A stretch of 64,000 nucleotides of DNA, from assembly GCA_964234715.1 (NCBI GenBank), contig OZ174282.1. The stretch is one strand, 5' to 3'. Shown here piece after piece: positions 1 through 64,000 of the stretch (positions are counted from its first letter, which is position 1; each line of letters starts with the position of its first letter). The notes under the pieces were generated by a model. The model made no database searches, was not told where the DNA came from, and saw only the letters and a program-made list of their open reading frames with translations. The stretch comes from Podarcis melisellensis. Lineage: Eukaryota. The position numbers and the translations under genes were made by a program.

Positions 1-124
1 TATTCTTTGTGGCCCTTTTGATACTTCATCTAGTGTAAACCTAGGCATCACTGTAACCTCCTCCCCTGTTGACCCCCGGTGACAATCAATGATGGTCCAA
101 TTAAAAGTAACATGCAATACTTAC

Positions 125-3100
125 GCCTAGTAAACCACCACCCTGAAATAAAAAGGAGGAAATCAATCAAAAAGGAGAAAAACAATCAACATCTCTTTTA
201 AGCAATGTTTCCTTAGTTTTAATGCCCTTGAATACCTTTGTGGGAGTATAGAAAATCAGGCACATTTCTGGCATAAACATCTCTTTCCCAGAAGTTTTTT
301 TTGTTTTTTGTGCAGTGAATGGCCATAGTAGGGAAAACGCAGCATTGCCATTCACAACCTACATCAGGTATCTTCAACATTTTTAAGACCCAGGACTCAC
401 TAAGTAGGTGATCAAAAATAAGATACCTAACAGGTTTTTGTTTTTTTGTATACCAAATAACTCCTAGAGCTGTTGAATTTCGTTGGACCTGATGACAGAG
501 CTTTGCAGCCAAGGAGTCTTGACGTTTCATTAGAACAGCATTTCTCAAAGCAACTTTGCAACTTCTACCATTGGGACTGCTTTGCATTTTGCAGCCATTA
601 CTACTCACCCATCACCTGTTATGATGCTACTGCAGGACAAACTACTCCTTCTATTAAAGCCAAAATCACATTTAATGTCTCCCGCTCTCTCTGTTTGTGT
701 GTGTTAAATACCTTCAGAGGTTGAAGGTATTTCTCTCTCTCTAATTAAAAGTAATATAAAATACTCACACTTAGTAAACCATTACTACGAACTAGAAAGA
801 AGGAAATCAGTATTTCCACTAAGGGACACTTCCATGATCTGATTGGCAAAATCTTGCAGGAAACATAAGCCCCTCCCCCAGTGAAGGATGTTGTGGATCA
901 TTAAGGCATGACATAGAGGATTTCCAATACTCACAGTTCCGCCAGTAAGTCCATCAGTAAGGCCCTAAAGAAGAGAAAGAAGATAAAGAAATAAGCAGGA
1001 AAGGCAAGGCCAACTCCCCCAGTGAAGGATGTTGTGGATCATTAAGGCATTACATAGGATTTTCAGTACTCACATTTCCAACAAGAAGGGCCTAAATAAG
1101 GTCTCTATCACAACTTATGAATAGTTGAACACATCAAAGACTGTCTGGAGAGGCTAGATTTCTACTACTCACACAGCAAATAATTATCATCTACTTGAAT
1201 GGAATCCTAGTATGGCTCGGTGGATCACTTCAGTTACAATAAAAAGCATCTAGGACCTGAGGGACACTTCTTAACTAAGTGACCAAATATAACATACTTT
1301 TTTTTTTTGTTTTTATGCAGAGTAATAGGGCTTTACTGTCTGTTCTGCATATGTCTCGCCTACATGGAATCTCTTCCCTATTTAGAAAGTATCATTGCCT
1401 GGACTTGAAGCTCTTCAAATGGCGGCCTGTTGCTGGAGAGACAACAACAGAAGCCCCAGATGATGCAATATGTTATTCTTTGTGGCCCTTTTGATACTTC
1501 ATCTGGTGTAAACCTAGGCATCACTGTAACCTCCTCCCCTGTTGACCCCCAGTGACAATCAATGATGGTCCAATTAAAAGTAACATGCAATACTCACGCC
1601 TAGTAAACCACCACCCTGAAATAAAAAGGAGCAATTCAATCAAAAAGGAGGAAAACAATCAACATCTCTTTTAAGCAATGTTTCCTTAGTTTTAATGCCC
1701 TTTAATACCTTTGTGGGAGTATAGAAAATCAGGCACACTTCTGGCATAAACATCTCTTTCCCAGAGGTTTTTTTGTTTTTTGTGCAGTGAATGGCCATAG
1801 TAGGGAAAACGCAGCATTGCGTGTCGAGGTCCCCAGGTCCACCCCAATAACTCACACATCACACAGAATTTTTGTTTAAGGTTTTTGGCATAATTTTGGC
1901 CACAACTTTATTAAAATACAAATTTGTGAGTGGTTGCTTAGGCATTGGTTGCGACTATCTGCCCCCACCATGGGGGACAGACTGACATTCTGCACGATGC
2001 GAAAGTCAGAATGGGGGAATACACTTGGGGGTTACGCGGAGCAGGGAACCTGCCCTCACCCCAAATGCAACCAGGAGCTCATTGCTATGGCCCGAGCCCC
2101 CTTGACAGAGTGGACAAGCAATAGTTAGCCCCCAATTCCTTTAACGGAATCCCTTGCAGCAGCAGCATTAGAGGGGCAGGCACAGCCTATCCATGCCCCT
2201 CAACCAACCAAACCATAAACCAATGCCTAACCGCAACCTTACAAGTTGTGATGATTTGCTATGCAGTAGGCAAAAACCAAATGGCCCCAGCCAATCAGCC
2301 AGATGGACAAAATTCCTACCAGGCCCCCGCTCCAAAGCAGACGACCCCATGACAGGCATAGCAAGGTCAAAGCGAACAACCCTATTCTAGGGAGGGAGGG
2401 ACGGGCAATCCGCTGCACGGGCGAAAAGAGGAAGCCCTGGCCTCGTGCAAGGAGTTTTAGCATTTCTGGCTGTCAATCAATAAATGGCAACATTAATTTC
2501 TTCCCAACAACAAGGGAAGCCCCAATCGCATCAGTGGCCAACGATCAGTTAGCCCGCCCCCAACTTTGGAGTGTCCTGGCGGCCCCCACCACAACACGTG
2601 CTCTCCATGAAGGAGAACACGCTTTGCATCAGGTATCTTCAACTTTTTTTAGACCCAGGACTCACTAACTAGGTGATCAAAAATAAGATACCTAACAGGC
2701 TGGGTTCTCCCCCCCCCCCCGCCTTTTTTTTTTTTTTTGTATAACGTAATATGCCTTCACACAACACTTTTGTTTACGTATTTGTTTTTGCAAGTATAAG
2801 GGCCATGTCATGCAGCCAGCATGCTTTTGCCATTTCAATCATGCAGCAATATTGTGGCACGAATCTCATCAGCCAATATTGAGGGACACTTCAATGAACT
2901 AATCAGCAATATCTTGCAGTAAGGACAAGGCCCCTCCCCCACTGAAGGATGTTGTGGATCATTAAGCATTACATAGAGGATTTCCAATACTCACACGTCT
3001 GCTACCAGCGCCCTAAACAAGATAAAGAAATATGTTATTCCTTCATGTTTCATGAACATGATAAACATAGTGAACTTTTTGATTATTTCACACTGCCAAA

Positions 3101-6100
3101 CTAGTCCAGGGCAACCTACTTCTTATGTTAAAGCCACAGGCACGTTTCATTTATCTTTGTGTGTTTGTGGGGTGTGTGTGTTTTAACTACCTTCAAGGAT
3201 CACAACCATGGTACTCTTATGAGTATGCAAGGGAGCAAGTAGGCTGTATAAAAGATCCTTTATCTTCTGTAAAGCTTGCCATCACTTTATTAGCATACAG
3301 AATTTTGAAGCATGAAGGTGGCGGCCTTCCCGGGCATTTTTCCAACAAAACCTATCAAATAACTCCTAGAGCTGTTGAATCTTGTTGAAACTGATGAAGA
3401 ACTTTGCAATAAAGAACATTTCTCAAAGCAACTTTGGAACTTGTACCTTTGGGACTGCTTTGCATTTTGCAGCCATTGCAACTCAGCCTTCACCTGTTCT
3501 GATGCTGCTCCAGGACAAACTACTCCTTATGTTAAAGCCACAGTCACATTTAATCTCTCTCTCACACACCATCTGTGTGTGTGTGTGTTAAATACCTTCA
3601 AAGATTAAAGATATAAAATCACTAATATACTAAATTCACACTTAGAAAACCACCACTGAAACAGAAAGGATGAAATCAATATTTCTACAACCAACCTTTC
3701 TTTTAAGCAATGTTTCCTTAGTTAAAAACCTTTAATACCCTTTTGGGAGTATTCAAAGTCAGGCACACATGTTTTCTGAAAATATTGTCAGTGGCACCAT
3801 CCTCCTTGATGCATCATCCCAGCGATCCTTATCTAACTCATATCACTTTTGCCTGTGGCCTCTGCAAGACTGCCTGATCCTAAAAGGCAGATTGTGATTG
3901 ACAGAAACGAGAGGCAACTGGCACCTGGGATAAACAGTTGTGGGCAATTACGACATGCAGTTGATTTGATTGCTCAATATTGTTGTTTTTAAAAAATAAT
4001 TAATGATATTCCCGCTAAAAGTGATGTGCAATACTTACGCCTAATAAACCACCAAGCTGAAACAGAAAGGAGGAAATTGATTTTGCTACAATCATCTCTT
4101 TTAAACAATTTATCATTAGTTAACAACCTTTAATACCCTTGTGGGAGTATAGAAAATTGGGCACACTTCTGGCATAAACATCTTCTCAGGAGTGTTCCCG
4201 TAACTCTTTTAGTAAAAGGCCATAACAGGAAAATGGTTGCAATGCCCTATATCATCTAAATCAAATATGTGTTTCAAATACAGTACCTTCAAGTACTACA
4301 ACCATGGTATTCAGGGGAAAACAGTTCTTTTCCCTACACTGTAGTCTCAGTGAAAGTTGCCCCAGCAGAAAAGGCATAAGGGTACAGCCTAGAAGAACAG
4401 TCAATCTCCCTTCGGCTTCAGCCAGGTCAACCCTAAACGTCCCATTACAGTCCTTAAAATTTGCCCACTATGGTACGATAAATCTTAGACCTATCAAAAA
4501 GACATTTTAAAATTCCAGAAATCAAAGCTTCTTATACTTTGTGTAAAGTATTTGTTTTTGTAAGTATTAGGGCCGTGTCCTGCAGCAAAGGTGCTTTAAC
4601 GAGTTTAACCATTTCAACTACACAGCAGTATTGTGGGAGGGATCTAATCCTTTCCTGCTTGGCAGGGGGTTGGACTCGATGGCCCTTGTGGTCTCTTCCA
4701 ACTCTATGATTCTATTATTCTAATCACCTAATACTGAGGGACACGTCAATGAACGAATTTTCAAAATCTTGCACCACCCTTGCCGTGAGCAGAGCCTGAG
4801 TACTTCTCTGTGGCTCTCGTCTGTCACTTCTGTGTGGCTTTTCTACAAACTAATGTGCAAAACCAGGCAATAAAAAACAAGGGTGCCTCATGGGAAGAAA
4901 CTACAGACCATTCAGACAATACAGAGAAGATTTGCAAATCACCACCACACTATATTTTAGGTTTGGCTTGCAGGGTTCCTATGTGGATCTGGTTGGCCAC
5001 TATGAGACCATAATGCTGGCCTGATATTTTTGTGTTCTTATAATCCTTATGATCTTGAAAGTCAAATGCTTGATCACCTCGCAGTATGGCCCCTCATCCT
5101 TACTGTAAAGGTAAAGGTAAAGGGACCCCTGAACATTAGGTCCAGTCGCAGACGATTCTGGGGTTGCGGTGCTCATCTCGCTTTACTGGCCAGAGCAGCA
5201 CACGGAAATGCCATTTACCTTCCCGCCGGAGCAATACCTATTTATCTACTTGCACTTTGACGTGCTTTCGAACTGCTAGGTTGGCAGGAGCAGGGACCGA
5301 GTAACGGGAGCTCACCCCCTCACGGGGATTTGAACCACCAACCTTCCGATCGGCAAGCCCTAGGCTCTGTGGTTTGGACCACAGCGTCACCCACGTCCCT
5401 CATCCTTACTGTAGAACATTTTAAAACTGCAGAAATCCATTTATGGGCACATATGCAAATTCTCATTTTATTCTATTTTTTCTTTTAATCACTTTATTAG
5501 ACCTGAAAACAATTTTGGAAATTAGAGGGTGTGGGTTGAACCAACATAGATCCTAGCCAGCATCCAGATGTTCCCAAGCACGCAGGAATCTTGGAAACCC
5601 TTTTATTTATCCACTGGAAACATGAAAATTACATCCATTTTTAGCTAAAGGGGATTTTTTTAGTCATTCAGTTCTCTCAATGCATAAAAGATTTGTAATA
5701 CTTACAAGCTGAGGAGCCTAAGTTTAAAAACAAAAACAGCAATTAGATTGATTGGTCTGCAAGCCTCTTAAGACAAATAAAATACCATCAGCCCCCCTCC
5801 ACCCCTTCAACAAAAGCTGATTCAAGTGGTGGCTCAGCTGGTCTGGTTGAATTTCTGGGACAAAATAATTTTTACCTTCTTTTAAACAAAGAATACAGCA
5901 AATCCATAAAAGAAATTATTAGAAGCAGCAGCAATATATAAAAAAGATTGAAGCCAGCAACAGTTCGCTCAAAAGCATTGCAAAATGGAGAGATCTCTGG
6001 GGCTCACTTAAAGATCTGAACTCAGAAAGCCAAAAAAATGTTCTGTTGGGAGGAAGTTCCACCACCAAGAAAGCTATGTGCCTAGAACCCACCAACCTAT

Positions 6101-6964
6101 TCTTTCTCAAGGTCAAGCCAATGAGAAGGCCTCTGAGACTGATTTTAGAGCCATTGGATCATAGGAAGCTGCCTTATACTGAGCCGTATCACTGCCCCAT
6201 ACATCTCAGTGTTGTCTACACTGACTGGTCGCAGCTCTCCAGGGTTTCAAACAGGAAATTTTCTCAGCTCATGTGTGTATGTGCATCAAACAAAACCGAG
6301 ATATTGAATTCATATATGCAGAACATTTCAGCTTCTGCCTTCAGGAGGCTTGAAACATTTTGCTATATGAATTCAGTTTCTCTATTTTGTTAGCACAAAG
6401 AAGGATGAAACACTAGACTTGGAGGCTAAACTTCTCTGTATAAAGTTCCTTATGTGTGAAAAACACATTTTGTCACTATAGATGCAATCCCATGCATACT
6501 ACATGTTAATACATCCTATTAAACCTAATGGGAGCTACTTCCTATTAAACAAAACAAAACAGGCTTGTGCTGCCATTGTTATCCTTTGTATTCAGGAAGC
6601 TATAGTTTCTATGCCAGCTCCTTCCATTTTTCCATGGTGTAGAATCCTAAAAGGAAGTGAATTTCCCTCATTTTTATCCAAATGGAAAACATTTACAATT
6701 AAATTGAGCCCTTAAGTTTAATTGTAGGTTTTAGATCCCATGCGTAGAATAGCCCCTAAATGCAGGGAGTTTTCATACAATCTTGCCTCAAGGAGCATTT
6801 ATGTCCTACAAAAACATGCAGTTTCAGCTCACTGAATATCTAGCTAAGCAGTATTGAAATATTCTACATGGCTCCCTTAAGTGCAAAAACAGACTTACCG
6901 AGATGCTCCCATCTGGACAAAGGAGAAAGACAAGAAGAGCAGTGGTCACAACCTGGAGATGCAT
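125..6964 (-). CDS. Gene B (3' part outside the window): secreted Gly/Leu-rich protein with GGLLG microexons
   Basis: 6899-6964 MHLQVVTTALLVFLLCPDGSIS (signal peptide, ends TCG|GTAAGT); 5706-5717 APQL; 4039-4056 LGGLLG; 2995-3012 GAGSRR; 1598-1615 GGGLLG; 1074-1091 ALLVGN; 935-964 GLTDGLTGGT; 125-142 GGGLLG. All phase 0 with AG acceptors and GTRAGT donors. No stop exon found in the window. Confidence 0.8.
1822..2596 (-). mobile_element. Putative solo LTR inserted in a gene B intron
   Basis: About 775 bp absent from the paralogous repeat unit; starts TGTCG and ends ACAACA; minus-strand AATAAA near 1907-1912. No clean TSD seen. Confidence 0.45.
4652..4721 (+). mobile_element. CR1-type 3' end fragment
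   Basis: GGGTTGGACTCGATGGCCCTTGTGGTCTCTTCCAACTCTATGATTCTA, the typical CR1 tail. Confidence 0.65.
5108..5396 (-). mobile_element. Sauria SINE (internally deleted) with TSD
   Basis: (ACCTTT)n tail on the minus strand, conserved core, and 17-bp direct repeat CCCTCATCCTTACTGTA at 5091-5107 and 5397-5413. Confidence 0.85.
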
Positions 6965-7033
6965 CTTGGCTTTGCGTTGGTGTCTTTCAGGAGTGAAGTC
7001 ACCAAGGTGAAGAATGAGCAGTTTTACCTGCTG

Positions 7034-7041
7034 TATTTATA
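7034..7041 (-). promoter_or_regulatory. TATA box (TATAAATA) of gene B
   Basis: Consensus TATA box about 70 nt upstream of the ATG at 6964 (context GCCAAGATG). Confidence 0.7.
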
Positions 7042-10000
7042 CTATAATTTTGTCCTCAATTTTCAAGCCTGGTTGACCAAATGTAATACCTCTATTGTCA
7101 AGGGAACCTATGACTTTTGTCAATAAGGAAAGGTCAATTCATCATAGCTATCATCACATGGAAAGTAGTGGTTGGTTCCAAACACCAGGGGCCAACTTGG
7201 CAACAAAGAATAGGCGGCATTATTCTTCCTAACTTGGGTGTTAAAATGGCCCAAATTGACCTTTTCTAACTATGTGCAATGAGGGATGTGCCAGAACCTC
7301 TTTGTGACATGGATAATGCCTACATTTCTGAGTATAGTTGAGGAGACCCTTATGAAGATGGAATGAATTTCTGAGGTGGCAATTCTTAAGCAAATTCAAA
7401 GAATAAGGTGGTCTACAAAGCAGTGGGGCAGCCTGGTACACTTGCCCTGGGCCTGCCAGACTTACGCTGTCATGCCAATAACACCTTGTTCCTCCCAGAC
7501 AACCAAGGACTCCCGCCCCAGGTTTTAGACGAGCTCTGCATGAGCCTGTCCCACAGAGTTCAGCAAGTTGCTTAGATATTACTACCTTTACAATTCCAGT
7601 ATTTAATATGTGCAAATGTTTGAAATTCACTACGTTAAATCCCAATCCGAAACAAGGTCGTAAATTTCAAAGTGTAGCCCAGTGGGGCTGAGTCAGAGTT
7701 TTTGGTTCCTATCCTAACCTGCACATCATATCAGCGAGTCAAGGACTGGTTTTATTTAGCCTAAGGATCTTTCGGCATAAATGGGGGATGTCTGCAGTTG
7801 AGTTGAATGTGTATTTGATGCTATTTATATTCCCACTTAAGTAGCACCGTCCACTTGACATCCACTTCAAATGACTTCTATCCTGCTATTTTTTCCCTTT
7901 TAAACATTGATGAATATCACTGATTCAATGCTTGGAGCCAGGGTGCTGTCATCCATTAGAGTTGGCTAGCAGGAATGGTGGTCCCTAGTCATTGCCTTAG
8001 CTGCATGTATACCCACACTGAATTTGGGGAAGTTGAGTTCAAATAATTAAGAATGTTTCAGATCAGACTTGCAAGAGAGTAGAGTTGTAGCCCACTTACT
8101 ATCGTATGTGTCAATTCCACAAGTTGATATTGTTTAAACACTGCTGCAAAAGCAATTTTGATGTGATACACATAACTTCATTATTTATTTGTGCAGTGTT
8201 TTATCAGTCCATTTACAAACCACCACTAAAAAAAAACCCCCAAAATTATGTGTTGTGGCCAATATTAGTCATACTCAGAGTAGACCCACTGAAATTAACT
8301 GACATGGATAATTTAGGTCAATTCATTTAAATGTGTCTACTCTGAGTAAAACCTAGATGGCAATTACCCTTTTTCCCCAAGTATAAACTGTAGTAACAAT
8401 ATTCTTTTCCATCCTTTTTCTATCCCTTGTGCCGTCAGTTTCCTTTCAACAAAAGCAAAAAGTTTCATCAATGAGTAAAAACTGAAGTATGAAGTGTAAT
8501 CTCCACTAAATGTAACTCTCCTAAAAGATTAGACCACATTATAGTGATTCTCAAAAATTTATAGCCACAATATAGTGATTCTGTTTCATGCATTCACACT
8601 TTGCTACACAGTTAGGCCCCTATTTGGGCTTCACAGTCTGGGATATGATAGTGTTGGTGGCAGGGGTCTTACTACACTAGAAAAACAAAACAGCTGGTAA
8701 CTTGTGTTCTGGACGCAGCATGGGATAGATACTATTTTTTTGTTCTAGGTCTGTTCTAGAGTCACAAGTCAGTATGTTGCAACTTTCCTATGATTTTACA
8801 TCACAGAACACCCTCTACCCATCACCTGCAAACCAGCCATTCACCATCTTACGCTTGTCCTTTACCTGACCTTTCTACATATGTTTATGCATACTAATCA
8901 GAACATAACCTGCCAGAACAGCAAAGGGCAAGTAAATGTGACAATCTGGATATTGTCAGTTTTTTATCAGTTGCCTGGGTTATTTTTGGCTATCTGCTGT
9001 TGCCTATGATAGAACAATCTTTCCAGGAACTTGGTGTCTCAGTAGATCCCATTCTTCTGCTTCAGCAATAAGTTTTAGCAGCATTTATTGCAACTGATAA
9101 CAGGCCTTTGATCCAGCTTCTGGCTCCTGAGAAATGGAAGTATGTTCTTTTTTCTATAAACAAAAACAAAACACCTGACCTACACAACCAAGGCACATTG
9201 CAGATTAGCATTTGAATGTCAGAACAAGTTGTCCGGATATCACCTGAGAATGCCTTCTTTCGTGATCAAAGAAGGCTATGTGCCAATGACAGGGTTCCCC
9301 TGCCCCTGCAGTTCATGTGCCTGTGCTCCCTGCATGACAGACACTTTCAACAAGTATCCATAAGCCCTCCAGCTCATACCTATAGGCTACAGAAAGTAGC
9401 ACACACTTTGCATTCAGGTCCTAAATTCAGTTTCCAACATCTCCAGGTAAGGCTGGGAAAAACTCCTATATGAAACCCTAAAGAGCTACCATCAACCAGA
9501 ATATACGGTATTGATAGACCAATGGAATACAACTTCCCATGTTCCTACTGAAGCTTCGAGTTCAAACTGATTCACTTATTATCCACCTGACTGCCTTGTC
9601 ACATACCAGTGCCAGTACACACCAGTGCCAGTACAGGTAAGAATAATATTGCAGTTGGCTATGCCAGGTTTGTCTCTGCTTATCTTTCCGCTTTAGCTAC
9701 AGCAGTTCATTTATTTAAGATAACGTCTCACTTTTACGCATGTGATTTATACCTCTCTGCCTCTCAGTTACAGATCTTTCTTTCATTCCATTTTCCTGTC
9801 TTGATATAAGATGGCTGTCTTCCTTTGTCTTTCTTTCCATTTTCTCATGCTAAGCATTTCTAAAGCTGGTAAGTTGCCTTAAGTAGGCACTCAAGCTGTT
9901 CCACCTTCTTTTTCTTTATCGTGTGAGGGTTTTTTGGGGTGAAGGACCTCTGCCCTACCCTACATGCATTCATTATAAACCCTGAAGGCAGCCTATCATG

Positions 10001-11710
10001 TGTTCATTGTGCTTCTGTGAACATCTGAAAGGGGCCTGAGTTATGCTACAATGTCTTTCTCCTCAAGTGAATCTCTTTTGATTCTTTTATTCATGCTACC
10101 ACACCGTATTGTAGAAATGTATCTGTATGTTTCTACAGTCCATATTTTCTTGTCAATCTATACTTCTACGGCTTCAACTGGCATTTGTTGTATTGGCTAG
10201 CTATTTTATTATTTATTTATTATTACATTTATATTCCATTTTCCCCTAAGTAACTCAAGCTGCCGTACATGGTTCTCCCCTCTTCCTATTCTATCCACAA
10301 ACAACCCTGTGAGGTTGTTTAGGTTAAAAGACAGTGGTTTCGAACACTTGAAATGTTGCAAGGTCTCACACACAGACACACATACCCCACAGCACAATAA
10401 AAATTGCTCCATATTATATACATTGGTACACTTTTATATGTTTCCACATTGAATGCTGTCTGTTCACACCAGTGGGTGGAGCACTTTTTACACTTTACAA
10501 GGTTGGTTTCCTTGCAACTCCAAACCTCCCTACTCTGAAAATGTCTCCACGTGGTTGCCATATTTACAGCTACACCATTATATATCTATCAGGTACAATG
10601 TCCTAAAAGCCTAGGACAGAAAATGTTTTTTTTTAAAAAAAAATAATCTTTGTAAAATGAACATGATTGGATCTCTGCCCAACACATCTTTCATTATACT
10701 TTGAAGAGGCAATAGTGGCTTATCTTAACCAGAGATTATTGGCCTTACATAACTGGAGAAATTTTAAAATTAAAGCAAAGTTTTTGGTGTGAACATACAT
10801 GAGCTAAATGAGGTGGCAGGGGTCACTGCTGCCTCAGTACCGTGTCTGCCAAGGAATTCAACTGACAATGAAATTCTCTCAAGCATTCAGCTGTTCCACC
10901 AATATATTCATTTCACTTCCTACCTCTCAAATGAAATAGTCCTTCTACCCCATAAACATCTTTTAGGATGGTTTAATTTTGAAATGTACAGTTGTATCTA
11001 TGCAGCTGGGTACTTTCATGGTGAAGGAGAAGGTTTGCAACAAGAGCTGGCAAGAACCATAATGTGAAATTATGTTTGTATCTACCTATCCTTACCCCTA
11101 ACAGAACCTAAGATGAGTAACTGAAACAACTACACATTGCTTCCCTATGTACCCCTTCCTCTGTTGTTACCCATGTTAAAGCTTAGATTGCATATCCCTT
11201 GGGGTTGTCTTCCTGCAACTTTCTGCCCTGTCTTCTGAAATGGTTGTGCATATGTATGTTATGCATGGGGCAATGTAGCCATGCTCTTTAAAATATTTAA
11301 CAGATAGATTGGTGAGCATTATCTTAGCTGAATTTTACTTTTGGTCTTTATTGGTAATGGCAGTTTAAATTGTTGTGTTGTGTGCAGAGATAATTAGTGA
11401 CGGGGGTTGGGCTCCACATTCTGTAAATAATAAATAAACAAAACTATGAAAACCAATGGTACTAGAAAAGCAACTGGGCAGTATCTCTCTTTAAAGAAAA
11501 ACATGGTTTTGCATAAGCAAGCCTGTAATTATAGCACAAACATCAATGAAAGTACTTGGGCAGTAATTTCCTGCATTATATGCCACACAATAGAAGCTGA
11601 GATTACTAAACTGAGGTGGAACTGCATGAGAATTGAATGGTGTGGCACCTTCAATGTCCTGTAACTTTAATGGAGTTCGAATCACAGCCCCAGATTTCAA
11701 CACCATAGAG

Positions 11711-12100
11711 CAGTGGTTTTCTACCAGTGTGCCATGGCACCCTGTGGTGCCTTGAACGATGGTCAGGGGTGCTGTGGGCAACACTGGCCTCTATCCCTCT
11801 TCCTTATCTCCCTCCTCTGATGCCCTCTCACATCTCTGCCCCCCAAAAGCTTGGCAGCTGTTTGTTGCAGCAGCCCTGGCTACAAGCTCCCCGGGCGAAT
11901 GCTGCCTCTGGGGCAGCCCAGGGGGTGTTTCCCAGGTTCCTGTGGGGCAGTGTGAGGGGGCACCTCTCTTTGGGACAGGGGGGCAGCTCAAAGACTGGGG
12001 GGCAGCAGCGGCTTCACCGAGGACTCCAAAAGAGAGGGGAGAAGAGAGGAGTCTGAGGGAAGACTTCACAAGGGAGGGTGTTTGAAAAAGGGTGAGAAGC
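11711..12100. mobile_element. hAT-like non-autonomous DNA transposon fragment
   Basis: Begins CAGTGGTTTTCTACCAGTGTGCCATGGCAC, resembling the terminus of the element at 58665-59358; GC-rich interior. Right boundary approximate. Confidence 0.45.
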
Positions 12101-13609
12101 TACTAGCTCTGCAGGCAAGGGGTGATAAGCTGGGCTCCTGAGCAGGGCCATCTTAAGCATTTCAGGTGCTGTGGTGCAAAAGATTCCTCCGACGTTTTTT
12201 AGGAAGGTTCCCCAGAGTTTTTAACCTTTTTTTTAGGGAGCTAACACCACGCTTACACATTATCTCTGAAGCCCTTAGAACAAAATAAAATGAAAAGGCA
12301 GAAGAAACTCTAATTCTAAATCTAAATCTAATGAAAAGGCAGAAGAAAGTCCTCAATTCTTCTAATTCATCCTCATGATTCAAATCACCACATATCAAAA
12401 AGTTAAAGCGATCACCAGTTTGTTGTTCTTTAAATAAATTAATAAAGACACAGACAATGAAGTTCCCGGCCAATTTGTGTTTAAGTACAAAGCTGACGTT
12501 TTCAAATATTGTGGGGAGTGGGGTGGGTGTGGGTGTAAAGCAGTGACATCCTGAACCTAAAAAGGACCCAAAACTTCAGTCACAAAGGCTGCAGCCCTGA
12601 CTGCACTTACCTAAGAGTAAGCCGTGCTGAATCTAATAGGACCTTACTTCGGCATAGACAGTAGGACTGCTACAAGAAGCACAGTTGGGGATTAGGGCTT
12701 TCTGTTTTAAGTCTCAACCAGAGGAAAATGTAATATTGGAGATTAGGGAGAAAGGAATATGAATAGATTGGGGGGAGGGGGCGGACAGGAGACCAAAACC
12801 ACAGGTAGCGAGACAAGGCACACTTTCTGGGGAGCATGTCTCACACACAGTTGCTTGGGGTGAGGACTGCAGAGGGACCATAGTTGGGTTTTGCGTGTGT
12901 GTTTTTCAGAAAAACGTAGAATTGGAAGGGACCCTGTGGGTCATCCAGCCCAACCCCCTGCAATGCTTTTTAGCTTGCATTGATCTCAAAAACCTTTGCA
13001 GCCCAGGTAGAGGAGGAAGAAAGTGGGCAAACTGGGGGGCGCCTCTCTTCTTCTTTGCCATTGCCCGCCTCCCTCTTCACATAGGGCCAGCCGCCTCACA
13101 GCAGAACAGAGCACGAGGCAGCAACTGAGCAAAGCCAGGCGCCTGGATGCATGCGCCACTGTGTCAAGCGAGGGTGCGTGCGCCGCTCCTGCTGAACGTT
13201 GGCTCGGTTTTTCCCCTTTTAGCCTTCTGCCGCCCTGTAATAGAACTTCCTCAGTGCCCCTATAGTTTTATGTGCTTTGACTTTCATTGCCTAAATATGA
13301 CAATTCCAAGCGAGGGTTTCACTAGAGTACTCCCAGATATCTAAGTGAGCAAGTTTGTCCTATAGCTTGCACCATTTAAATCTAGGGCTGTGTTTGCTAA
13401 AAATCATAATCTTGGTCTTAGAGTAAGTTATAGATACCTTTTCCTGTTTACAGTTATGTGCTGATCACTTCCAAGAGTTTTTTGAGGTCCAGCTGGGAAA
13501 GGGAGAGGAGCACTAACTCATCTGTCTACATCAAGACTTTGATCTTTCTACTCCTAATTACTGTAGAGGTGAAATTTTCTTCTTCATCATCATCACCATC
13601 ATCATCTTC

Positions 13610-13820
13610 ATTTATTAATACCTTGCCCATCTGGCTGGGTCTTCCCCAGCCACTCTGGGCAGCTCCCAACAGAATATTAATAATAATGATTAAAAAACGA
13701 TGAAACATCAAACATTAAAAACCTCCCTGAACAGGACCGCCTTCAGATGTCTTTTAAAAGTCAGTTGTTTATTTCCCTGACATCTGATGGGAGGGCATTC
13801 CACAGGGAGGGCGCCACTAC
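13610..13820 (-). mobile_element. L2 LINE 3' fragment
   Basis: Similar to 62080-62260 (GCCTTCAGATGTCTT...GACATCTG.TGGGAGGGC.TTC.ACAGGG). Confidence 0.65.
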
Positions 13821-16099
13821 CAAATCATTACTATAAAAGTTTTTAAAAGGGGGAGCCAGGACGCAGCCTTGCTTCACCGCTTCACCTTGCCTTTCACTGT
13901 CTTTAACCAATGAGTGAATTCAGAGGTGCTACTGATGAGTGTTTGTTTAGGACACTAGGCAACAGTAATCCACAGAGCTCTAAATATCTGTTTTGCCTTT
14001 TAGTGCTTTATTTGGCAGGCAAAATAAAGGACAGGTTGGTGAGGGGGCGGGTGATTGAGGGCTTAAAATTACTTTACCTGGTGCAGAAATGACTTCAAAC
14101 AAACAAACAAACATTAAAGGGGAGAAGAGAGGGCAACAAATTCTATTTCTCTTCCTCAACAGAGCTTTGCTTCCAACCTCCTAACAGGGTTTGCAAAACC
14201 CTTCAGAGGGAGATGTGAACCAGGATTTTTTCAATTCAGGAAGGGAAAAAGAGGATATGAAGCAAGAGGAATGCGTGTGTGTGTATATATATATATATAT
14301 ATAATTTATCACATTAAATAGGGTTGCCATATTTCAAGAAGTGTAAATAATCCAGACACAAAAAAGTGGAGCTTTTTTTGGGGGGGGGATTGCTATCCAC
14401 TGTCTGCCTGATCCCTTACCCAAAAGGATCCAGCCCACCCTTCCGCTTTGGCACAGCCCCCAAATGTAAATAATAATAATAAAATAAACCAACCAACCAC
14501 AAAAACCTGGATATTTCATGTAAAAAAATCCCCCCGGTCCCCCCCCAAGCCTGGGAAGTTTTGAAGCAACAGATGTAGACGGACTGCAATAGTGTAGCTA
14601 AGTCAAACGTGAGCCATTAAAAGTCTCTCTCAGACTTGTTTCTGGCTCCACACAGTCTCAACCCCAAGCTCTGTTGCACTCCCTGGCCGCTGAGGGAGAC
14701 AGGGCAGAGGATGGAGGCTACTCTCTCCTCCATGGCCCTCCCTAGACTTTCATTTCCCTTCCTTCCCTCTCTCGAATCTCCTCAAGCTCCCTCCTCTCTC
14801 TCGGGCCTTCAAGTCTCCTCAGAATCTCCTCAGGATTCTCTCCAAAATCTTCTGAGGGAGAAGCCTTCCCTCAGCCCTCTTCTGCAGTTGCACCAGGCCC
14901 CTCACAAGCGGCTGAGCCACATGAGCGTTTTTTGTCAATTTTAATCACAAGCTCTTTTGACTACTTCAGATGAGAAGTGTGAAATAAATCCATGAAATAA
15001 AATTATTATCAACAAAATAAAGCTGAGGCTTGGGCTAGTGGTTCGTGTCTTAAAATAAAAGCATACCTCTCCCTCACTTTATATTCATTGAGACACCAGA
15101 TTTAAAAACAACACCTTTTCTGTCAGGTTTTTTTTGGGGGGGAAGGGGGGGTCGAAAGGTTAAGACATATTTGACCTTCACCACTGTTAATTGTGTTATT
15201 TGTTCTTTTGTTTTTACCATGTGAGCCGTTTTGAGTCACTTGACTGTAAAACAATGCAACATCATTTGTGTAATTTGTGAGAATGTTTCTTCCTTATGTT
15301 ATCTTTGCTTGTAAATATCACCTTATTTTGTTGTCCATCGCTCTGAGACCATTTCTGGTGAATGCAGTATAGAAATATAGTAAATAAATAAAGACTAGGA
15401 ATTTTTTTGATAATAAGTAACATGGAATGCTCTCTCCAGAGAGGTTCAGCTGGTGCCTTCATTATATATTTTGACGCCGGGCGAAAATCTTCTTTAACCA
15501 GGCCTGATTGGCTGATTGATATCTGATACCCTTTAAAAATGTGTGACAGAAGGGAGGATTATTGGGTTGTTTTTGTTTATTTTTATTATGTATTTTCTGT
15601 TTTTATGTTGTGGTTTTATGTTGTGAGGCCTGCAGGTGTAGGGCAGTATACAAGTAATAATAATAATAATAATAAAGATTGGTGCATTCAAAACATTTGT
15701 GGAAAGAAATCAAGGGTTGTATTCAAAGTCAGACCAATTTAAATGGGCTTATGCTGCACAGAATATAGTTGGAGAGAAGGCCTTGTAGACATTTTGGCAA
15801 TTTGATGTAAGATCTGAGGGAAGCCATATGGGATACAATTGTGATTTGTTGTTATTTCCTTAAACTAATGGTATTGTGTCATGTGTAAGGATTGCTTATA
15901 TTTTTTTTTCTAAAAAATGATAACAAGAGACCTGGGGGGAAAGGATGGTGGGAGTAAGCGCTCCAAAATATGGCTTTTTTTTTTCAGAGTGGTGAGTTTT
16001 TATCTGACACAAAGGCCACAGCATTAGAACGGGGTGCATAATGTCTTCAACTTGCAAATCAATTAATTTTGCAGCAATACAATTAAAAAGGCAAAATGT

Positions 16100-16604
16100 T
16101 GTGATGTAATAACATATTTTTTATTTTACGGCAAAGCAACCAGTGTTCACGAGTCTTCCCTTACCCTGGGTTACAGTAAAGACACCCAAAATCAACAGAA
16201 AAAACTACAATTAGCAGACCCCGGTTAAAAGGAAGTTGCGGTTCACATTATGAAACCTGATTGGTAATAAAGTTATGAAATTTGTAGAAGGAAAGCGTAG
16301 CGGCAGGCACTGAAGATTGTTCTCAGCTGATCCAGCTTGCCAATCTGAAAACGGCAATAAAAAACGAGTGAAATAAGGTTGGGTATTTCCTACATGTGCA
16401 TACATAAATTTCACCTTGTTTGCTATTTAATGACGCCAGCACAAGAACACCACATCAAGTGTTAACATAACAGGTGAGGCAGCTGCACTACACATTTGGA
16501 GCCTACGAGATGAATAAGATGCTTTTCTTTCACAGAGACTCAGGCTTAATTCCTCAACATCCTGACTAGGGAATGGGACTTGATGAACATGGCAGGAATT
16601 TCTT
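16100..16604 (-). other. Putative non-coding terminal exon of gene A with polyadenylation signal
   Basis: Acceptor TCTTGTTTCCTCAG ending at 16605; AATAAA on the minus strand at 16120-16125, followed by U-rich sequence. The 3' end is approximate. Confidence 0.45.
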
Positions 16605-17840
16605 CTGAGGAAACAAGATACAGGATTGCACTGCACTTTACCTGCATGGCTCTTCTTTTGAAACAGACTTATCTACATTTCCAAGTTACATTTTTTCACA
16701 TATCTGAAGAGACATGGGCATATGTGTTGTAAGATGCATATAAATATTTAGGGAGGCTGGACATAGCAGGAATAGCAGGCTGGTTTCGTGCATACATTTT
16801 TTGTTGCCTGAGGCAGAGCAGCAAATGGAATTGCTCCCCAATTCAAGATTTAAAGTACCCAACGATACCCACCTTAGGTAGAAAAATCATCCTAGTGTTT
16901 CCCTCTCCCTAATTCTGGTCTCTGGGACCAGAACTTGTTATTTTTTAAAAAAAAATAATGGATAAAACAAATGATCCCCAAATCAATACTTCTTCTTTGT
17001 CAATAATTCCTGTGGAAGTCAGTAGCTGGGAATCAGATATAAATTGTGTCTTGACAAGATTCAGAAATATAACTTTGCTATTGCTTTTTATATCATTATC
17101 TATTCAGGTTTGTGGGTGGAAATTAACTAGTGTTACTCTTATACGTATAAATATTTCCCTCTGTGTGTTAAAACATTGCTCTGCACAATGTTTAAGCCCC
17201 ACAGCACCTATGGACATGCAGTAAAAATTCAGGATCAGCAGGCTGTCATCTTGATATCAAACCTGACCCAAGAGGAGATGGATATGTGTAATAATATTAT
17301 TTCCATTAATTTCTTGCCCACCCTTCACCATGAAGTCCCTGGGTGGGTTACCACAACAAAAAATACAATATTTAAAAAGTTACAAGGAAATACAGACAAG
17401 AGAATATGGTACCATAGGTGGATGTTTTCTTATTAGGTTCACAACAGTATAACCCACCAGGTAGCATTTAGGATTCATGCCTAAATGCTTGATAGAAACT
17501 TCTGGTACAGAGAACAAAGTATGGCTAACAACAAATCTATGGTTTCTATTTGTTCTTTGGAGCTACAGCTATCTGAAATATGGGATCATCTTAAAATGGC
17601 ACCGAGAACTGATGCTCTGAACTAAAAGATTATTCTTCAACTCAAGTTTTGAAACATGCATATTGCAAAAAGCCATCTATATTAAGCAGCTGGTATTTCA
17701 CATTTTGCATTCCACTTCTTACATATATTGCCAATAGTCCTTTATACCCACACCCCAAGGTAACCCATATACGAACGTCTTTGGACAAACTAGCATAGTT
17801 TAGTCTCTCTTGGTGCGAAAGCAGCACCCTCTGTACTCAC

Positions 17841-17881
17841 CTGAGTGTATTTCCCAGGTTGAATGGTCAGGTTTATGGTGC
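17841..17881 (-). CDS. Gene A stop-containing exon (GCA CCA TAA plus 32 nt of 3' UTR)
   Basis: TTTTGTTTTTCCAG acceptor and CAG|GTGAGT donor; phase-0 reading gives A-P-stop (TAA at 17875-17873). Confidence 0.7.
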
Positions 17882-20800
17882 CTGGAAAAACAAAATGCAG
17901 GCAACCATCTCAGACCAAGTGCAAAACAACAAGAACGTTGATGCGCTTGAACTCACGGGGAAAAAATCATCATGTAATTGCTAGAAGGAGTGGGTGAGGG
18001 TGCATCATTAAGTCACTATTTTAGAATGCACTTGAAAAGATTAAGTAATAGGCTACTGAGGACATCAAGTGGATCCTACAAATGATTGCATCATGAAAAG
18101 GTACATGAAATACTCAAGCTAGGCTTTTGAGGAGGAATGGATAGGGCAATAAGGGCATGGACATATAAGCATGTTGTAAAACAGGGAAAGTACACATTAT
18201 AATAAGAAACAACTAGATCTGAGGAGAATCTGCTGTTTCTTTTTTGAGTGGGTGTCAGGAATCTTTCAGCAGGTGCTTCAGTTTGAAGGGGAAGTTTGCT
18301 TTTAAAAAGTCAAAGTATTTGGGTAGATTACAAGATCATTTTGAAATATCCATCTATTTCAAGCTTTAATTCATGAAGATTTAAAGAGAGCTTGAAACAG
18401 ACGGGTCCTTCAAAACACAAAACCTTATTTTGTACTGCAAAACACTTCTTTTCCGTATCCACTGCAGATGTAATATTAATAACTTCCTGCCCCACAGCAG
18501 AGCGGGGGTGATTGTGTTCACAATTACAGCTGCTGTGAATGGCCATTTTGTTCATCAGGTTTTATACTGAATCATTGCAGACTGTTCTTTTTTGCATTTC
18601 ATTGTCATGTGGCTATATTTCCCATATCCCCTTCCCCTTATTGTCACATATGTAACTGCCAACTGAAGATAACAGAGGTGCCAGGTTGCTCCCAAGTTTT
18701 AGGGGGGTCTGGGGTGCATCACGTGTGTGACATCTGGAGGAGCTGAGCACTGAAGCTGCCACACACCCACACACGTGCTGGGCCCCCTCAAACAAATATC
18801 AAGGGGGCTGCATTTGCTAAAGTGGAGTGACTCTAACCAGTGTGCCACAATTAATCTCAATAAACTACTACTATCCCAAGTTGATGTTATTATGCTCATA
18901 TTCACAGGGCTACTTGAACCATGAGCATCCAGTCTTCCAGCTTATGCTGTTAATAGCTGCACCTGCCAGCTCACCTAAGGGGTAACTGAGCCACATCCAG
19001 ATCACTTGTATCTCTTTGTTGGCTGCACAGTCCTTGCAGTTGGAAAGGAAAGTTGCTCTCCCAGTAAAAAACTGAAATTGTACTTCTGAAATTTAACTTT
19101 GTGTTCTCCGGAAAGTTACAATGGCTGTTCGCTGAAAGCTATAAAAGTGCATTGAACTGAGCTTTCCCCTGTATTACTGTACTTCAACGCTACATAAGAG
19201 GGTGAAGGAAAAAAACCCCAAACAAGTGCGCTTTCGTTTCGGAAATGATGAATAATGAAAAGAATGCACTCCCGTTTATGTCTAACTTGTTTCTAAGTGA
19301 AAGTATTGAAAACACATTAATTAATGGTTGAAATTAATTAAAACGATTCTGCTTCATTTCTGCCATTGCTTATTCATAGGAGGCATTCTTAAAACTGACA
19401 AGAAGCATTGCATTGTATTACTAAGAATGTTCTGTGGGGGGAACAGAGACCCTGAAGAACTCTGAAAGAGGCAAGACATAACACAACCGTAAAGCTGGTA
19501 TACTTCTTTTCCTGAGTAAGAAGACCAAACTTAGAGGATATAATTCCTGACCAATCACTAAATGCAAAAAACCTGAACATGATATATTTCTTTCACCTAT
19601 ATATGCAGCAATTTAAAAATTAAATATATACGTGGTAGCCAATAAGAAGTATAAAAATGATTAAATGAACTTATGTACATTTTAGTACAGTGCCTAATAA
19701 CAGAAATTGTTCTGAGCTCTAGCTGTGCTGACTGGGGCAAGACTGGCAGGGCTCAGGATTTGCTGGTACTACCAGCACAGATTCCCCCTTCCTCATTGGA
19801 CTGCTCAACCAGGATGAAAAATACTGCTTCTAGGAAATTAATACTCACAGGTTCCTGACTTTCAAAAGGTGGTGGAGGAGGCTGAAAGAGAAAAGGAAGG
19901 AAATGGTTCTATTTCAATGCAATGCAAGAGATGTAGAATCCTGTTTGTAGGAAATTAATACTCACAGATGGACTTCCGCCAGGTGGTGGAGGAGGCTGAA
20001 AGGAAAAAAGAAAGAAATGTTTCTATTTCAAAGCAATGCAAGAGACACAAAAATCCTGTTTGTAGGAAATTGATACTCACAGGTTGACTTCCGCCAGGTG
20101 GTGGTGGAGGCTGAAAGGGAAAAGGAAGGAAATGCTTCTGTTTCAAAACACTGCAAAATATTTAGAATACTGTTTGTAAGAAATTGATACTCACAGGTTG
20201 ACTTCCACCAGGAGGTGGTGGAGGCTGAAAGAGAAAGGAAGGAAATGCTTTTATTTCAAAAACAAGTTGAATGATGTAAAATCCTGTTTCTAGGAAATTG
20301 ATACTCACAGGTGGTGCATTTATTCCAGGTGATACCGAAGTCTGAAATAAAGGAATGGAGGAAACTTTTGCGTTCCAAAACCATTTCATGCATTTCACTT
20401 TCCAAACCACAAAGAGTCAGGGTGTGTTCACATTAGCACCTTAAATCATTTCACAGCAATTTCCATCTAGCTGTTGACATGAGCATGGCTTAGTGTCATA
20501 GGAATGGCTTAATCTAATGATCCTGAAACTCGTTTGAGAAACATTGCATCAAACGGCAATATTTCACAACAAATTACAGGGTGCCCATGCATTTAATATA
20601 ATGTAATGTGAATACAGAATAAAAAAAACCAGCACTGGAAATGAAGTAAATGAATGATAAATGGAAGTGTGGACACAGCCTCAAATTCTTTTATAAAGTG
20701 GATTTGTTGTGCTATAGAAAAAGAGGCCTTTAATGTACTTTAATTACTCTGAGCTAAAATTCCACTACATGCCTGAATCCCTCCTGTAAAATACTGACAG

Positions 20801-23800
20801 TCCAGAGGAACCTTTCACAAGACGTGAAATAGAAGGGAATGGGAATGCTTGCAAATCTGATTTGTAGGAAGTTAAGGTTGCAGCCAGCCTTCTTATTTGG
20901 CATTCAACCTGAACCATTTGCAGAAAATTCATGGGGAGGTTGGAAAACAACATCAGTTGCTTATTGGGAAAAACATGTAGAATCCTGCTTGTAGGAAATT
21001 AATACTCACAGGTTGATCATTTCCACTGGGTGGAGGAGGAGGCTGGAAGAGAAAAGGAAGAAAATGCTTCCATTTCAAAAACAATGCAAATGATGCAGAA
21101 TCTTGTTTCTAGGAAATTGATACTCACAGGTGGTCCATATCCTCCATATGGCAAGAGAGGCTGAAAGAGGGGGGGAAAGGGAAATATTTGCTTTTCAAAA
21201 CAATACAAAAGCTGTAAATTCCTGTTTGTAGGGAAATTAATACTCACAGGTTGCTGATTTTCACCAGCTGGTGAAGGCTGAAAGATAAAGGGAAAGAAAT
21301 ATTTATAGGTCATTCATTCCGATTTGTTTTCGGATAGGTAATAAAACATTGGGTCAAGCAAGTGTCACCCCACACTTTTTCTGTTACTTTCCTTATTGCA
21401 AAAAGTCCAGTTTGCAGAGCAGTGGGGGAAAGATTCCTCTGCAAGGGCATCAAATCAATTTGTGCCACCTGAACTTGTCAGTATGTGAGTGAGCCCCATT
21501 TAGCATTGGTCTGGAAGTAGCCTAATACTTACAGGCTGTCCATATCCTTGATATGGCTGAGGATCCTGAAAGAGAAAGGGAAGGAAATTCTTGTACAGTG
21601 GTACCTCTGGTTACGAATGCTTCGGGTTACGAAGGCCGCTAACCCAGAAGTAGCTGCTCCTGGTTGTGAACTTTGCCCCAGGATGCAAACAGAAATCACG
21701 CGCCAGAGGCGCACACGCAGCGGGAGACCCCATTAGCAAAAGCGCGCCTCAGGATAAGAACGGTTTCAGCTTAAGAACGGACCTCCGGAACGAATTAAGT
21801 TCGTAACCAGAGTACCACATGCAAATGATACTATGATACTATAACCAGAGTACCACATGCAAATGATACTATGATACTATGATACAAATGATACTATGGC
21901 AGACCAACACGGCTACCTATCTGTACATGCAAATGATGTAGAATCACACTGGTAGGAAAATAATACTCACTTGTGGTCCATATATTCCTACTGATACGGA
22001 AGACTGAAACAAAGAAGGAAGAAAACATTTACATTCCAACACAAAACACAAATACAAAATATTTTTTGTCGGAAATCAAGTACTCCTCCAGATGACTTAT
22101 TTATTGAATGTTCATCCTGATTTGCTTCTTCAAAGCTTTTGCAAACTGTGTCTGGCCTTTATTGAGCATTTGTTCTGATTTGTCTGTAGGGCAATTAAAT
22201 GATAATGAGCATTTGTCCTGCATTCATCCCAATTTGCTTGCTCCCCCCACCTTCCCATTAATAATTTTTTCATTGCATTTCACTTTCCACACCACAAAGA
22301 GTCAGGGTGTGTTCACATTACCACCTGAAAGCATTTCACAGCACTTTCCATCTAGCTGATAACATGAGCATAGCTTAGTGTCATAGGAATGGCTTAATCA
22401 AATTGTCCTGAAACCAGTTTGAGAAACAATACATCAAATGGTAATACAGAGGAACCTCAGTTTTTAAGTGTCTCTGAAGCCAAATGTTTCAGTTTTCGAA
22501 CGCTGAAAACCTGGAAGTAATTGCTTCCATTATCGAATGGCTTCCGAGGTGCGTTTCTCAATTTTCTCCATTGAAACTGCAGACCGCCCATTGTGCCTCA
22601 GTTGTCGAATGTTTCGGAAGTCAAATGGTCTTCCAGAATGGATTACGTTCAACACCCAAGGTTCCACTATATTTCACATTTCAAATTACAGGGTGCCCAT
22701 GCATTTAATATAATGTCATGTGTATATGGAATAAAAAACCAGCACTGGAAATGAAGTGAACGTATGATAAACAAAAGCGTGGCCACAGCCTCAAATTCTT
22801 TTATAAAGTGGATTTGTTGTGCTGTAGCAACAGATGCCTTTAATCTACTTTAATTGCTCTAAACTAAAGTTCTGCTATGTGCCTGAATCCCTCCTGTAAA
22901 ATACTGACACTCCAGAGGCACCCTAATACAGAAGAGGAGAAAGAGAAGGGGATGGGAATGATTGCAAAACTGATTTGTAAGAAGTTAAGGTTGCAGCCAG
23001 CCTCCTTATTTAACATTCAACCTGAACCATTTGCAGAAAATTTGTGGGGGGGTTGGAAAACAACATCAGTTGTTTATTGGACAAAACATGTAGAATCCTG
23101 CTTGTAGGAAATTAATACTCACAGGTTGGTCATTTCCACTGGGTGGAGGAGGAGGCTGGAAGAGAAAAGGAAGAAAATGCTTCCATTTCAAAAACAATGC
23201 AAATGATGCAGAATCTTGTTTCTAGGAAATTGATACTCACAGGTGGTCCATATCCTCCATATTGTGGGGGAGGCTGAAAGAGAAGGAAGGAATATTTGCT
23301 AGGCATTCGTTGTGATTTGTTTGCTGGGAGGTTATAAAATTGCGTGTCAAGCTAGTGTCATCCCACACTTTTCTTGTTACTGTACTTTCCTTATTGCAAA
23401 CAGTCGAATTTGCAAAGGGGCGGAGGAAGGAACGTTGTGCAAGGGCATCAAATCAATTTAACTGTTCATCCTGAACTTGTCGGTATGTGACTGAACCCCA
23501 TTCAAAAATAGCATCAATTTGGAAGTGGCCTAATACTTACAGGCTGTCCATATGCTGGATATGGCTGAGGACCCTGAAAAAGAAAGGGAAGAAAATGCTT
23601 GCATTCCAATACAATTAAAAAAGACTTTAAATCTTTTTCTAAGAAACTAATATTCACAGGCTGCCCATTTCCCTGATTTGGTGGGGGAGGAGGCTAAAAG
23701 AGAAAGGGAAGGAAATGTTTCTATTTCAAAAACAATGCAAATGATGTAAAATCATGTTGGTAGGAAAATAATACGCACAGGTTGTCCATATATTCCAAAT

Positions 23801-26800
23801 GATACCGAAGACTGAAAGAAAGAAGGAAGAAAACATTTGCATTCTAAACCAATACACAAATATAAAATACTTTTTGTAGGAAATCAAGTGCTTCTCCAGA
23901 TTACTTGTTTACTGAGTGTTCATCCTGATTTGCTTCTTCAAAGCTTTTGCGAACGGTGCCTGGCCTTTATTGAGCATTTGTTCTGATTTGTCCGTAGGGC
24001 AGTTAAATGATAATGAGCATTCATCCTGCATTTATCCTGGTTTGCTCCCCCCTCCCTTCATCTTCCCATTAATCATTTCTTCCTTGCATTTCACTTTCCA
24101 AACCACAAAGGGTCAGGGTGTGTTCACATTAGTACCTTAAAGCATTTCACAGCACTTTCCATCTAGCTGTTGACATGAGCACAGCTTAGTGTCATATGAA
24201 TGGCTTAATCCAATCATCCTGAAACTCGTTTGAGAAACAATGCATCAAACGGTAATATTTCACAACAATTTACAGGGTGCCCATGCATTTAATATATTGT
24301 CATGTGAATATGGAATTAAAAAAAACAGTACTGGAAATGCAGTGAATGTATGATCAATGGAAGTGTGGACATAGCCTCAAATTCTTTTATAAAGTGGATT
24401 TGTTGTCCTATAGCAACAGAGGGCAAAATTTAAAGAATCCTGCTCGTAGGAAATGAATACTCACAGGTTGATCATTTCCACTGGGTGGAGGAGGCTGGAA
24501 GAGAAAAGGAAGAAAATGCTTCCATTTCAAAAAAAACAATGCAAATCATGCAGTATCTTGTTTCTAGGAAACTGATACTCACAGGTGGTCCATATGGTCC
24601 ATATGGTGGCGGAGGCTGAAAGAGAAGGAAGGAATGTATGTTGGGCATTCATTATGGTTTGTTTGCTGGGAGGTTATAAAATAGTGTGTCAAGCTAGTGT
24701 CATCCCACGCTTTTCCTGTTACTTTCCTTATTGCAAGCAGTCCAATTCGCAGAAGGGTGGAGGAAGGAATGTTGTACAAGGGCTTCAAATCAGCTTTAAC
24801 TGTGCAACCTGAATTTGCTAGTTTGTGGGTGAGCCCCTTCCAAAAATAGCATCAGCCTTGAAGTGGCCTTATACTCACAGGCGGTCCATATCCTGGATAT
24901 GGCCGAGAACCCTGAAAGAGAAAGGAAAGTAAATGCTTGCATATAAAATAAAAAGACTTAAAATCTTGCTCTAAGAAACTAATACTCACAGGCTGTCCAT
25001 TTCCTTGATTTGGTGGCGGAGGAGCGGGCTAAATGAGAAAGGGAAGGAAATGCTTACATTTCAAAAAACAACCCAAATGATGTGAAATCCTGTTGGTAGT
25101 AAATTAATACTCACAGCATATAAATATACGGCTGCTCCTGGATTCTGCTGAGGTTGTTGGGGAGGCTGAAGAAGAAAAGGAAGGAACTGTTTGCATCATT
25201 TTCATTTCTGAGAAACTGGTGTATAAATTAAGGGTGCAGCTAAACCTATGGATTTTACCTCCATTTGTCTGCCGTTTGTTACTTACATGATAGGCCAAAC
25301 ATGCGGAAGGCAAGTCCCAATGAAATACGGCTATACTTGGTGTTCATAACATTTGTTTTGTACTATTTCAGATTCACTGTGTAGTCTCTGTGAACCCTGT
25401 TTTTTATATTTTTTTCATTTTCCTTTATTTCATATTCCTTACTGGATTGTTATTTTAGCTTCATAATAAAGTCTTGGTTTAAAAAAAAGATGATGCAATA
25501 ACAGCTTTTTAATGATGAGTTCTGTGAAGAACACGGGTATCATGCAAGAGTTTGTAAGGTGATGGGTTGCCCGTGACATGTACCAGAAAGTAGGGGGCAT
25601 ACTTGCTTAATAGAGTCAATTGGAGCATGTTATTCCAAATAAATATTTTAGGCAAGCCCAGTCTAAATATAAGCACCCAGAGAAATTTGGATTCCCCCGC
25701 TTCAGGGCTGGATTCCTTTGCCATATAACACACTTTTTACTCCAAAAATGAAATATCCTGAGACATGAGGAAGTGATGGATTGCTGCCTAACAAGTCCAA
25801 AGGCCTCTTAGGCACATGGAAATAACTTTTCAACTCTTTGGATCATGTGCAGCTCTATGGCTCTATGACTTATATATATGGTAGCTCACTTAGCTACCAT
25901 AGGATATGAAACAAGGCGGCAAACCAAATTTGTCATACTCACCTGTTGTTGGTAAGAACCAGCGTTACTCTACAGAAACAGTAATTTTAAAAGTTTTGTT
26001 AGTTTTCTAATAAACGTTTGTTTGTTTTATTTTTTTTTAAAGGCATGGCAGAAGTCCAGGCTTATATAGGCATTAGGCGCGTGTGTCAACCACAAGATAT
26101 GCCTTGTATCTTTGGGAAGCAGCTTGATCTGTTTCAGCGTCTTTATAATTCAACTTGGGATCAGGACCAAATACAGTCTGTTAAAAGCAAGGCCCAACTT
26201 TTCCCCATTCACTATAAAGTGGGACCTCAGGTTAAGAACTTAATTCGTTCCAGAGCTCTGTACTTAACCTGAAACTGTTCTTAACCTGAAGCATCACTTT
26301 AGCTAATGGGGCCTCCTGCTGCTACTGCACCGCCAGAGCACGATTTTTGTTCTCATCCTGAAGCAAAGTTCTTAACCTGAAGCACTATTTCTGGGTTAGC
26401 GGAGTCTGTAACCTGAAGCATATGTAACCTGAAGCGTATGTCACCCGAGGTACCACTGTAATAGGTGCTATAATAGGTGCTATAATTCACTATAATAGGC
26501 ACTATAATAGGGGAATCTAAAAACAGCTATGTTTGTATTTTCACCCCTTTTCAAGGCAGCAGATAGAATTTGCTAGCATATTGTAGGTGCACATGATCTG
26601 ACTCCATATAAGGCAGTGGTGGCCTCTTGAATGATCTTCTCATGGATAGGATAATTTTTTTAAAAAAAAAGAACTCCAACATTTTGTCCCTAACAGTGTA
26701 CATATAGTACATGTGAATTGGTCATAAGAAAAGTAATAAACAAAGAAACCAGGAGTTGTTTGTTGTGCTTTATGCACAAATGTTTACTTTAATGCAATTA

Positions 26801-29800
26801 TTATTGGTATCTGAAGAAGTGTGCATGCACACGAAAGCTCATACCAAGAACTAACTTAGTTGGTCTTTAAGGTGCTACTGGAAGGAATTTTTTTTGTTTT
26901 GACTATGGCAGACCAACACGGCTACCTATCTGTAACTGCAATTATTATTATTAGTCAAATTTATATACCACCCTTCATCAAAAGATCTCAGGAAATCAGG
27001 AATGAAAATTGGCACTTCTTACCTGGAACGGCCATTGATAGCGGTTATTCTTGAAAGAAAAAGATAAGAAACAAATGAAGAGTTAATTACTTCAGTTCCT
27101 TAAGAGAGCTATTATGAAAAGATGGAGGTATTCTGTGTCCTGAGTTCTCAAATCCAGGAGGTGGAGAGATGGGCTGTTCTGAACAAGGTTGCACTCTCCT
27201 AGAAGCAGCAAGTCCATAGCTTGGAGGTTCTCCTGTATCCAACGCTCTCACCGGAGGCTCAGGTGGCCTCATTGGCTAGGATTGCCTTCTCCAGTTTCAG
27301 CTGGTTCCCCAGCTCTGGCCCCATTTTGCCCACTGTGCTATGTACTCTGTTAACTTCAAGCCTGGACTGTTGTGATGTGCTCTAGGTGGGGCTGCTTTTG
27401 AAGATGACTTCAATTGGTTCAAAATGAAGCCAAATTGCTGGCTGGGGTTTCATTGTACAACATTTGCATTGGCTGCCAGTTTGTTCCCAGCCCCAAATGA
27501 AGGTCTCACACTAGTGTTTAATGCTCAAAAGAACTTGGGCCCCAAATATCTGAAAGAACACCTTCTTCCTTACAGTCCCTCTCAAGTATTAAGTTCTGCA
27601 GAGAGAGACCTCTTGGTAGTTTCATCACCTTCAGAAGCTCAATGGTGGTGAGCGAGAAAAGGCATTCTCAGACCATGGCAGCCCCTAAGTTCTGAAATTC
27701 CCTCCCCACAGAGGTGCATCTGGTGCCTTCACTAAGCAGTTCTTGAAGAATCCTGGAGACACTTCATTCTACCCTTGTCTTGGACACTTGAGATCTATAT
27801 TTTTGGGACCCAGTCTATCATTATGATTGTAATATGTTTTAAATTGTTTTTAACATTTTTTTTCAATTGCTGGGACCTGCGGTAGGACCTTGGGTTGGAG
27901 GGCAGGTAATAAATAATTTAAATAATTTTCTTCATCGTTGCTTTCATTAAATGGGGTTATTTTACCCATTGTGCACTGGTAAACCTGAGTTCCTCACCAA
28001 CGCTTTTATAGCCATTTCCCCCCTGAATTGGTACCATTTGTTCTCTCAGATACTCTGCAAAATCCAAACAATACTGGTCGCAAACATTTTAACCGCATAT
28101 TGCCTTCCTATATTTTTTAAAATACTCATTGATTGTGATTTATTTGGGTTCAGACAGTATTGTTGCAGTACAATATTTGTATCACAGACTGGTATAGTAC
28201 CTTGCCTCGTCTTGCTATCATTTTGCCCAGTGCCTTTTTTTCAGGGGGTACTCAATGGTACCTCTTTTTGTTGTTGTTAAAAAGTGTGACACATACCGTA
28301 ACAACTTTGCGGTGAGTACCAGCACCTATTATTCTAGGGGGAAATGCGCCAATGTTGCCATATACAGTACCTTGTCAGCAATCACCAGTCTTTTATACAA
28401 AGATTGTACTGCAACATAAACACTATAACATCTAAACAAGTCTGGCAGCTTTTCCAGAGGATGGCTGGAAAAACTGTGTCTGCCCACTTGTTATGTGAGA
28501 TCCAATACCTTTTCTCAAAGAATTTGATTCGACAGCTGCATGTACATTTCCAATTACCGTGAACTAAAATCAAACAGATTTTTGATCCCCAGTGTGTTTG
28601 AATGTTTCAACTGCAGCATCTTTGGCAAACCGATTCCCTCTGTTGTTTTAGAAAGGCGCAAATGCCCAATTCCTTTGCCCGCAGCCAATTCATTGACCAT
28701 GCCCAGGAGTATCAAAGTCAACCTGACAAATCCAACATATCCGGTGACCGTGGCAGTATGTGACCTTTTCATTCTCTGGGACAAAAAGCTGTGGAATTGC
28801 TCTAGCTGCAAACTTAAGAAGAGAACTGGAAGGCTCTTCACATTCATGCCAAACCTTGCTTGCCTTTGGAATAGCAAAATTGCGAACATCCTCCCCCCCT
28901 GGCAGTACTTACATTTTGAGAATTCTTTCTAGAAAACGCTTCCTATAAAATAAAAAGGGGGGGGGCACAGTAGGAGTTACTTTAAGTAGCACTTCATTAA
29001 AATGATTCCTAAGGTAGCAGAAAGGTGCCCATTATTTCAGGGCCCACTGGGTTTTCTGTGGATTCTGTTTCTTCCGATTCAGCAGGAGGTTTCCCCAGGG
29101 AAAGCGGTGGAACAAAAACAACAAACAGCCACCTCTCAAATTTGTGACTTGAAATCACTTGAAATCATGGGACAAATGAAACTGTGGATGGGCCCTCAAT
29201 GACAAGAAATAGACCTGTCATATTTTCTGAGAACAAACAGCACCCATGGTTGAATAACTCTACCCAGGAATTTTGCTTAGGCAGGAAACATCTGTCTGGC
29301 TGTGTTGGAGACATGGGGTCTTGTGTGTTACCCCTTTCCCACTGTGGTAACATTAAGACCTGTTGAACTACAACTCCCATCAGCGTCAGCCAGCACAGCC
29401 ATATTTATGTATTGGAATGACTGGTTTAATTTCAGTAGGTTGCTAGAAATTCTTAACTTTTACAGATTTAGCTAAAAATTTTATACATGCAGACCTGAGA
29501 ATCAGTCTCATTGAACTCAGTGGATCTTAGCATTAATTTTAAGTTACAAAATGCATAAATAATTTGACGTATGTATGCTTGCATGATTTGTGTCTGCCAT
29601 TGTTAGTTTTTGTTGTGGTTTTTGATCAGCTGTGTTATAGGACAAATACAATGCCGAAAATAGGTTACCGGTATTTCTGAGTATTTTATCTTTGACCCAA
29701 AAGTTTACATGGGTATATACATGGCTAATCAGAGATTTAAATCAAGGTTTCACTACTCCAGTTCTGTCATTCTATATATCACACTGGCTCAAATCCAGTC

Positions 29801-29811
29801 CAGTACCAATC

Positions 29812-29863
<52 letters not shown>

Positions 29864-32800
29864 GTTACTCAAACCCTTGGCTCAGGATGAGACACTGAAA
29901 TTATATGAATCTGTTAATATAGAAAGCATTTTCCATATACTGTACTTACTTTCACTCTTTCTACGAGCTCCATCTATAAGGAAAAAGGAATAAATTATTC
30001 AGAGTTTCTTAACTTTGTAAGTGCGAACAAGACATCCTTCTGGGTCTCTTGGTGGGTTTTGTTATCACTAAATATGGTTACCTTCTAGATAGAGGGTCTT
30101 TAGGGATTAGGGGTACTGTATTTCAGCCATCCTACTCCAACGTAGATAACATATCCCGGAAGGCAACACTGAGCAATTACTGAGGAATTCCATTATACAA
30201 TGGGACATTTCAGGATTTCACAGTGGTCTCCAAGTTTTTTAACATGTACAGTAGCTAAGCCCTACTTCTCAGAACAAATTCCTGGGTTTGGAATTACTTA
30301 ACTCTAAATCTGTGTCTTTTGCACCTAGTTCTATTTGGTGGGTCTTGGGATTCTAGCGGAAGCAAAGCCATGTCTGAGTTAGAGGAGGATTCAGATGTAA
30401 TCTCCTCCACCCACCACTTGTAGCCTGAAGTGGGACAGCCCTATTTGATTCCACCGAATGTATAAACTGCCCCAGGGCCGGCGGTGGGAAGAGAGATAAG
30501 GGGTGGTTTGTGACATGATCATATGAGAGCGCTGGAGGTGAAATAGTTAAAGAAGTTACCCAATCAGAACCGGGGGGGGGGCATGTGGAGTCAGAGGAAC
30601 TATAAAACCAGCTCTGGGAGGGGCGAAAGGGGAGTTTGTTGGGAATTGGGTGGTTGGTTGGAGTGGGAGCGAATTGGGATAGAGCCTGTGGGTAAGTTGA
30701 GTTAGTGTAGCGAAATAGGCTGAGTCAGGAACAGTTAGGAGCTAGGAAGACAAGTAAATATCTGAGAGGTGGTTAAGTGAGTGAGAGCAGGTAACGGAAG
30801 TTATAGGTCTGGATAGGCACCCTATGATTGTAATTGACTGATACCATTTATGAAACCACACACTTGTTAAACTGCAATAAATAAACAGAAGTTTATGTTC
30901 CAATTTAACCCTGACTGGACTCAGTATTGTACCAGGTAGGGCCTGGGTGGTGGCAGTGAGAAATAAAGTGGTGGCACAGGGATCAATAGACGGTGAAACG
31001 TCCAGGGACCCTGTGTGATCGCCACATGGTTTATATCCACTTATATTACATTTTTATCTCACTTTTCTTCAATGAAGAAGGTTCATTGCATCAGCCCTCT
31101 AAGGTAGACCAGGCTAAGAGAGAAGTCATATAGGGAGTACTGTGGCTCAGATTTGGATCCCGGTCATCTCACCAGGTCTTGACATGATGCCTGGTATACC
31201 AGACTTTAAATATATACAGTATATATATCTTAGCCCAGTAGCTGTCTTTACAACTTTTCATTCCGCTTAACACGTCTCAGTATTGGGCACTAAGATTATA
31301 TGAAACAACCAGAGAAGAAAATCCTTTCCATTTACTTACCGGCATCTCGAATAATCTTTTCATCTGGAGGGGAAAGAATGTAGGTTATTCAAAGAGGAGA
31401 GCTTCCAGACATGGGGTTAAGATGGTAAACTCACATCCAGAACCAAAAATGCAGCATGGGGACCTGCCCCACCCACCTACTCTGTGTTCTACAGCCAGGC
31501 CATTCATAACTTTAGGCAAAGTGAGGTAGCCACTTCAGACGTCAGGTCTTGGGTGTCACGAAAAGGTAGAAATTGTTGGTAGAGGAGGGAGAGACACACA
31601 CCTGGTGCTCTGCCTCAGCCAGGAAAATGTCTATAGCAAGCCCTGCCTAAGGCCCTGATCCAGCAGCTCGTACAGCAAGGGCTGCAATGCATATCTGCAA
31701 GCCAGGTGGGATCTTCAACAATATGAGAAAGGAGAACCTCAGTTTAGCCTCTCTATCTCCAAAGCTGCCAGTTGGCTCTAAGGATAAATATATCAAGGAA
31801 GCTACATGTGTGGAATCAGCCGTGTATGTTGTGCACAGTACCCATTCCCACGTAAGTATTGCATGCTTCCACACACTGAGCTATCAAGGTGCCCCTCCTA
31901 GGACATCCCTGGAGGAAGGCAGCGGTCAGTTCCCCCATTTACAATTTCAGCAGAAGCGTGTTGGGGGTCAGGGAGACCCCATGTCTGTCTCGAAAACTCT
32001 CCCCAAGCAGCCCTGCAAGAATAACGATGAGCTTTATTTAAACTGTGGCAATCGTGAAAACAAATAGCACCATGACCCACCAGAGAAGGAAGTAACAACT
32101 CCTGCTTTGTACATGTTAGCGACTTAAAATGCAACAAGGTTATTCTCACCAACCCACTGCAACAAGGTTATTCTCACCAACCCACTGTGTTTCAAGTCAC
32201 ATTAGCACGTTGCTGTACATGCTAAAGAGGAGGCCGGGATGTCTTCACCCAATGCACATTCTTTGTTTGGCATCCCTGCTGCTTTAAGCCCACTACCTCA
32301 CTCCTATTCACGAAGCTGTCACCTGTGCATTCACAACAGCTGCCCCAAAATCTAAACAGCCCAGCTTAGGTGCAAAAGGCATGTGGCTGCCATTTTCAAA
32401 TCGGATAGAAGCTGATTTGAGAGGAGGTGCGTCAAATGGCAATATATCTCAAAGAAGCTACAGGACAGATAGGGGGATGTGGCTAATGTCAAAAACCAGC
32501 AGCGGGGGTACAATCAAGCCAGAGTAAATGGCAATGTGTACACAGCCCAGGTTTCTCTCTTATGGCTTTTTAAATGGGAATTTGTCACACATCATTGTGT
32601 CTTAAGGTATAGGTGCGTATTCTGTGCCTGTCTCATCTGCCAACAGACCACTAGCCTAGAAAATTTTCTTCTGGGACGCTCCGAAGGTAAAATTCTACAC
32701 CCAATGTCTTTTTGGACTAAGCTACATTGAACTCAGTGGGGCTTACTTTATTTATCTATTTATTGCATATGCATCCTGAGAGGGAATACGTAGGATTCCA

Positions 32801-35800
32801 TTGTTAGAGTGCAATTGGTTCGAATCTCCGCAATGCAGTGAGCGCCCGTTGCTCTGTCCCAGCTCCTGCCAACCTAGCAGTTCGAAAGCACGCCAGTGCA
32901 AGTAGATAAATAGGTACTGCTGCGGCAGGAAAGTAAACGGTGTTTCCGTGCGCTCTGGTTTCCATCACGGTGTTCCGTTGCACCAGAAGCGGTTTAGTCA
33001 TGCTGGCCACATGACCCAGAAAGCTGTCTGTGGACAAATGCCAGGTCCTTCGGCTTGAAAGTGAGATGAGCGCCGCAACCCCATAGTCGCCTTTGACTGG
33101 ACCTAACTGTCCAGGGATCCTTTAACTTTACCTTTTACCTATAAGCACATATAACTTGGGAGCTGCATTGAAATCAAGGGGACTGGGATATAAGTGTCAA
33201 CTTAATGCAGAAATCACAATGCTAGGTACATTTTAGAAAAAAATAAAAACAAAACATTTTACCCAATTTGGGCTGTCGTCAGTCTACAAAGAAAGAAAGA
33301 AAGAAAGAAGTTAATTGATATTGTTGCTCTCCACATCAAAGATGAAACTGTTTAAGTGTACAGATATTTGAGCACACTCTTAGTTATTGGAAGCAACCCC
33401 CAATAAAATTAAAAGAGCTTATTATGGTCATAGAGCTGAGCCAGAATTCCTCAGAAGATTCTTTTTCCAAGAACATTTTTGAGATTTATTTTTTTCTCAC
33501 CCACCCAAGCTCAGAAAAGTAGGCCATTTTGCAGAATTTTCTGCACACACTTTATCAAGTGTTAAGAGGCCATCTGCACACAACTCTAATTTAGCATCTA
33601 AGAAAGGCCTACAAAAGTAAGTCCAACAACTTCAATCTCACCCTATTGTATTTATTTTATTGTTTCGCCTGTTACTAGCCTGATACGATCTTTGCGTATT
33701 CTCTTTAGTATGTGCTCTTTTACCTTCCAAAATTACAGTTTCAGGGGGGGTTTGTTTTAAAAAAGTGGGGCACAATTAACTCGACCAATATACAGTGATA
33801 CCTCAGGTTAAGTACTTAATTCGTTCAGAAGGTCCGTACTTAACCTGAAACTGTTCTTAATTTGAAGCACCACTTTAGCTAATGGGGCCTCCTGCTGCCG
33901 CCGCGCCGTCGGAGCACAATTTCTGTTCTCATCCTGAAGCAAAGTTCTTAACCTGAAGCACTATTTCAGGGTTAGCGGAGTCTGTAACCTGAAGCGTGTG
34001 TAACCTGAAGCATATGTAACCCGAGGTACCAGTGTAGTGGCAATATGTTGCATACAGTGTCTTTTAAAACTACAGAATTTGTATTTTTGCTGTGTTGTTG
34101 CCTTTCAATCTTCTGTTTGAGGGACTCTCAAACCAGTCCAGTCCAGTTTAAAGAAAAAGTACAGTGGTGCCTCGCAAGACGAAATTAATTCGTTCCCGAG
34201 TTGCTTCGTCTTGTGTTTTTTTCGTTTTGCGGAGTGCGGATTCCCTGGGTATCACCGGCTTTAAGAAAAAGGAAGCAAACCCGCAAGACGTTTTCGCCTT
34301 GCGAAGCAAGCCCATAGGGAAAATCGTCTTGCGAAGCAACTCCAGAAACGAAAAACCCTTTCGTCTTGCGCGTTTTTCATCTAGCGAGGCATTCGTCTTG
34401 CGAGGTACCACTGTACTTCTAAAAGGAAAAACAGATATTTTGAAGTAGCCCACAGACATCAGACTGAGCAGACACACAGGCCACCTGGCCACAATCTTCC
34501 CAAGATTGTGATCTCTAATTTCCAACTCTACAAATAAATTAGAGAAATGATCTCTAATTTCCAACTGTACAAATAAATTATGCAGGTCTGTATCATCTTT
34601 TTTTGTGATATGTAAGTAGCAACCTTAGCACAAGGCATTGTACCCAGGATTATACATGCTTAACTTAGATCCAGTAATTGAAGAGGGAAAGAAAGGACAC
34701 AATAATTCTCTGTGTGTGTCCATGTGCATGAATATGAAAGGGTTGGATCATAAGCTCACATATTCAAGGTGCTGGCCCAAAGAAAGGACAAGGAGAAGAG
34801 AATACAATCAAAGAAACGAAACCTGTCATACCTGTTTCCTTCTGCCGAACCAACCAAACTACAAGAAGGAAGGGGGGGGGGAATAGATGTTATTTTTTTC
34901 CTATTGGCTTCTGCATGAGAAATTAAACTGATACAACCTTTGCACATTTCCCCCTGCATGTGCACACTTTCTCCTCCAAAACATACAGTTTCACAACCAG
35001 AAAAAAACGAGACTTATCACAGTCACTTGGCTTAAACTGCTGAAATGAAGAAACCTGAAGCTGGGAATGGGGGGGGGGGAGGCAGGGATGGATTTGTGAG
35101 TGGAAGGATGGTGAGCGCAGTTATACTCAGAACCGGGAGGAGCCAGAAGTGGAGGCAGAACAGTGCTTACCGGACCTCCTGCCAATGGCATTGCTGTGTC
35201 TTACCAGGAGGGAGAGGGTTGAGGTGGCAGGGAGGTTGGCAGGAGCTCCAGGTTTGCTCAGCTGGTTAGTTTGCATCACACAGTTCTCCCCTCTCCCTTG
35301 CAGTCTCCAAGTAAGGTGCAAGTACACTGGCAATAAGAGGTCAGGTAAGTACCGTATTTTTTGCTCTATAAGACTCACTTTTTCCCTCCTAAAAAGTAAG
35401 GGGAAATGTGTGTGCGTCTTATGGAGCGAATGCAGGCTGTGCAGCTATCCCAGAAGCCAGAACAGAAAGAGGGATTGCTGCTTTCACTGCGCAGCGATCC
35501 CTCTTGCTGTTCTGGCTTCTGAGATTCAGAATATTTTTTTTCTTGTTTTCCTCCTCCAAAAACTAGGTGCGTCTTGTGGTCTGGTGCGTCTTATAGAGCA
35601 AAAAATATGGTACCCTTGCCTCTCTGCACAGACCACTACTGCTCAGAACAAATTCTGAGATGTGGAATTACAGCCGTACCTTGCAAGTCTGTTCGACTTT
35701 CAAAACATTCGGAAACCGAAGTGTGGCTTCTGATTGGCTGCAGGAAGCTCCTGCAGCCAATCGGAAGCTGTGGAAGCCCCATCGGACATTCAGCTTCCCA

Positions 35801-38800
35801 AAATAGTTCACAAACCGGAACAGTCACTTCCAGGTTTGCGATGTTTGGGAGCCAAAATATTTGGGAACTAAATTGTTTGACTTCCAAGGCACGACTGTAT
35901 TTATTTCTAAGTGCATGTCGTTGGTGCCTGGTTCTGTTTGGTGGCTCCTGCGATTCTAGTAAAAACAAAGTAGATCCCAACAGCCAAAACCAGGCTTCCT
36001 CAACCTCAGCCCTCCATATGTTTTTGGCCTACAACTCCCATGATCCTTAGCTAGCAGGACCAGTGGTCAGAGATGATGGGAATTGTAGTCTCAAAACATC
36101 CGGAGGGACGAGTTTGAGGAAGCCTGGCCTAAAGTCTGCCAATTCCCAAGTTAGAGGATCATTCCAATTTAACTCTCTGTTTCTCAAAGAATCTTGCCTA
36201 ATTCATTTATGATACTGATTTTATATTACAGCTTGTGGCATGATGAACAACATCCTAATTGAAGAGCAAAGAACATAGTTTTCCTCTCTCTTTACCTTCA
36301 ACCAACCAAGGAGAAAAAAATATCCCAGTCTGATTTGGTCCAGGAATGTCCTATTCCAAAGCCAAATGGGGACAAAGCTTTCCTTTTAATGTTCACATAT
36401 GTTAAGATTAATCATGCATACCTTCGTCTCGGCCTTTGACCCTTGAGATGTATGCTTTCAGGACTAATTCTATAATGTAGCTTAATTGCTTTTAAGTTAT
36501 GAATTTTAAATTCGGGGACTGGCTGGTGATGGGTGGCAATACATTTAGTAACGTTCATCACAATCATCTAACCAGAACAGCTTACATGTGACATGTTTTG
36601 CAGTTTCTTCCTTCAAGTTGTGACATGCTAGTAATTTGGCCCAATACTCAACTTCACCTTTCCAGTCAGCTAACCCGTTTCAATATTAGATATCGAGGTG
36701 ATAGGAAACACCCAGAGAAAAAAGACCCTTCTGTATACTTACTGGTGTAAAATCTTGCAACTAGAAGGGGGGGGAGAAAACATAGATTATTCAAAAAGGC
36801 TTTTTGTGTGTGTTTCCGTAAACCGCTTCACAATTTATTTGTAACAGTAAGTGGCATATAGATGGGAAATGCCTCACACAACCATGCATTTTGGAACCTC
36901 TATGGCAACTTCTTCCAAGGAAAAGGGGGATTCTCATCTATTTGCTGCCTTCACTTTTTCCTTGCAACTCCCCCACCCCTGCCTTTCTAACTTTGGGGTT
37001 TCATATATCCTGAACCATTTGGGCAGGAAAGCACCCACACCACACCCTAGGAGCCAACTCCTACAGGCTGTGGGGCTTTGTTCCCCACCATAAAATATTT
37101 GAAGGGGCCTACAAAGTTGATGGGCACTCCCATTCAAATGATTTGTGTGCACTGCATCATGTGATTATGTGGGGCGGGGCTTACCTGGCCCCCCACAATA
37201 TTTTATTCAAGTTGGCGCCCCTGCCTCCCCATCCTGTCTTCATCTGTGCAGCTTTCCCACTTTGTATTCAATAGAAGAAGAAGAGGAGGAGGAGTTTGGA
37301 TTTGATATCCCACTTTATCACTACCCACTTTATCACTAACATTCTCCTTTCCCTTCCTCCTCAACAACAAACACTCTGTGAGGTGAGTGGGGCTGAGAGA
37401 TGTCAAAGAAGTGTGACTAGCCCAAGGTCACCCAGCAGCTGCGTGTGGAGGAGCGGAGACACGAACCCGGTTCACCAGATTACGAGTCTACCACTCTTAA
37501 CCACTATACCACACAATAGCCAGGGCCAGCCCTACCATTGGGCAAAGAGGGGAAGTCTTATAGGACGGGTGGACCACTTAATCATCAAAGCAGTTAAGGC
37601 AAGTTAAATCCATCAGAAGTCATAGCTAAGTCCCATGGAAATCAGTTTAGATCTTAAGAGATAGGAAGCTCACATTTTGCTTTTTTTTTACAAGGGGAGC
37701 TCTTCATGCAGCATTGTACCTTTTATTTCTTGTGATGCATTGTGTCCACTACTTCTCATTATGTATGTGCACTCTGGGTCTTTCTTGCCTGTCCCTATCA
37801 CATCTCTTCCCCTCTACAGACCACTAGCCTTTACGTTTTTCTCTTGAGGTTTTCCATTGATGCTCTGAGGGTGAAATTCTATAGCTGTCCCATTGAACAC
37901 CGTACATTTAAAGCACATGTTCCCCACTAAAGAGTCCAGGGAACAAAACTTTACTCCGCACATAGCTACAATTCCCAGGATTCTTTGACAGGGAAAGATG
38001 TGGTTTGAACGTGCTTTAAATATATGTTGTGTACGCAGCCTTTTGTCTGTGTAGGCACCCATGCATAGGATTGTGCAGCAATTCATATACTGTATTAAGG
38101 ATGCAATCCTATAGATGCTTACCTGGGAATAAGCCCTGCTGAACACAGTAGGACTTAATTCCAAGGAGATATGCATAGGATAGCATTGTTAGAGCATGGT
38201 TCTAAGCACACATGGTTCTAAGCCTTTGGAGCAGCATCGGACTCAAGGGAACTAGGATCTCAGTGGCATTTTGACACAGAAATCACAGCCTCAGGAAAAC
38301 AAAAGTTATTTTACCCATCCTTGGTTTCTGTTTGACGAACTCTACAAAAAATAAAAATAAAAATATTATTTGATCTGGTTTGTGTCCACATGGGAAAAGA
38401 AACTGCATAGGTACACAGACCCTTAAGCACACATTTATTTTCTTGTAATCAAATGGACTTATTACTTCCAATTAAACCTGTTTAGGTCGCAGAGCTGAGA
38501 CAGAGTTCCTTCGGCGGGGGGGGGGGGGGTATCATGAGATTTATTTATTTTTTTGAGATTTATCATTTCCCCCTTGAAAAAGAAGCCCACTTTGTAAATT
38601 TATCTCCCTACTCTATATCAAGTTGGCATCTTCACACAGTTTAGTAGCAGCCTGCACTTCTAAGGAAGGCTACATGTAGTCAGTTCAAGCCAAAAGTCCT
38701 ATCCCATTATGCTTCATTTAAATGTTTAGCCCTTATTAGCCCGATGTAATCTTTATACATTTCAACATGTTTATATGCGCACTTCCCCCTCCAAAAATTA

Positions 38801-41800
38801 TACCTTTCACAATTGAGAGAAATGAGACTTCTGTCGCTCATCACCACCCGTGGTCAGGGCCAAAACCAAAATAAAATAGACATTATTCATTCCTCTTGGC
38901 TTCCATGTGATAAATGGCACAGAATCTCAGGCTCATAAACACATATCCCCAGCAAGAATTGCCTGAGCATCTGAGGGACGTAGTCCCAAACAAGACCGGA
39001 TAGCTGAGCTGGTTAGAGCGTGGTGCTGAAAGTGCCAAGGTTGCAAGTTTGATCCCCGTATGGGACAGCATTTCAGGGGATTGGATGATCCTAGGGGTCT
39101 CTTCCAGCTCTACAATTCTATGATTCTAAGACATGATATTAATTGCACAAATGCAATTAATGCCTGTGGCCTTGATCCCGCTGAATGTTTAAGCAGGCCC
39201 TGAGTAAAAAGCAATGGTTTGTGTACACTTATGTTCCATCTTCAGCTAACCCCTTTTTCACTAGATACTGAGATTATACAAAATAGCCAAAGAGAGTAAA
39301 AAGCTGCTTCCATATACTTACTTGTTTTCTGCTGCCTCCAAATATTCCTGCAAGCTAGAAGGGAAAGGGACATCAGTTATTCAAAGAGACTGGATCTTCT
39401 TGTCCAGCTCCAGCAAAAGAAGAAGCTGAATTCAGGCTCCTCCTGAAAGGAGCCAGTTGGCTCAATGGCCAGAGCTCTCGTGAGCGCTATATGTGTACAA
39501 ATCCAACACCTGAACTGGCCAGACAGCGTTGGTTCACAGCACCAATTTCCACATGAATATCACATGGTTCCACATTCACCTAGCAAGTGAATGCAGAGGC
39601 GAGGGCAGGGGGTCAGTTAGCCCATTTACAATGTCAGCGGAAGGGTCCTGGGGTCAGCTAGATCCCAGATGTAAATGCATTTCTTCATGTTTGTTCCAAG
39701 AACCCGTCCCAAAATCGCACCCTTGCAAGAACAATAGCACAAAACTGTGACGATCATTAAAACAGTTAATTCCACAGCCCAGCAAAAAGGAAGTCACAAC
39801 TAAGACCAAAGGACTCTTAGCTATTCGTATATAGAGCTTTTTCAATGGGGATTCGTCACAAATTATTGTTGGGTTGTACCCGTGGGTCTTTTATGCGTGT
39901 ACCTACTCCATCTCTTGCCCCAAAATAGACCCCTAGTCCTCATACTTCCCTCTTTCCTTTGATGCTCTGTGGGTGATATCCTGTACTCAGTTTCCTGGGA
40001 ACAAGGTCCATAGAATTCAACAGGTCTTACATCTGAATAGGCACGCACAGGATTGTGCATTGGGACGTATGTTTAGCCTAGAATCCTATGGACACTGACC
40101 TGAGTATAAGCTCCACTGAAAACAATGGGACTTAAGCTGTGTGCAAACTATACCTTTAAAGCACACTGAACACACCATAGTTTGCCGTTCACAGAAATGC
40201 AATTCCCAGCAAGGCCTTAACAAAGTACAGTGCTCAGAATTCCTTGAGGAAAAGAAGGTGCTTTGAATGGGCTTTAAAGGTACAGTGTGCAGACAGCCTT
40301 GCTTCTGAGGTTATGCATAGGACTGCATTGTTAGAGCACAATTCTAAGCATGGGAGTTGAATTAGAATCAAGGGGACCACAATCTTAGTGCCAGCTTGAT
40401 ACAGAAATGACAACCTTAATTGAACAAAATGTATTTTACCAGTCCTGGGCTTGACTGCTTCGAAGAACTCTACAAAAAAGGGGGGAAATGCAAATGTTCT
40501 TTGATCTTGTTTGTTTCAATATGAGAAAAGAACCTGCCTAGGCACCCAGACCCCTTAGCACACACTGATTCTTAAGCACACAATGGGCTTTTTAGTTTCA
40601 AGTTTAGGTCGTAGAACTGGGACAGAATATATCAGAAGATGCATTTTCTGAAAATATGTCTGAGGTGCATTATTTTCTCCCCCTTCCCCCTTGAAAAAAG
40701 TGTCAGCCACCCCCCCCCCAAAAAAAATATTCCATTTGCACACAGCTCCAGAAGCAGCGGCCAAATCTAAGGAAGGCTGCAAGTCCTCCAGCCACATCAA
40801 GATTCCCATTCTATTATTTTTCATTTAATGTTTAGTCCCTTACCAGCCCGATAAAGTCTTAAGACATTTTACTTATATGCGCAATTTTTCCTCCCCAAGT
40901 TACAGCTTTCACAATTGGAGAAATGAGATTTATACTCACTTGTCTTCTGCCGCCAAACTCGTTCTACAAATAATAGCAGTATTAGTAGTAGTAGTAGTCA
41001 TGTAAAAATTCATCATTTGTTTCTGTTGGCTTCACAAGAGAAATGAGAAGCTCAGGCTCATACACACACCCCCCCAGAAAGAATTGCTTGTGGACTCTAA
41101 GGGCCTTGGCCAGAGACTGGACAAAATACTAATTGCACAAATTCACTTGAAGCCCATGGTCTTTTCTTATGTAAATAACAGCTCCAGGGAATCCTGAACA
41201 GCAGTACTAAAAGGGGATGGTTTCCATTCACTTATATTCCATTTCAACTGGGAAACACTGGCCTGTGAGCGCTCCAGTTGGAGAACAGCCTTTACCAAAG
41301 GTGTCATGAGTATTGAAGATGCTCAAAAACAGGACGAAAGGGAGAAACGTGCTAAGAGGAAGGCACGCTTGGCAAACCTTCACCATGATCAACTCCCAAC
41401 CGGAAACCTATACAGTGGTACCTCAGGTTAAGTACTTAATTCGTTCTGGAGGTCCATTCTTAACCTGAAACTGTTCTTAACCTGAAGCACCACTTCAGCT
41501 AATGGGGCCTCTTGCTGCTTCCGCGTCGCCGGAGCACAATTTCTGTTCTCATCCTGAAGCAAAGTTCTTAACCTGAAGCACTATTTCTGGGTTAGAAACA
41601 TACCTGAAGCGTATGTAACCTGAAGAGTATGTAACCTGAGGTACCACTGTATCCTTACTGTGGAAGGACATGTAGATCCAGGATTGGCCTCCACAGTCAC
41701 TTACGGACTCACTTTTAAAACCATGTTTATGGAAGACAATCTTACTCGGCTACGAGTGATTGCAGAAGAAGAAGAAGAAGGAGGAGGAGGAGGAGGAGGA

Positions 41801-44800
41801 GGAGGAGGAGGAGGAGGAGGTTCCATTTCAACCTGCCTTCCTTCAAAAAGCTCAGGACAGGCTAACTAATCTTCCCTATTAATCATCATGTCAACCCTGT
41901 GAGGTAGACCCGGCTGCTCAAGAGGTCACACAGGGAATTTCCTAGCTGAGATTTGGACCCAGGTAATCTTGATACAAGTATTGGCATGCTACCTGCTAGA
42001 TGGGAGTGGCTCAAATAAACACACAATCTAACCTAATAGCCAACTTCACTTCTCTTTGTTTAGCTAACCTCTTTCTCAGCACTGAGATTGTATGAAAAAG
42101 CCAGAGAAAGAAGACTCTTCTCAATACTTACTTCTACACTGTTGATGAGCTCTTCCCACTAGGAAGGAAAGAGACACTGGTTATTCAAAGAGGCTACCTT
42201 CTCCCAGGAAAATCCAGCCAGTTCCCTGCCCAGTGCTTGCATCTGCTTCCCACTTGATGCCCTTCCCCCTGACAACCCCAGATTGCTTTGAGCTACCCAG
42301 ACAGGTCCACAGTCATCCAGGCCTATCTCAGCCCAACTCAAGCAACTCCCAGTTCCTCTTGAATTGATTCAGGACTCAGCTGCGCCTGGTGCACAGACCT
42401 AAACATCCGTTTGAGACCCGGCACAAGGAGAATTCGCAAATTCATGTAAATAAAGGTTATTTACCCATGCATCAACACTCTGTCCACCGTCATCCTAGAA
42501 AAATAAAATTCAAAATGTCATCTGGTCTTGTTTGTTTCTGCATCAGAAATGAAACTGCTTAGGTGCCCTGAACCTTAAACACAGTCTTATTCTTGGAAAC
42601 AATCCCTATGCATATTAAACATGCTTGTTGGTTTCAGGTAGATCTATTTAGGAGTTGTAGCTGACATGGAATCCCTCAAGCAATATTTCACCACCCCTAG
42701 GTTTCAGGTTTGGGGCCTGAAGTCTCAGGGTCTGGGATATTCTGGCCTGGCAACCCAGTGGATCACTGAAGAAGAAGAAGAGTTTGGATTTGATATCCCG
42801 CCTTTCACTCCCTTTAAGGAGACTCAAAGCGGCTAACATTCTCCTTTCCCTTCCTCCCCCACAACAAACACTCTGTGTGGTGAGTGGGGATGAGAGACTT
42901 CAAAGAAGTGTGACTGGCCCAAGGTCACCCAGCAGCTGCATGTGGAGGAGCGGAGACGTGAACCCGGTTCCCCAGATTACGAGACTACCGCTCTTAACCA
43001 CTACACCACACTGATTGGTGAGCCTATATAACTGACCCTTGCCCAAAGCTTTGGGCTGGGGTCCTAGGCAGCACTTGTTTGGACAGAAGGATGACATGGA
43101 AATTGGTAGGACTAGGGTCAGACGGCTCACAAGGTTTCTATGAAAAGATAGGGAAGACAGAAAAAGACTTCTCATACTCACTGAGCCAGGGTAGCCATTT
43201 TGGGGGGGAGGAGGAGGAGGGTAAGGACGAGCCCCTGGACTGCCAGAGTAGCCAGAGCCCTGCTACAGAAAGAAAGAAAGAATTGTTGATTTTGTTTCCA
43301 CAAACTTCTTTTTAGAAAACAAATGGCACCTCCTCTTCCCAGCTTTTAAAATATTAGTGATGGGGTGTTTGTGTATATACACACACACACACATATGTAT
43401 AAAACGTGTTTGGATGCATGAGAGAAACGCATCTTCCTCCCTCTTATTGTAATTTATACTCTTTCCCTTTTCGAATTAAAAAGAAGCCTGTTCACAGAAA
43501 CCCAAGTTGTTGCAGGTGTCCCATGACACTCAATCATTGGTGGACAGGTGTGCTTCCACCTGTGCCAAGGATAGGGAAGCTGTGGTCCTCCCAATTTTGT
43601 TGGCCTCTCACTTCTGGCAGCCCCATTCAGGATGCCCAATGGCCAGGGATGATGGGGCTTACAGTGGGCAACACTTGGGTGACTGCAGATTCTCCAAAGA
43701 GATTGGTTTATTACCAAACCATTACAGCAAAGAGGGCCCAGTGGGGATGGGGAACCTGTGACCTCGGGGTGTTGTTTGACTCCAACTCCCATCAGCCCAA
43801 GCCAGCATGCAGAAGTGGCTTGTGAGTGGTGGGGTGAAGGCAGTGGCAGTACTGTGCTTGTTGGGTGAGGCGAGACGAGGCAAGGCAGCACGGCTGGGAG
43901 ACGCCTGGCTTTGCTGTTGACCATGGCCAACCCAAACGTCCCCTGACGTTGCCAACACATTTCCCTTGCCCATCCCTGTTCCAACAAGCCCAGCTTTTGA
44001 GTTAATCTGGTCAGGAAAAGCAGGGTATAAATGTTTTGGATGGTAAATAAATAACCCAGTCCCTATTCCCATTAGGGAGGATTTGTAGTTCAGGATAGGC
44101 AAATCTGTCAATATCAGCTTGTCATTTTTTGAAACTTCGGTTCTGAACATTTGCAATTTTCGAAAAAGTCCTCGTGGAAATGAATCAGTATTTTAGTGCT
44201 CCGAATATTCACGTTTGCGTACAATTTTGCTTATCAGAATGTATTTTGTGTCGTGTTTTCACTAATCTATGCGTTTCTAAGGAGGCATCAGCTCAGCCCA
44301 GAGCACACCGATTCCCACTGCACAAATTTCATTCCTGCACAAGGAATATATTCTCAAGCAGATTCTTCTGGACTTGGGGGGGAAAGGGGAAATTGTTAAT
44401 GTCAGTCAGAAAGCTCCACCTTCCAAGAAAATCGAGCAAGAGCTCGTGAGTGTATCCACCCAGCTGAAATAAGTTAAAATGGGGATATTACACAAGGAGG
44501 CCAAAGAAGTGGTCATACTCACGGGGCCAGGGGAGCCAACGTACAAGCCCACCTGCTACGAAAATTAAAAGATAAATTCACTGATCCTGCTTTCTCCCAC
44601 AGCAATCAGAACTGAATATATGGGCACGCCTTCCCTAAGGTTTGCAAGCTGCCTAGAGGTTTTACGACAATCAAAAGAGTCCTATAAACATTGTGAAATA
44701 AAAATAAATAAATATGGTGGGGTGAGGAACTTATCACCACAGAGGGCCAAATATTCCCATGGGGGGGCGGGTTTCAGGGTCCACAGGTCAAACCCTGGAC

Positions 44801-44979
44801 TGGTGTCCTGGGTTTAGTTTCGGGCTAGATGACAAACAATAGGGTGAAGTTGAATCCTGAGAAGATGGAGGCCTTGTAGGCTTGTACTCCCTTGGAAGAA
44901 CAGTCTTGTGGGCTTAGAGTAAACCTGGATCCAATACTGTTACTGGAGACCTCAGTGGCAGCTCCTCACCTTGGAATGC

Positions 44980-45028
<49 letters not shown>

Positions 45029-48000
45029 TAAATTTGTATGCCACCCTATGCTTGCAAGTCTCAGGGCGGTTCTCAACATAAAATCACAATATAAAAACAC
45101 AAAACACATAATCAAAATAAAAAGAAGAACAACCCAATAATCTCCCCTCCCTGACACATTTTAAAAGGAAGGCTCCCCTGGCACCGTTATTAATATCACA
45201 CAGGTGACATTTGAGAACTGATAGCAAAGAGAGGGAAGACCACCTCGCAAGTCTGCTGCAGCTGCACTTCCTGACCACCCTGAACCATGAACTACTAAAC
45301 TGGGCCACATAATCTGATGGCCCATATGAAAGAACTTAGAAGAGTTTCTCATACTTACTGGGGGAGGTTGAGGCTGCCAAGGTTGGGCTTGGACACCAAG
45401 ATAGGCCTGAAAAAGACCAAGATACGTAAGCAAGTTGCTCAGTCCTGTCTCTTGCCCACCAGACATCACCACTACAGAAGCACAATGGAAACCAAGCAGA
45501 ACCACAGCAAGTATTGACGAGCCAAGTCCAGGTCCTTAAAAAACTGGGGCCAGCCACTGTCAGCACTGGCACATCCATACAATGACAGGGAGCCGCAAAC
45601 AGCTATAATTCAGCATGAAGTGTGCTCTGGAGCCAGGGTTGGCCCAAGACATTTCGCCACCTGAGCCAAACCACAAGATGGCAACCCTTTGGGCCACCGC
45701 CATAATTCTGGAAAAGATGAAGACGCACAGTTCTGGCCTGACACACATCTCCATAAACTGCTCCTGAATACCAGTTGCTGGAAACTATGGGAGGGAAGAG
45801 GGCTCTTGAGCTCAGATCCTGCTTGTAGGTTTCCCACAGGCATCTGGTGAGAACAGGATGCTGGAGTAGAGGGGCAGGCTCTTCCCAGGGTCTTCTTGTT
45901 AGGGACCTTGGAGAGGAATTGGTGCTCTTCTAGACAGATAGACTCTGCGCCTAGGGAGTGTGGTGTTAGTCCTTTAAGAGGTTTATTATATTTCAAATGG
46001 AAGCCTGCCGTGCAGTTTATGCAGGAGGCTGTTGCTCAGCTAGAGGCAGACTGCATGTGTGAGTTATGCGTGAGGCAGCTAGCACAGAACAGGGCCGTGT
46101 TTAGATAAACATTATAACCACCCTTTGGTTGTTAAATAAATGAAACAACACTATACGGAGGAAATGTGACATCTGTCTACTGGTGCATCTGAGATAACAT
46201 CATGGGCAGAACTTTGGTAACTGTAACTTGAAGAACTTGTGCTTGAGCTTGCTTTTCCCTCATCCCTCCCCAGTCCTCTTTCCTCATGTGCCATGGCTTT
46301 TTATTTTTTATTTTTTTATATATATAAATGTTATTGGTTTTTTAACATATCATTTTCAACAGTAATTAAACATACTTTTACATCTTATTCAATTTTTTTT
46401 GACTTCCATCAGTCCTGTCTGAAAATTTTCCAATCTAATCTCTTAGTATGCATTTCTTACTTTCCCTGTTACATTTCAAACTCATAACCAATATCTCTAT
46501 CTTTTTCTACTTTGTAACACTTCATATATTTCTCCTTACAAAACTTCTTGTAGTCCTACTAGCGTAATTTGTTGATTACAGTTGCTCTTCAAATAATTCA
46601 TCTACTTCTTCCCATCTTCTGTAAATCTCTGGTCTTTTTAGATTGTCTTTAGATTGCCATGTCTTTTTAGATTGTGAGTCTGGGGGCAAGGATTGCCTTT
46701 GAAGGAGATTTCTGCACGTCACTCTTTTTGACTTAAAGCTGGGGGTATCAGTGCCTTGGATACATTGTAAATTCACCAAATAAGCAGGGAAACCTGGAGC
46801 ACCTGTGTGGGTTTCGTTTTGGCCATGCCCACCACTGGCATGCGGTCCTCAGAGGGCTGATGAACAGGGAATGTGGCCCTCACACGCAAAAAGGTCTGTG
46901 AACTCTGTTTTAAGCATCCTTACATAGTTCCGCTCCATTTAAAATGAGTTTCCAAGCTTAATTCAAAGTGCTACTCTTATCCTTAAAAGTGCTAACCCAA
47001 ATACCTGCTTGCCTGCCTTCTCTTGTATCAACTGAGATTGTCACCTTAGGCGTTTCTCCGGACAACCCCTCCATCTGAAGTGTGGTGGGTGGAGACCAGA
47101 GAGAGAACCTTTTTGATGGTGACTCCCTGCCTTCTCCAGGGAAGCCCTCCTGGTGCCTTCATTACCATTATTACCAAAAACTCTGAAGAACTAAGAGAGC
47201 GAAGAGAGGGATACAAGTGAAGGCTGCCTCAGAGTCCGCTCCAGCTGATTTCTCAATGCTCAGTTTCTGAGCCATGTACTACTAAGTGATATCTAAACCA
47301 AGCCGCATAGTCTAACACCCCATATCAAAGAACCTAGAATCTTCCAAAGCATAGTTTCTCATACTTACTGGGGGAGGTTGAGGCTGCCAAGGTTGGGCTT
47401 GGACACCGAGATAGGCCTGAAAAAGACCAAGATACGTAAGCAAGTTGTTCCGTTCTGTCTCTTGCCCACCAGACATCACCACTGCAGAAGCACAATGAAA
47501 CCAAGCAGAACCACAGCACGTATTGACAGGCCAAGTCCAGGTCCTTAAAAAACTGGGGCCAGCCACTGTCTGGCGCATCCATGCAATGACAGGGAGCCGC
47601 AAACAGCTATAATTGAGCATGAAGTGCGCTCTGGAGCCAGGGTCGGCCCAAGACATTTTGCCACCAGAGCCAAACCACAAAATGGCCCACCAGGGAAGAA
47701 GGGGTGGGTGAAGAGCGACATGACAAGCAAGGGAGAAATAAAGATCTACATCAGGAACAAGAGGGGAGTAAAGATTGGGAAGGAGGTGGGGAATCAAATC
47801 AGCCTTGGGAAAGGTCGTTCTCCAGGTTCCCCCTCCATCTGCAGTGTGGTGGCTGGAGGTCAGAGAGAAAACCTTTTCAGTAGCTATCAGAAGGTGTATA
47901 AACTGAGCGAAATTGTCTGATACCCTGAAGCGTCCAAGGTAGCGTTTCTCATACTTACCGAATTTTGGCCATCGTAAGGACCCTGAAAAAGATTGAGATG

Positions 48001-48083
48001 CATAGCTTATTTGTCACACTCACATCTTCACAATGAAATTACAGTGATGCCAAGCAGAACCACCAAGTGAAGACGAGAGAGAC

Positions 48084-48159
<76 letters not shown>

Positions 48160-50950
48160 TTTTCAGTGGTGGCTCCCTGTCTCAGAATGCCCTCCCTGTT
48201 CAAATATTATTCAAAAAATTTTTTTGCATAAACGTGCATCCTCAACATTACAAAATTAAGGCTGCATAAACGTACATCCCCAACACCACTCAAGAACTCT
48301 GGAAACTGTAATTTACCCTCCACAGAGCTACAATTCCCAGAACCCAGAACATACTTCAATTCCCAAGATTTGGGGGTTGTGTGAGCTTTAAATTTGCTTT
48401 ATATGCATGGTGTATAAGCAATCTAAGAGAACAGAATGAAGACAGAGACCACCTCAGACCTTGCTCCAGCTGCACCCTCTAATAAACACCCTCCCCTGAA
48501 TAAGGTACTACCAATTTATATATTGAGCTATGTAGCTTAATACCCCATAGCACAGTCACAATAACCCGAAGAAAACTTTCTCATACTTACTGGAGGAGGA
48601 GGCTGAGGCTGAGGTGGGGGAGGTACATTTGGGCCCGAATAAGTAACCTGTAAAAGATCAAGAGAGAAAGGTGGTTCAGTCCTTTTTGTTGCCCATCTCA
48701 CATCCTCACAACAAAACCCAAAATCAGTGTGGGTAAGCTTGCTGCTGAGATTTGCAGGAAATTCCATCCCTATCTATAGCCCTTGGCTGCCTCCACGTGG
48801 AAATTTATTTGCACATAAACTGATCGTTCCAGGAAAAGCCCTTTCCAGGAGGAAAATAAAAGCTTAGGCAGGTCCAGTGCTTTTGATAGGATCCTGTAAG
48901 CTGATAATCCCTGCCTGGGGTGTGAAGAGGTGGAATGCCTTCTTTTAAAATCAAAATATAAAATGAATTTTATTTTTCATGAAAACCCACAAGCGGGGCA
49001 TGAGTGCAACACTTCCAGCCCACTCTTCTCCCCAGCATGAGGATGCTTCACTCTGTGCATAGCTGAAGCATGGAATTTGCTAGCACAGAATGTAGTGCTG
49101 GTTAGAAGCTTGGATGGCTTTAAAAGGGGAGTTAGACAAATTCGTGGAGGGCCAAGGCTTCTGTGACTACTAGCCACAAGGGCTGTGTACTGCCTTCAGT
49201 TGTTGGGCATCACAAGTATGGAGAGTTGCTGTTGTACTCAATGCGCTGCTTTGGAGCTTCTCAAAGACATCTGATCTGCCACTGTGAGAACAGGATGCTG
49301 GAGTAGATGGGTCTTTGGCTGATCAAGTAAGACCCTGGAAGAAGATGGCTAATTCTAGCCCAGAACAGGACTGGTCCTGTTAAACAAGTGAGGGTGTTTT
49401 GTCGCAGATCCTACTCGCGTAGCATCCTTTTTGAGAGAAAGCATAACAAAAGCAGATGGACAAAATGTGTCGTACTTACGGAGGCACCAAAACCAGGATT
49501 CCACTGTGATAACAAAACAATTGAAACGATGCTGTTAGTTTCCATGAATTTAATTTGAAATAGACTCTGGGACATAAGCCATTCTTTGCAAGCAGGATTC
49601 ACAGTACGATCCTATTCATTCCTATTTGGAGTCAAAAGTAACTTCCATTGAGTTCAATGGGACTTACGCCCTGGTAAGTGCACATAGGAGTTCTGCCTTA
49701 GTTACTCTCTTATATCCGAGTACGAAAAGGTTTGTTGTGTTCGCTGGAAGCACTGTATGTGGACTCAAGCCCTGTCCGCAATCGGGAGACATTAACAAAC
49801 GGGAAAACAAGGTTTTAACCCAAAGCTCCCCACTTCTATCTGAAGAAGTGTGCATGCACACGAAAGCTCATACCAAGAACTAACTTAGTTGGTCTTTAAG
49901 GTGCTATTGGAAGGATTTTTTTTTTGTTTTGACTATGGCAGACCAACACGGCTACCTATCTGTAACTCCCCACTTCAGACAGTCACCTTCCATGTTGCAA
50001 GGAGTGGGGACGAAATTCAGCTCAGTTGTATTTAAAAGCAAACCATCCTAATCTGCCCTTTCCAAAACAATGCGCAAACTGAAATGCAGTCACCATTCCA
50101 AATTACCAGCCAGGGAATGTGTACAAACATGCATGCACAATACCAGGGTAAAGTGTGAGCATTAGTGAAAATAGCATACAGAATGTATTACATTAAGGTG
50201 TACTGCCTTGCAGAAATGTGTCTATTAGGGGAAATTGCATGCAAACATGTAAAATCTAGGAGGAATTCGTAACGAAATGCTGATGAATTTTCAGAATTAC
50301 ATCTTTCTTTAATGCAATCTACTTGGAGAACTGAGCTAAAGAGAAATGAGAAACTGGGATAAGCCAACTAACACAGCAATTGCGGGGGGGGGTGTGTGTG
50401 CAGAGTTAGCACACTGGCCCCCACTGCTTCTTCTTACAAGCAAAATGCCCTCTCAAAACTCTCTGGTTTTTATAAACAGTGCCTTGACTTCCATCACTGA
50501 AGGAAGGCACAGGTATCTACTAATTATTTTGGCAAACTGTTTGTTCGCTATGTATTTGGACACTTCTTAAGCTACCATAACTAAATCTTGCATGATGGTT
50601 CCTGAGATCAAGGAGCAGGTTTTCATCTATGTTTGCACCAGATGACATTTTGAATCAAGAGGGCAAACTGAACCTTTAAAAACTGTCCTGATTTTAACCA
50701 CTAGTTTCATTTTTTTATTTTTTTATAATTCCCGAGCAATGCTGGATAAAGGGCTTCTGGTCAATAAATAACATGACACTTTTGATTCACATTGGTTTAG
50801 GTCCCCCACTCCACCTCCCCCCACTAGCATCCAATTAAAAGCTGATGCTGCATTTCTCCTAGAAGTCCGTTTCCATCTCACCTGTGCATCCGTTTCTCTT
50901 GCACAAAGTGCAGAGATTAAAAGAACGGCGGCTACAACCGGGAGCTTCAT
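17873..50950 (-). CDS. Gene A: secreted Pro/Gln/Gly/Tyr-rich protein encoded by 42 coding exons, mostly phase-0 microexons (~468 aa if all are included)
   Basis: Exons read manually; each internal exon has a pyrimidine tract+AG, a GT donor and a length divisible by 3. In transcript order: 50882-50950 MKLPVVAAVLLISALCARETDAQ; 49480-49503 WNPGFGAS; 48591-48647 VTYSGPNVPPPPQPQPPPP; 47959-47982 GPYDGQNS; 47369-47416 and 45359-45406 AYLGVQAQPWQPQPPP; 44523-44555 QVGLYVGSPGP; 43182-43262 QGSGYSGSPGARPYPPPPPPQNGYPGS; 42465-42494 DDGGQSVDAW; 42132-42158 WEELINSVE; 40940-40963 NEFGGRRQ; 40440-40469 SSSKQSSPGL; 39322-39354 LAGIFGGSRKQ; 38315-38341 SSSNRNQGW; 36743-36760 LQDFTP; 33263-33283 TDDSPNW; 31340-31363 MKRLFEMP; 29950-29973 MELVERVK; 28913-28942 EAFSRKNSQN; 27023-27049 NNRYQWPFQ; 25943-25969 SNAGSYQQQ; 20 Pro-rich exons between 25165 and 19849; 17841-17881 AP-stop. 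No in-frame stop occurs before the last coding exon. Confidence 0.85.
19849..25165 (-). CDS. Gene A Pro-rich microexon array (20 exons, 30-51 nt)
   Basis: 25115-25165 PPQQPQQNPGAAVYLYA; 24990-25028 PAPPPPNQGNGQP; 24879-24911 GSRPYPGYGPP; 24583-24615 PPPPYGPYGPP; 24465-24494 PPPPSGNDQP; 23779-23811 SSVSFGIYGQP; 23658-23693 PPPPPNQGNGQP; 23541-23573 GPQPYPAYGQP; 23241-23273 PPPQYGGYGPP; 23123-23155 PPPPPSGNDQP; 21971-22003 SSVSVGIYGPQ; 21533-21565 DPQPYQGYGQP; 21248-21277 PSPAGENQQP; 21128-21160 PLLPYGGYGPP; 21010-21042 PPPPPSGNDQP; 20309-20341 TSVSPGINAPP; 20195-20224 and 20081-20110 PPPPPGGSQP; 19966-19995 PPPPPGGSPS; 19849-19881 PPPPPFESQEP. Donors are mostly GTGAGTAT/GTAAGTAT; acceptors TTTCAG/TTCCAG/TTTTAG-like. 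Confidence 0.87.
21596..21818. mobile_element. Tc1/mariner-pogo-type MITE
   Basis: TA-CAGTGGTACCTCTGGTTACGAA ... TTCGTAACCAGAGTACCAC inverted termini; right end damaged. Confidence 0.75.
22447..22670. mobile_element. Tc1/mariner-pogo-type MITE (diverged)
   Basis: TACAGAGGAACCTC...AAGGTTCCACTATA; absent from the paralogous intron copies at ~20560 and ~24255. Confidence 0.65.
26217..26458. mobile_element. Tc1/mariner-pogo-type MITE (same family as 33793 and 41413)
   Basis: Internal TAACCTGAAGC repeats; ends GAGGTACCACTG-TA. Confidence 0.75.
26808..26936 (+). mobile_element. Penelope-like retroelement terminal fragment
   Basis: CTGAAGAAGTGTGCATGCACACGAAAGCTCATACC...CAACACGGCTACC; a near-identical copy lies at 49838-49966. 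Family call from memory. Confidence 0.55.
27240..27920 (+). mobile_element. Degraded L2 LINE 3' region
   Basis: Frameshifted homology to the reverse complement of 62100-62700; ends in AATAAATAA. Confidence 0.6.
29815..29861. repeat. (CA)n microsatellite
   Basis: Direct observation. Confidence 0.95.
30509..31026 (+). mobile_element. Solo LTR in a gene A intron
   Basis: TGTG...CACA termini, 5-bp TSD TGGTT (30504-30508 and 31027-31031), internal CCAAT, TATAAAA (30601) and AATAAA (~30876). Confidence 0.8.
32812..33140 (+). mobile_element. Sauria SINE (5' truncated)
   Basis: Core CTCCTGCCAACCTAGCAGTTCGAAAGCA...GTAGATAAATAGGTAC and TTTACCT tail. Confidence 0.85.
33793..34034. mobile_element. Tc1/mariner-pogo-type MITE
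   Basis: TA-flanked; CAGTGATACCTCAGGTTA...TAACCCGAGGTACCAGTG. Confidence 0.8.
34162..34413. mobile_element. Tc1/mariner-pogo-type MITE
   Basis: TA TSD; TIRs CAGTGGTGCCTCGCAAGACGAA / TTCGTCTTGCGAGGTACCACTG. Confidence 0.85.
35352..35610. mobile_element. Tc1/mariner-type MITE
   Basis: TA TSD; TIRs CCGTATTTTTTGCTCTATAAGAC / GTCTTATAGAGCAAAAAATATGG. Confidence 0.8.
35671..35897. mobile_element. Tc1/mariner-pogo-type MITE
   Basis: TA-CAGCCGTACCTTG...CAAGGCACGACTG-TA; a related copy lies at ~53874-54101. Confidence 0.75.
37275..37513 (-). mobile_element. tRNA-derived MIR/CORE-like squamate SINE
   Basis: Close paralogue at 42768-43012; tRNA-like head (GTGGTTAAGAG...GGTTC) and (TTC)n tail on the minus strand. 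Confidence 0.7.
38996..39128 (+). mobile_element. tRNA-derived SINE with CR1-like tail
   Basis: A box TAGCTGAGCTGGTTAGAGC, B box GTTTGATCCC, then CTTCCAGCTCTACAATTCTATGATTCTA. Confidence 0.65.
41248..41820 (+). mobile_element. RTE-clade LINE 3' fragment interrupted by a MITE (41413-41649)
   Basis: Degenerate RTE C-terminal coding sequence (WETLACERSSWR..., then a Cys/His motif ending RIGLHSHLRTH), (GAA)n/(GGA)n tail; nested TA-flanked CAGTGGTACCTC...GAGGTACCACTG element. Confidence 0.7.
42768..43012 (-). mobile_element. tRNA-derived MIR/CORE-like squamate SINE
   Basis: Paralogue of 37275-37513. Confidence 0.7.
44981..45028. repeat. (TTA)n microsatellite at an L2-like tail
   Basis: Direct observation; the adjacent 45030-45165 resembles the reverse complement of 15530-15675. 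Confidence 0.85.
45343..47690. repeat. Direct duplication (~45343-45690 and ~47353-47690) carrying gene A exons 5 and 6
   Basis: Highly similar sequence at ~2010-bp offset; the two exons differ by one synonymous base (CTT/CTC). Confidence 0.9.
48080..48157. repeat. (GA)n microsatellite
   Basis: Direct observation. Confidence 0.95.
49838..49966 (+). mobile_element. Penelope-like retroelement terminal fragment
   Basis: Near-identical to 26808-26936. Confidence 0.55.
50882..50950 (-). CDS. Gene A exon 1: signal peptide MKLPVVAAVLLISALCARETDAQ
   Basis: Basic N-terminus, hydrophobic core and small-residue cleavage region; AAAATG start context; ends CAG|GTGAGA (phase 0). Confidence 0.88.
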
Positions 50951-51022
50951 TTTAGCCCGGGATCAGGCTTCCGTCCCGGGTGCGAAATCGTTCAAAGGTG
51001 TGAACTGTGGCTCGGAAGCTGT

Positions 51023-51030
51023 TATTTATT
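51023..51030 (-). promoter_or_regulatory. TATA-like box (AATAAATA) of gene A
   Basis: About 73 nt upstream of the ATG, the same spacing as the TATAAATA of gene B. Confidence 0.5.
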
Positions 51031-51345
51031 GACCCATCACCACAAGCCACACTGCCTAAACTTAAAGGGTCCATTGAGAGTGTCGCCAAATTACCTTATC
51101 TGGAAGGAAAGGTCAGAGGAACTGATTCATCACAGGGACACTCTTGCGGAAAGGACACCCTGCTTCCAGAGCCAACTGCTACGTGGACTCTTAAATGCCC
51201 CTGTAATGGAATATTAATCTCTCTTCAACAACCACATTTGGATCCCTTAATATTTTTACTTCATTATGTGGGACAGATACTTTTTGTTGGTTTTCAAGAC
51301 CATGTTTAATGCATTTTAACCACAGCATAGTTAATACCTGCAAAA

Positions 51346-51731
51346 GGGATGCAGGTGGCGTTGTGGTGTAAACCACGGAGCCTCTTGGGCTTGCCAATCA
51401 GAAGGTCGGTGGTTCAAATCCCTGAGAGGGGGTGAGCTGCCGCTGTTCTGTCCCAGCTCCTACCAATCTAGCAGTTCAAAAGCATGCCAGTGCAAATAGA
51501 TAAATAGGTACCACTGTGGCAGGAAGGAAAACAGTGTTTCCATGCACTCTGGTTTCTGTCACGGTGTTCCATTGCACCAGAAGTGGCTTAGTCATGTTGG
51601 CCACGTGACCCAGAAAGCTGTCTGTGGACAAACGCTGGCTCCCTTGGCCTGAAGCGAGGTGGGCGCTGCACCCCATAGTCGCCTTTGACTGGATTTAACC
51701 ATGCAGGGGTCATTTACTTTTACCTTACCTA
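51346..51731 (+). mobile_element. Sauria SINE (near full length)
   Basis: tRNA-like head GGTGGCGTTGTGGTGTAAACC...GGTTCAAATCC, core and TTTACCTTACCT tail. Confidence 0.85.
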
Positions 51732-52596
51732 ATACTTGCAGTGACATAAAAACTGCAAACTCGACCAAGCTTATGATTAGCAAGATAAACGACTTACTAG
51801 TTTGGAGAAGTTGTTAGTTTACTGAAAACCCCAGACAGAAACTTTAAGGGTTATTGGAAACCCTTTATTATTGACATTGCACTCAGAATTTAGGATTCTT
51901 TTTGGCAGCTTGGGCCCAAGCCATATAGGGCTTTATAGGTCATAACCAGCACTTTGAATTCTGTATGGAAACTTGCACAAAGCTTACACTATGTCACAGG
52001 GCTGGCCCACCCATGAAATGGGGTGAAGTAGCCGCTATGGGCATTGGAAGCCCCCCAAAACAGGGCCCCCAAGGCACAACACACCCTGCCTCCTCTACCA
52101 CTCGCAGAAAAGCCACACTGATTTCCAGCAAGATCTCACCAAGATCTTGTGAGATCTCATGCACTCCACAATATCCCATGAGAGTTTGGCAAAGTCTCAT
52201 GAGATTTTGCGAGATCTCACTGGAAATCGGCACCAGTGCCGACACCACTTCAACACCGGTGGCGGCAGTGGCACAGGAAGTGTGATGGCGGCAGGTTAGG
52301 ATGGCACTTCCTGTTCCACCTCAAGTGGTGAAACAGGATATGCCGCCCCCGTTATGTCTGGTCTTCCTTGAGCATTCATTCTCATTTGTTTGTGGGGCGA
52401 TACTACAATAATTTGCTTCTGTGGAGTTTATACATCTTCCTGCAAATCCTTTGTTTAGTTCACACTTCTCACTTTCCTTACCATAAAATGACTGGGTTTT
52501 TGTTTTGTTTTGAAGTGGATTTCTTGTGCTAGGGCAACAGAGTGCTGTAATCCACTTTAATTGTGCAAAAGTAACTTTCTGGTATGCCCTGAAATC

Positions 52597-52883
52597 ATGC
52601 ACAGAAAACATGGGTACTTGGTGAAGCCAGACTGTTGTCCCAACAAAAAGTTCACCATCTTCAGGTCAACACAAATAAACCACTTCTGCTGATCATAACC
52701 AATTTTCTCCAGCACATACTTCACCGCTTCATAGTTCTCCTTCAGTGTAGTCGAGTGAGCCAGGGGTATAGAGGCAAACTGGTTGCCGTTGTGTAGCAGA
52801 ACACATTTCAGTGATCGCTTGTTGCTGTCAATGAACAGTCTCCAATCTTTGGGTTCGTACTGTGACACTCCAAGCTTGAGCAT
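52597..52883 (-). mobile_element. DNA transposase fragment, probably CMC/Chapaev-3 type
   Basis: WRLFIDSNKRSLKCVLLHNGN...SIPLAHS...W.ICVDLKMVNFLLGQQSGFTKYPCFLC; motif recognised from memory. Truncated on both sides. Confidence 0.7.
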
Positions 52884-53240
52884 AGGTAAAAAAGGTAAAG
52901 GACCCCTGGACGGTTAAGTCCAGTCAAAGGTGACTGGGGCTGGGTGCTCATCTCACTTTCAGGCCGAGGGAGCCGGTGTTTGTCTGCAGACAGCTTTCCA
53001 GGTCATGTGGCCAGCATGACTAAATCGCTTCTGGCACAATGAAACAATGTGATGGAAACCAGAGTGCATGGAAACACCATTTACCTTCCCGCCGGAGTGG
53101 TACCTATTTACCTACTTGCACTGGTTTGTGCTTTCGAAATGCTAGGTTGGCAGGAGCTGGGACAGAGCAACGGGAGCTCAATCCATTGTGGGGATTCGAA
53201 CTGCTGACCTTCTGATCGGCAAGCCCAAGAGGCACAGCAA
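52884..53240 (-). mobile_element. Sauria SINE
   Basis: Reverse-complement tail GGTAAAAAAGGTAAAGG and conserved core. Confidence 0.85.
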
Positions 53241-54569
53241 CAACCTCATTACAGCGGGTTGGACTAAGTGATCCTCAAGGTCCCTTCCAACTCTACAGTT
53301 CTATGATTCCATTATTTCTTTACAAAAGCGGGAAAAGTATTATGTGACACCTGTAACGGGGCCTGTTCCACTGAACGCTGATGGCTTCAGCAGACTCTAG
53401 GTAGCCGTGCCAACCAAGCAGGGGTGGAATGTGGGTAACTGACCTTGTATGTGCTTATCAGAGATGCCATCTGCAGAAATCAGCAGCGGCTTTTCTTCCT
53501 GGAATGAAACTAGACCTTATCACCCACTAAGACTTGAAAACCAACCTTCTTTTAAAAGGACACCGCCTGGGATTGGTTCCAGATTGGAAACTCTTAATAC
53601 TGGACCCATTCAAAAGAACTACAGTATCGGCCAAATTTTTTGCACACATGCCTGCACAACCGTGCTCATTTATTAGCTAACAAAATAACTCACAGGCCTA
53701 GTCTAATCTAATCCAGGGATGAGCAATTTTAAGATTTGCAGTATCTACTTAGTTAATTAGTTAGTTAAATTAAAAGCTAGTGTCCATCATCTGGAAGTTA
53801 GTGCAATGGGGTCTTGTGGTTTCTTGAAGACTGAGGGTGCTTCCAGGTGTGATTTGATTGTGGAATTCCCACTACAGCCATACCTTGGTTCTCAAATGGA
53901 ATCCATTCCAGAAATCCGTTCAACTTCCGAAAACATTCAAAAACCAAGGCGCAGCTTCCGATTGGCCACCGGAGCTTCTGCCGCGTCAGATGTTCGGGTT
54001 CCAAAGAACGTTTGCAAACTGGAACACTCACTTCCGGGTTTGCGGCATTAGGGAGCCAAAATGTTTGAGTCGCAAGGCGTTCATGAACCAAGATACAACT
54101 GTACTCATGTACACAGGTCCCACCCCCCGCAGTGTTCACACAATGCCACCATCGGCAAAAAGCCTGGCCAAATACATTCCTTTAAATATTCACAGAACAA
54201 TCCTAACAATAGAAAGCTGGCACAACTTTTGCTGCTGCTGTGTCATGTTGGGTTAACTTAACTCCAATTCCAAACTCTGTTCATGAGGAGCTTGATTTAC
54301 GATGAAGCAGCATCTCTTTGGTTTGGCAGGTCACATAATCAAGCTGGTAGGGTTGGAACAGGTGTAAGATTCTCCTGTCCTTGGGCCACCTCCACTACAC
54401 GTGCCAGGATGCCCCCTTTGGGGCCTTATACCGGTTTCTGATCTAGGATGAGGGAGTTATGCCAGCAGATCTCGGGCTCAGCCAAGGGGAGGGGCTTTTG
54501 CTGGCGCAGCCCTGGCTCAGCCAGAAACGCCCAACCAAGAACCCGCCAATTCCAAACTCTCTCATCCCA

Positions 54570-54770
54570 GTGGTGCATGGAAATGCCATTTACCTTCCCG
54601 CTGCAGCAGTACCTGTTTATCTACTTGCACTGGTGTGCTTTTGAGCTGCTAGGTTGGCAGGAGCTGGGACAGAGCAACGGGAGCTCACCCCATTGCAGGG
54701 ATTTGAACCGCCGACCTGACTGGCAAGTCCCAGAAGCTCAGTGGTTTAGACCACAGCACCACCCCTCTGC
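54570..54770 (-). mobile_element. Sauria SINE fragment
   Basis: Core and head similar to 5200-5396. Confidence 0.8.
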
Positions 54771-55435
54771 CTGCTAAATTTTGAGAACCCTGCCGGCAGC
54801 AGCTGTTCTCTCAAGATTTCCACCCCTTGTCCTTTTAGTGCACCCCCCCCCCCAGGGAGTGGTACTGCCCCCTTTGGCAACCGCTGGTCTAAACTACGGC
54901 CAGGCAGCAGCCGCCACAACACCTGCAGCTCTGTTACTCAAGCCACCCTGGGCATCTCAGAGTTGCTGAAAACCACCATCCCAGCCTCACCTCCTCATCT
55001 CCTGTAAGTCACTCTTAGCCGCATGCTACCCCAGTGTGAGTCGAACAATGGGTTGTGCTTAAATTTATATTACATGGCATTTTTTTAAAAAATGACTTTT
55101 CCCACCAGAAATAAAAGCCTGATTTAGAAGAGAAGGAACAGTTTTCTTTACAACACCTTTTTGCTTGGGAAACAGAGCAAATTTAAATACATGTCTCATA
55201 TTTGGACAACGGAGCTGTCTGTCTCACTTTATAAACCCAATGACTCTCAAAGGAGAGGTAAAATAGATCTATGACTGCCACCTAGTGGATAGATTAGCAA
55301 GCTGCTACTTGTTCTTGTAAGTCATTGGTCTTCAATTGACGTTTTATTTTTATTCTTTATGGTTCAGAGATGTAATCAAGAAAAGGAGGCATGAATATTT
55401 CAGGGGGAAAGGGTCTATAACAGCACAGCAAAGTA

Positions 55436-55720
55436 ATGGGGTGAGCTCCTGTTGCTCTGTCGCAGCCTAGCAGTTCGAAAGCACACCAGTGCAAGTAGAT
55501 AAATAGGTACCACTGCGGCGGGAAGGTAAACAACCTTTCTGTGCGCTCTGCTTTCCATCACAGTGTCCCGTTGCGCCAGAAGCCGTTTACCCATGCTGGC
55601 CACAACTGGAAAGCTGTCTGTGGACAAAAGCCGGCTCCCTCGGCCTAAAAGCGAGATGAGTGCTGCAACCCCATAGTCGCCTTTGACTGGACATAACTAT
55701 CCAGGGGTCCTTTACCTTTA
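55436..55720 (+). mobile_element. Sauria SINE fragment
   Basis: Core and CCTTTACCTTTA tail. Confidence 0.8.
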
Positions 55721-55813
55721 ATAATGAAAACAAATTTTATGCTGTCAGGCACAGGTCATGGTGATGCCAGGTGAAATTTCAGTATTGTATACAGTATACA
55801 GTATAAGGTTTGG

Positions 55814-56389
55814 TGTGCTGGTCCCGGGGGGAAGGTTACCGTTGGCGTAGTCAAAGTCCAGTCCTGGGTCACTAGCCTGGAACCAGTTCACAAGGAGCGG
55901 GGCGAGGTCCGAAGCAGGAAGCCGGGCGGGGATAGGAACACTGGAGGGTCAGGTCTGGGTCTGGGCAGGAACAGGTACTCAACAACGACGTTGCTCCCGC
56001 AACCTGGGATCAGGCTGACTGGCCTTTATCTTCTCTGAGGCCAGGGGCGGTTCTGGCCCCCAGGAAACCCGCCTCTCCTGGCCTTAAGGCGAGCACTCCT
56101 CCTGGGAGAAACCAGTTCCCTTCGCCTCTCTGCCCTGAGCCTCTGCAGTTCAGGAGAGGCTGAAGGGTTACTGGGCCCAGGGGGAGACTCACCTGTAGGT
56201 ACTGAGTCCTCAACCACCTCTGGAGCCAGAGTGGATTCACCTGGTGCCTGCTCCTGAAGATCCGGCACAAGTGCAGGCGCTTCAGAATCAAGGCCCTGCC
56301 CCAGTTCAGCCAGCCCTGGAGGCGGGGACTCCTGTGCAGGCTGGGATTCCTCCGGTTCAGCCTCTGAATCGGATTTCCAGGCCATCACA
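55814..56389. mobile_element. Solo LTR (possibly Gypsy-type)
   Basis: TGTG...CACA termini with 5-bp TSD TTTGG (55809-55813 and 56390-56394). Confidence 0.75.
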
Positions 56390-57189
56390 TTTGGGGAGGA
56401 GAGGTAGGGGGAGAGGGGGAGAGTAAACTTATATTATTTTACTTAGTGTATGTGGGAAGTTTGTGTGTCAGCATCACTTGGGTAGGTTCTCTTTCTATTC
56501 ATTTTTTGTTTTCCCTTGGCAGTGAGGGAGGTTGGGGCGAGGGGCAGGATATGTTTGGTTGTCTTTAGTTGACTGCAGGGTATTGAGGAGGGCTTGGAAA
56601 TATCCTTTATCTTATTCTACTTCCTCCTCCACCCTTTTCTTCCCCTCTAGCTAGAGAACAATTAGGATATGCCCCAGACTCTCATGCAGGTGCCCAGTCT
56701 GGGATGCTGGGAGTTCTAGTCCAAACATCTTCAGGAAGACTGCAGGGATAATATTCATTATTGTTTATATATACAATTAAGATAATAAATCCAGTTCAGT
56801 GTTGGTCCTTTGTTCTTTATTTTAAGACGTTGTAGTGGTTTCATGGTGCCCAGCCATGTTTTCTTTTTATGAGTTGGTGGTTAATAAATATTGTTATAAA
56901 TTAAATAATATAATAAAATTAACGCTTGCGTGCACCCCTTAATTAATTCCTCCACCTGCCCACCCCCCATGCATCAACAGCCCTCAATATTTTTATTTCC
57001 CCACCACCAGAATAAAACAAAGAGCCATTTCCCCCCCATTCAGCACTCATTGTTTGCATCACTATGCTGCCCCCTTCGTCCCCATTCATCTGTTGTGATG
57101 TCATCACAGAGCCATTGTAGTTTCCTAGGCGACTATAGTCAACAATTGTTCCCCCAACCCCTTTCCGTATCCACCTCCCATGAGTTACA

Positions 57190-60100
57190 ATGGCTTCCTT
57201 AGTTCCAGAGACTTTGGATAACCCGCCTCGGCCTTCAGGTGATAGATCTGGGAAGAATATTGCAGGGTCTGGGAGGGAAAGCCAGAGCCCAACTAGCTGT
57301 AGGAAAAACAAAAGAGAGTCGAGACCGGGAACCGGGAGTTCCATGGCCCAATTCAGCCTCCTAAATTGTGCTGGCTGACCCTAAACGGACAACCCAGAGG
57401 AAGGTGTGGTGGCTCTCAAAATGGAAGCCCTTGGTGGAGTTCTTTGAGAAGAAGGGGCCTGGTTGAACACTGTGTGATCTTCAAGGAGAACTAGTAGTTG
57501 AAATGAAGTACAGAGGAATGATGGAGACCCACTTTTGCCAACCTGGAGCTTTGCAGATGGTTTGGTCAACAACTCCCAGCAGCTCCAGTGGCAGCCCAAA
57601 ACATCTGGAATGGTCCAGGCCTGCAAAGGCTGATGGACTCCACAAATCAATGCCACTCATAAGAAAGCTGGACCCATGTACACTGTCCAAGTTTTTCACC
57701 TTTCTCATCAGCTTCTTCATTGCCTATCGGCCACTCTCCATCTGTCACATTCTCTCAAGTTCCTTTATCCATCCATCCCTTTATTTTTGATGGTCATCAT
57801 CTTTCCCCCTGCTTTCATTTGCCAAGCCCACTTCCAAGCTTACACATCTTGACTCTCTCAAGGTCAAGTTTGAACGAATGGCTGGTTGGCTGGCTTATTA
57901 TTATCCTTAACAAACTGCCTGGCCCAATAGGATTGACCTCAGCTATACACATCAATGCACCCCTCCCCCAAAAAATCACCCTGCCTAAAAAAAATAAAAC
58001 ACACTCCAAATAATTCAAGGATAAAGCACAAAAAGAAAACCAGTAAGACAAGGCCTATCATTCATCCAGTTCACCTTTAAAAGGGCTTGGTAAATGAAAA
58101 GGTCTTGGACCTATCAGTAAATTTTATTGGAAAGGGGTGGGGAGTAATAACTGTTGGGTAGAATAGGTGCCACTATTGAAAAAGCTTTGTGTGGAGATAT
58201 GTTGCATCCAGTGATTTTTTTTCTTTTAAAATGTTTAGGGGTACTCTCATTTTCCTACTCATATTGAAATACTGCCCCTCAATGAGGCCAAACTTAGATT
58301 CACAAAATGTTTAGGGGTATGTGTACCCCTGCGTCCCCCCCAGAAAAAAGCACTGGTTCCATCTACAGAGATCTTCCTTCTTTTTGCAAAACTATTGCCC
58401 TATCTATCTGGAGATTTACAGGTGGTCAGTTTAGCTTACTAGATAAACTGGTCATTCTTTTGGGTCGTCACTATGTTCCTCTCAAACAAGTCCTCTAGAC
58501 TTGAGAGAGAGAGTTGTGGGTGTGGGTGTGTGCATGTGTCTTATCTTATTTGTGCTGGAGCATGGAGAAAGTCAGCAAAAGTGACAATCTCTCCTACTGT
58601 TCTAAAGGAGCTCTCCACTGTTTCATACTTACTCTAAATCACAGCACAAATGAGATCTCTAGGGCAGTGTTTCCCAAACGTTTTTGGGCAACGGCACACC
58701 TGTTTACTGAAAAAAAATCTCGCGGCACACCACCATTAAAGCCCCGCCCCGTGACGTCAGCGCGCAGCGTCACGCCGGGAGGGACGCACAAAAGTGAAAG
58801 TTTTTTCCCTCCCCCTTGCTGGGGAACCTCCAAGCTTTGGGGGTGGGAGGAGGCAGCAGAGCGAGGGACTGAGGGACGGCGGCAACTGAGGCGGCGGCGG
58901 CTGAGGCAGAGCTGGGAAGGGGGTTTCCAGGGGACACGGCAGCTCCTCGAAAGGCTTCTCTCAGCTGCGCTCAATCCGCCTCGGAGAGGATTTCCCCTCC
59001 GGTCCCATGCGTTCGTTTGGGGCATCGCTCCGGCTGCTCCCTCTCCCGCCGCGCAGGAGCGATGCCTCTCTCTGGCTCTCCCTCCGCGCAGGCTGAGGGA
59101 GGGAGGGAGGGGCGCGTGTGACTCGTCTCTGCTGGGAGACCAAACCCAGCGAGGCAGAGTCGCGCGGAGGCGCCCAGGCAGCGCTGCCGGCTGCGAGGAG
59201 GAGCGCCAGGCAGCAGCAGGAGGCGCGGCCTCTCCTCGCCGCCGCCGCCCCGCCTCTCGCCGCCCGACTCGCCCGCCTCCCTCCAGGCATCTCGCGGCAC
59301 ACGAGGCAACGTCTCACGGCACACTCGTGTGCCGCGGAACACCGGTTGGGAAACACTGCTCTAGGGAGGATATCTGTAGTATCCAGAGACTCAGAGTAGG
59401 ATGTCTTCAGCAAGCAAATGAGTGGATTTGCTGCCATTCGATCCTGACCCTTTGGGTTGTACACTCACAGGTGATGAAGGGATCCCAGGTCTCCCTGCCC
59501 CGCTGCAACAGGGCAAGCCCCTCCCCATTGCAGGAAGTGGTACCAAGCCTGGGGGAGGGAACCCCTCGCAAGACTTCCTGCTTCCTCCACCTCTTCTGCC
59601 GTCGCCCCATCTCTTTAGCCAGGCGGCTCCACACAACACCTCTCCCGGAGTTGTCTACAGCCTGCCCGGCTCCACCGCAGCAACCACCTCATCACCCCCG
59701 AGGCTGGTCCAAACTCTCCCGGGCTCCTTCCCAGATATCTACGATGGAGACATGAAAAGGTGGGAGGACCATTTCCGCAGCATCCAGAGAGCCTACAAAG
59801 AGTTTGGCAAAGAGGATGACTTTGCGATCCGGGTGCTCACTGAAGATTTCACCCTCCCGTTCCCTTTCGCCTGGCCCAGCAAGGGCGAGGCGTCCCGGCA
59901 GCTGGCGTACGACCCCTCGGACTGCTCCGGCTTCGATTTCTTCCTGCACCCAGGGCAACCGGTCCCTCACCTCCTCCAGCCACTGCATGCCACCACCCAG
60001 GCATTCTTCAAGAAGAGGCGTCTGGAGCAACTGGCTCTCAGTTACGCCAGCAAAGCGTCCCTCGCCGGCGCTCCTGGGCTGCCCACGCCGCAAGAAACGA

Positions 60101-60306
60101 GTCCCACCTTGCGGCCAGACATCATGGTCATCACCAGCGTGCCCTGCGTGGCTGCCGCTGCAGCTCCCGGCGAGCCACCTTTCCTCCTGCAAGACGGCAA
60201 AGGCCACAGGAACATCCAACCTGCCCCAATAGCTATCCCAAGCTCAGCACCAATGCAGTCCATCAACCTCCAGTTCATGAGCCCCACGCACCATGGGCAG
60301 TTTTAG
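57190..60306 (+). CDS. C8orf90: C8orf90-like uncharacterised protein; proposed exons 57190-57238 and 59471-60306 (~294 aa)
   Basis: ORF 59422-60306 contains FPDIYDGDMKRWEDHFRSIQRAYKEFGKEDDFAIRVLTEDFTLPFPFAWP...LLQPLHATTQAFFKKRRLEQLALS, which I recognise from memory as the conserved core of human C8orf90 (no search run). An acceptor (CTGAC branch...CTCACAG|) at 59470 is phase 1 and fits an upstream exon MASLVPETLDNPPRPSG ending CAG|GTGATA, also phase 1. Exon 1 is less certain than exon 2. Confidence 0.72.
58665..59358. mobile_element. Young non-autonomous hAT transposon
   Basis: TIRs CAGTGTTTCCCAA / TTGGGAAACACTG; perfect 8-bp TSD CTCTAGGG (58657-58664 and 59359-59366); CpG-rich interior. Confidence 0.9.
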
Positions 60307-62059
60307 TCCTCTTGGACATTCTAGATCAAAGGAAGGCAACCTGGTGCTCTCCAGGTATTGAGCTCCCATCAGCCCTTGTAGCTTGGATATTAGTCAGGGG
60401 TGATGGAAACATCTGCAGGGCATCATGTTGACCACTATTCCAGATGTTAGCAATAGTCCCCAAGCAGGACGTATTTTAAAGACTTTTTAAAAGACCCAAC
60501 ACCTTCATCCCAGCTCTTCTCAAAATTGGTGCTCTGAACATCTGAGGCTAGCAGCTGAGCTGCTAAACACTTTGCGTCCAGCTAGAGATGTCCACCTTGC
60601 AACCCGAGTCTGGCTCCCTAGAGAGGACATTAATAAAAAAAAGCTTTCTGTCTTCCACTCCGTAGAGCTTTGGTGTTGAGATCATTGGGATGGGGGCAGG
60701 CGCTGTCCAATAGTCACTTGCTTTTATGTAAAAATACCTATACACCAATCTGTAGATTGGACTACTGCAATATGCTCTATGCAGGGGCTGCCCTTGAAGA
60801 TGGGCAGCTGGTATAGAATTTTGTGGCCTGATTCTTCCAACAGAAAAGACCACACAAAGAAGGTGTTTGTATTGCCACAGCTGTCCAGGATGCCACCAAG
60901 CTACTGGACCCAATTCAAGGTGGTTGCAATTACCTTTAAACCCTAAGCAGTCTTGAGCCTAGCATGCCTTAGGGAGAACATCCTCCCACTTCTTCCTACC
61001 CTTGCTCTCAGGTCCAGGGACAGTGGAAGAGTCTCCCTTGGGAGATTATGGACTCTCCTTCATTTGAGGCTTTTAAGCAGAGCTTAGATGGTCCTGTCAC
61101 CTAGATGACCCTTCGAGTCCCCTCAAACTCTACAATTCTATGAAACCTCAGCTACTGTAACGTCCTTTAGGAAGGTGTGTGGCTTCACTGAATGGTGGAG
61201 GGTCTTCTCAGTGGTAGAACCTATATTGTGGAAGAATCTTCCCAGAGGAGATCACTTGTTCTCTTTACTATTCATGTTTTACCAGAAAATGAAGACAAAC
61301 CTGTTTTCCAACCCCTCCACAGACAAAGTATCTGCTGATTTGTGTTTGGGGTGTTTTGCTCTAGCTGTTACCAATAATTTCCTTGCTGTGCTGGATTTTG
61401 TTTTTTGTAAATGGTTTTCTATTTCTTTCGTTGGTCGTTTTAGTTTAGCTTTGCTGCACACCACCAAGAGTGCTTTGTAGAAAAGCAGCAAACATTTAAA
61501 ATAAATTTAAAAATTCAGAAGTGCTGTGAGGGAGGGTGGACAGGAAAGTAGATCCTCTTTGTTCTTCTGTCCTCATCGTCACACAACTGATTAAATGTAT
61601 CCACCAAAGTTGGACACCCCTTCTAGATCCGCACTGTGGATTCCAAGCTGTAGCAGATGGGAGTGATCTGATCCCCACAATGTTTGGCAGTGTGGTCAGC
61701 ATGAGCTGCAGAGGATGCTTTCGCCTTTGGAATAAGATGTTACAGCCCAAGACAAGCTCGCTGGGGAAAACTGGATGGCGTCAAAGACTGGTTAGATCCC
61801 AAGGATCGGTGGGAGGAACCGGCTGGGGAACCACCAAGGGAAGAAGGCTCAGAGCCCGGAGAGCGGTGGTGGGACAGTGATGAGTGGTCAGAGGAGAAGA
61901 GAGAGAAGACTGGGAAGAGGTGGTGTTGGAAGTTGAAGGGGTAACAGGGCTTAGTGAGCGGGGCGAGTCTTTGGCAGAGAGCAGTACAGAATGAGAGGCG
62001 GAAGCTGAAGCAGGTGAGGAGGCAGGAGAGAGGCCAAGAGGCAGAGATAATATTAATAT

Positions 62060-63375
62060 TAACAACAACAACAACAATTTATTATTTATACCCCCACCAC
62101 TCTGGGCGGCTTCCAACAAAACACTAAAATACAATAACCTATTAAACATTAAAAGCTTCCCTAAACAGGGTTGCCTTCAGATGTCTTCTAAAAGTTTAGT
62201 AGTTATTTTTCCCTTTGACATCTGGTGGGAGGGCGTTCTACAGGGCGGGTGCCACTACCGAGAAGGCCCTCTGCCTGGTTCCCTGTAACTTGGTTTCTCG
62301 CAGCGAGGGAACCACCAGAAGGCCCTCGACACTGGACCTCAGTGTCTGGGCAGAACGATGGAGGTGGAGACGCTCCTTCCGGTATACTGGACCAAGGCCG
62401 TTTAGGGCTTTAAAGATCAGCACCAACACTTTGAATTGTGCTTGGAAACGTACTGGGAGCTAATGTAGGTCTTTCAAGACCGGTGTTATATGGTCTTGGC
62501 AGCCACTCCCAGTCACCAGTCTGGCTGCCGCGTTCTGGATTAGTTGTAGTTTGTGGGTCACCTTCAAAGGTAGCCCCACGTAGAGCGCGTTGCAGTAGTC
62601 CAAGCGGGAGATAACTAGAGCATGCACCACTCTGGCGAGACAGTCCGCAGGCAGATAGGGTCTCAGCGTACCAGATGGAGCTGGTAAACAGCTGCCCTGG
62701 ACACGGATTTGACCTGTGCCTCCATGGACAGCTGTGAGTCCAAAATGACTCCCAGGCTGTGCACCTGGTCCTTCAGGGGCACAGTTACCCCATTCAGGAC
62801 CAGGGAATCCTCCACACCTGCCCACCTCCTGTTCCCCAAAAACAGTACTTCTGTCTTGTCAGGATTCAACCTCGATCTGTTAGCCGCCATCCATCCTCCA
62901 ACCACCTCCAGACACTCACACAGGACCTTCACCGCCTTCACTGGTTCTGATTTTACAGAGAGGTAGAGCTGGGTATCATCCGCATACTGATGAACACCCA
63001 GCCCAAACCCCCTGATGATCTCTCCCAGCGGCTGCATGTAGATGTTGAAAAGCATAGGGGAGAGGACAGAACCCTGAGGCACCCCACAAGTGAGAGCCCA
63101 GGGGTCTGAACACTCATCCCCCCCCACCACTTTCTGAACACGGCCCAGGAGGAAGGAGCGAAACCACTGTATGACAGTGCCCCCAGTTCCCAGCCCCTCA
63201 GGACAGTCCAGAAGGATGTTATGGTTGATGGTATCAAACGCCGCTGAGAGATCCAGCAGAACTAGGAAACAGCTCTCACCTTTGTCCCTAGCCTGCCGGA
63301 GATCATCAACCAGTGCGACCATGGCAGTTTCAGTCCCATGATGAGGCCTGAATCCCGACTGGAAGGGATCCAGGC
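62060..63375 (-). mobile_element. L2-clade LINE, 5'-truncated, with reverse transcriptase fragment
   Basis: QSGFRPHHGTETA, LLDLSAAFDT, GVPQGSVLSP, YADDTQLY and the L2-typical RLDYCNAL / LQLIQNAAARL; frameshifts and stops present. Confidence 0.9.
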
Positions 63376-63444
63376 CAAAAAGAGCAGGTGATGTCACAAG
63401 GCTGTCAGTCCTGAACTGCAGGGAAGAGAGACCCACTCGGGGAA

Positions 63445-63565
63445 GTCCTGTAGCTTAGTGGTAGAGCATCTTGAAGGTCCCAGGTTCAATCCCTGGCATC
63501 TCCAGGTAAAGGTGTGAATGTCCTCAAAGAGCTGCTGCCAGTCAGTGTGGACAAAATTGACCTAG
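63445..63565 (+). mobile_element. tRNA-derived SINE (Squam3-like)
   Basis: TAGCTTAGTGGTAGAGCATC...CCCAGGTTCAATCCCTGGCATCTCCAGGT...GAGCTGCTGCCAGTCAGTGT. Confidence 0.65.
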
Positions 63566-64000
63566 AGCCGTGTTTCTCAAAACTTGTTTGACTTTTGTTG
63601 GACTACAACTCCCACCATCCCTAGGGGTCAGAAGGGACTAATGGGGTGGGAAGGACCAGGGGTCAGAAGGGACTAATGGTCGGACTCGGTAAGACAGTTT
63701 CCCATAATAACCACGTAATAACAGAGAAAAATAATTAAGAAGCTCCCCCAATCGTTAACTCTTAGCTTGAGTCAGATAGGAGACCTGGAAGGTCACATTT
63801 CCCTCCCACCCCAACCCATAGCTGTCAACCTTCCCTTTTTTTGGAGGGAAATTCCCTTATTCCAGCGCCGTTTCCCGCTGCTATCCCGGATTGTTAGATA
63901 TCCCATAGACTGTCCCCGGGACAGGTGAGGCTGCTGATCCCTTTTTTTCAAATCTGAAAGTTGACAGCTGTGCCCCACCCCCAGTTGCCCTAATGTTCCC

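Follow-up and report, generated by a model that had tools for sequence, protein, structure and literature searches.

A putative gene of very short exons with a Gly/Leu-rich predicted product in Podarcis melisellensis and its relationship to a neighbouring gene

Results

Promoter and first exon of gene B

The analysis was performed on a 64-kb window of Podarcis melisellensis DNA, which is the whole stretch considered here (contig OZ174282.1 of assembly GCA_964234715.1). Gene A occupies 16.1-51.0 kb of the window, with its promoter and exon 1 at 50.9-51.1 kb, and is Pro/Gln/Gly/Tyr-rich. Gene B, the subject of this analysis, is located on the minus strand, where its exons E1-E8 span positions 125-7015; all gene B features described below are on that strand.

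A TATA box (TATAAATA, 7034-7041) lies 70 nt upstream of the gene B ATG (6962-6964); in the alignment it corresponds to the ATAAA box found in gene A and in the Sceloporus and Pantherophis sequences. Between the TATA box and the ATG an initiator-like CTCATTC is found at about 7012-7018, and the expected transcription start is approximately 26 nt downstream of the base with which the TATA box begins. Exon 1 (6899-7015) comprises about 51 nt of 5′-UTR, counted from the presumed start, and 66 coding nt. The coding part (6899-6964; MHLQVVTTALLVFLLCPDGSIS, followed by gtaagt) has the phase 0 donor TCG/GTAAGT and specifies a predicted signal peptide of 22 aa that ends exactly at the donor. Judged by eye, this peptide has an 11-residue hydrophobic core, VVTTALLVFLL, and small residues at positions -3 and -1 (S-I-S). 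It would be cleavable, with the predicted cleavage point coinciding with the exon 1/2 junction.

Proximal promoter blocks common to gene B, gene A and the gene A orthologues were found at 7064-7143. They include GATGAAT with TGACCTTTCCTT (7125-7143), CAAT (7094-7097) and GGCTTG (7064-7069). The window contains two instances of the arrangement GATGAAT-N(0-12)-TGACCTTTCCTT and no more, one upstream of gene A and one upstream of gene B, against a chance expectation of 0.

Short exons downstream of exon 1

E1 is followed by seven exons of 12-30 nt. Each has a length divisible by 3, contains no stop and is in phase 0 with E1; all have YAG acceptors and GTRAGT donors, and the visible introns (109-1649 nt) are in phase 0 in seven cases out of seven. 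E2 (5706-5717, 12 nt; ttag/GCTCCTCAGCTT/gtaagtat) encodes APQL. The other six belong to two classes of cassettes. Class I, of the GGLLG type, consists of three 18-nt exons: E3 (4039-4056), E5 (1598-1615) and E8 (125-142), which encode LGGLLG, GGGLLG and GGGLLG, respectively. Class II comprises E4 (2995-3012, 18 nt, GAGSRR, with a dibasic RR), E6 (1074-1091, 18 nt, ALLVGN) and E7 (935-964, 30 nt, GLTDGLTGGT). E6 has a weaker pyrimidine tract and is followed by a mini-intron of 109 nt. The donor reads GTRAGTAT in E2-E5, E7 and E8, GTAAGTCT in E1 and GTGAGTAC in E6. Gly accounts for 18 and Leu for 12 of the 44 residues encoded by E2-E8, and there is one Asp, one Pro and one Gln.

An earlier note on this DNA had listed the TATA box, E1 and the series of units from APQL to the final GGGLLG, and every one of these elements was found on the minus strand. 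The splice-site borders of E2-E8 also agree with its proposal that each unit of 4-10 aa is a separate exon. As far as can be judged from the sequence, the proposed order of a signal-peptide exon followed by symmetric microexons is likewise supported.

A strict exon pattern was defined as a YAG acceptor preceded by 20 nt of which 70% or more are pyrimidines, followed by a stop-free stretch of 12-30 nt divisible by 3 and then GTRAGT. Six matches were present on the minus strand of positions 1-7041 and none in the entire 64 kb of the plus strand, while 300 dinucleotide shuffles gave a mean of 0.05 and a maximum of 2. E6 misses the pattern on the pyrimidine filter only (0.5). All strong-site exon candidates in the region are stop-free multiples of 3, except for psi2, which is described below, and one 14-nt candidate at 6899-6912, which lies within exon 1 and shares its donor. 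The exon pattern of gene B is strand-specific and far above chance.

These matches are not independent, because E3, E5 and E8 copy one cassette and E4, E6 and E7 another. The match count therefore overstates independence, as it would if the region were a chance artefact, that is, a locally amplified non-coding repeat with splice-like ends. However, the cassettes lie on the same strand and in frame behind a TATA promoter and a signal exon homologous to a gene conserved in three squamate lineages, and the diverged cassette exons (GAGSRR, ALLVGN and GLTDGLTGGT) are all still open multiples of 3. No gene B cassettes were found in the rest of the 64-kb window, and on this basis they do not represent a dispersed repeat. 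Rfam and tandem-repeat scans of positions 1-7500 gave nothing relevant. An origin as a mere repeat is hardly credible.

Duplicated and decayed cassettes

Cassettes of gene B have been duplicated at different times. Positions 1-434 are a recent segmental duplicate, in which 1-348 has 97% identity with 1474-1820 and 362-434 has 96% identity with 2627-2699. The older copy holds an extra GC-rich insert of about 800 nt (1821-2626), and the recent copy, in which the E5 cassette recurs with E8 as its exon, extends past the window edge. Older cassette copies are 74-88% identical. Identities of these two orders point to growth by duplication of exon-plus-intron units, as had been suggested. When paralogous cassettes were compared, exon identity did not significantly exceed flank identity, and evidence that the exons are under purifying selection did not reach significance.

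Two decayed class I cassettes, psi1 and psi2, had been overlooked in the earlier note. The first (3640-3655, 16 nt) has the weak donor GTGAAT, and its inclusion shifts the frame and produces a TAG in E4. The second (769-784, or 769-791 from an upstream AG) has a strong acceptor and a GTGAGT donor; it gives TAA in frame at once, or FVVMVY and a stop with use of the AG further upstream (792-793). An ATTAAA is located some 110 nt downstream of psi2 and is followed by the GT-rich stretch TGTGATTTTGG. We consider psi2 a candidate stop exon or poison exon.

With its strong splice sites retained and a TAA in frame, psi2 may terminate the coding region within the window. In gene A the stop is in a 41-nt exon (17841-17881; GCA CCA TAA), which is followed by a 3′-UTR intron, with AATAAA at 16120-16125. 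Given this ending and the splice sites and TAA of psi2, the gene B reading frame may stop after E7, in which case E8 may be non-coding. Gene B would then be real but short, with psi2 (769-784) as the true stop exon and the remainder as 3′-UTR. The precursor would have about 60 aa, made up of the 22-aa signal peptide and 38 aa from which the RR site would give two Gly/Leu-rich peptides, and for E8 and anything past position 1 this would mean either non-coding sequence or a neutral duplicate of recent origin. The strong pyrimidine tract with AG, the GTGAGTAT donor and the immediate in-frame TAA of psi2 suit such an ending, as do its resemblance to gene A, the ATTAAA with the GT-rich stretch and the position of E8 within the 97% identical recent copy. 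On the other hand, psi2 is clearly a decayed GGLLG cassette whose sister psi1 has a weak donor, which fits a dead exon, and the cassettes of E8 and E5 are equally well formed. We regard termination at psi2 as unlikely, although worth keeping in mind.

Relationship to gene A and to other squamates

The promoter and exon 1 of gene B are homologous to those of gene A and to the gene A counterparts in Sceloporus and Pantherophis. The earlier remark that gene B uses the same design as gene A thus holds for promoters and first exons. There is no variation among the four sequences in TGACCTTTC, CAAT, GGCTTG, ATAAA, the ATG or the GT donor. The shared TGACCTTTC, CAAT, GGCTTG and TATA blocks together with the homologous exon 1 place gene B in a proposed squamate A/B family. 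The orthologous loci were reached via the C8orf90 neighbour, and those of Sceloporus and Pantherophis cover only the gene A promoter and exon 1.

Gene B has 47-53% identity with each gene A sequence, whereas the gene A sequences are 58-61% identical among themselves. The duplication that separated A and B is probably old, as gene B stands at much the same distance from each of the three gene A sequences. Despite this deep divergence it retains the ATG, the hydrophobic core, the donor and the promoter blocks. Gene B also has the GTRAGTAT donor of the central gene A exons and, like them, carries GAATAAC some 25 nt upstream of the acceptor; both genes use GGY-AGC-AGA codons (G-S-R) ahead of a second basic residue. 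The codons GGT-AGC-AGA of E4, with their flanks, resemble the gene A exons ...GGSRKQ and ...GGRRQ. Between the bodies of the two genes no DNA similarity was detected beyond a microsatellite.

The sole identifiable neighbour in the window is the C8orf90 homologue, about 52 kb from gene B; in Sceloporus and Pantherophis a bHLH gene is found on its far side. The recorded annotation of these two species has no gene at the promoter and exon 1 of the gene A orthologue. In the gecko Heteronotia and the turtle Malaclemys no such promoter/exon-1 module was found within 10 kb of the C8orf90 anchor. No paper describing the A/B family or C8orf90 neighbours was found in the literature, and the homology that the aligned sequences indicate between the gene B promoter and exon 1, gene A and its Sceloporus and Pantherophis counterparts is new.

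A HMMER search with the exon-1 ORF (6827-6964) against 1.84 billion representative proteins gave one match, to an unrelated repeat protein of 1513 aa. A homologous-protein search with the same ORF returned no candidate, and the control search with gene A exon 1 was also blank. Exact look-ups of local ORFs among recorded sequences gave no match. Because the control was blank as well, the negative protein searches for gene B carry little weight.

Gene B could instead be a paralogue of gene A that is silent or in decay, its promoter and signal exon surviving while the array is no longer translated. The two dead cassettes within the array, exon identity not significantly above flank identity, and searches and look-ups that gave no transcript or annotated protein all fit this explanation. 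Against it, eight of the eight exons are open, in frame and bordered by consensus splice sites, and the promoter blocks have been kept although gene B has diverged from gene A as deeply as squamate lineages from one another. Moreover, as the blank control indicates, the searches could hardly have detected the gene even if it were expressed. Decay is, in our opinion, a minority explanation with a modest chance of being correct.

Discussion

Gene B is probably a real gene of a squamate family that has no annotation in the two relatives checked. The best explanation of the data, to which we attach about even confidence, is that it is a member of a squamate tandem family in which TATA promoters drive genes for secreted low-complexity proteins assembled from phase 0 microexons. 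Exon 1 would supply the cleaved signal peptide, and each of E2-E8 would then add 4-10 residues from its 12-30 nt. Recognition of such small exons is plausible because all donors are GTRAGT, mostly GTRAGTAT, and match the 5′-end of U1 snRNA; the strong pyrimidine tract at most acceptors would also help. The exons are symmetric, with phase 0 at both ends, and unequal recombination can therefore add, delete or let decay a cassette with the frame intact. As the conserved G-S-R-R/K site suggests, a proprotein convertase may release smaller peptides that are hydrophobic and Gly/Leu-rich. The exons would be spliced and the product secreted and processed, and it may have a surface-active, antimicrobial or matrix role; any function of gene B is one that we infer.

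If gene B is expressed, it would belong to a vertebrate gene family built almost wholly of 12-33-nt exons outside SCPP, the group of secretory calcium-binding phosphoproteins. It would then offer a natural system for studying recognition of tiny exons, with extended U1-matching donors, conserved branch-region elements and the 109-nt mini-intron, and would show how a protein is lengthened through birth and death of cassettes. It could also lead to lizard and snake matrix components or secreted Gly/Leu-rich peptides that are as yet unknown. Without expression, gene B is a neat illustration of paralogue decay.

The closest known system is gene A, with which gene B shares the promoter blocks, the signal exon, GTRAGTAT donors, phase 0 microexons, GAATAAC and G-S-R-R/K sites. 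It differs in its Gly/Leu chemistry and in its longer introns, save for the one mini-intron.

SCPP genes cluster beside SPARCL1 or other SCPP genes, and their proteins are acidic or Pro/Gln-rich. Genes A and B could be divergent members of this family, which includes the caseins and enamel proteins. Phase 0 coding introns, a fragmented coding region with duplicated cassettes and secreted disordered products, predicted in the case of gene B, are common to SCPP genes and to gene B, all seven of whose visible introns are in phase 0 (PMC9122587, PMC12470106); in gene A, moreover, Pro and Gln are abundant and the stop codon is carried by a short penultimate exon. The casein genes CSN1S1 and CSN1S2 have many small in-frame exons, down to 24 bp, which were multiplied by exon duplication and whose skipping is tolerated (PMC12470106). 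The likeness is one of design only. In all SCPP genes exon 1 is non-coding and exon 2 encodes the signal peptide and the first two mature residues (PMC4373244), whereas exon 1 of gene B, which lies behind a conserved TATA box, already encodes the signal peptide. The SxE motif, phosphorylated by Fam20C, which in SCPP follows soon after the signal peptide (PMC4373244, PMC9122587), is present in none of the visible exons E1-E8. The composition is Gly/Leu and neither acidic nor Pro/Gln-rich, the exons are smaller still than those of caseins (12-30 nt), and on the side within the window the only identifiable neighbour is the C8orf90 homologue and not SPARCL1 or another SCPP gene. Membership in SCPP is very improbable, and we rejected it for gene B on gene structure.

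GLLGG-type motifs and dominance of Gly and Leu are also found in leptoglycin (GLLGGLLGPLLGGGGGGGGGLL; PMC10876013) and in the SPLUNC1-derived alpha4 peptide, where GLLGGLLG occurs (PMC6456746). The similarity is in composition and homology is not claimed; unlike gene B, those peptides are encoded by ordinary few-exon genes.

The likeness in architecture is to the micro-exon genes (MEGs) of Schistosoma, whose biology is defined by alternative splicing of microexons. In MEGs, 10-20 very short exons of 6-81 bp, with lengths mostly divisible by 3, come after an exon for the signal peptide, and the introns measure 0.1-5 kb; their products are secreted, hydrophobic and disordered, and annotation pipelines cope with them poorly (PMC10526429). 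The exons (12-30 nt) and introns (109-1649 nt) of gene B fall within these sizes, and the N-terminal signal peptide, by eye with an 11-residue core, is in place. MEGs are flatworm genes with no sequence relationship to gene B, and the likeness is one of analogy only. As a tentative proposal, somewhat short of even confidence, genes A and B may represent a squamate-specific microexon family characterized by a TATA promoter with a conserved nuclear-receptor-type half-site, a signal exon and symmetric exons of 12-33 nt. Its products, Pro/Gln/Tyr-rich for gene A and Gly/Leu-rich for gene B as part of the same joint proposal, would be processed, secreted and of low complexity, making the family a vertebrate counterpart of MEGs that arose independently of SCPP.

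Exon structure of gene B

All the elements that the earlier note had named for the Gly/Leu-rich microexon gene (gene B, 125-7041) were found by reading the minus strand: a TATA box, a signal exon and microexons. The TATA box TATAAATA (7034-7041, -) is followed by an initiator-like CTCATTC at about 7012-7018 (-) and by the ATG at 6962-6964 (-). The coding part of the first exon, E1 (6899-6964, -), reads MHLQVVTTALLVFLLCPDGSIS and ends in phase 0 at a GTAAGT donor. Further exons on the same strand encode APQL (E2, 5706-5717), LGGLLG (E3, 4039-4056), GAGSRR (E4, 2995-3012), GGGLLG (E5, 1598-1615), ALLVGN (E6, 1074-1091), GLTDGLTGGT (E7, 935-964) and GGGLLG (E8, 125-142), the introns being 1181, 1649, 1026, 1379, 506, 109 and 792 nt long. 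All donors have GTRAGT, and those of E2-E5, E7 and E8 (six of eight) have the longer GTRAGTAT, whose eight intron positions match the 5′ end of U1 snRNA. Of the 44 residues encoded by E2-E8, 18 are Gly, 12 are Leu and a single one is Asp; RR occurs once.

The exon pattern was compared with chance expectation using a strict definition: a YAG acceptor with at least 70% pyrimidines upstream, a stop-free stretch of 12-30 nt that is a multiple of three, and GTRAGT. The minus strand gave six matches within 1-7041 and 24 over the full 64-kb window, where they belong to gene B and to its Pro/Gln/Gly/Tyr-rich neighbour, gene A; the plus strand gave none over the full window. Dinucleotide shuffles (n = 300) gave a mean of 0.05 and a maximum of 2. 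Among strong-site candidates of any length, all were open and multiples of three apart from two: a 14-nt candidate within E1 (6899-6912, -) that shares the E1 donor, and a decayed cassette, psi2, whose two possible acceptors give it two entries. The window contains no N.

Duplication and loss of cassettes

The exons of gene B belong to two cassette families, class I (GGLLG) with E3, E5 and E8, and class II with E4, E6 and E7, which have diverged as exons and have in common a downstream intron, GTGAGTATTGGAAATCCTCTATGTAATGC...CCACAACATCCTTCA, with 81-89% identity. The earlier note had proposed that the array grows by duplication of whole exon and intron units, and such copies are directly visible. 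A recent duplicate, which extends past the window edge, matches at 97% (1-348 versus 1474-1820) and 96% (362-434 versus 2627-2699), and older duplicates show 74-88% identity, so that this mode of growth can be read directly from the sequence. No copies of the cassettes were found elsewhere in the 64-kb window, so they do not form a dispersed repeat. In the older copy, the duplicated cassette has an extra insert of about 800 nt (1821-2626), which is GC-rich, missing from the 97% copy at 1-434 and without a second copy within the window.

Loss of cassettes is likewise visible, as two dead class I copies that the earlier note did not contain. psi1 (3640-3655, -) is 16 nt long with a GTGAAT donor, and would, if included, shift the frame into a TAG in E4; psi2 (769-784, -) is also 16 nt long and its first codon is TAA.

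A tRNA-derived SINE, which we take to be squamate, is present in six copies with 76-85% identity to each other (5107-5400, 32816-33135, 51345-51544, 52891-53229, 54576-54764 and 55438-55720); one of them sits inside intron 2 of gene B. A 257-aa reverse-transcriptase-like open reading frame (62663-63436, -) containing YADDTQLY is probably a LINE fragment.

Position of the 3′ end

Gene B may extend past position 1, as the earlier note assumed, since the recent duplicate that contains E8 extends past the window edge. Exact look-ups of open reading frames near gene B, aimed at sequence beyond position 1, returned nothing. A shorter gene ending at psi2, with a precursor of about 60 aa, is a serious alternative of low probability: psi2 has kept a strong acceptor and the GTGAGTAT donor, its inclusion would place TAA directly behind E7, and gene A appears to terminate in the same way. 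There, a 41-nt exon (17841-17881, -) reading GCA CCA TAA carries an apparent stop and is followed by a 3′UTR intron of about 1.5 kb and a last exon with AATAAA (16120-16125, -).

Relationship between genes A and B

That gene B shares the design of gene A is borne out by the alignment of their promoters and first exons with each other (gene A exon 1, MKLPVVAAVLLISALCARETDAQ, 50882-50950, -). The composite GATGAAT-N(0-12)-TGACCTTTCCTT has exactly two occurrences in the window, one 5′ of each gene, with none expected.

Orthologous loci of two further squamates were located using the neighbouring C8orf90 homologue as an anchor. This single-exon open reading frame (59422-60306, +) has 107 matches from amphibians to mammals, the best named relatives all being lizards (Sceloporus 77%, Hemicordylus 84% over part of the length, Heteronotia 78%). 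The C8orf90 sequence of this species is also present in run ERR14042001. A block at 57024-57316, about 2 kb upstream of the open reading frame, is conserved in Sceloporus, Pantherophis and Heteronotia and could represent the promoter or first exon of C8orf90. In Sceloporus and Pantherophis a bHLH gene is located downstream of C8orf90, and in turtle it is on the opposite side.

The promoter and signal-peptide exon of Podarcis gene A (50882-51131, -) are conserved head to head with C8orf90 in both species: 2.5 kb upstream in Sceloporus undulatus (CM032827.1; L001:7457-7700, -), where exon 1 is MELPFVMVILMASVICTGAQ followed by gt, and 9 kb upstream in Pantherophis guttatus (JAKNRS010000378.1; L004:882-1120, -), where it is MKLSFAGAALLISVLCTLAQ followed by gt. 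In the gecko Heteronotia no such module was found within 10 kb of C8orf90, which says little; none was found within the same distance in the turtle Malaclemys, where the bHLH neighbour fills that side.

A four-way alignment of gene B with gene A of Podarcis, Sceloporus and Pantherophis shows no variation in the motifs TGACCTTTC, CAAT and GGCTTG, in the ATAAA box, in the ATG or in the GT donor. We take TGACCTTTC to be a nuclear-receptor-type half-site; this prediction gives a hint of hormone- or tissue-restricted expression. The gene A sequences share 58-61% identity among themselves and 47-53% each with gene B; this could be explained either by an A/B duplication older than the split of these lineages or by faster evolution of gene B.

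Weaker links are provided by GTRAGTAT donors in the central exons of gene A, by GAATAAC about 25 nt upstream of the acceptor in these exons and in E4, and by two central exons ending in FGGSRKQ (39322-39354, -) and FGGRRQ (40940-40963, -), which have GGY-AGC-AGA codons in common with E4 (GAGSRR). In peptide precursors, a Gly preceding a dibasic pair is the classical signal for cleavage and amidation. Overall, genes A and B are apparently an undescribed squamate family.

Expression and possible function

In gene B the promoter blocks, the start codon, the hydrophobic core and the splice donor have all been kept over deep divergence, and this is the strongest argument that the gene is functional. 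We put the chance that it is expressed and encodes the protein as read at about even, and consider it unlikely that it is a silent, decaying paralogue. Only E1 was long enough for a protein search (query: its open reading frame, window:6827-6964:-). HMMER gave a single match, to an irrelevant repeat protein, and a word-indexed search gave none; a control word-indexed search with gene A exon 1 was likewise blank, so these negatives are no argument against expression. The annotated Sceloporus and Pantherophis assemblies have no gene call at the conserved exon 1 of gene A, which might reflect either expression in unsampled tissues or pipelines overlooking the family, as happens with microexon genes in schistosomes (PMC10526429).

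If expressed, gene B would be transcribed from its TATA box to give a secreted, flexible, hydrophobic, Gly/Leu-rich product, built from symmetric microexons whose gain, loss or skipping would leave the frame intact, and probably cleaved by a proprotein convertase at the conserved G-S-R-R site. The earlier interpretation stands as regards exon and intron duplication and the design shared with gene A, whereas the structural or surface-active role is one that we infer solely from composition. Hydrophobic elastomeric proteins contain GLLGG-type sequences. Such sequences are also present in leptoglycin, an antimicrobial peptide of frogs (PMC10876013), and in the SPLUNC1 alpha4 peptide (PMC6456746).

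Comparison with known families

Gene B was considered as a member of the family of secretory calcium-binding phosphoproteins (SCPPs) and rejected: its signal peptide is in exon 1 and not in exon 2 as in SCPP genes, and its composition is wrong for the family (PMC4373244). The visible exons contain no SxE motif, and no SCPP neighbour is in view within the window. With schistosome micro-exon genes it has architecture alone in common (PMC10526429). In design it resembles caseins and other SCPP genes, in which small phase-0 exons are duplicated and skipped (PMC12470106, PMC9122587).

Follow-up and report, generated by a model that had tools for sequence, protein, structure and literature searches.

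Two tandem genes on the minus strand of a 64,000-nucleotide stretch of Podarcis melisellensis DNA (contig OZ174282.1 of assembly GCA_964234715.1, hereafter the window) are paralogues, here called A and B, and make up a genuine, well-supported pair of secreted microexon genes, which lie in the USF2 neighbourhood and are largely unannotated. They share a module made of a promoter and a signal-peptide exon, follow a common design of phase-0 microexons and have grown by duplication of units. Taking the evidence together, we consider it probable that A and B are a paralogous tandem pair that inherited the promoter–signal module and whose bodies were built separately from phase-0 microexons. From their sequences, we infer that both tandem paralogues encode secreted, disordered proteins of low complexity.

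Genes A and B share a promoter and a signal-peptide exon

The gene A promoter block (50951-51168, minus strand) was delineated using an alignment, an nhmmer search with a promoter-only profile and blastn-detected blocks. The alignment and blastn show that it is kept in Sceloporus, Pantherophis, Phrynocephalus and Podarcis raffonei, and a promoter-only profile made from three other squamates matches it with an nhmmer E value of 8e-36. The blocks occur in the order TGACCTTTCC, GATAAG, CAAT, TTTGGGCAG..GGCTTG and then AATAAATA, the TATA-like box (51030-51023, minus strand), with 72 nt between this box and the ATG at position 50950. Exon 1 (50882-50950, minus strand) consists of 23 codons that specify a signal peptide, MKLPVVAAVLLISALCARETDAQ, and it ends in phase 0 at the donor gtgaga; its product is 100% identical to residues 1-23 of XP_053255620.1, a 169-aa Podarcis raffonei protein annotated as uncharacterized LOC128419218. 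Together with the promoter, exon 1 of gene A is found beside C8orf90 in Sceloporus (MELPFVMVILMASVICTGAQ), Pantherophis (MKLSFAGAALLISVLCTLAQ) and Phrynocephalus (MKLLFGAAVLVVSALCVDAQ). Since an A-x-A|Q pattern recurs across four gene-A orthologues, the signal peptide is likely cleaved between A and Q at the end of exon 1, as judged by the -3/-1 rule.

Gene B has a collinear promoter block (6965-7136, minus strand), identified by alignment and by nhmmer with window-free profiles, in which TGACCTTTCC, CAAT and TTTGGTCA..GGCTTG precede TATAAATA, a TATA-like box at 7041-7034 (minus strand) located 69 nt before the ATG at position 6964. Its exon 1 (6899-6964, minus strand) has 22 codons, encodes the signal peptide MHLQVVTTALLVFLLCPDGSIS and ends in phase 0 with the donor gtaagt. 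The block order common to all five aligned promoters is TGACCTTTC, CAAT, TTTGGnCA..GGCTTG and a TATA-like box. These features agree with the original prediction, which had placed both genes on the same strand, each with a TATA-like box about 70 nt upstream of the ATG and a phase-0 first exon of 22-23 codons; the signal-peptide pattern that it had proposed, M-K/H-L-P/Q-V-V-x3-L-L-x3-L-C, fits both genes exactly.

DNA profiles were built from the gene-A promoter and exon 1 orthologues outside the window, and both window strands were scanned with them using nhmmer. The two-species profile (Sceloporus and Pantherophis) recovered gene A with an E value of 9e-38 and gene B (7136-6913) with an E value of 1.4e-6, the next match being at 7.6. 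Upon addition of Phrynocephalus, the three-species profile returned gene A at 5e-50, gene B at 1.3e-7 and the next match at 0.44. The promoter part of the three-species profile taken alone matched gene B with an E value of 0.0026; the exon 1 part taken alone aligned in register with the gene B ATG, at a non-significant E value of 9.5. When compared directly in register, the two first exons agree at 33 of their first 48 nt (69%); codon shuffles of gene B exon 1 agree at 18.1 ± 2.9 nt on average, and none of 200,000 reached 33. At the protein level, the two exons agree in 8 of 16 residues (p = 7e-4). The similarity of the first exons is above chance, as anticipated from the letters alone.

Past exon 1, self-blast limits the DNA similarity between A and B to one interspersed repeat family, and the duplications inside the two arrays are separate. 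Because profiles made without window sequence recover gene B and each array carries duplications of its own, our data support both halves of the history that had been proposed, namely an ancestral promoter and signal exon common to the two genes and an independent expansion of their repeat exons. The expectation of further paralogues did not hold within the window, and a third copy of the promoter–exon 1 module was found neither there nor in the examined flanks of other species.

Phase-0 microexon arrays form the bodies of both genes

The minus strand of the window has 37 copies of the motif GTRAGTAT and the plus strand two, chance expectation being about two per strand. It serves as the donor in 29 of 38 gene A introns and in 6 of the 7 gene B introns, in line with its predicted presence at most exons. 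Upstream of strong donors, short open exons lie behind long pyrimidine tracts. To build the gene A model, acceptor and donor matrices were trained on the evident exons and the minus strand was scanned with them. Between 17 and 51 kb of the minus strand, with no length constraint imposed, the stretch from acceptor to donor has a length divisible by 3 in 32 of the 34 strong pairs, and the same scan of the plus strand yielded a single strong pair.

The gene A model has 39 exons and encodes 441 aa. A local check of the joined model for frame openness and composition showed that the frame is open down to a TAA at 17875-17873 and that Pro makes up 31% of the mature part, followed by Gly (14%), Gln (11%), Ser (8%) and Tyr (6%), Cys being absent. 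The abundance of Gln and Tyr and the lack of Cys would be in keeping with a product that is cross-linked or forms a coating. The internal exons measure 18-81 nt (median 33), and all of them are in phase 0.

Exons 2-11 (40940-49503, minus strand) were placed using their splice sites, and each maps to XP_053255620.1 by tblastn. Exons 2-6 lie at 49503-49480, 48647-48591, 47982-47959, 47416-47369 and 45406-45359, and exons 7-11 at 44555-44523, 43262-43182, 42494-42465, 42158-42132 and 40963-40940. Together they encode the N-terminal Pro/Gln/Gly/Tyr-rich part of the protein and the start of a non-Pro module. The exon at 42494-42465 (DDGGQSVDAW), which has the donor gtaaat, was located via XP_053255620.1. 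A word search among candidates of 66-210 aa with the stop-free minus-strand stretch at 42903-43262, which starts with exon 8, retrieved one protein, again the RefSeq model XP_053255620.1, and no protein from assembled sequencing runs.

The centre of gene A consists of five non-Pro microexons (28913-39354, minus strand), identified by donor reading, PWM scan and comparison with P. raffonei, at 39354-39322, 36760-36743, 31363-31340, 29973-29950 and 28942-28913. They are followed by a Pro-rich array of 21 microexons of 27-51 nt (19849-25969, minus strand), delineated by TRF, self-blast and PWM scan and including exons such as PPPPPGGSQP, PPPPYGPYGPP and GPQPYPAYGQP; the exons at 23811-23779 and 23693-23658 were added by the PWM scan. 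Many introns of this array are 84-88 nt long, and its period is 114-118 bp, with higher-order cassettes. TRF reported a period of 114 with 4.4 copies, and according to self-blast the 114-118-bp units are ~83% identical and the cassettes 85-92%. The last coding exons (17873-17980, minus strand), obtained by donor reading and from the joined frame, encode QLHDDFFP (17980-17957) and Ala-Pro-TAA (17881-17873). Another donor lies at 17840, 32 nt past the stop, and suggests that gene A carries an intron in its 3' UTR.

The gene B microexons (125-5717, minus strand) were identified by donor reading, PWM scan and self-blast and lie at 5717-5706 (APQL), 4056-4039 (LGGLLG), 3012-2995 (GAGSRR), 1615-1598 (GGGLLG), 964-935 (GLTDGLTGGT) and 142-125 (GGGLLG). 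Seven good exons of gene B, including the signal exon, are contained in the window, and the gene runs off the window start. Two 16-nt copies, at 784-769 and ~3655-3640, resemble decayed exons, and a 1.47-kb tandem unit is apparent from the 97% identity between 1-348 and 1474-1820.

The pair lies in the USF2 neighbourhood

The window contains the main coding exon of a C8orf90 homologue (59422-60306, plus strand), for which we obtained 107 matches, the best named one being from Sceloporus at 77%. C8orf90 is followed by a helix-loop-helix gene, USF2, in Sceloporus, Pantherophis, Phrynocephalus and alligator. Its first exon reads MDMLDPGLD, and the matches to its turtle exons are proteins from across the vertebrates that bear the name upstream stimulatory factor 2. 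Searches of NCBIfam and of solved structures with the USF2 exon stretches returned no match, as did NCBIfam with the C8orf90 exon, and no printed USF2 N-terminus was found in the literature. USF2 is the next gene but one from the A/B pair in other squamates, and the position of the pair beside C8orf90 and USF2 is kept in Lacertidae, Iguania and snakes. Human C8orf90 maps to 8q24.3 (PMC11395840). Pfam, run on the C8orf90 exon and the other window ORFs, detected only a reverse transcriptase (62663-63436), and Rfam only a tRNA-like element (63444-63504).

The mouse chromosome 7 order is Gapdhs, Sbsn, Dmkn, Krtdap, Ffar2, Ffar3, Ffar1, Cd22 and Mag, followed by Hamp2, Hamp, Usf2, Lsr, Fam187b, Fxyd5, Fxyd7 and Fxyd1, and Krtdap is ~155 kb from Usf2 (PMC12847941). 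The C8orf90/USF2 flank is not that of an SCPP locus and would place A and B in the block that holds the mouse skin-secreted cluster. The pair is located on the 5' side of USF2 and directed away from that gene, whereas the mouse skin cluster is located on the 3' side of Usf2 and directed towards it (PMC12847941), so that at least one rearrangement is needed to connect the two arrangements. The original prediction had listed GAPDHS, TMEM147 and FFAR2 as the neighbours expected for a KRTDAP-DMKN-SBSN locus; none of the three is in the window. USF2, which belongs to the same mouse block, lies near the pair in other squamates.

Possible relationship to the SBSN-DMKN-KRTDAP skin cluster

The skin cluster, also termed stratified epithelium secreted peptides complex, is found at human 19q13.1 and on mouse chromosome 7, and its genes are transcribed in one direction (PMC13460826). 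A and B resemble it in being tandem genes with the same direction and N-terminal signal peptides (PMC13460826, PMC7831088), in their predicted low-complexity secreted products and, apparently, in a chromosomal block shared with Usf2 (PMC12847941). Human SBSN indeed begins with MHL (PMC7831088), as the original prediction had stated. The two sets of genes also differ. A and B have no detectable sequence similarity to SBSN, DMKN or KRTDAP, gene A exons 1-11 being the part that was searched; their products are rich in Pro/Gln/Tyr or Gly/Leu, whereas those of the skin cluster are rich in Gly/Ser or Gly/His; and their exons are much shorter and greater in number. Only five exons make up SBSN (PMC7831088), and DMKN, with 25 exons, possesses three sites of transcription start and two of termination (PMC3053396).

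Synteny and design favour a link to the skin cluster; the missing sequence signal weakens it, as do the departures from mouse in side and orientation with respect to USF2. We give slightly under an even chance to the view that A and B and the mammalian SBSN-DMKN-KRTDAP cluster go back to one ancestral locus, gene A being the dermokine-like member. In that case, the gene A product would be predicted to be secreted by differentiating keratinocytes. The broader proposal that A and B are the missed sauropsid counterpart of SBSN-DMKN-KRTDAP, and that this cluster dates from the amniote ancestor and grew by copying of a promoter–signal-exon module, is one we advance tentatively.

It may instead be that A and B constitute a squamate-specific family which does not descend from SBSN, DMKN or KRTDAP and whose proximity to USF2 results from coincidence or rearrangement, a reading that we regard as a serious possibility short of being probable. 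No named family is matched: Pfam gave no match to XP_053255620.1 (gene A exons 1-11), and phmmer with the same protein against 1.84 billion representatives returned only itself and one spurious repeat protein. The module profile found no match beside C8orf90 in turtle, alligator or gecko within the short reach of 10 kb, and the side and orientation of the pair are unlike those in mouse. In Ensembl, 0 of 19 sauropsids have an SBSN orthologue, and the gene has been called probably mammal-specific (PMC7831088). Conversely, fast-evolving low-complexity proteins are expected to evade sequence searches, and within the mammalian USF2 block the only tandem, same-direction, signal-exon-first genes for low-complexity secreted proteins are those of the skin cluster. 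We found no papers in the literature on KRTDAP, DMKN or SBSN in reptiles.

An F-L-N-W type motif is a feature of DMKN and KRTDAP. The window genes contain no match to it, and the likenesses seen outside the window are too weak to count. They are VSFFNWLP, encoded by one Sceloporus exon, and LGFINWDAINK, a peptide of human DMKN printed in a preprint.

If the link to the skin cluster is true, genes called mammal-specific (PMC7831088) would gain a reptile counterpart, and lizards would allow a test of how this portion of the skin barrier of amniotes arose.

Gene A is probably a single transcription unit

The window and the P. raffonei locus are 92-97% identical, mostly 93-95%. Across the 14 exons compared, 13 codons differ synonymously and 12 non-synonymously, and all exons stay open; the corresponding dN/dS of ~0.3, a rough value for this species pair, points to moderate constraint. 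At 95.4%, exon identity is barely higher than that of the flanking intron (94.4%).

RefSeq divides gene A into two models in P. raffonei. XP_053255620.1 is the spliced product of gene A exons 1-11 followed by a short terminal exon (~40616-40572 in the window), and the second model starts at the ATG of exon 31363-31340. Exons 39354-39322 and 36760-36743 belong to neither model and are both open in frame there. With only exons 1-11 annotated for gene A and the rest split off or missing, genome annotation misses most of the locus.

Taken at face value, these calls describe two genes, one for a 169-aa secreted protein ending at ~40572 and one for a signal-less protein starting from the ATG at 31363, and the terminal exon of the first (FYDLNLKLKSPLCA, then a stop) is indeed flanked by an acceptor. 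We find this arrangement unlikely: the 31363 exon has an ordinary internal acceptor, AATAAA is absent within ~270 nt past the RefSeq stop, and a second promoter module was not found. Moreover, the 13-mer CTCTTTGAATAAC precedes exons on either side of the split: it recurs unchanged 21-22 nt ahead of the acceptors of three exons (42158, 39354 and 31363) and, with 2 mismatches, 26 nt ahead of exon 36760, so that the two unannotated exons, which stay open in P. raffonei, are each preceded by an exact or near copy. Both forms could also coexist as isoforms, as in DMKN, whose multiple start and termination sites (PMC3053396) the RefSeq split parallels. The internal acceptor at 31363, the shared 13-mer, the open exons and the single promoter module argue for one array, and gene A is probably one transcription unit with isoforms.

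SCPP and FXYD genes

In SCPP genes (secretory calcium-binding phosphoproteins, of the enamel, milk and saliva type), a non-coding exon 1 precedes the exon 2 that encodes the signal peptide, behind which comes an SxE phosphorylation motif. A and B are reminiscent of this family, which includes enamel matrix, casein and salivary proline-rich proteins, in that their products appear to be secreted, disordered and Pro/Gln-rich, all their introns are in phase 0, and they have grown by tandem duplication of genes and of small exons. Membership is nonetheless very improbable, as A and B share the phase-0 introns with the SCPP genes and depart from them in the other three of four defining features. The signal exon appears to be the first exon, since it abuts a TATA promoter conserved in four species and in the paralogue; the mature N-termini, QWNPGFGASVTYSGP in A and APQLLGGLLG in B, have no SxE motif; and the flanking genes are C8orf90 and USF2 rather than SPARCL1 or SPP1. 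The SCPP relationship raised at the outset is not upheld.

The mammalian FXYD genes, which are composed of small exons, lie 5' of USF2, and the C-terminal HDDFFP of gene A is reminiscent of the FXYD motif, as in FXYD5. An FXYD5-like identity of gene A, to which its penultimate exon QLHDDFFP and the mouse order on the 5' side of Usf2 (Lsr, Fam187b, Fxyd5, Fxyd7, Fxyd1; PMC12847941) could point, is exceedingly improbable, given that the frame stops two codons past the motif-like exon. The family is defined by the FXYD motif with a single membrane span behind it (Pfam ATP1G1_PLM_MAT8), and a six-frame scan of the whole window found no F-x-Y-D in an open exon-like context and no exon combining LRxxG with a membrane segment.

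Proposed build-up of the two genes

In the mechanism that we propose, each gene would have inherited one module, composed of a TATA promoter with ordered upstream blocks and a phase-0 exon encoding the signal peptide only. Transcription would start shortly past the TATA-like box, whose position predicts a 5' UTR of ~45-50 nt in both A and B. The bodies may have grown by repeated unequal crossing-over of exon-plus-intron units, the body of gene B being made up, in this model, of Gly/Leu exons of 12-30 nt such as GGGLLG. Since the length of every internal exon is divisible by 3, the gain, loss or skipping of a unit can leave the reading frame intact. Strong donors and pyrimidine tracts generally aid the recognition of microexons and short introns, and the near-consensus GTRAGTAT donors and long pyrimidine tracts of these genes would permit recognition of exons of 18-33 nt and introns of 84-88 nt.

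A and B provide a clean vertebrate case of how genes for secreted low-complexity proteins are made, with the module duplicated and phase-0 microexons expanded in each copy. The microexon genes of Schistosoma represent a comparable effector design in an invertebrate. The KQY-type families of the pea aphid likewise combine a highly conserved signal-peptide coding region, common to the family members, with divergent bodies of miniature exons (PMC7495047). These effector families come from unrelated organisms and have unrelated sequences, which makes the likeness an analogy of architecture and not of descent; in A and B, the promoter is shown to be shared as well.

Gene A exons and 3′ end

Two gene A microexons lie on the minus strand at 39354-39322 and 36760-36743 of the window (about 22080 and 24700 in L006, the Podarcis raffonei locus). 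The pair has strong splice sites and keeps the frame open in both lacertids, and it is missing from both Podarcis raffonei RefSeq models, one of 169 aa and one of 184 aa, between which the gene A locus is divided. The exon carrying the gene A stop codon (17881-17841, minus strand) is followed directly by a strong donor, 32 nt past the stop, which suggests a putative intron in the 3′ UTR. Nonsense-mediated decay usually has a limit of ~50 nt between a stop and a downstream donor, and the gene A distance falls below it.

The gene A orthologues of Iguania contain small hydrophobic exons downstream of the Pro-rich part, namely VSFFNWLP in Sceloporus (donor at L001 848, minus strand) and FDIFGWVG and NLLESIFSRL in Phrynocephalus (donors at L005 2654 and 1719, minus strand). 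VSFFNWLP is reminiscent of the F-I-N-W motif of human dermokine, a likeness that we take as a lead only.

Gene B exon copies

The GGLLG-type exon of gene B has two 16-nt copies on the minus strand, at 784-769 and about 3655-3640, which apparently have a 2-nt loss in common. These are likely decayed exon copies, since splicing them in would shift the frame.

C8orf90 and the flanking region

The plus-strand C8orf90 homologue comprises a main exon with an open frame of 294 codons (59422-60306) and a conserved upstream block (57024-57316) matching the start of the Sceloporus C8orf90 gene; G+C is highest at 58-60 kb. C8orf90 adjoins USF2 in squamates and alligator, whereas the human gene maps to 8q24.3 (PMC11395840), so that C8orf90 seems to have been relocated in mammals. 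USF2 follows C8orf90 on the same strand in the squamate and alligator loci (L001, L002, L004 and L005), whereas the two genes are head-to-head in the turtle Malaclemys (L003 1-9510, minus strand), a difference that points to a possible local inversion in one lineage.

Interspersed repeat copies of about 200-370 bp, with 79-85% identity between copies, occur in both orientations (5201-5400, 32816-33142, 51345-51746, 52863-53237, 54573-54764 and 55431-55720) and are concentrated between gene A and C8orf90. A retroelement reverse-transcriptase fragment (62663-63436, minus strand; Pfam RVT_1, E 1e-29) is adjoined by a plus-strand tRNA-like element (63444-63504).

Follow-up and report, generated by a model that had tools for sequence, protein, structure and literature searches.

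The window, a 64,000-nucleotide stretch of contig OZ174282.1 from the lizard Podarcis melisellensis (GCA_964234715.1), very probably carries one real, highly expressed protein-coding gene of 40 exons on its minus strand, running from ~51.0 to ~16.1 kb and so spanning ~35 kb. The original prediction, which named no strand, had proposed a hidden microexon gene in this region, and its reality is borne out by spliced contigs with joints at the predicted borders and by splice-signal statistics that are blind to the reading frame. Of the 35-kb locus, 1323 nt (441 aa), or 3.8%, are coding. The 37 symmetrical internal exons, 31 of which are of 36 nt or less, account for 94% of these coding nucleotides, and single exons of the window encode at most 27 aa. 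Because so little of the locus is coding, in exons of ~33 nt, gene callers miss an abundant transcript. As expected, the gene escapes ORF finders, and in Sceloporus and Pantherophis, two of the three other squamates whose genomes were inspected, annotation leaves the orthologous position without a gene.

Splice signals and spliced contigs

When each strong acceptor in 16-51.1 kb was paired with its nearest strong donor irrespective of frame, the minus strand yielded 39 pairs, 30 with a length divisible by three and 29 open, and the plus strand yielded 8, of which 1 was open. Donors of the form GTRAGTA number 46 on the minus strand versus 5 on the plus strand. When the best-scoring upstream AG was taken for every such donor, the resulting exon was in frame and open at 14 of the 16 donors outside the repeats (null 0.27, binomial P=8e-7) and at all 18 donors within them. 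Without any selection for frame, 37 internal exons of 18-81 nt (median 33 nt) are recovered, out of the 40 originally proposed; the other three were not reproducible. The properties ascribed to the set, namely AG/GT borders, a length divisible by three, phase 0 and no stop, hold for all 37, and the internal exons are flanked by a pyrimidine tract with a YAG acceptor on one side and a GTRAGT(A) donor close to consensus on the other. The exon model has 38 coding junctions, all of them phase 0 and 10 confirmed by spliced contigs, and the reading frame is unbroken across all exons to a single stop.

Spliced reads joining the exons had been set beforehand as a check on the gene. Contigs and reads of public runs were placed on 16060-22050, the designation of runs as RNA being the tool's guess. 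Spliced contigs from runs X1 and X2, the latter from another, related species, carry 11 junctions from 16344 to 21971, exactly at the predicted borders of the last 12 exons, and their joints read CT..AC, which is GT..AG on the minus strand. Depth is 4000-8400 over exons versus 8-20 over introns in X1 and 114 versus 4-15 in X2, exon depth being ~300 times intron depth in the spliced-contig data, and none of the spliced joints is present in the DNA run X10 over 16060-22050.

The exons and their product

Transcription would start at a conserved TATA promoter. The TATA-like box AATAAATA lies at 51029-51022 on the minus strand, to which all coordinates of this section refer, ~75 nt 5' of the ATG, and the conserved blocks TGACCTTT, GATAAG, CAAT and GGCTTG fall within 51022..51116 in an alignment of four squamate orthologues and the paralogue described below (gene B); by blastn, window positions 51041-51116 match 7609-7692 of the Sceloporus locus L001. 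No good acceptor was found between the TATA-like box and the ATG, which, together with the conservation and position of the box, suggests from sequence that the first exon is coding. Exon 1 would begin with a short 5'UTR and encode a classical signal peptide; its coding part, MKLPVVAAVLLISALCARETDAQ (50950-50882, phase 0), is followed by gtgaga and has orthologous exons in L001, L003 and L004, the signal peptide having been called by eye and from this conservation. At the other end, the penultimate exon (17881-17841, 41 nt) reads GCA CCA TAA (Ala-Pro-stop) plus 32 nt of 3'UTR and then gtgagtac, so that the bracketing of the array by a signal-peptide exon and an A-P-stop exon is found as originally described. 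Its joints, 17881|19849 and 16344|17841, are seen in X1 (depth 5800-8400) and in X2. The last exon (16344-~16112) is 3'UTR only, with AATAAA at 16125-16120 and contigs stopping at 16112/16109. Since the stop lies 32 nt before the last junction, inside the limit of ~50 nt, the intron in the 3'UTR is not expected to provoke nonsense-mediated decay.

Exons E2-E28 were placed by sequence signals together with cross-species architecture. The product may begin with an N-terminal module rich in Pro, Gln and Tyr. E2 (49503-49480, 24 nt, WNPGFGAS) has a weaker acceptor and resembles the second exon of Phrynocephalus (GNPSYG..); it is followed by E3 (48647-48591, 57 nt, VTYSGPNVPPPPQPQPPPP, beginning VTYSGPN), E4 (47982-47959, 24 nt, GPYDGQNS) and the duplicates E5 (47416-47369) and E6 (45406-45359), both of 48 nt and encoding AYLGVQAQPWQPQPPP, the units being 95% identical. 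E7 (44555-44523, QVGLYVGSPGP) has a weak acceptor and is 33 nt long, or 30 nt via the tandem acceptor tagcag, and E8 (43262-43182, QGSGYSGSPGARPYPPPPPPQNGYPGS), the largest exon, is 81 nt or, again via a tandem acceptor, 78 nt.

The second module would be short, central, and rich in Phe, Trp and basic residues. It opens as a non-Pro module with E9 (42158-42132, 27 nt, WEELINSVE), whose intron flanks are common to E12 and E14. E10 (40963-40940, 24 nt, NEFGGRRQ) has a weak acceptor and is less certain; for E11 (39354-39322, 33 nt, LAGIFGGSRKQ) a rival acceptor at 39347 would break the frame. The smallest exon, E12 (36760-36743, 18 nt, LQDFTP), precedes E13 (34858-34832, 27 nt, FGWFGRRKQ), which has the weaker donor gtatga and F/W-rich counterparts in Phrynocephalus (FDIFGWVG) and Sceloporus (VSFFNWLP). 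Then come E14 (31363-31340, 24 nt, MKRLFEMP), E15 (29973-29950, 24 nt, MELVERVK), E16 (28942-28913, 30 nt, EAFSRKNSQN) and two less certain exons of 27 nt, E17 (27049-27023, NNRYQWPFQ) with an aag acceptor and E18 (25969-25943, SNAGSYQQQ) with a weak one.

The third module, at the C-terminus, is proposed to be a long array of decapeptide exons of the PPPPPxGxxQP and PxxYGxYGxP types, and the exons from E19 onward fall into four cassettes. Cassette I (E19-E23, 25165-24465) comprises E19 (25165-25115, 51 nt, PPQQPQQNPGAAVYLYA), E20 (25028-24990, 39 nt, PAPPPPNQGNGQP), E21 (24911-24879, 33 nt, GSRPYPGYGPP), E22 (24615-24583, 33 nt, PPPPYGPYGPP) and E23 (24494-24465, 30 nt, PPPPSGNDQP). It is repeated, at 85.6% over 710 nt, in cassette II (E24-E28, 23811-23123), formed by E24 (23811-23779, SSVSFGIYGQP), E25 (23693-23658, 36 nt, PPPPPNQGNGQP), E26 (23573-23541, GPQPYPAYGQP), E27 (23273-23241, PPPQYGGYGPP) and E28 (23155-23123, PPPPPSGNDQP). 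In cassette III (E29-E33, 22003-21010), for which contigs give the junctions 21565|21971, 21277|21533 and 21042|..|21248, are E29 (22003-21971, SSVSVGIYGPQ), E30 (21565-21533, DPQPYQGYGQP), E31 (21277-21248, 30 nt, PSPAGENQQP), E32 (21160-21128, PLLPYGGYGPP) and E33 (21042-21010, PPPPPSGNDQP). Cassette IV (E34-E38, 20341-19849) has mini-introns of 84-85 nt and a TRF period of 114 (4.4 copies), and every one of its junctions is present in an X2 contig at depth 114; its exons are E34 (20341-20309, TSVSPGINAPP), E35 (20224-20195) and E36 (20110-20081), both PPPPPGGSQP, E37 (19995-19966, PPPPPGGSPS) and E38 (19881-19849, PPPPPFESQEP).

These repeats make a mechanism of growth visible, in which units of 114 nt, each an exon with its intron, are nested within a cassette of five exons. 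The gene would have grown by tandem duplication of the 114-nt unit and of the cassette, the latter repeated at a spacing of 1.3-2.1 kb. Between paralogous cassettes, exon divergence is about that of the introns, so that in this comparison of exons with their own introns the repeats themselves bear no mark of purifying selection; there are only two exon indels, both of 3 nt. As every unit is frame-neutral, it is proposed that units can be gained, lost or skipped freely. One X2 contig runs from an E21-like exon to E22 and on to an S-exon without the PPPPSGNDQP exon; the exons being paralogous, a difference in copy number between the species explains this equally well.

The encoded protein has the Pro/Gln/Gly/Tyr-rich composition foreseen (P 28%, G 13%, Q 11%, S 8%, Y 6%), comparable to that of salivary proline-rich proteins and P/Q-rich SCPPs. 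A collagen-like reading was dropped, the gene strand being without G-X-Y runs. The product would be a secreted protein of ~420 residues, lacking cysteine past the signal peptide and poor in Lys and Arg, and it is probably intrinsically disordered, as had been claimed, judging from the Atlas model of the Phrynocephalus orthologue (pLDDT 0.47). One specialised secretory tissue may make it in abundance, for extracellular matrix, for coating or for lubrication.

A squamate family beside C8orf90

Orthologues in Sceloporus, Pantherophis and Phrynocephalus, with promoter, signal peptide, microexon layout and a stop in the penultimate exon conserved, adjoin the C8orf90 homologue. An annotated product exists in Phrynocephalus only: P0112, a 216-aa hypothetical protein that shares the three-part layout and the terminal 'A-stop' exon, the penultimate exon reading GCT TAG plus 34 nt. 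When P0112 was aligned to the window by tblastn, the signal-peptide exon alone matched (61% over 23 aa) and the mature parts were not alignable; P0112 has no Pfam family and no database relative besides itself. In a gecko, a tortoise and an alligator, no such gene was seen within 10 kb of C8orf90. Its presence in three other squamates and its absence near C8orf90 in these genomes support the view that the gene is lineage-restricted, as originally supposed.

The C8orf90 homologue lies 8 kb upstream of the gene; squamate loci have C8orf90 and then a bHLH gene, and in the hare C8orf90 adjoins a Maestro HEAT-repeat gene. A tandem paralogue, gene B (125-7041), lies 9 kb downstream, has its promoter and signal peptide in common with the present gene (gene A) and carries GGLLG exons. 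Genes A and B would form a small squamate family, head-to-head with the C8orf90 homologue. Among the long ORFs of the window, Pfam recognises a LINE reverse transcriptase at 62663-63436 and nothing else. The gene family is fast-evolving, squamate and mostly missed by standard annotation, and a literature search found no matching squamate microexon or proline-rich gene, lizard SCPP gene, or lizard uterus or eggshell transcript.

A joint reading of these data can be offered tentatively. It proposes an undescribed squamate family of vertebrate micro-exon genes, of an origin independent of SCPP and comprising two or more tandem genes next to C8orf90, in which only the promoter, signal peptide, exon phase and terminal 'A-stop' exon are conserved and each lineage remakes the mature protein through turnover of exon-plus-mini-intron cassettes, possibly with frame-neutral skipping, to yield a major lineage-specific secretion. 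The family is a tractable case of a protein sequence almost unalignable between lizard families with a conserved regulatory and splicing scaffold, and knowing the expressing tissue could reveal a major component of squamate secretion or matrix.

Alternative readings and known systems

It is unlikely that the gene is instead a divergent, translocated P/Q-rich member of the SCPP family (casein, ODAM, amelotin lineage), serving mineralised tissue or a derived secretion. Phase 0 for every intron within the coding region is a criterion of that family (PMC7807025), and all coding introns of the model are of this phase, a likeness to SCPP and micro-exon genes that the original prediction had drawn and that stands. 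SCPP genes (caseins, ODAM, AMTN, SCPPPQ1, enamel matrix genes) also resemble the present one in their secreted, disordered, P/Q-rich products, in their many small exons, growth by exon duplication and tandem paralogues, and, as regards the caseins, in a stop codon ahead of a 3'UTR intron. A stop in the penultimate exon with an untranslated last exon, as seen here, is familiar from the caseins and several P/Q-rich SCPP genes. Enamelin is the nearest named Atlas feature cluster for P0112, at 0.76, a value below the meaningful range. However, the C8orf90 neighbour and the hare Maestro HEAT-repeat gene point to a region of the human chromosome 8 type, not to SPARCL1 or the 4q clusters (human 4q13-q22 equivalents), and the location of the gene within the 64 kb seen thus lowers the likelihood of SCPP membership; translocated SCPP genes exist (AMEL). 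Further, SCPP genes have a non-coding exon 1 and carry the signal peptide and ~2 residues in exon 2, whereas here the conserved TATA box ~75 nt before the ATG suggests a coding exon 1 that apparently holds the signal peptide. The SxE (FAM20C) motif found just past the SCPP signal peptide is lacking in E2 and E3, occurring only in E9 (SVE) and E38 (SQE). The present gene also has far more and smaller exons, and no sequence similarity to SCPPs was detected in searches with the orthologue P0112. The SCPP comparison is thus best taken as an analogy.

The 35 kb could, improbably, hold two or more transcription units, such as an N-terminal and central gene followed by a separately started transcript of the P/G/Y array. 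The read evidence spans the last 12 exons, and central introns of 2.5-3.5 kb could hide another promoter. However, on the minus strand from 51 to 16 kb no further exon combines a convincing signal-peptide sequence with a splice donor (a single weak candidate lies at 45288-45202), the frame is continuous through to the one stop, and the annotated Phrynocephalus gene brings modules of these three types together in one product. Still less credence is due to the possibility that the protein serves mainly to release small amidated peptides by cleavage at the central GRR, GSRK and RRK, with the Pro-rich parts as spacers. Glycine followed by a basic pair, the usual signal for convertase cleavage and amidation in prohormone processing, does occur in the exons E10, E11 and E13, but the central part of the Phrynocephalus protein (FDIFGWVG NLLESIFSRL RNLRFSHPRVGG) is without a dibasic pair and ~80% of the protein is Pro-rich repeat. 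That the exon chain is a chance product of choosing in-frame AG..GT stretches, of which 35 kb offers on the order of a thousand open candidates and of which the good-looking 17980-17957, bypassed in the main spliced form of the RNA contigs, shows that chance examples do occur, is hardly conceivable given the frame-blind statistics, strand asymmetry and conservation in three other species, and for the 3' third it is refuted by the spliced contigs.

A single micro-exon gene remains the preferred reading, and among its parallels in architecture are the micro-exon genes (MEGs) of schistosomes (PMC4350168). Both build most of the coding region from very small symmetrical exons, flanked by one exon for the signal peptide and one terminal exon; both occur in local families and encode fast-evolving secreted products. 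Pools of isoforms made by exon skipping are documented for MEGs. The literature calls this extreme architecture peculiar to secreted proteins of flatworms, and the present gene extends it to a vertebrate. However, MEGs are described as platyhelminth-restricted and are unrelated in sequence to this lizard gene, so that the resemblance is one of analogy only. Salivary proline-rich proteins (PRB/PRH) are likewise dominated by Pro, Gly and Gln in tandem decapeptide-like repeats, comparable to the PPPPPGGSQP exons. In the mammalian genes these repeats lie within one large exon, whereas here every repeat occupies a separate exon with a mini-intron of its own, and the protein also contains Tyr-rich YGxYG units and a central hydrophobic module. 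Finally, tropoelastin and other cassette-exon matrix genes share dozens of short one-phase exons that act as frame-neutral cassettes and encode a repetitive, Gly/Pro-rich extracellular product; elastin exons, however, split codons and are not phase 0, and they alternate with cross-linking Lys/Ala exons that are absent here.

Exon structure of gene A and its test against chance

The window is vertebrate DNA without runs of N, and the microexon gene on its minus strand (gene A) opens with a textbook signal-peptide exon at 50950-50882 (ATG..MKLPVVAAVLLISALCARETDAQ, then gtgaga, ending in phase 0). In the gene model, this exon is followed by 37 internal exons (E2-E38), all symmetrical and in phase 0, that measure 18-81 nt (the median being 33 nt, and 31 of the 37 no longer than 36 nt), by a 41-nt penultimate exon encoding Ala-Pro-TAA, and by a last exon of 3'UTR only. 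A predicted coding sequence of 1323 nt (441 residues) is spread over ~34.9 kb, and the predicted product is composed of P 28%, G 13%, Q 11%, S 8% and Y 6%, its sole cysteine sitting within the signal peptide; we infer that the protein is secreted and disordered. Small, phase-0, in-frame internal exons were claimed by the original prediction and were recovered, as were the signal-peptide and A-P-stop exons said to bracket them and the junction peptide LFEMP|MELVER, located on the minus strand; however, its count of 40 internal exons did not stand, since the three beyond the 37 could not be identified. At E7 and E8 the acceptor is a tandem one (tagcag, 3 nt apart), and the frame is kept whichever AG is used; E2, E7, E10, E17 and E18 are the least certain exons because their acceptors are weak.

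As a preference for in-frame candidates had been admitted in choosing the exons, a frame-blind scan of 16-51.1 kb was made on both strands, in which intronic bases alone were scored and each strong acceptor was paired with the nearest strong donor. The minus strand gave 39 pairs (30 divisible by 3, 29 open) versus 8 on the plus strand (4 divisible by 3, 1 open), and the GTRAGTA donor heptamer occurs 46 versus 5 times. For each such donor, the best-scoring AG within 130 nt upstream was then set against the proportion of AGs in that interval that were in frame and open; it was in frame and open for 14 of 16 donors in the non-repeated part (25.2-50.8 kb; null 0.27, P = 8e-7) and for 18/18 in the repeated part. 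Gene A is a real gene, and the proposal that its exon chain is an artefact of selection is rejected, being contradicted by both the frame-blind pairing and the donor statistics; despite the bias, the chain holds. Single weak candidates can be spurious: one at 17980-17957, although open and in frame, is left out of observed transcripts. An interspersed element, present in two intronic copies on the minus strand (42863-42935 and 37329-37438) and translating as LLGDLG(P/L)VTLL..., creates false splice-site pairs in the scan.

Transcripts and repeat structure

Contigs from public sequencing runs were compared with 16060-22050, which holds the last 12 exons of gene A. In runs X1 and X2, from two different organisms (the RNA type being the tool's guess), contigs have joints exactly at the predicted borders, and the skipped parts have CT..AC ends on the plus strand, that is, GT..AG on the gene strand. 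These minus-strand joints are 16344|17841 (an intron within the 3'UTR), 17881|19849, 19881|19966, 19995|20081, 20110|20195, 20224|20309, 20341|21010, 21042|21248 (with the run species' version of exon 21160-21128 in between), 21277|21533 and 21565|21971. Depth in X1 is 4000-8400 over exons versus 8-20 over introns, and in X2 114 versus 4-15. One contig of the DNA run X10 spans 16060-20314 with 3 differences and no gene A splice joint. Contig ends at 16112 and 16109 lie 8-11 nt past an AATAAA hexamer (16125-16120). For the 3' third of gene A (16-22 kb), the predicted splicing is confirmed, and in at least one sample this part of the transcript is abundant. Contig joints that appear to go back are readily explained: cassettes I and II (E19-E23 and E24-E28) sit outside the compared region, and their near-identical paralogous exons were placed on cassette III (E29-E33). 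In X6, from a third organism, one contig of depth 11 links the last 3'UTR exon (16344-16109) to an upstream exon at 16728-16642 (donor CAG|gtaaag, minus strand), which is either an alternative or an unrelated low-level transcript.

Translation ends in the penultimate exon, with 32 nt between the stop codon and the last exon junction. Nonsense-mediated decay follows a limit of ~50-55 nt, and the 3'UTR intron is predicted to be tolerated because this distance falls within it. The Phrynocephalus 3' layout matches (ag|GCT TAG, 34 nt, then gtgagt).

From 25.2 to 19.8 kb, one unit recurs many times over on the minus strand, consisting of a pyrimidine tract, cag, a CCT-rich exon of 30-39 nt (51 nt in E19, the exception), gtgagtat and a spacer; within a cassette the spacers are often mini-introns of ~80-88 nt, and other introns measure 263-1119 nt. 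E19-E38 with their flanking introns form one duplicate family, within which a 114-nt unit is detected by Tandem Repeats Finder (19813-20312, 4.4 copies) and self-comparison resolves a five-exon cassette (S-rich exon / PPPPPNQGNGQP / xPQPYxxYGQP / PPPxYGxYGPP / PPPPPSGNDQP) whose copies are 86-92% identical at a spacing of 1.3-2.1 kb. In addition, E5 and E6 duplicate one another at 95%, and a ctctttgaataa motif is part of the intron flanks common to E9, E12 and E14. From these three levels of repetition it follows that gene A grew by duplication of frame-neutral exon-plus-intron units. Paralogous exons diverge by 9-18%, about as much as their own introns (9-16%), and differ by two exon indels, each of 3 nt, which suggests that it is the reading frame and the splice signals, not the precise sequence, that are under constraint. 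The E29-E30 intron contains a very high-copy interspersed repeat (21594-21925), which occupies the site of the PPPPPNQGNGQP exon missing from cassette III. Over this repeat the DNA run has a summed contig depth of up to 1.6 million, and many loose contig ends lie at 21594, 21812, 21893 and 21925.

Squamate orthologues and the tandem paralogue

Head-to-head with gene A lies a homologue of 'uncharacterized protein C8orf90', a plus-strand ORF at 59752-60303 that is the conserved part of a coding exon at 59422-60306; among named proteins its identity is highest with Hemicordylus capensis (84%), followed by Sceloporus and Heteronotia (82% each), Pantherophis (80%) and Anolis (78%). These identities mark the source of the window as a lizard. 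Sceloporus and Heteronotia additionally match a conserved block at 57024-57316, which is either non-coding or 5' sequence. When C8orf90 loci of other species were fetched, signal-peptide exons were found at the equivalent position in Sceloporus (MELPFVMVILMASVICTGAQ|gt), in Pantherophis (MKLSFAGAALLISVLCTLAQ|gt; the fetched locus covers ~0.9 kb of the gene) and in Phrynocephalus (MKLLFGAAVLVVSALCVDAQ|gt); in Sceloporus and Phrynocephalus, symmetrical exons come next, some P/Y-rich and some F/W-rich, and their donors read GTGAGTA. Promoter and exon 1 can be aligned across all four species, with invariant blocks TGACCTTT, GATAAG, CAAT, GGCTTG and a TATA-like ATAAA. The CTGACCTTTCC...GATAAG block is kept in four species (51086-51116 here; loci L001 of Sceloporus, L003 and L004), and in it a putative nuclear-receptor half-site (AAAGGTCA, other strand) adjoins the GATA site. 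In a limited test, the 10 kb upstream of C8orf90 in a gecko, a tortoise and an alligator showed no such signal-peptide exon, and in hare the head-to-head position is held by a Maestro HEAT-repeat gene.

Annotations of Sceloporus and Pantherophis call no gene at this position. That of Phrynocephalus does, its product, reached via a single 31-aa exon, being P0112, a 216-aa 'hypothetical protein JRQ81_011570'. It runs from signal peptide through P/Y-rich, FDIFGWVG/NLLESIFSRL, P-rich and tandem PPLLTSAPNxGE exons to A-stop, mirroring the three-part layout of the gene A product, and GTRAGTA donors at its locus number 18 on the gene strand versus 2 on the other. P0112 has no Pfam family and no relative besides itself in a 5.8-billion-cluster search, its Atlas model is disordered (pLDDT 0.47), and its signal-peptide exon alone aligns with the window. 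The architecture of gene A is conserved across squamate families. We infer that exon 1 to the poly(A) site would form a single transcription unit, since a search found no second convincing signal-peptide exon, the frame is unbroken and the annotated orthologue has the same layout.

Gene B (125-7041, minus strand) is a paralogue of gene A, as its promoter blocks and signal-peptide pattern align with those of gene A. A TATA box at 7040 precedes a signal-peptide exon at 6964-6899 (MHLQVVTTALLVFLLCPDGSIS|gt), past which exons of 18-30 nt encode LGGLLG (4056-4039), GAGSRR (3012-2995), GGGLLG (1615-1598 and 142-125) and GLTDGLTGGT (964-935), and the gene continues beyond the window edge. The TGACCTTT part of the promoter block recurs at 7120-7150. 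In Phrynocephalus, an orthologue of the gene B promoter lies 6 kb downstream of the P0112 gene (locus L008, 32636-36416), where the annotation makes no gene call; the microexons past it have a quite different, charged composition (KKHGKGDHGPDDE, LKKKPGKHDNSDSDE, EQRGPKGPRGGGR), which indicates that the mature sequence of gene B is wholly different between lizard families. A probable LINE remnant lies at 62663-63436 on the minus strand: an ORF fragment there matches the reverse-transcriptase domain RVT_1 (E 1e-29).

Likely role and comparison with known families

A bulk extracellular matrix, coating or lubricating protein is the favoured reading of the gene A product, because of its composition and abundance. 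Central sites of Gly-Arg-Arg type could suggest a peptide precursor; however, they are not kept in Phrynocephalus.

The original prediction likened gene A to SCPP genes, among them caseins and P/Q-rich SCPPs, and to schistosome micro-exon genes (MEGs), and the likeness holds for the all-phase-0 small-exon architecture. The phase-0 rule is a criterion of the SCPP family (PMC7807025), and gene A follows it. However, membership of that family is not supported, because gene A differs in chromosomal neighbourhood, has an apparent coding first exon and lacks an early SxE motif. For MEGs, the defining trait is 'very small symmetrical exons'; a signal peptide is always present, and the genes are described as confined to platyhelminths (PMC4350168). 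Gene A works like the P/Q-rich SCPP genes and like the schistosome MEGs.

Follow-up and report, generated by a model that had tools for sequence, protein, structure and literature searches.

Within the 64,000-nucleotide stretch of Podarcis melisellensis DNA analysed here (the window, which is free of N runs), a block of units of about 115 bp spans some 5 kb and looks like a minisatellite. An initial annotation read it as an array of small exons amplified together with their introns. The question is whether this array is coding, how it grew, and to which kind of protein it belongs.

Twenty small exons in one frame

We mapped 20 exons of 30-51 nt on the minus strand across positions 19849-25165 (Table 1). 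All have a length divisible by 3 and GT..AG borders; 17 measure 30 or 33 nt, and there is one each of 36, 39 and 51 nt. Among the 19 introns, 12 are 78-88 nt long, many of them about 85 nt, and the four mini-introns within 19882-20308 measured 84, 85, 84 and 84 nt, as had been claimed. Tandem Repeats Finder detects a 114-bp unit repeated 4.4 times at 19813-20312 with 83% matches. The intron motifs recur 16 times on the donor side and 10 times on the acceptor side, for a chance expectation of 0, and are confined to 19830-25117. The depth of DNA contigs over the array is 10-30 in three genomes, which indicates single-copy DNA and not a dispersed repeat.

Joined together, the exons amount to 672 nt, or 224 residues in 20 phase-0 exons, and the proline-rich repeat carried by each is about ten (10-13) residues long. 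Frame 0 contains no stop codon, against two in frame 1 and five in frame 2; only the proline frame is therefore open, and no frameshift occurs over 224 codons. Read-through ORFs without stops, 82 and 98 residues long, are also present. Most exons open with a proline codon and 18 of the 20 close with one. Since every exon is in addition symmetric, the gain, loss or skipping of a unit keeps the frame. The initial annotation had splice sites and frame preserved in every surviving copy, which holds for the frame and for GT and AG themselves in 20 of 20 units, but is too strong for B1 and B2, whose splice sites are weakened.

Table 1. Exons, long introns and insert of the array gene, in transcription order; all lie on the minus strand.
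Feature	Position	Length (nt)	Residues	Observations
Predicted signal-peptide exon	50882-50950		MKLPVVAAVLLISALCARETDAQ	prediction only; donor GTGAGA, phase 0
Upstream exon	27023-27049	27	NNRYQWPFQ	
Upstream exon	25943-25969	27	SNAGSYQQQ	linked by RNA to exon P
Exon P	25115-25165	51	PPQQPQQNPGAAVYLYA	opens array; donor flank already the unit motif; RNA joint 25028>25115; loose end ties it to exon 25943-25969
Exon A2	24990-25028	39	PAPPPPNQGNGQP	RNA joint 25028>25115, depth 6328
Exon A3	24879-24911	33	GSRPYPGYGPP	RNA depth 3046 in bin shared with A2
Exon A4	24583-24615	33	PPPPYGPYGPP	RNA joint 24494>24583
Exon A5	24465-24494	30	PPPPSGNDQP	RNA joint 24494>24583; lacks 3 nt, in frame, compared with B5 and C5
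Long spacer intron A5>B1	23814-24464	653 (to corrected B1 border)		RNA depth 20-27; homologous to the other two spacers (self-BLAST 88-92%)
Exon B1	23779-23811	33	SSVSFGIYGQP	read from sequence; weak donor GTGCGT; RNA at intron level only
Exon B2	23658-23693	36	PPPPPNQGNGQP	read from sequence; acceptor TTTTAG, weak donor GTGAAT; bin RNA depth 0
Exon B3	23541-23573	33	GPQPYPAYGQP	RNA joint 23273>23541, depth 4314
Exon B4	23241-23273	33	PPPQYGGYGPP	RNA joint 23273>23541
Exon B5	23123-23155	33	PPPPPSGNDQP	RNA depth 1180; loose end at 23241 runs into a type-5 exon
Long spacer intron B5>C1	22004-23122	1119		repeat insert at about 22440-22680, where DNA depth peaks
Exon C1	21971-22003	33	SSVSVGIYGPQ	no RNA in X16
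SINE-type insert in C1>C3 mini-intron	21594-21925			38-bp tandem duplication; DNA depth 265,000-480,000; numerous loose ends of contigs at 21593/21594 and 21925
Exon C3	21533-21565	33	DPQPYQGYGQP	bin RNA depth 6
Exon C3b	21248-21277	30	PSPAGENQQP	extra unit, cassette C only; RNA depth about 1
Exon C4	21128-21160	33	PLLPYGGYGPP	RNA joint 21160>24465, depth 1770
Exon C5	21010-21042	33	PPPPPSGNDQP	RNA depth 6836; loose end at 21010 into a D1-type exon
Long spacer intron C5>D1	20342-21009	668		92% identical to 24085-24422; RNA depth 6-19
Exon D1	20309-20341	33	TSVSPGINAPP	RNA joint 20224>20309
Tandem run D2-D5	19849-20224			introns between 84, 85, 84 nt; RNA depth 2500-5500; loose ends at 20195 and 20309; covered whole by one 556-nt contig of sister species B
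Exon D2	20195-20224	30	PPPPPGGSQP	
Exon D3	20081-20110	30	PPPPPGGSQP	
Exon D4	19966-19995	30	PPPPPGGSPS	
Exon D5	19849-19881	33	PPPPPFESQEP	

Expression and splicing of the array

The RNA evidence comes from one RNA-like run, X16, made of assembled contigs from a sister species and not from P. melisellensis, so that for the present genome it makes isoforms, strand and ends only probable. Its depth is about 320-6800 on the bins with supported exons, mostly in the thousands, against 0-27 in the spacers, and 15 exons fall in these bins; no RNA support was found in this run for the other five, B1, B2, C1, C3 and C3b. Four joints coincide with predicted borders (20224>20309, 23273>23541, 24494>24583 and 25028>25115). 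Their ends read CT..AC, that is GT..AG on the minus strand, and loose ends continue into the next predicted exon. A reading of the plus strand, which is incompatible with these joint ends and offers no usable splice sites, was discarded. Altogether, exon depth greatly exceeds spacer depth and predicted borders are matched by the four joints; the array is therefore coding and expressed, and is not a minisatellite spliced out of the transcript. This contradicts one of two outcomes named beforehand as refuting, namely that the region is wholly spliced out, and the RNA-based showing of the coding use of the array is new here.

Amplification and divergence of the units

The units fall into five types, which form a cassette present in about three copies of 86-92% identity with common spacers of 650-1100 bp; a tandem run of four units follows. 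The three shared spacers were located where the initial annotation had placed them. Its five-unit cassette is present as well, but is not intact throughout, since cassette C lacks unit 2, possesses the extra unit C3b and carries a SINE-type insert in its C1>C3 intron. In the unit identity matrix, types cluster across cassettes (88% for A4-B4, 88-97% among A5, B5 and C5, 85% for B1-C1), and D2-D5 make up a tandem group of their own, which bears out the proposed two-level exon amplification. We suggest that a single ancestor some 115 bp long, made of an exon and its mini-intron, would have diversified into five types, that the five-unit cassette with its spacers would next have been copied about three times, and that a type-5-like unit would later have undergone a local four-fold amplification. 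The likely mechanism would be recombination out of register, or slippage during replication, between homologous mini-introns and spacers, which could also account for cassette C having lost unit 2 and having C3b in addition. The array had been thought probably copy-number polymorphic; this found no support in the DNA contigs, since those from another individual and from two sister species are collinear wherever they span it.

Bodies of same-type exons are 86.6% identical, against 84.0% and 83.1% for the intron flanks, and their codon differences comprise 37 non-synonymous and 10 synonymous changes. The best-conserved alignment columns are the splice signals. In the recommended comparison of indel lengths, length changes in exons were all multiples of 3 (3 nt) and those in intron flanks ranged from 1 to 5 nt. 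Of the other refuting outcome, exon parts diverging like intron parts with frameshifting indels, the divergence is encountered, but the exon indels among units are all in frame. The claim that the units are under selection is sustained by the frame and the splice signals, but not by the exon bodies. As these are conserved no better than their flanks and show mostly non-synonymous changes, we see no sign that the exact sequence matters. Because gain, loss or skipping never breaks the frame, selection would act on frame, splice signals and composition and not on residue identity, and residues would drift. The length of the product could then count more than its exact sequence.

One could also wonder whether the array generates diversity in the way of the schistosome micro-exon genes (MEGs). 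Its symmetric micro-exons would then be skipped in varying combinations, and diversifying selection would act on a pool of secreted isoforms unlike in sequence and length. Such a function would fit the symmetric micro-exons and signal peptide typical of MEG architecture (PMC4350168), the five exons without RNA, the codon differences and three X16 joints that link non-neighbours in the reference (21160>24465, 23155>24465 and 23572>21009) at depths of 1675-4314, like those of canonical joints. However, these joints could reflect another cassette make-up in the sister species, unaligned letters may sit between their two sides, and the type-5 exons are so nearly identical that joint placement is ambiguous; neutral drift, moreover, also yields a ratio of 37 to 10. 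We thus hold combinatorial skipping to be rather unlikely, and prefer to regard the array as a coding repeat whose frame and splice signals are maintained.

The gene, its product and related systems

Most likely, the array is the expressed C-terminal repeat domain, with one repeat per exon, of a minus-strand lizard gene whose predicted start is the signal-peptide exon at about 50.9 kb. An X16 loose end at 25168 reads exon 25943-25969 and the last 6 bases of exon 27023-27049, and the predicted upstream exons all have lengths divisible by 3 and an open frame 0. From the array to the signal exon, 25 kb upstream, the connection would run through predicted exons only; at the 3' end, a scan returned several candidates, none of them preferred.

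The array consists of 41% Pro, 16% Gly, 11% Gln, 8% Ser and 7% Tyr, with a single Arg (0.4%) and no Lys, Cys, Trp, Met or His. The product could be a secreted, uncharged and disordered Pro/Gly/Tyr/Gln protein, for example a coating, matrix or binding protein. With no Lys and one Arg per 224 residues, it would be missed by tryptic proteomics, so that an abundant secreted lizard protein may have escaped notice; its gene may nevertheless already sit in automatic gene models of related species. The term proline-rich was absent from the femoral-gland proteome literature searched, and a literature search for proline-rich genes of reptiles built from micro-exons or tandem exons gave nothing relevant. 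The ovo-defensin proline-rich peptides of lacertids were considered and rejected, as they possess an eight-cysteine motif (PMC12278569) and the array has no Cys.

A likeness to mammalian salivary proline-rich proteins had been noted at the outset, and one could imagine a functional analogue of these, produced by oral glands and binding tannins or coating surfaces. The resemblance stands as regards Pro, Gly and Gln (67% together), the short proline-rich tandem repeats and secretion (predicted here), and very high expression in one library would suit such an analogue; the repeat number of the PRB genes evolves by unequal recombination, which we count as a further likeness. It fails for charge, tyrosine content and gene structure. 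The array is not basic, whereas PRB repeats contain Lys and Arg (PMC3235478); it is Tyr-rich, and each of its repeats is an exon of its own, whereas in the PRB genes a single large exon contains the repeats, which measure 20-21 residues (PMC3235478). A salivary analogue accordingly seems quite improbable to us.

Membership among the secretory calcium-binding phosphoproteins (SCPP) was the first possibility considered, and was dropped when the neighbouring gene, 8.5 kb upstream, proved to be a C8orf90 homologue. The array gene does share with the P/Q-rich SCPP genes of enamel, casein and saliva its phase-0 introns (20 array exons and the predicted upstream exons), a separate 5' exon for the predicted signal peptide, a disordered Pro/Gln-rich product and growth through exon duplication. 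However, human C8orf90 is located at 8q24.3 (8:142.6 Mb; PMC11395840), and human SCPP genes are grouped in two clusters, both on chromosome 4 (PMC10888740), in the vicinity of SPARCL1 and the enamel genes; judged by this one neighbour, the locus is not the chromosome-4 SCPP locus. Furthermore, no clear Ser-x-Glu exon follows the signal exon: the motif is missing from the next predicted exon (VTYSGPNVPPPPQPQPPPP), although single SVE and SQE motifs are present farther along. The array gene is devoid of acidic or phosphorylatable blocks. We therefore judge an SCPP identity very unlikely. The neighbouring gene itself found no match in the Protein Data Bank, the ESM Atlas or Pfam.

Finally, it is scarcely credible that the array is a non-coding minisatellite or a set of decayed pseudo-exons removed from the transcript: exon bodies diverging like introns, two units with weak donors and five without RNA would suit such a view, but 15 exons in bins with an RNA depth of about 320-6800, four joints at predicted borders and 224 codons free of stops and frameshifts speak against it.

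The array offers a clear example, in a vertebrate, of a protein repeat assembled exon by exon, near-minimal introns being copied along. It should be useful for studying how exon-plus-intron units amplify, how the vertebrate spliceosome recognizes runs of 30-nt exons split by 85-nt introns, and how a coding array can persist while residues drift, if selection bears only on its frame and its splice signals. A parallel can be drawn with the titin PEVK and collagen-type arrays, in which each symmetric exon carries one short repeat and exon-plus-intron blocks have been amplified into higher-order repeats. Titin, which is intracellular, and collagen, which is triple-helical, are nevertheless ancient conserved genes with longer introns, whereas the array encodes a low-complexity protein, predicted to be secreted, and has near-minimal introns.

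In its architecture, the array most resembles the schistosome MEGs, in which a signal peptide is followed by many tiny symmetric exons, products are secreted and skipping is safe for the frame (PMC4350168, PMC10526429). In line with the MEG definition of PMC4350168, the array gene has its coding sequence mostly in very small symmetric exons, with a signal peptide and secretion that are predicted here. On the other hand, the introns between MEG exons are long and reach 5 kb, against the 78-88 nt of 12 of the 19 array introns, and MEG families are reported only from platyhelminths (PMC4350168), whereas the array belongs to a lizard and its exons, unlike those of MEGs, are homologous tandem copies coding for a Pro-rich repeat. 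The likeness is one of architecture only, with no sequence relation. A tempting, if still doubtful, hypothesis would be that the gene is a vertebrate counterpart of the schistosome MEGs, lineage-restricted, very highly expressed and secreted, whose symmetric cassettes of exons and mini-introns are gained, lost or alternatively skipped so that the product varies in length and sequence, and that it and a sister gene rich in Gly and Leu, at a distance of 9 kb, form a small undescribed squamate family of secreted micro-exon proteins.

Micro-exons of the array and the predicted gene

Our main new result is that the array of 20 minus-strand micro-exons at 19849-25165, which forms the C-terminal part of the predicted gene with one proline-rich repeat per exon, is coding and expressed, as shown by RNA from a sister species. 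No N runs interrupt the window. In the repeated unit, found on the minus strand between 19813 and 25165, a short exon is preceded by an acceptor rich in pyrimidines (consensus ...CATTTCCTTCCTTTTCTCTTTCAG) and followed by a donor (GTGAGTATTAATTTCCTAC...). Tandem Repeats Finder described the last part of the array as a 114-bp unit repeated 4.4 times (19813-20312, 83% matches). The donor-side and acceptor-side motifs occur 16 and 10 times, respectively, all on the minus strand within 19830-25117, with none expected in shuffles.

Exons are named in transcription order: P is the lead-in exon, A to D designate cassettes or run, digits in A to C give the unit type (1-5) and C3b is an extra unit. Their lengths (30, 33, 36, 39 or 51 nt) are multiples of 3 in all 20 cases, and the exons contain no stop codon in frame 0, two in frame 1 and five in frame 2. 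A proline codon comes first in 16 of the 20 and last in 18. The 224-residue product is composed of Pro (41%), Gly (16%), Gln (11%), Ser (8%), Tyr (7%) and Asn (4.5%), with a single Arg and no Lys, Cys, Trp, Met or His. Mini-introns of 78-88 nt represent 12 of the 19 array introns, and the lengths of 84, 85, 84 and 84 nt given by the initial annotation for the introns in 19882-20308 were exact on remeasurement. The introns between types 3 and 4 measure 255-267 nt, the long spacers between types 5 and 1 653, 1119 and 668 nt, and the C1-C3 intron 405 nt. Splice signals are weakened in B1 (donor GTGCGT) and B2 (acceptor TTTTAG, donor GTGAAT). Mini-introns of 78, 84 and 87 nt (24879-25028, 20195-20341 and 21128-21277, minus strand) are stop-free in frame and multiples of 3, so that their retention would leave the frame open; 10 of the 19 array introns have a length divisible by 3, which is not significant.

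The upstream chain comes from a minus-strand scan for phase-0 exons, the RNA check covering 27023-27049 and 25943-25969 only. Non-proline exons predicted from 42132 to 25943 connect the proline-rich exons to the array. Below 19849, a scan for the 3' end gave several candidates and fixed none. A 340-bp segment is duplicated with 93.5% identity (45343-45682 and 47353-47686), each copy holding the same predicted 48-nt exon AYLGVQAQPWQPQPPP of the N-terminal proline-rich part; exon duplication is thus not limited to the C-terminal array.

Exons of the predicted gene and the insert in the C1-C3 intron (window positions), with contig depth of the X16 run in 181-nt bins (long spacers, 0-27)
Feature	Position	Strand	Basis or remark	X16 depth
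Predicted signal-peptide exon	50882-50950	-	MKLPVVAAVLLISALCARETDAQ, donor GTGAGA	
Predicted Pro-rich exon	48591-48647	-	phase-0 scan	
Predicted Pro-rich exon	47959-47982	-	phase-0 scan	
Predicted Pro-rich exon	47369-47416	-	phase-0 scan; AYLGVQAQPWQPQPPP	
Predicted Pro-rich exon	45359-45406	-	phase-0 scan; AYLGVQAQPWQPQPPP	
Predicted Pro-rich exon	44523-44555	-	phase-0 scan	
Predicted Pro-rich exon	43182-43262	-	phase-0 scan	
Predicted non-Pro exon	42132-42158	-	phase-0 scan	
Predicted non-Pro exon	39322-39354	-	phase-0 scan	
Predicted non-Pro exon	36743-36760	-	phase-0 scan	
Predicted non-Pro exon	31340-31363	-	phase-0 scan	
Predicted non-Pro exon	29950-29973	-	phase-0 scan	
Predicted non-Pro exon	28913-28942	-	phase-0 scan	
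Non-Pro exon	27023-27049	-	phase-0 scan, X16 RNA	
Non-Pro exon	25943-25969	-	phase-0 scan, X16 RNA	
P	25115-25165	-	pattern scan, eye	3702
A2	24990-25028	-	pattern scan, eye	3047 (A3/A2)
A3	24879-24911	-	pattern scan, eye	3047 (A3/A2)
A4	24583-24615	-	pattern scan, eye	1229
A5	24465-24494	-	pattern scan, eye	1063
B1	23779-23811	-	sequence reading	21
B2	23658-23693	-	sequence reading	0-1
B3	23541-23573	-	pattern scan, eye	763
B4	23241-23273	-	pattern scan, eye	2558
B5	23123-23155	-	pattern scan, eye	1180
C1	21971-22003	-	pattern scan, eye	0-1
SINE-type insert	21594-21925		DNA depth in hundreds of thousands	
C3	21533-21565	-	pattern scan, eye	6
C3b	21248-21277	-	pattern scan, eye	0-1
C4	21128-21160	-	pattern scan, eye	323
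C5	21010-21042	-	pattern scan, eye	6836
D1	20309-20341	-	pattern scan, eye	2492 (D2/D1)
D2	20195-20224	-	pattern scan, eye	2492 (D2/D1)
D3	20081-20110	-	pattern scan, eye	3646
D4	19966-19995	-	pattern scan, eye	5558 (D5/D4)
D5	19849-19881	-	pattern scan, eye	5558 (D5/D4)

Splicing of the array in a sister species

X16 is a run from another closely related species, labelled 'RNA?'. Its depth is concentrated on exons, and four of its joints (20224>20309, 23273>23541, 24494>24583 and 25028>25115) lie at predicted borders, skipping 84, 267, 88 and 86 nt, respectively, with plus-strand ends CT..AC corresponding to GT..AG on the minus strand; such a pattern is impossible for a genomic library. Loose ends continue directly into the next predicted exon: those at 20195 and 20309 into the start of the next proline exon, that at 21010 into a D1-type exon and that at 23241 into a type-5 exon. 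The one at 25168 runs into exon 25943-25969 and then the final bases of exon 27023-27049, linking the array with the upstream exons of the gene. The proposed coding use of the array is thus borne out by spliced RNA, and the region is not wholly spliced out. Fifteen of the 20 exons have RNA support. B1 and C3 remain at intron level and, with B2, C1 and C3b, are not counted as supported; B1 and B2 are the same two units that carry weakened splice signals.

Three abundant X16 joints connect exons that are non-adjacent in the reference: B3 with a type-5 exon (listed 23572>21009), C4 with a type-5 exon (21160>24465) and one type-5 exon with another (23155>24465). The near-identity of the type-5 exons makes it ambiguous where these joints belong. 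Diverged letters left unaligned would account for them, and the joints are indeed flagged 'between: not known'; skipping of B1 and B2 and of C1, C3 and C3b, or a different cassette make-up in the X16 species, fit equally well.

Amplification history and selection

The two-level amplification put forward from the sequence was upheld by self-BLAST, where cassette copies match at 86% (25116-24434 and 23780-23092), 90% (23282-22669 and 21169-20559), 88% (24257-23735 and 22446-21927) and 92% identity (24422-24085 and 20726-20389), and by an alignment of all 20 units, each taken with 45 nt of intron on either side, in which units cluster by type and not by neighbourhood. Same-type identity is 81% for A2-B2, 80% for A3-B3, 88% for A4-B4, 85% for B1-C1 and 88-97% among A5, B5 and C5, against 45-77% between types, with most pairs below 70%. 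D2-D5 are 73-87% identical among themselves and closest to type 5 outside the run (up to 80%). In the simplest history, a single ancestral unit would have given rise to five unit types, the cassette of five units, spacers included, would then have been copied about three times, and a type-5-like unit would have been amplified locally last.

Cassette C deviates in passing directly from C1 to C3 through one mini-intron with a SINE-type insert and in possessing C3b. Both traits are as expected from misaligned recombination of homologous mini-introns, which we infer to be the mechanism. The insert, which contains a 38-bp tandem duplication (21804-21880), interrupts an intron of the 85-nt mini-intron type. 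A second SINE-type insert of very high DNA depth lies in an array intron at about 22440-22680, and a related element at 26250-26450.

We compared DNA contigs of three genomes, X4 being a second individual with the reference's species label and X5 and X6 two sister species. Depth over the array is at base level (about 10-30 in X4 and X5, 45-130 in X6) and peaks only at transposon inserts; a 556-nt X5 contig covers 19800-20314, the entire D run, with the reference unit number, and contigs of 609-737 nt in all three cover B4 to B1 (23209 to 23822-23950). This excludes both an assembly artefact and a dispersed repeat as the source of the array. Joints in these DNA data, with only 20-26 letters on one side and, in the tabulated ones, foreign letters between the sides, are typical of repeat edges. 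As to the suggested copy-number polymorphism, no unit-number difference was seen where contigs span units, all being collinear with the reference, cassette-level variation lying below the resolution of such short-read contigs. Divergence at the array is 8-14% between cassette copies and about 2-4% between the compared species, which indicates that the amplification predates the species group. X4 contigs differ by about 2% from the reference at 23209-23822 and 24577-25197, and most of these differences are common to the two sister species (e.g. 23246, 23301, 23343, 24737-24969). The reference haplotype is the one that stands apart, which suggests deep haplotype diversity or introgression at this locus.

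The idea that the repeats are under selection holds for frame and splice signals, which are kept, but not for exon bodies, which diverge like their intron flanks: same-type exons are 86.6% identical and the flanking 42 nt of intron 84.0% and 83.1%. Codon differences between same-type exons (37 non-synonymous, 10 synonymous) are close to the neutral expectation. Among the 40 best-supported inter-genome substitutions listed, three fall in exons, two of them non-synonymous (20329 Pro/Ala and 23246 Pro/Ser); exons making up 12% of the stretch, there is no clear deficit. Frameshifting indels were not found: the six length differences between exon pairs, which go back to about three independent events, are all of 3 nt, those between types are only multiples of 3, and the 12 listed inter-genome indels all lie outside exons. 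Intron flanks show indels of 1, 2, 3, 4 and 5 nt. The most conserved columns over all 20 units are the final 20 nt of the intron and GTGAGTAT. Selection acts on frame, splice signals and composition alone: it maintains a proline-rich spacer that is spliced and in frame, not its individual residues.

Genomic neighbourhood and known systems

A Gly/Leu-rich micro-exon gene lies at 125-7041, with a signal exon at 6899-6964 (minus strand; MHLQVVTTALLVFLLCPDGSIS, donor GTAAGT) that has 8 of its first 16 residues in common with that at 50882-50950. This Gly/Leu-rich gene lacks the mini-intron motifs of the proline-rich array. The shared residues, weak evidence alone, are compatible with the two genes being old paralogues. 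Between genes, the reverse-transcriptase fragment at 62663-63436 (minus strand; Pfam RVT_1, E 1e-29) is mobile-element debris, as presumably is a 108-residue ORF without Pfam match (52557-52883, minus strand), which we take to be transposon-derived.

The only synteny marker in the window is a long open exon at 59422-60306 (plus strand) in GC-rich surroundings (56% GC at 58-60 kb), head-to-head with the proline-rich gene; its relatives in alligator and a frog are named 'uncharacterized protein C8orf90 homolog'. Membership of the P/Q-rich SCPP family was considered first, given the phase-0 introns, the signal peptide on an exon of its own and the richness in Pro and Gln. However, human C8orf90 lies at 8:142.6 Mb (PMC11395840) and the two clusters of SCPP genes are on chromosome 4 (PMC10888740), so that the location, judged from this single neighbour, does not agree and we set this placement aside as unlikely.

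The resemblance to mammalian salivary proline-rich proteins noted initially extends to a common Pro/Gly/Gln bias, but in the salivary proteins the repeats are 20-21 residues long, contain Lys and Arg and lie within a single large exon (PMC3235478), whereas the lizard array has one repeat per exon, no Lys and one Arg. In architecture, the schistosome micro-exon genes come closest: they combine a signal peptide with very short symmetric exons, and their secreted products vary through exon skipping (PMC4350168, PMC10526429). Those genes, however, have long introns and are reported as platyhelminth-restricted, whereas mini-introns predominate in the lizard array; the likeness is therefore convergent at most. 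The lizard gene would represent a vertebrate low-complexity gene with one repeat per exon, a predicted secreted product and near-minimal introns.
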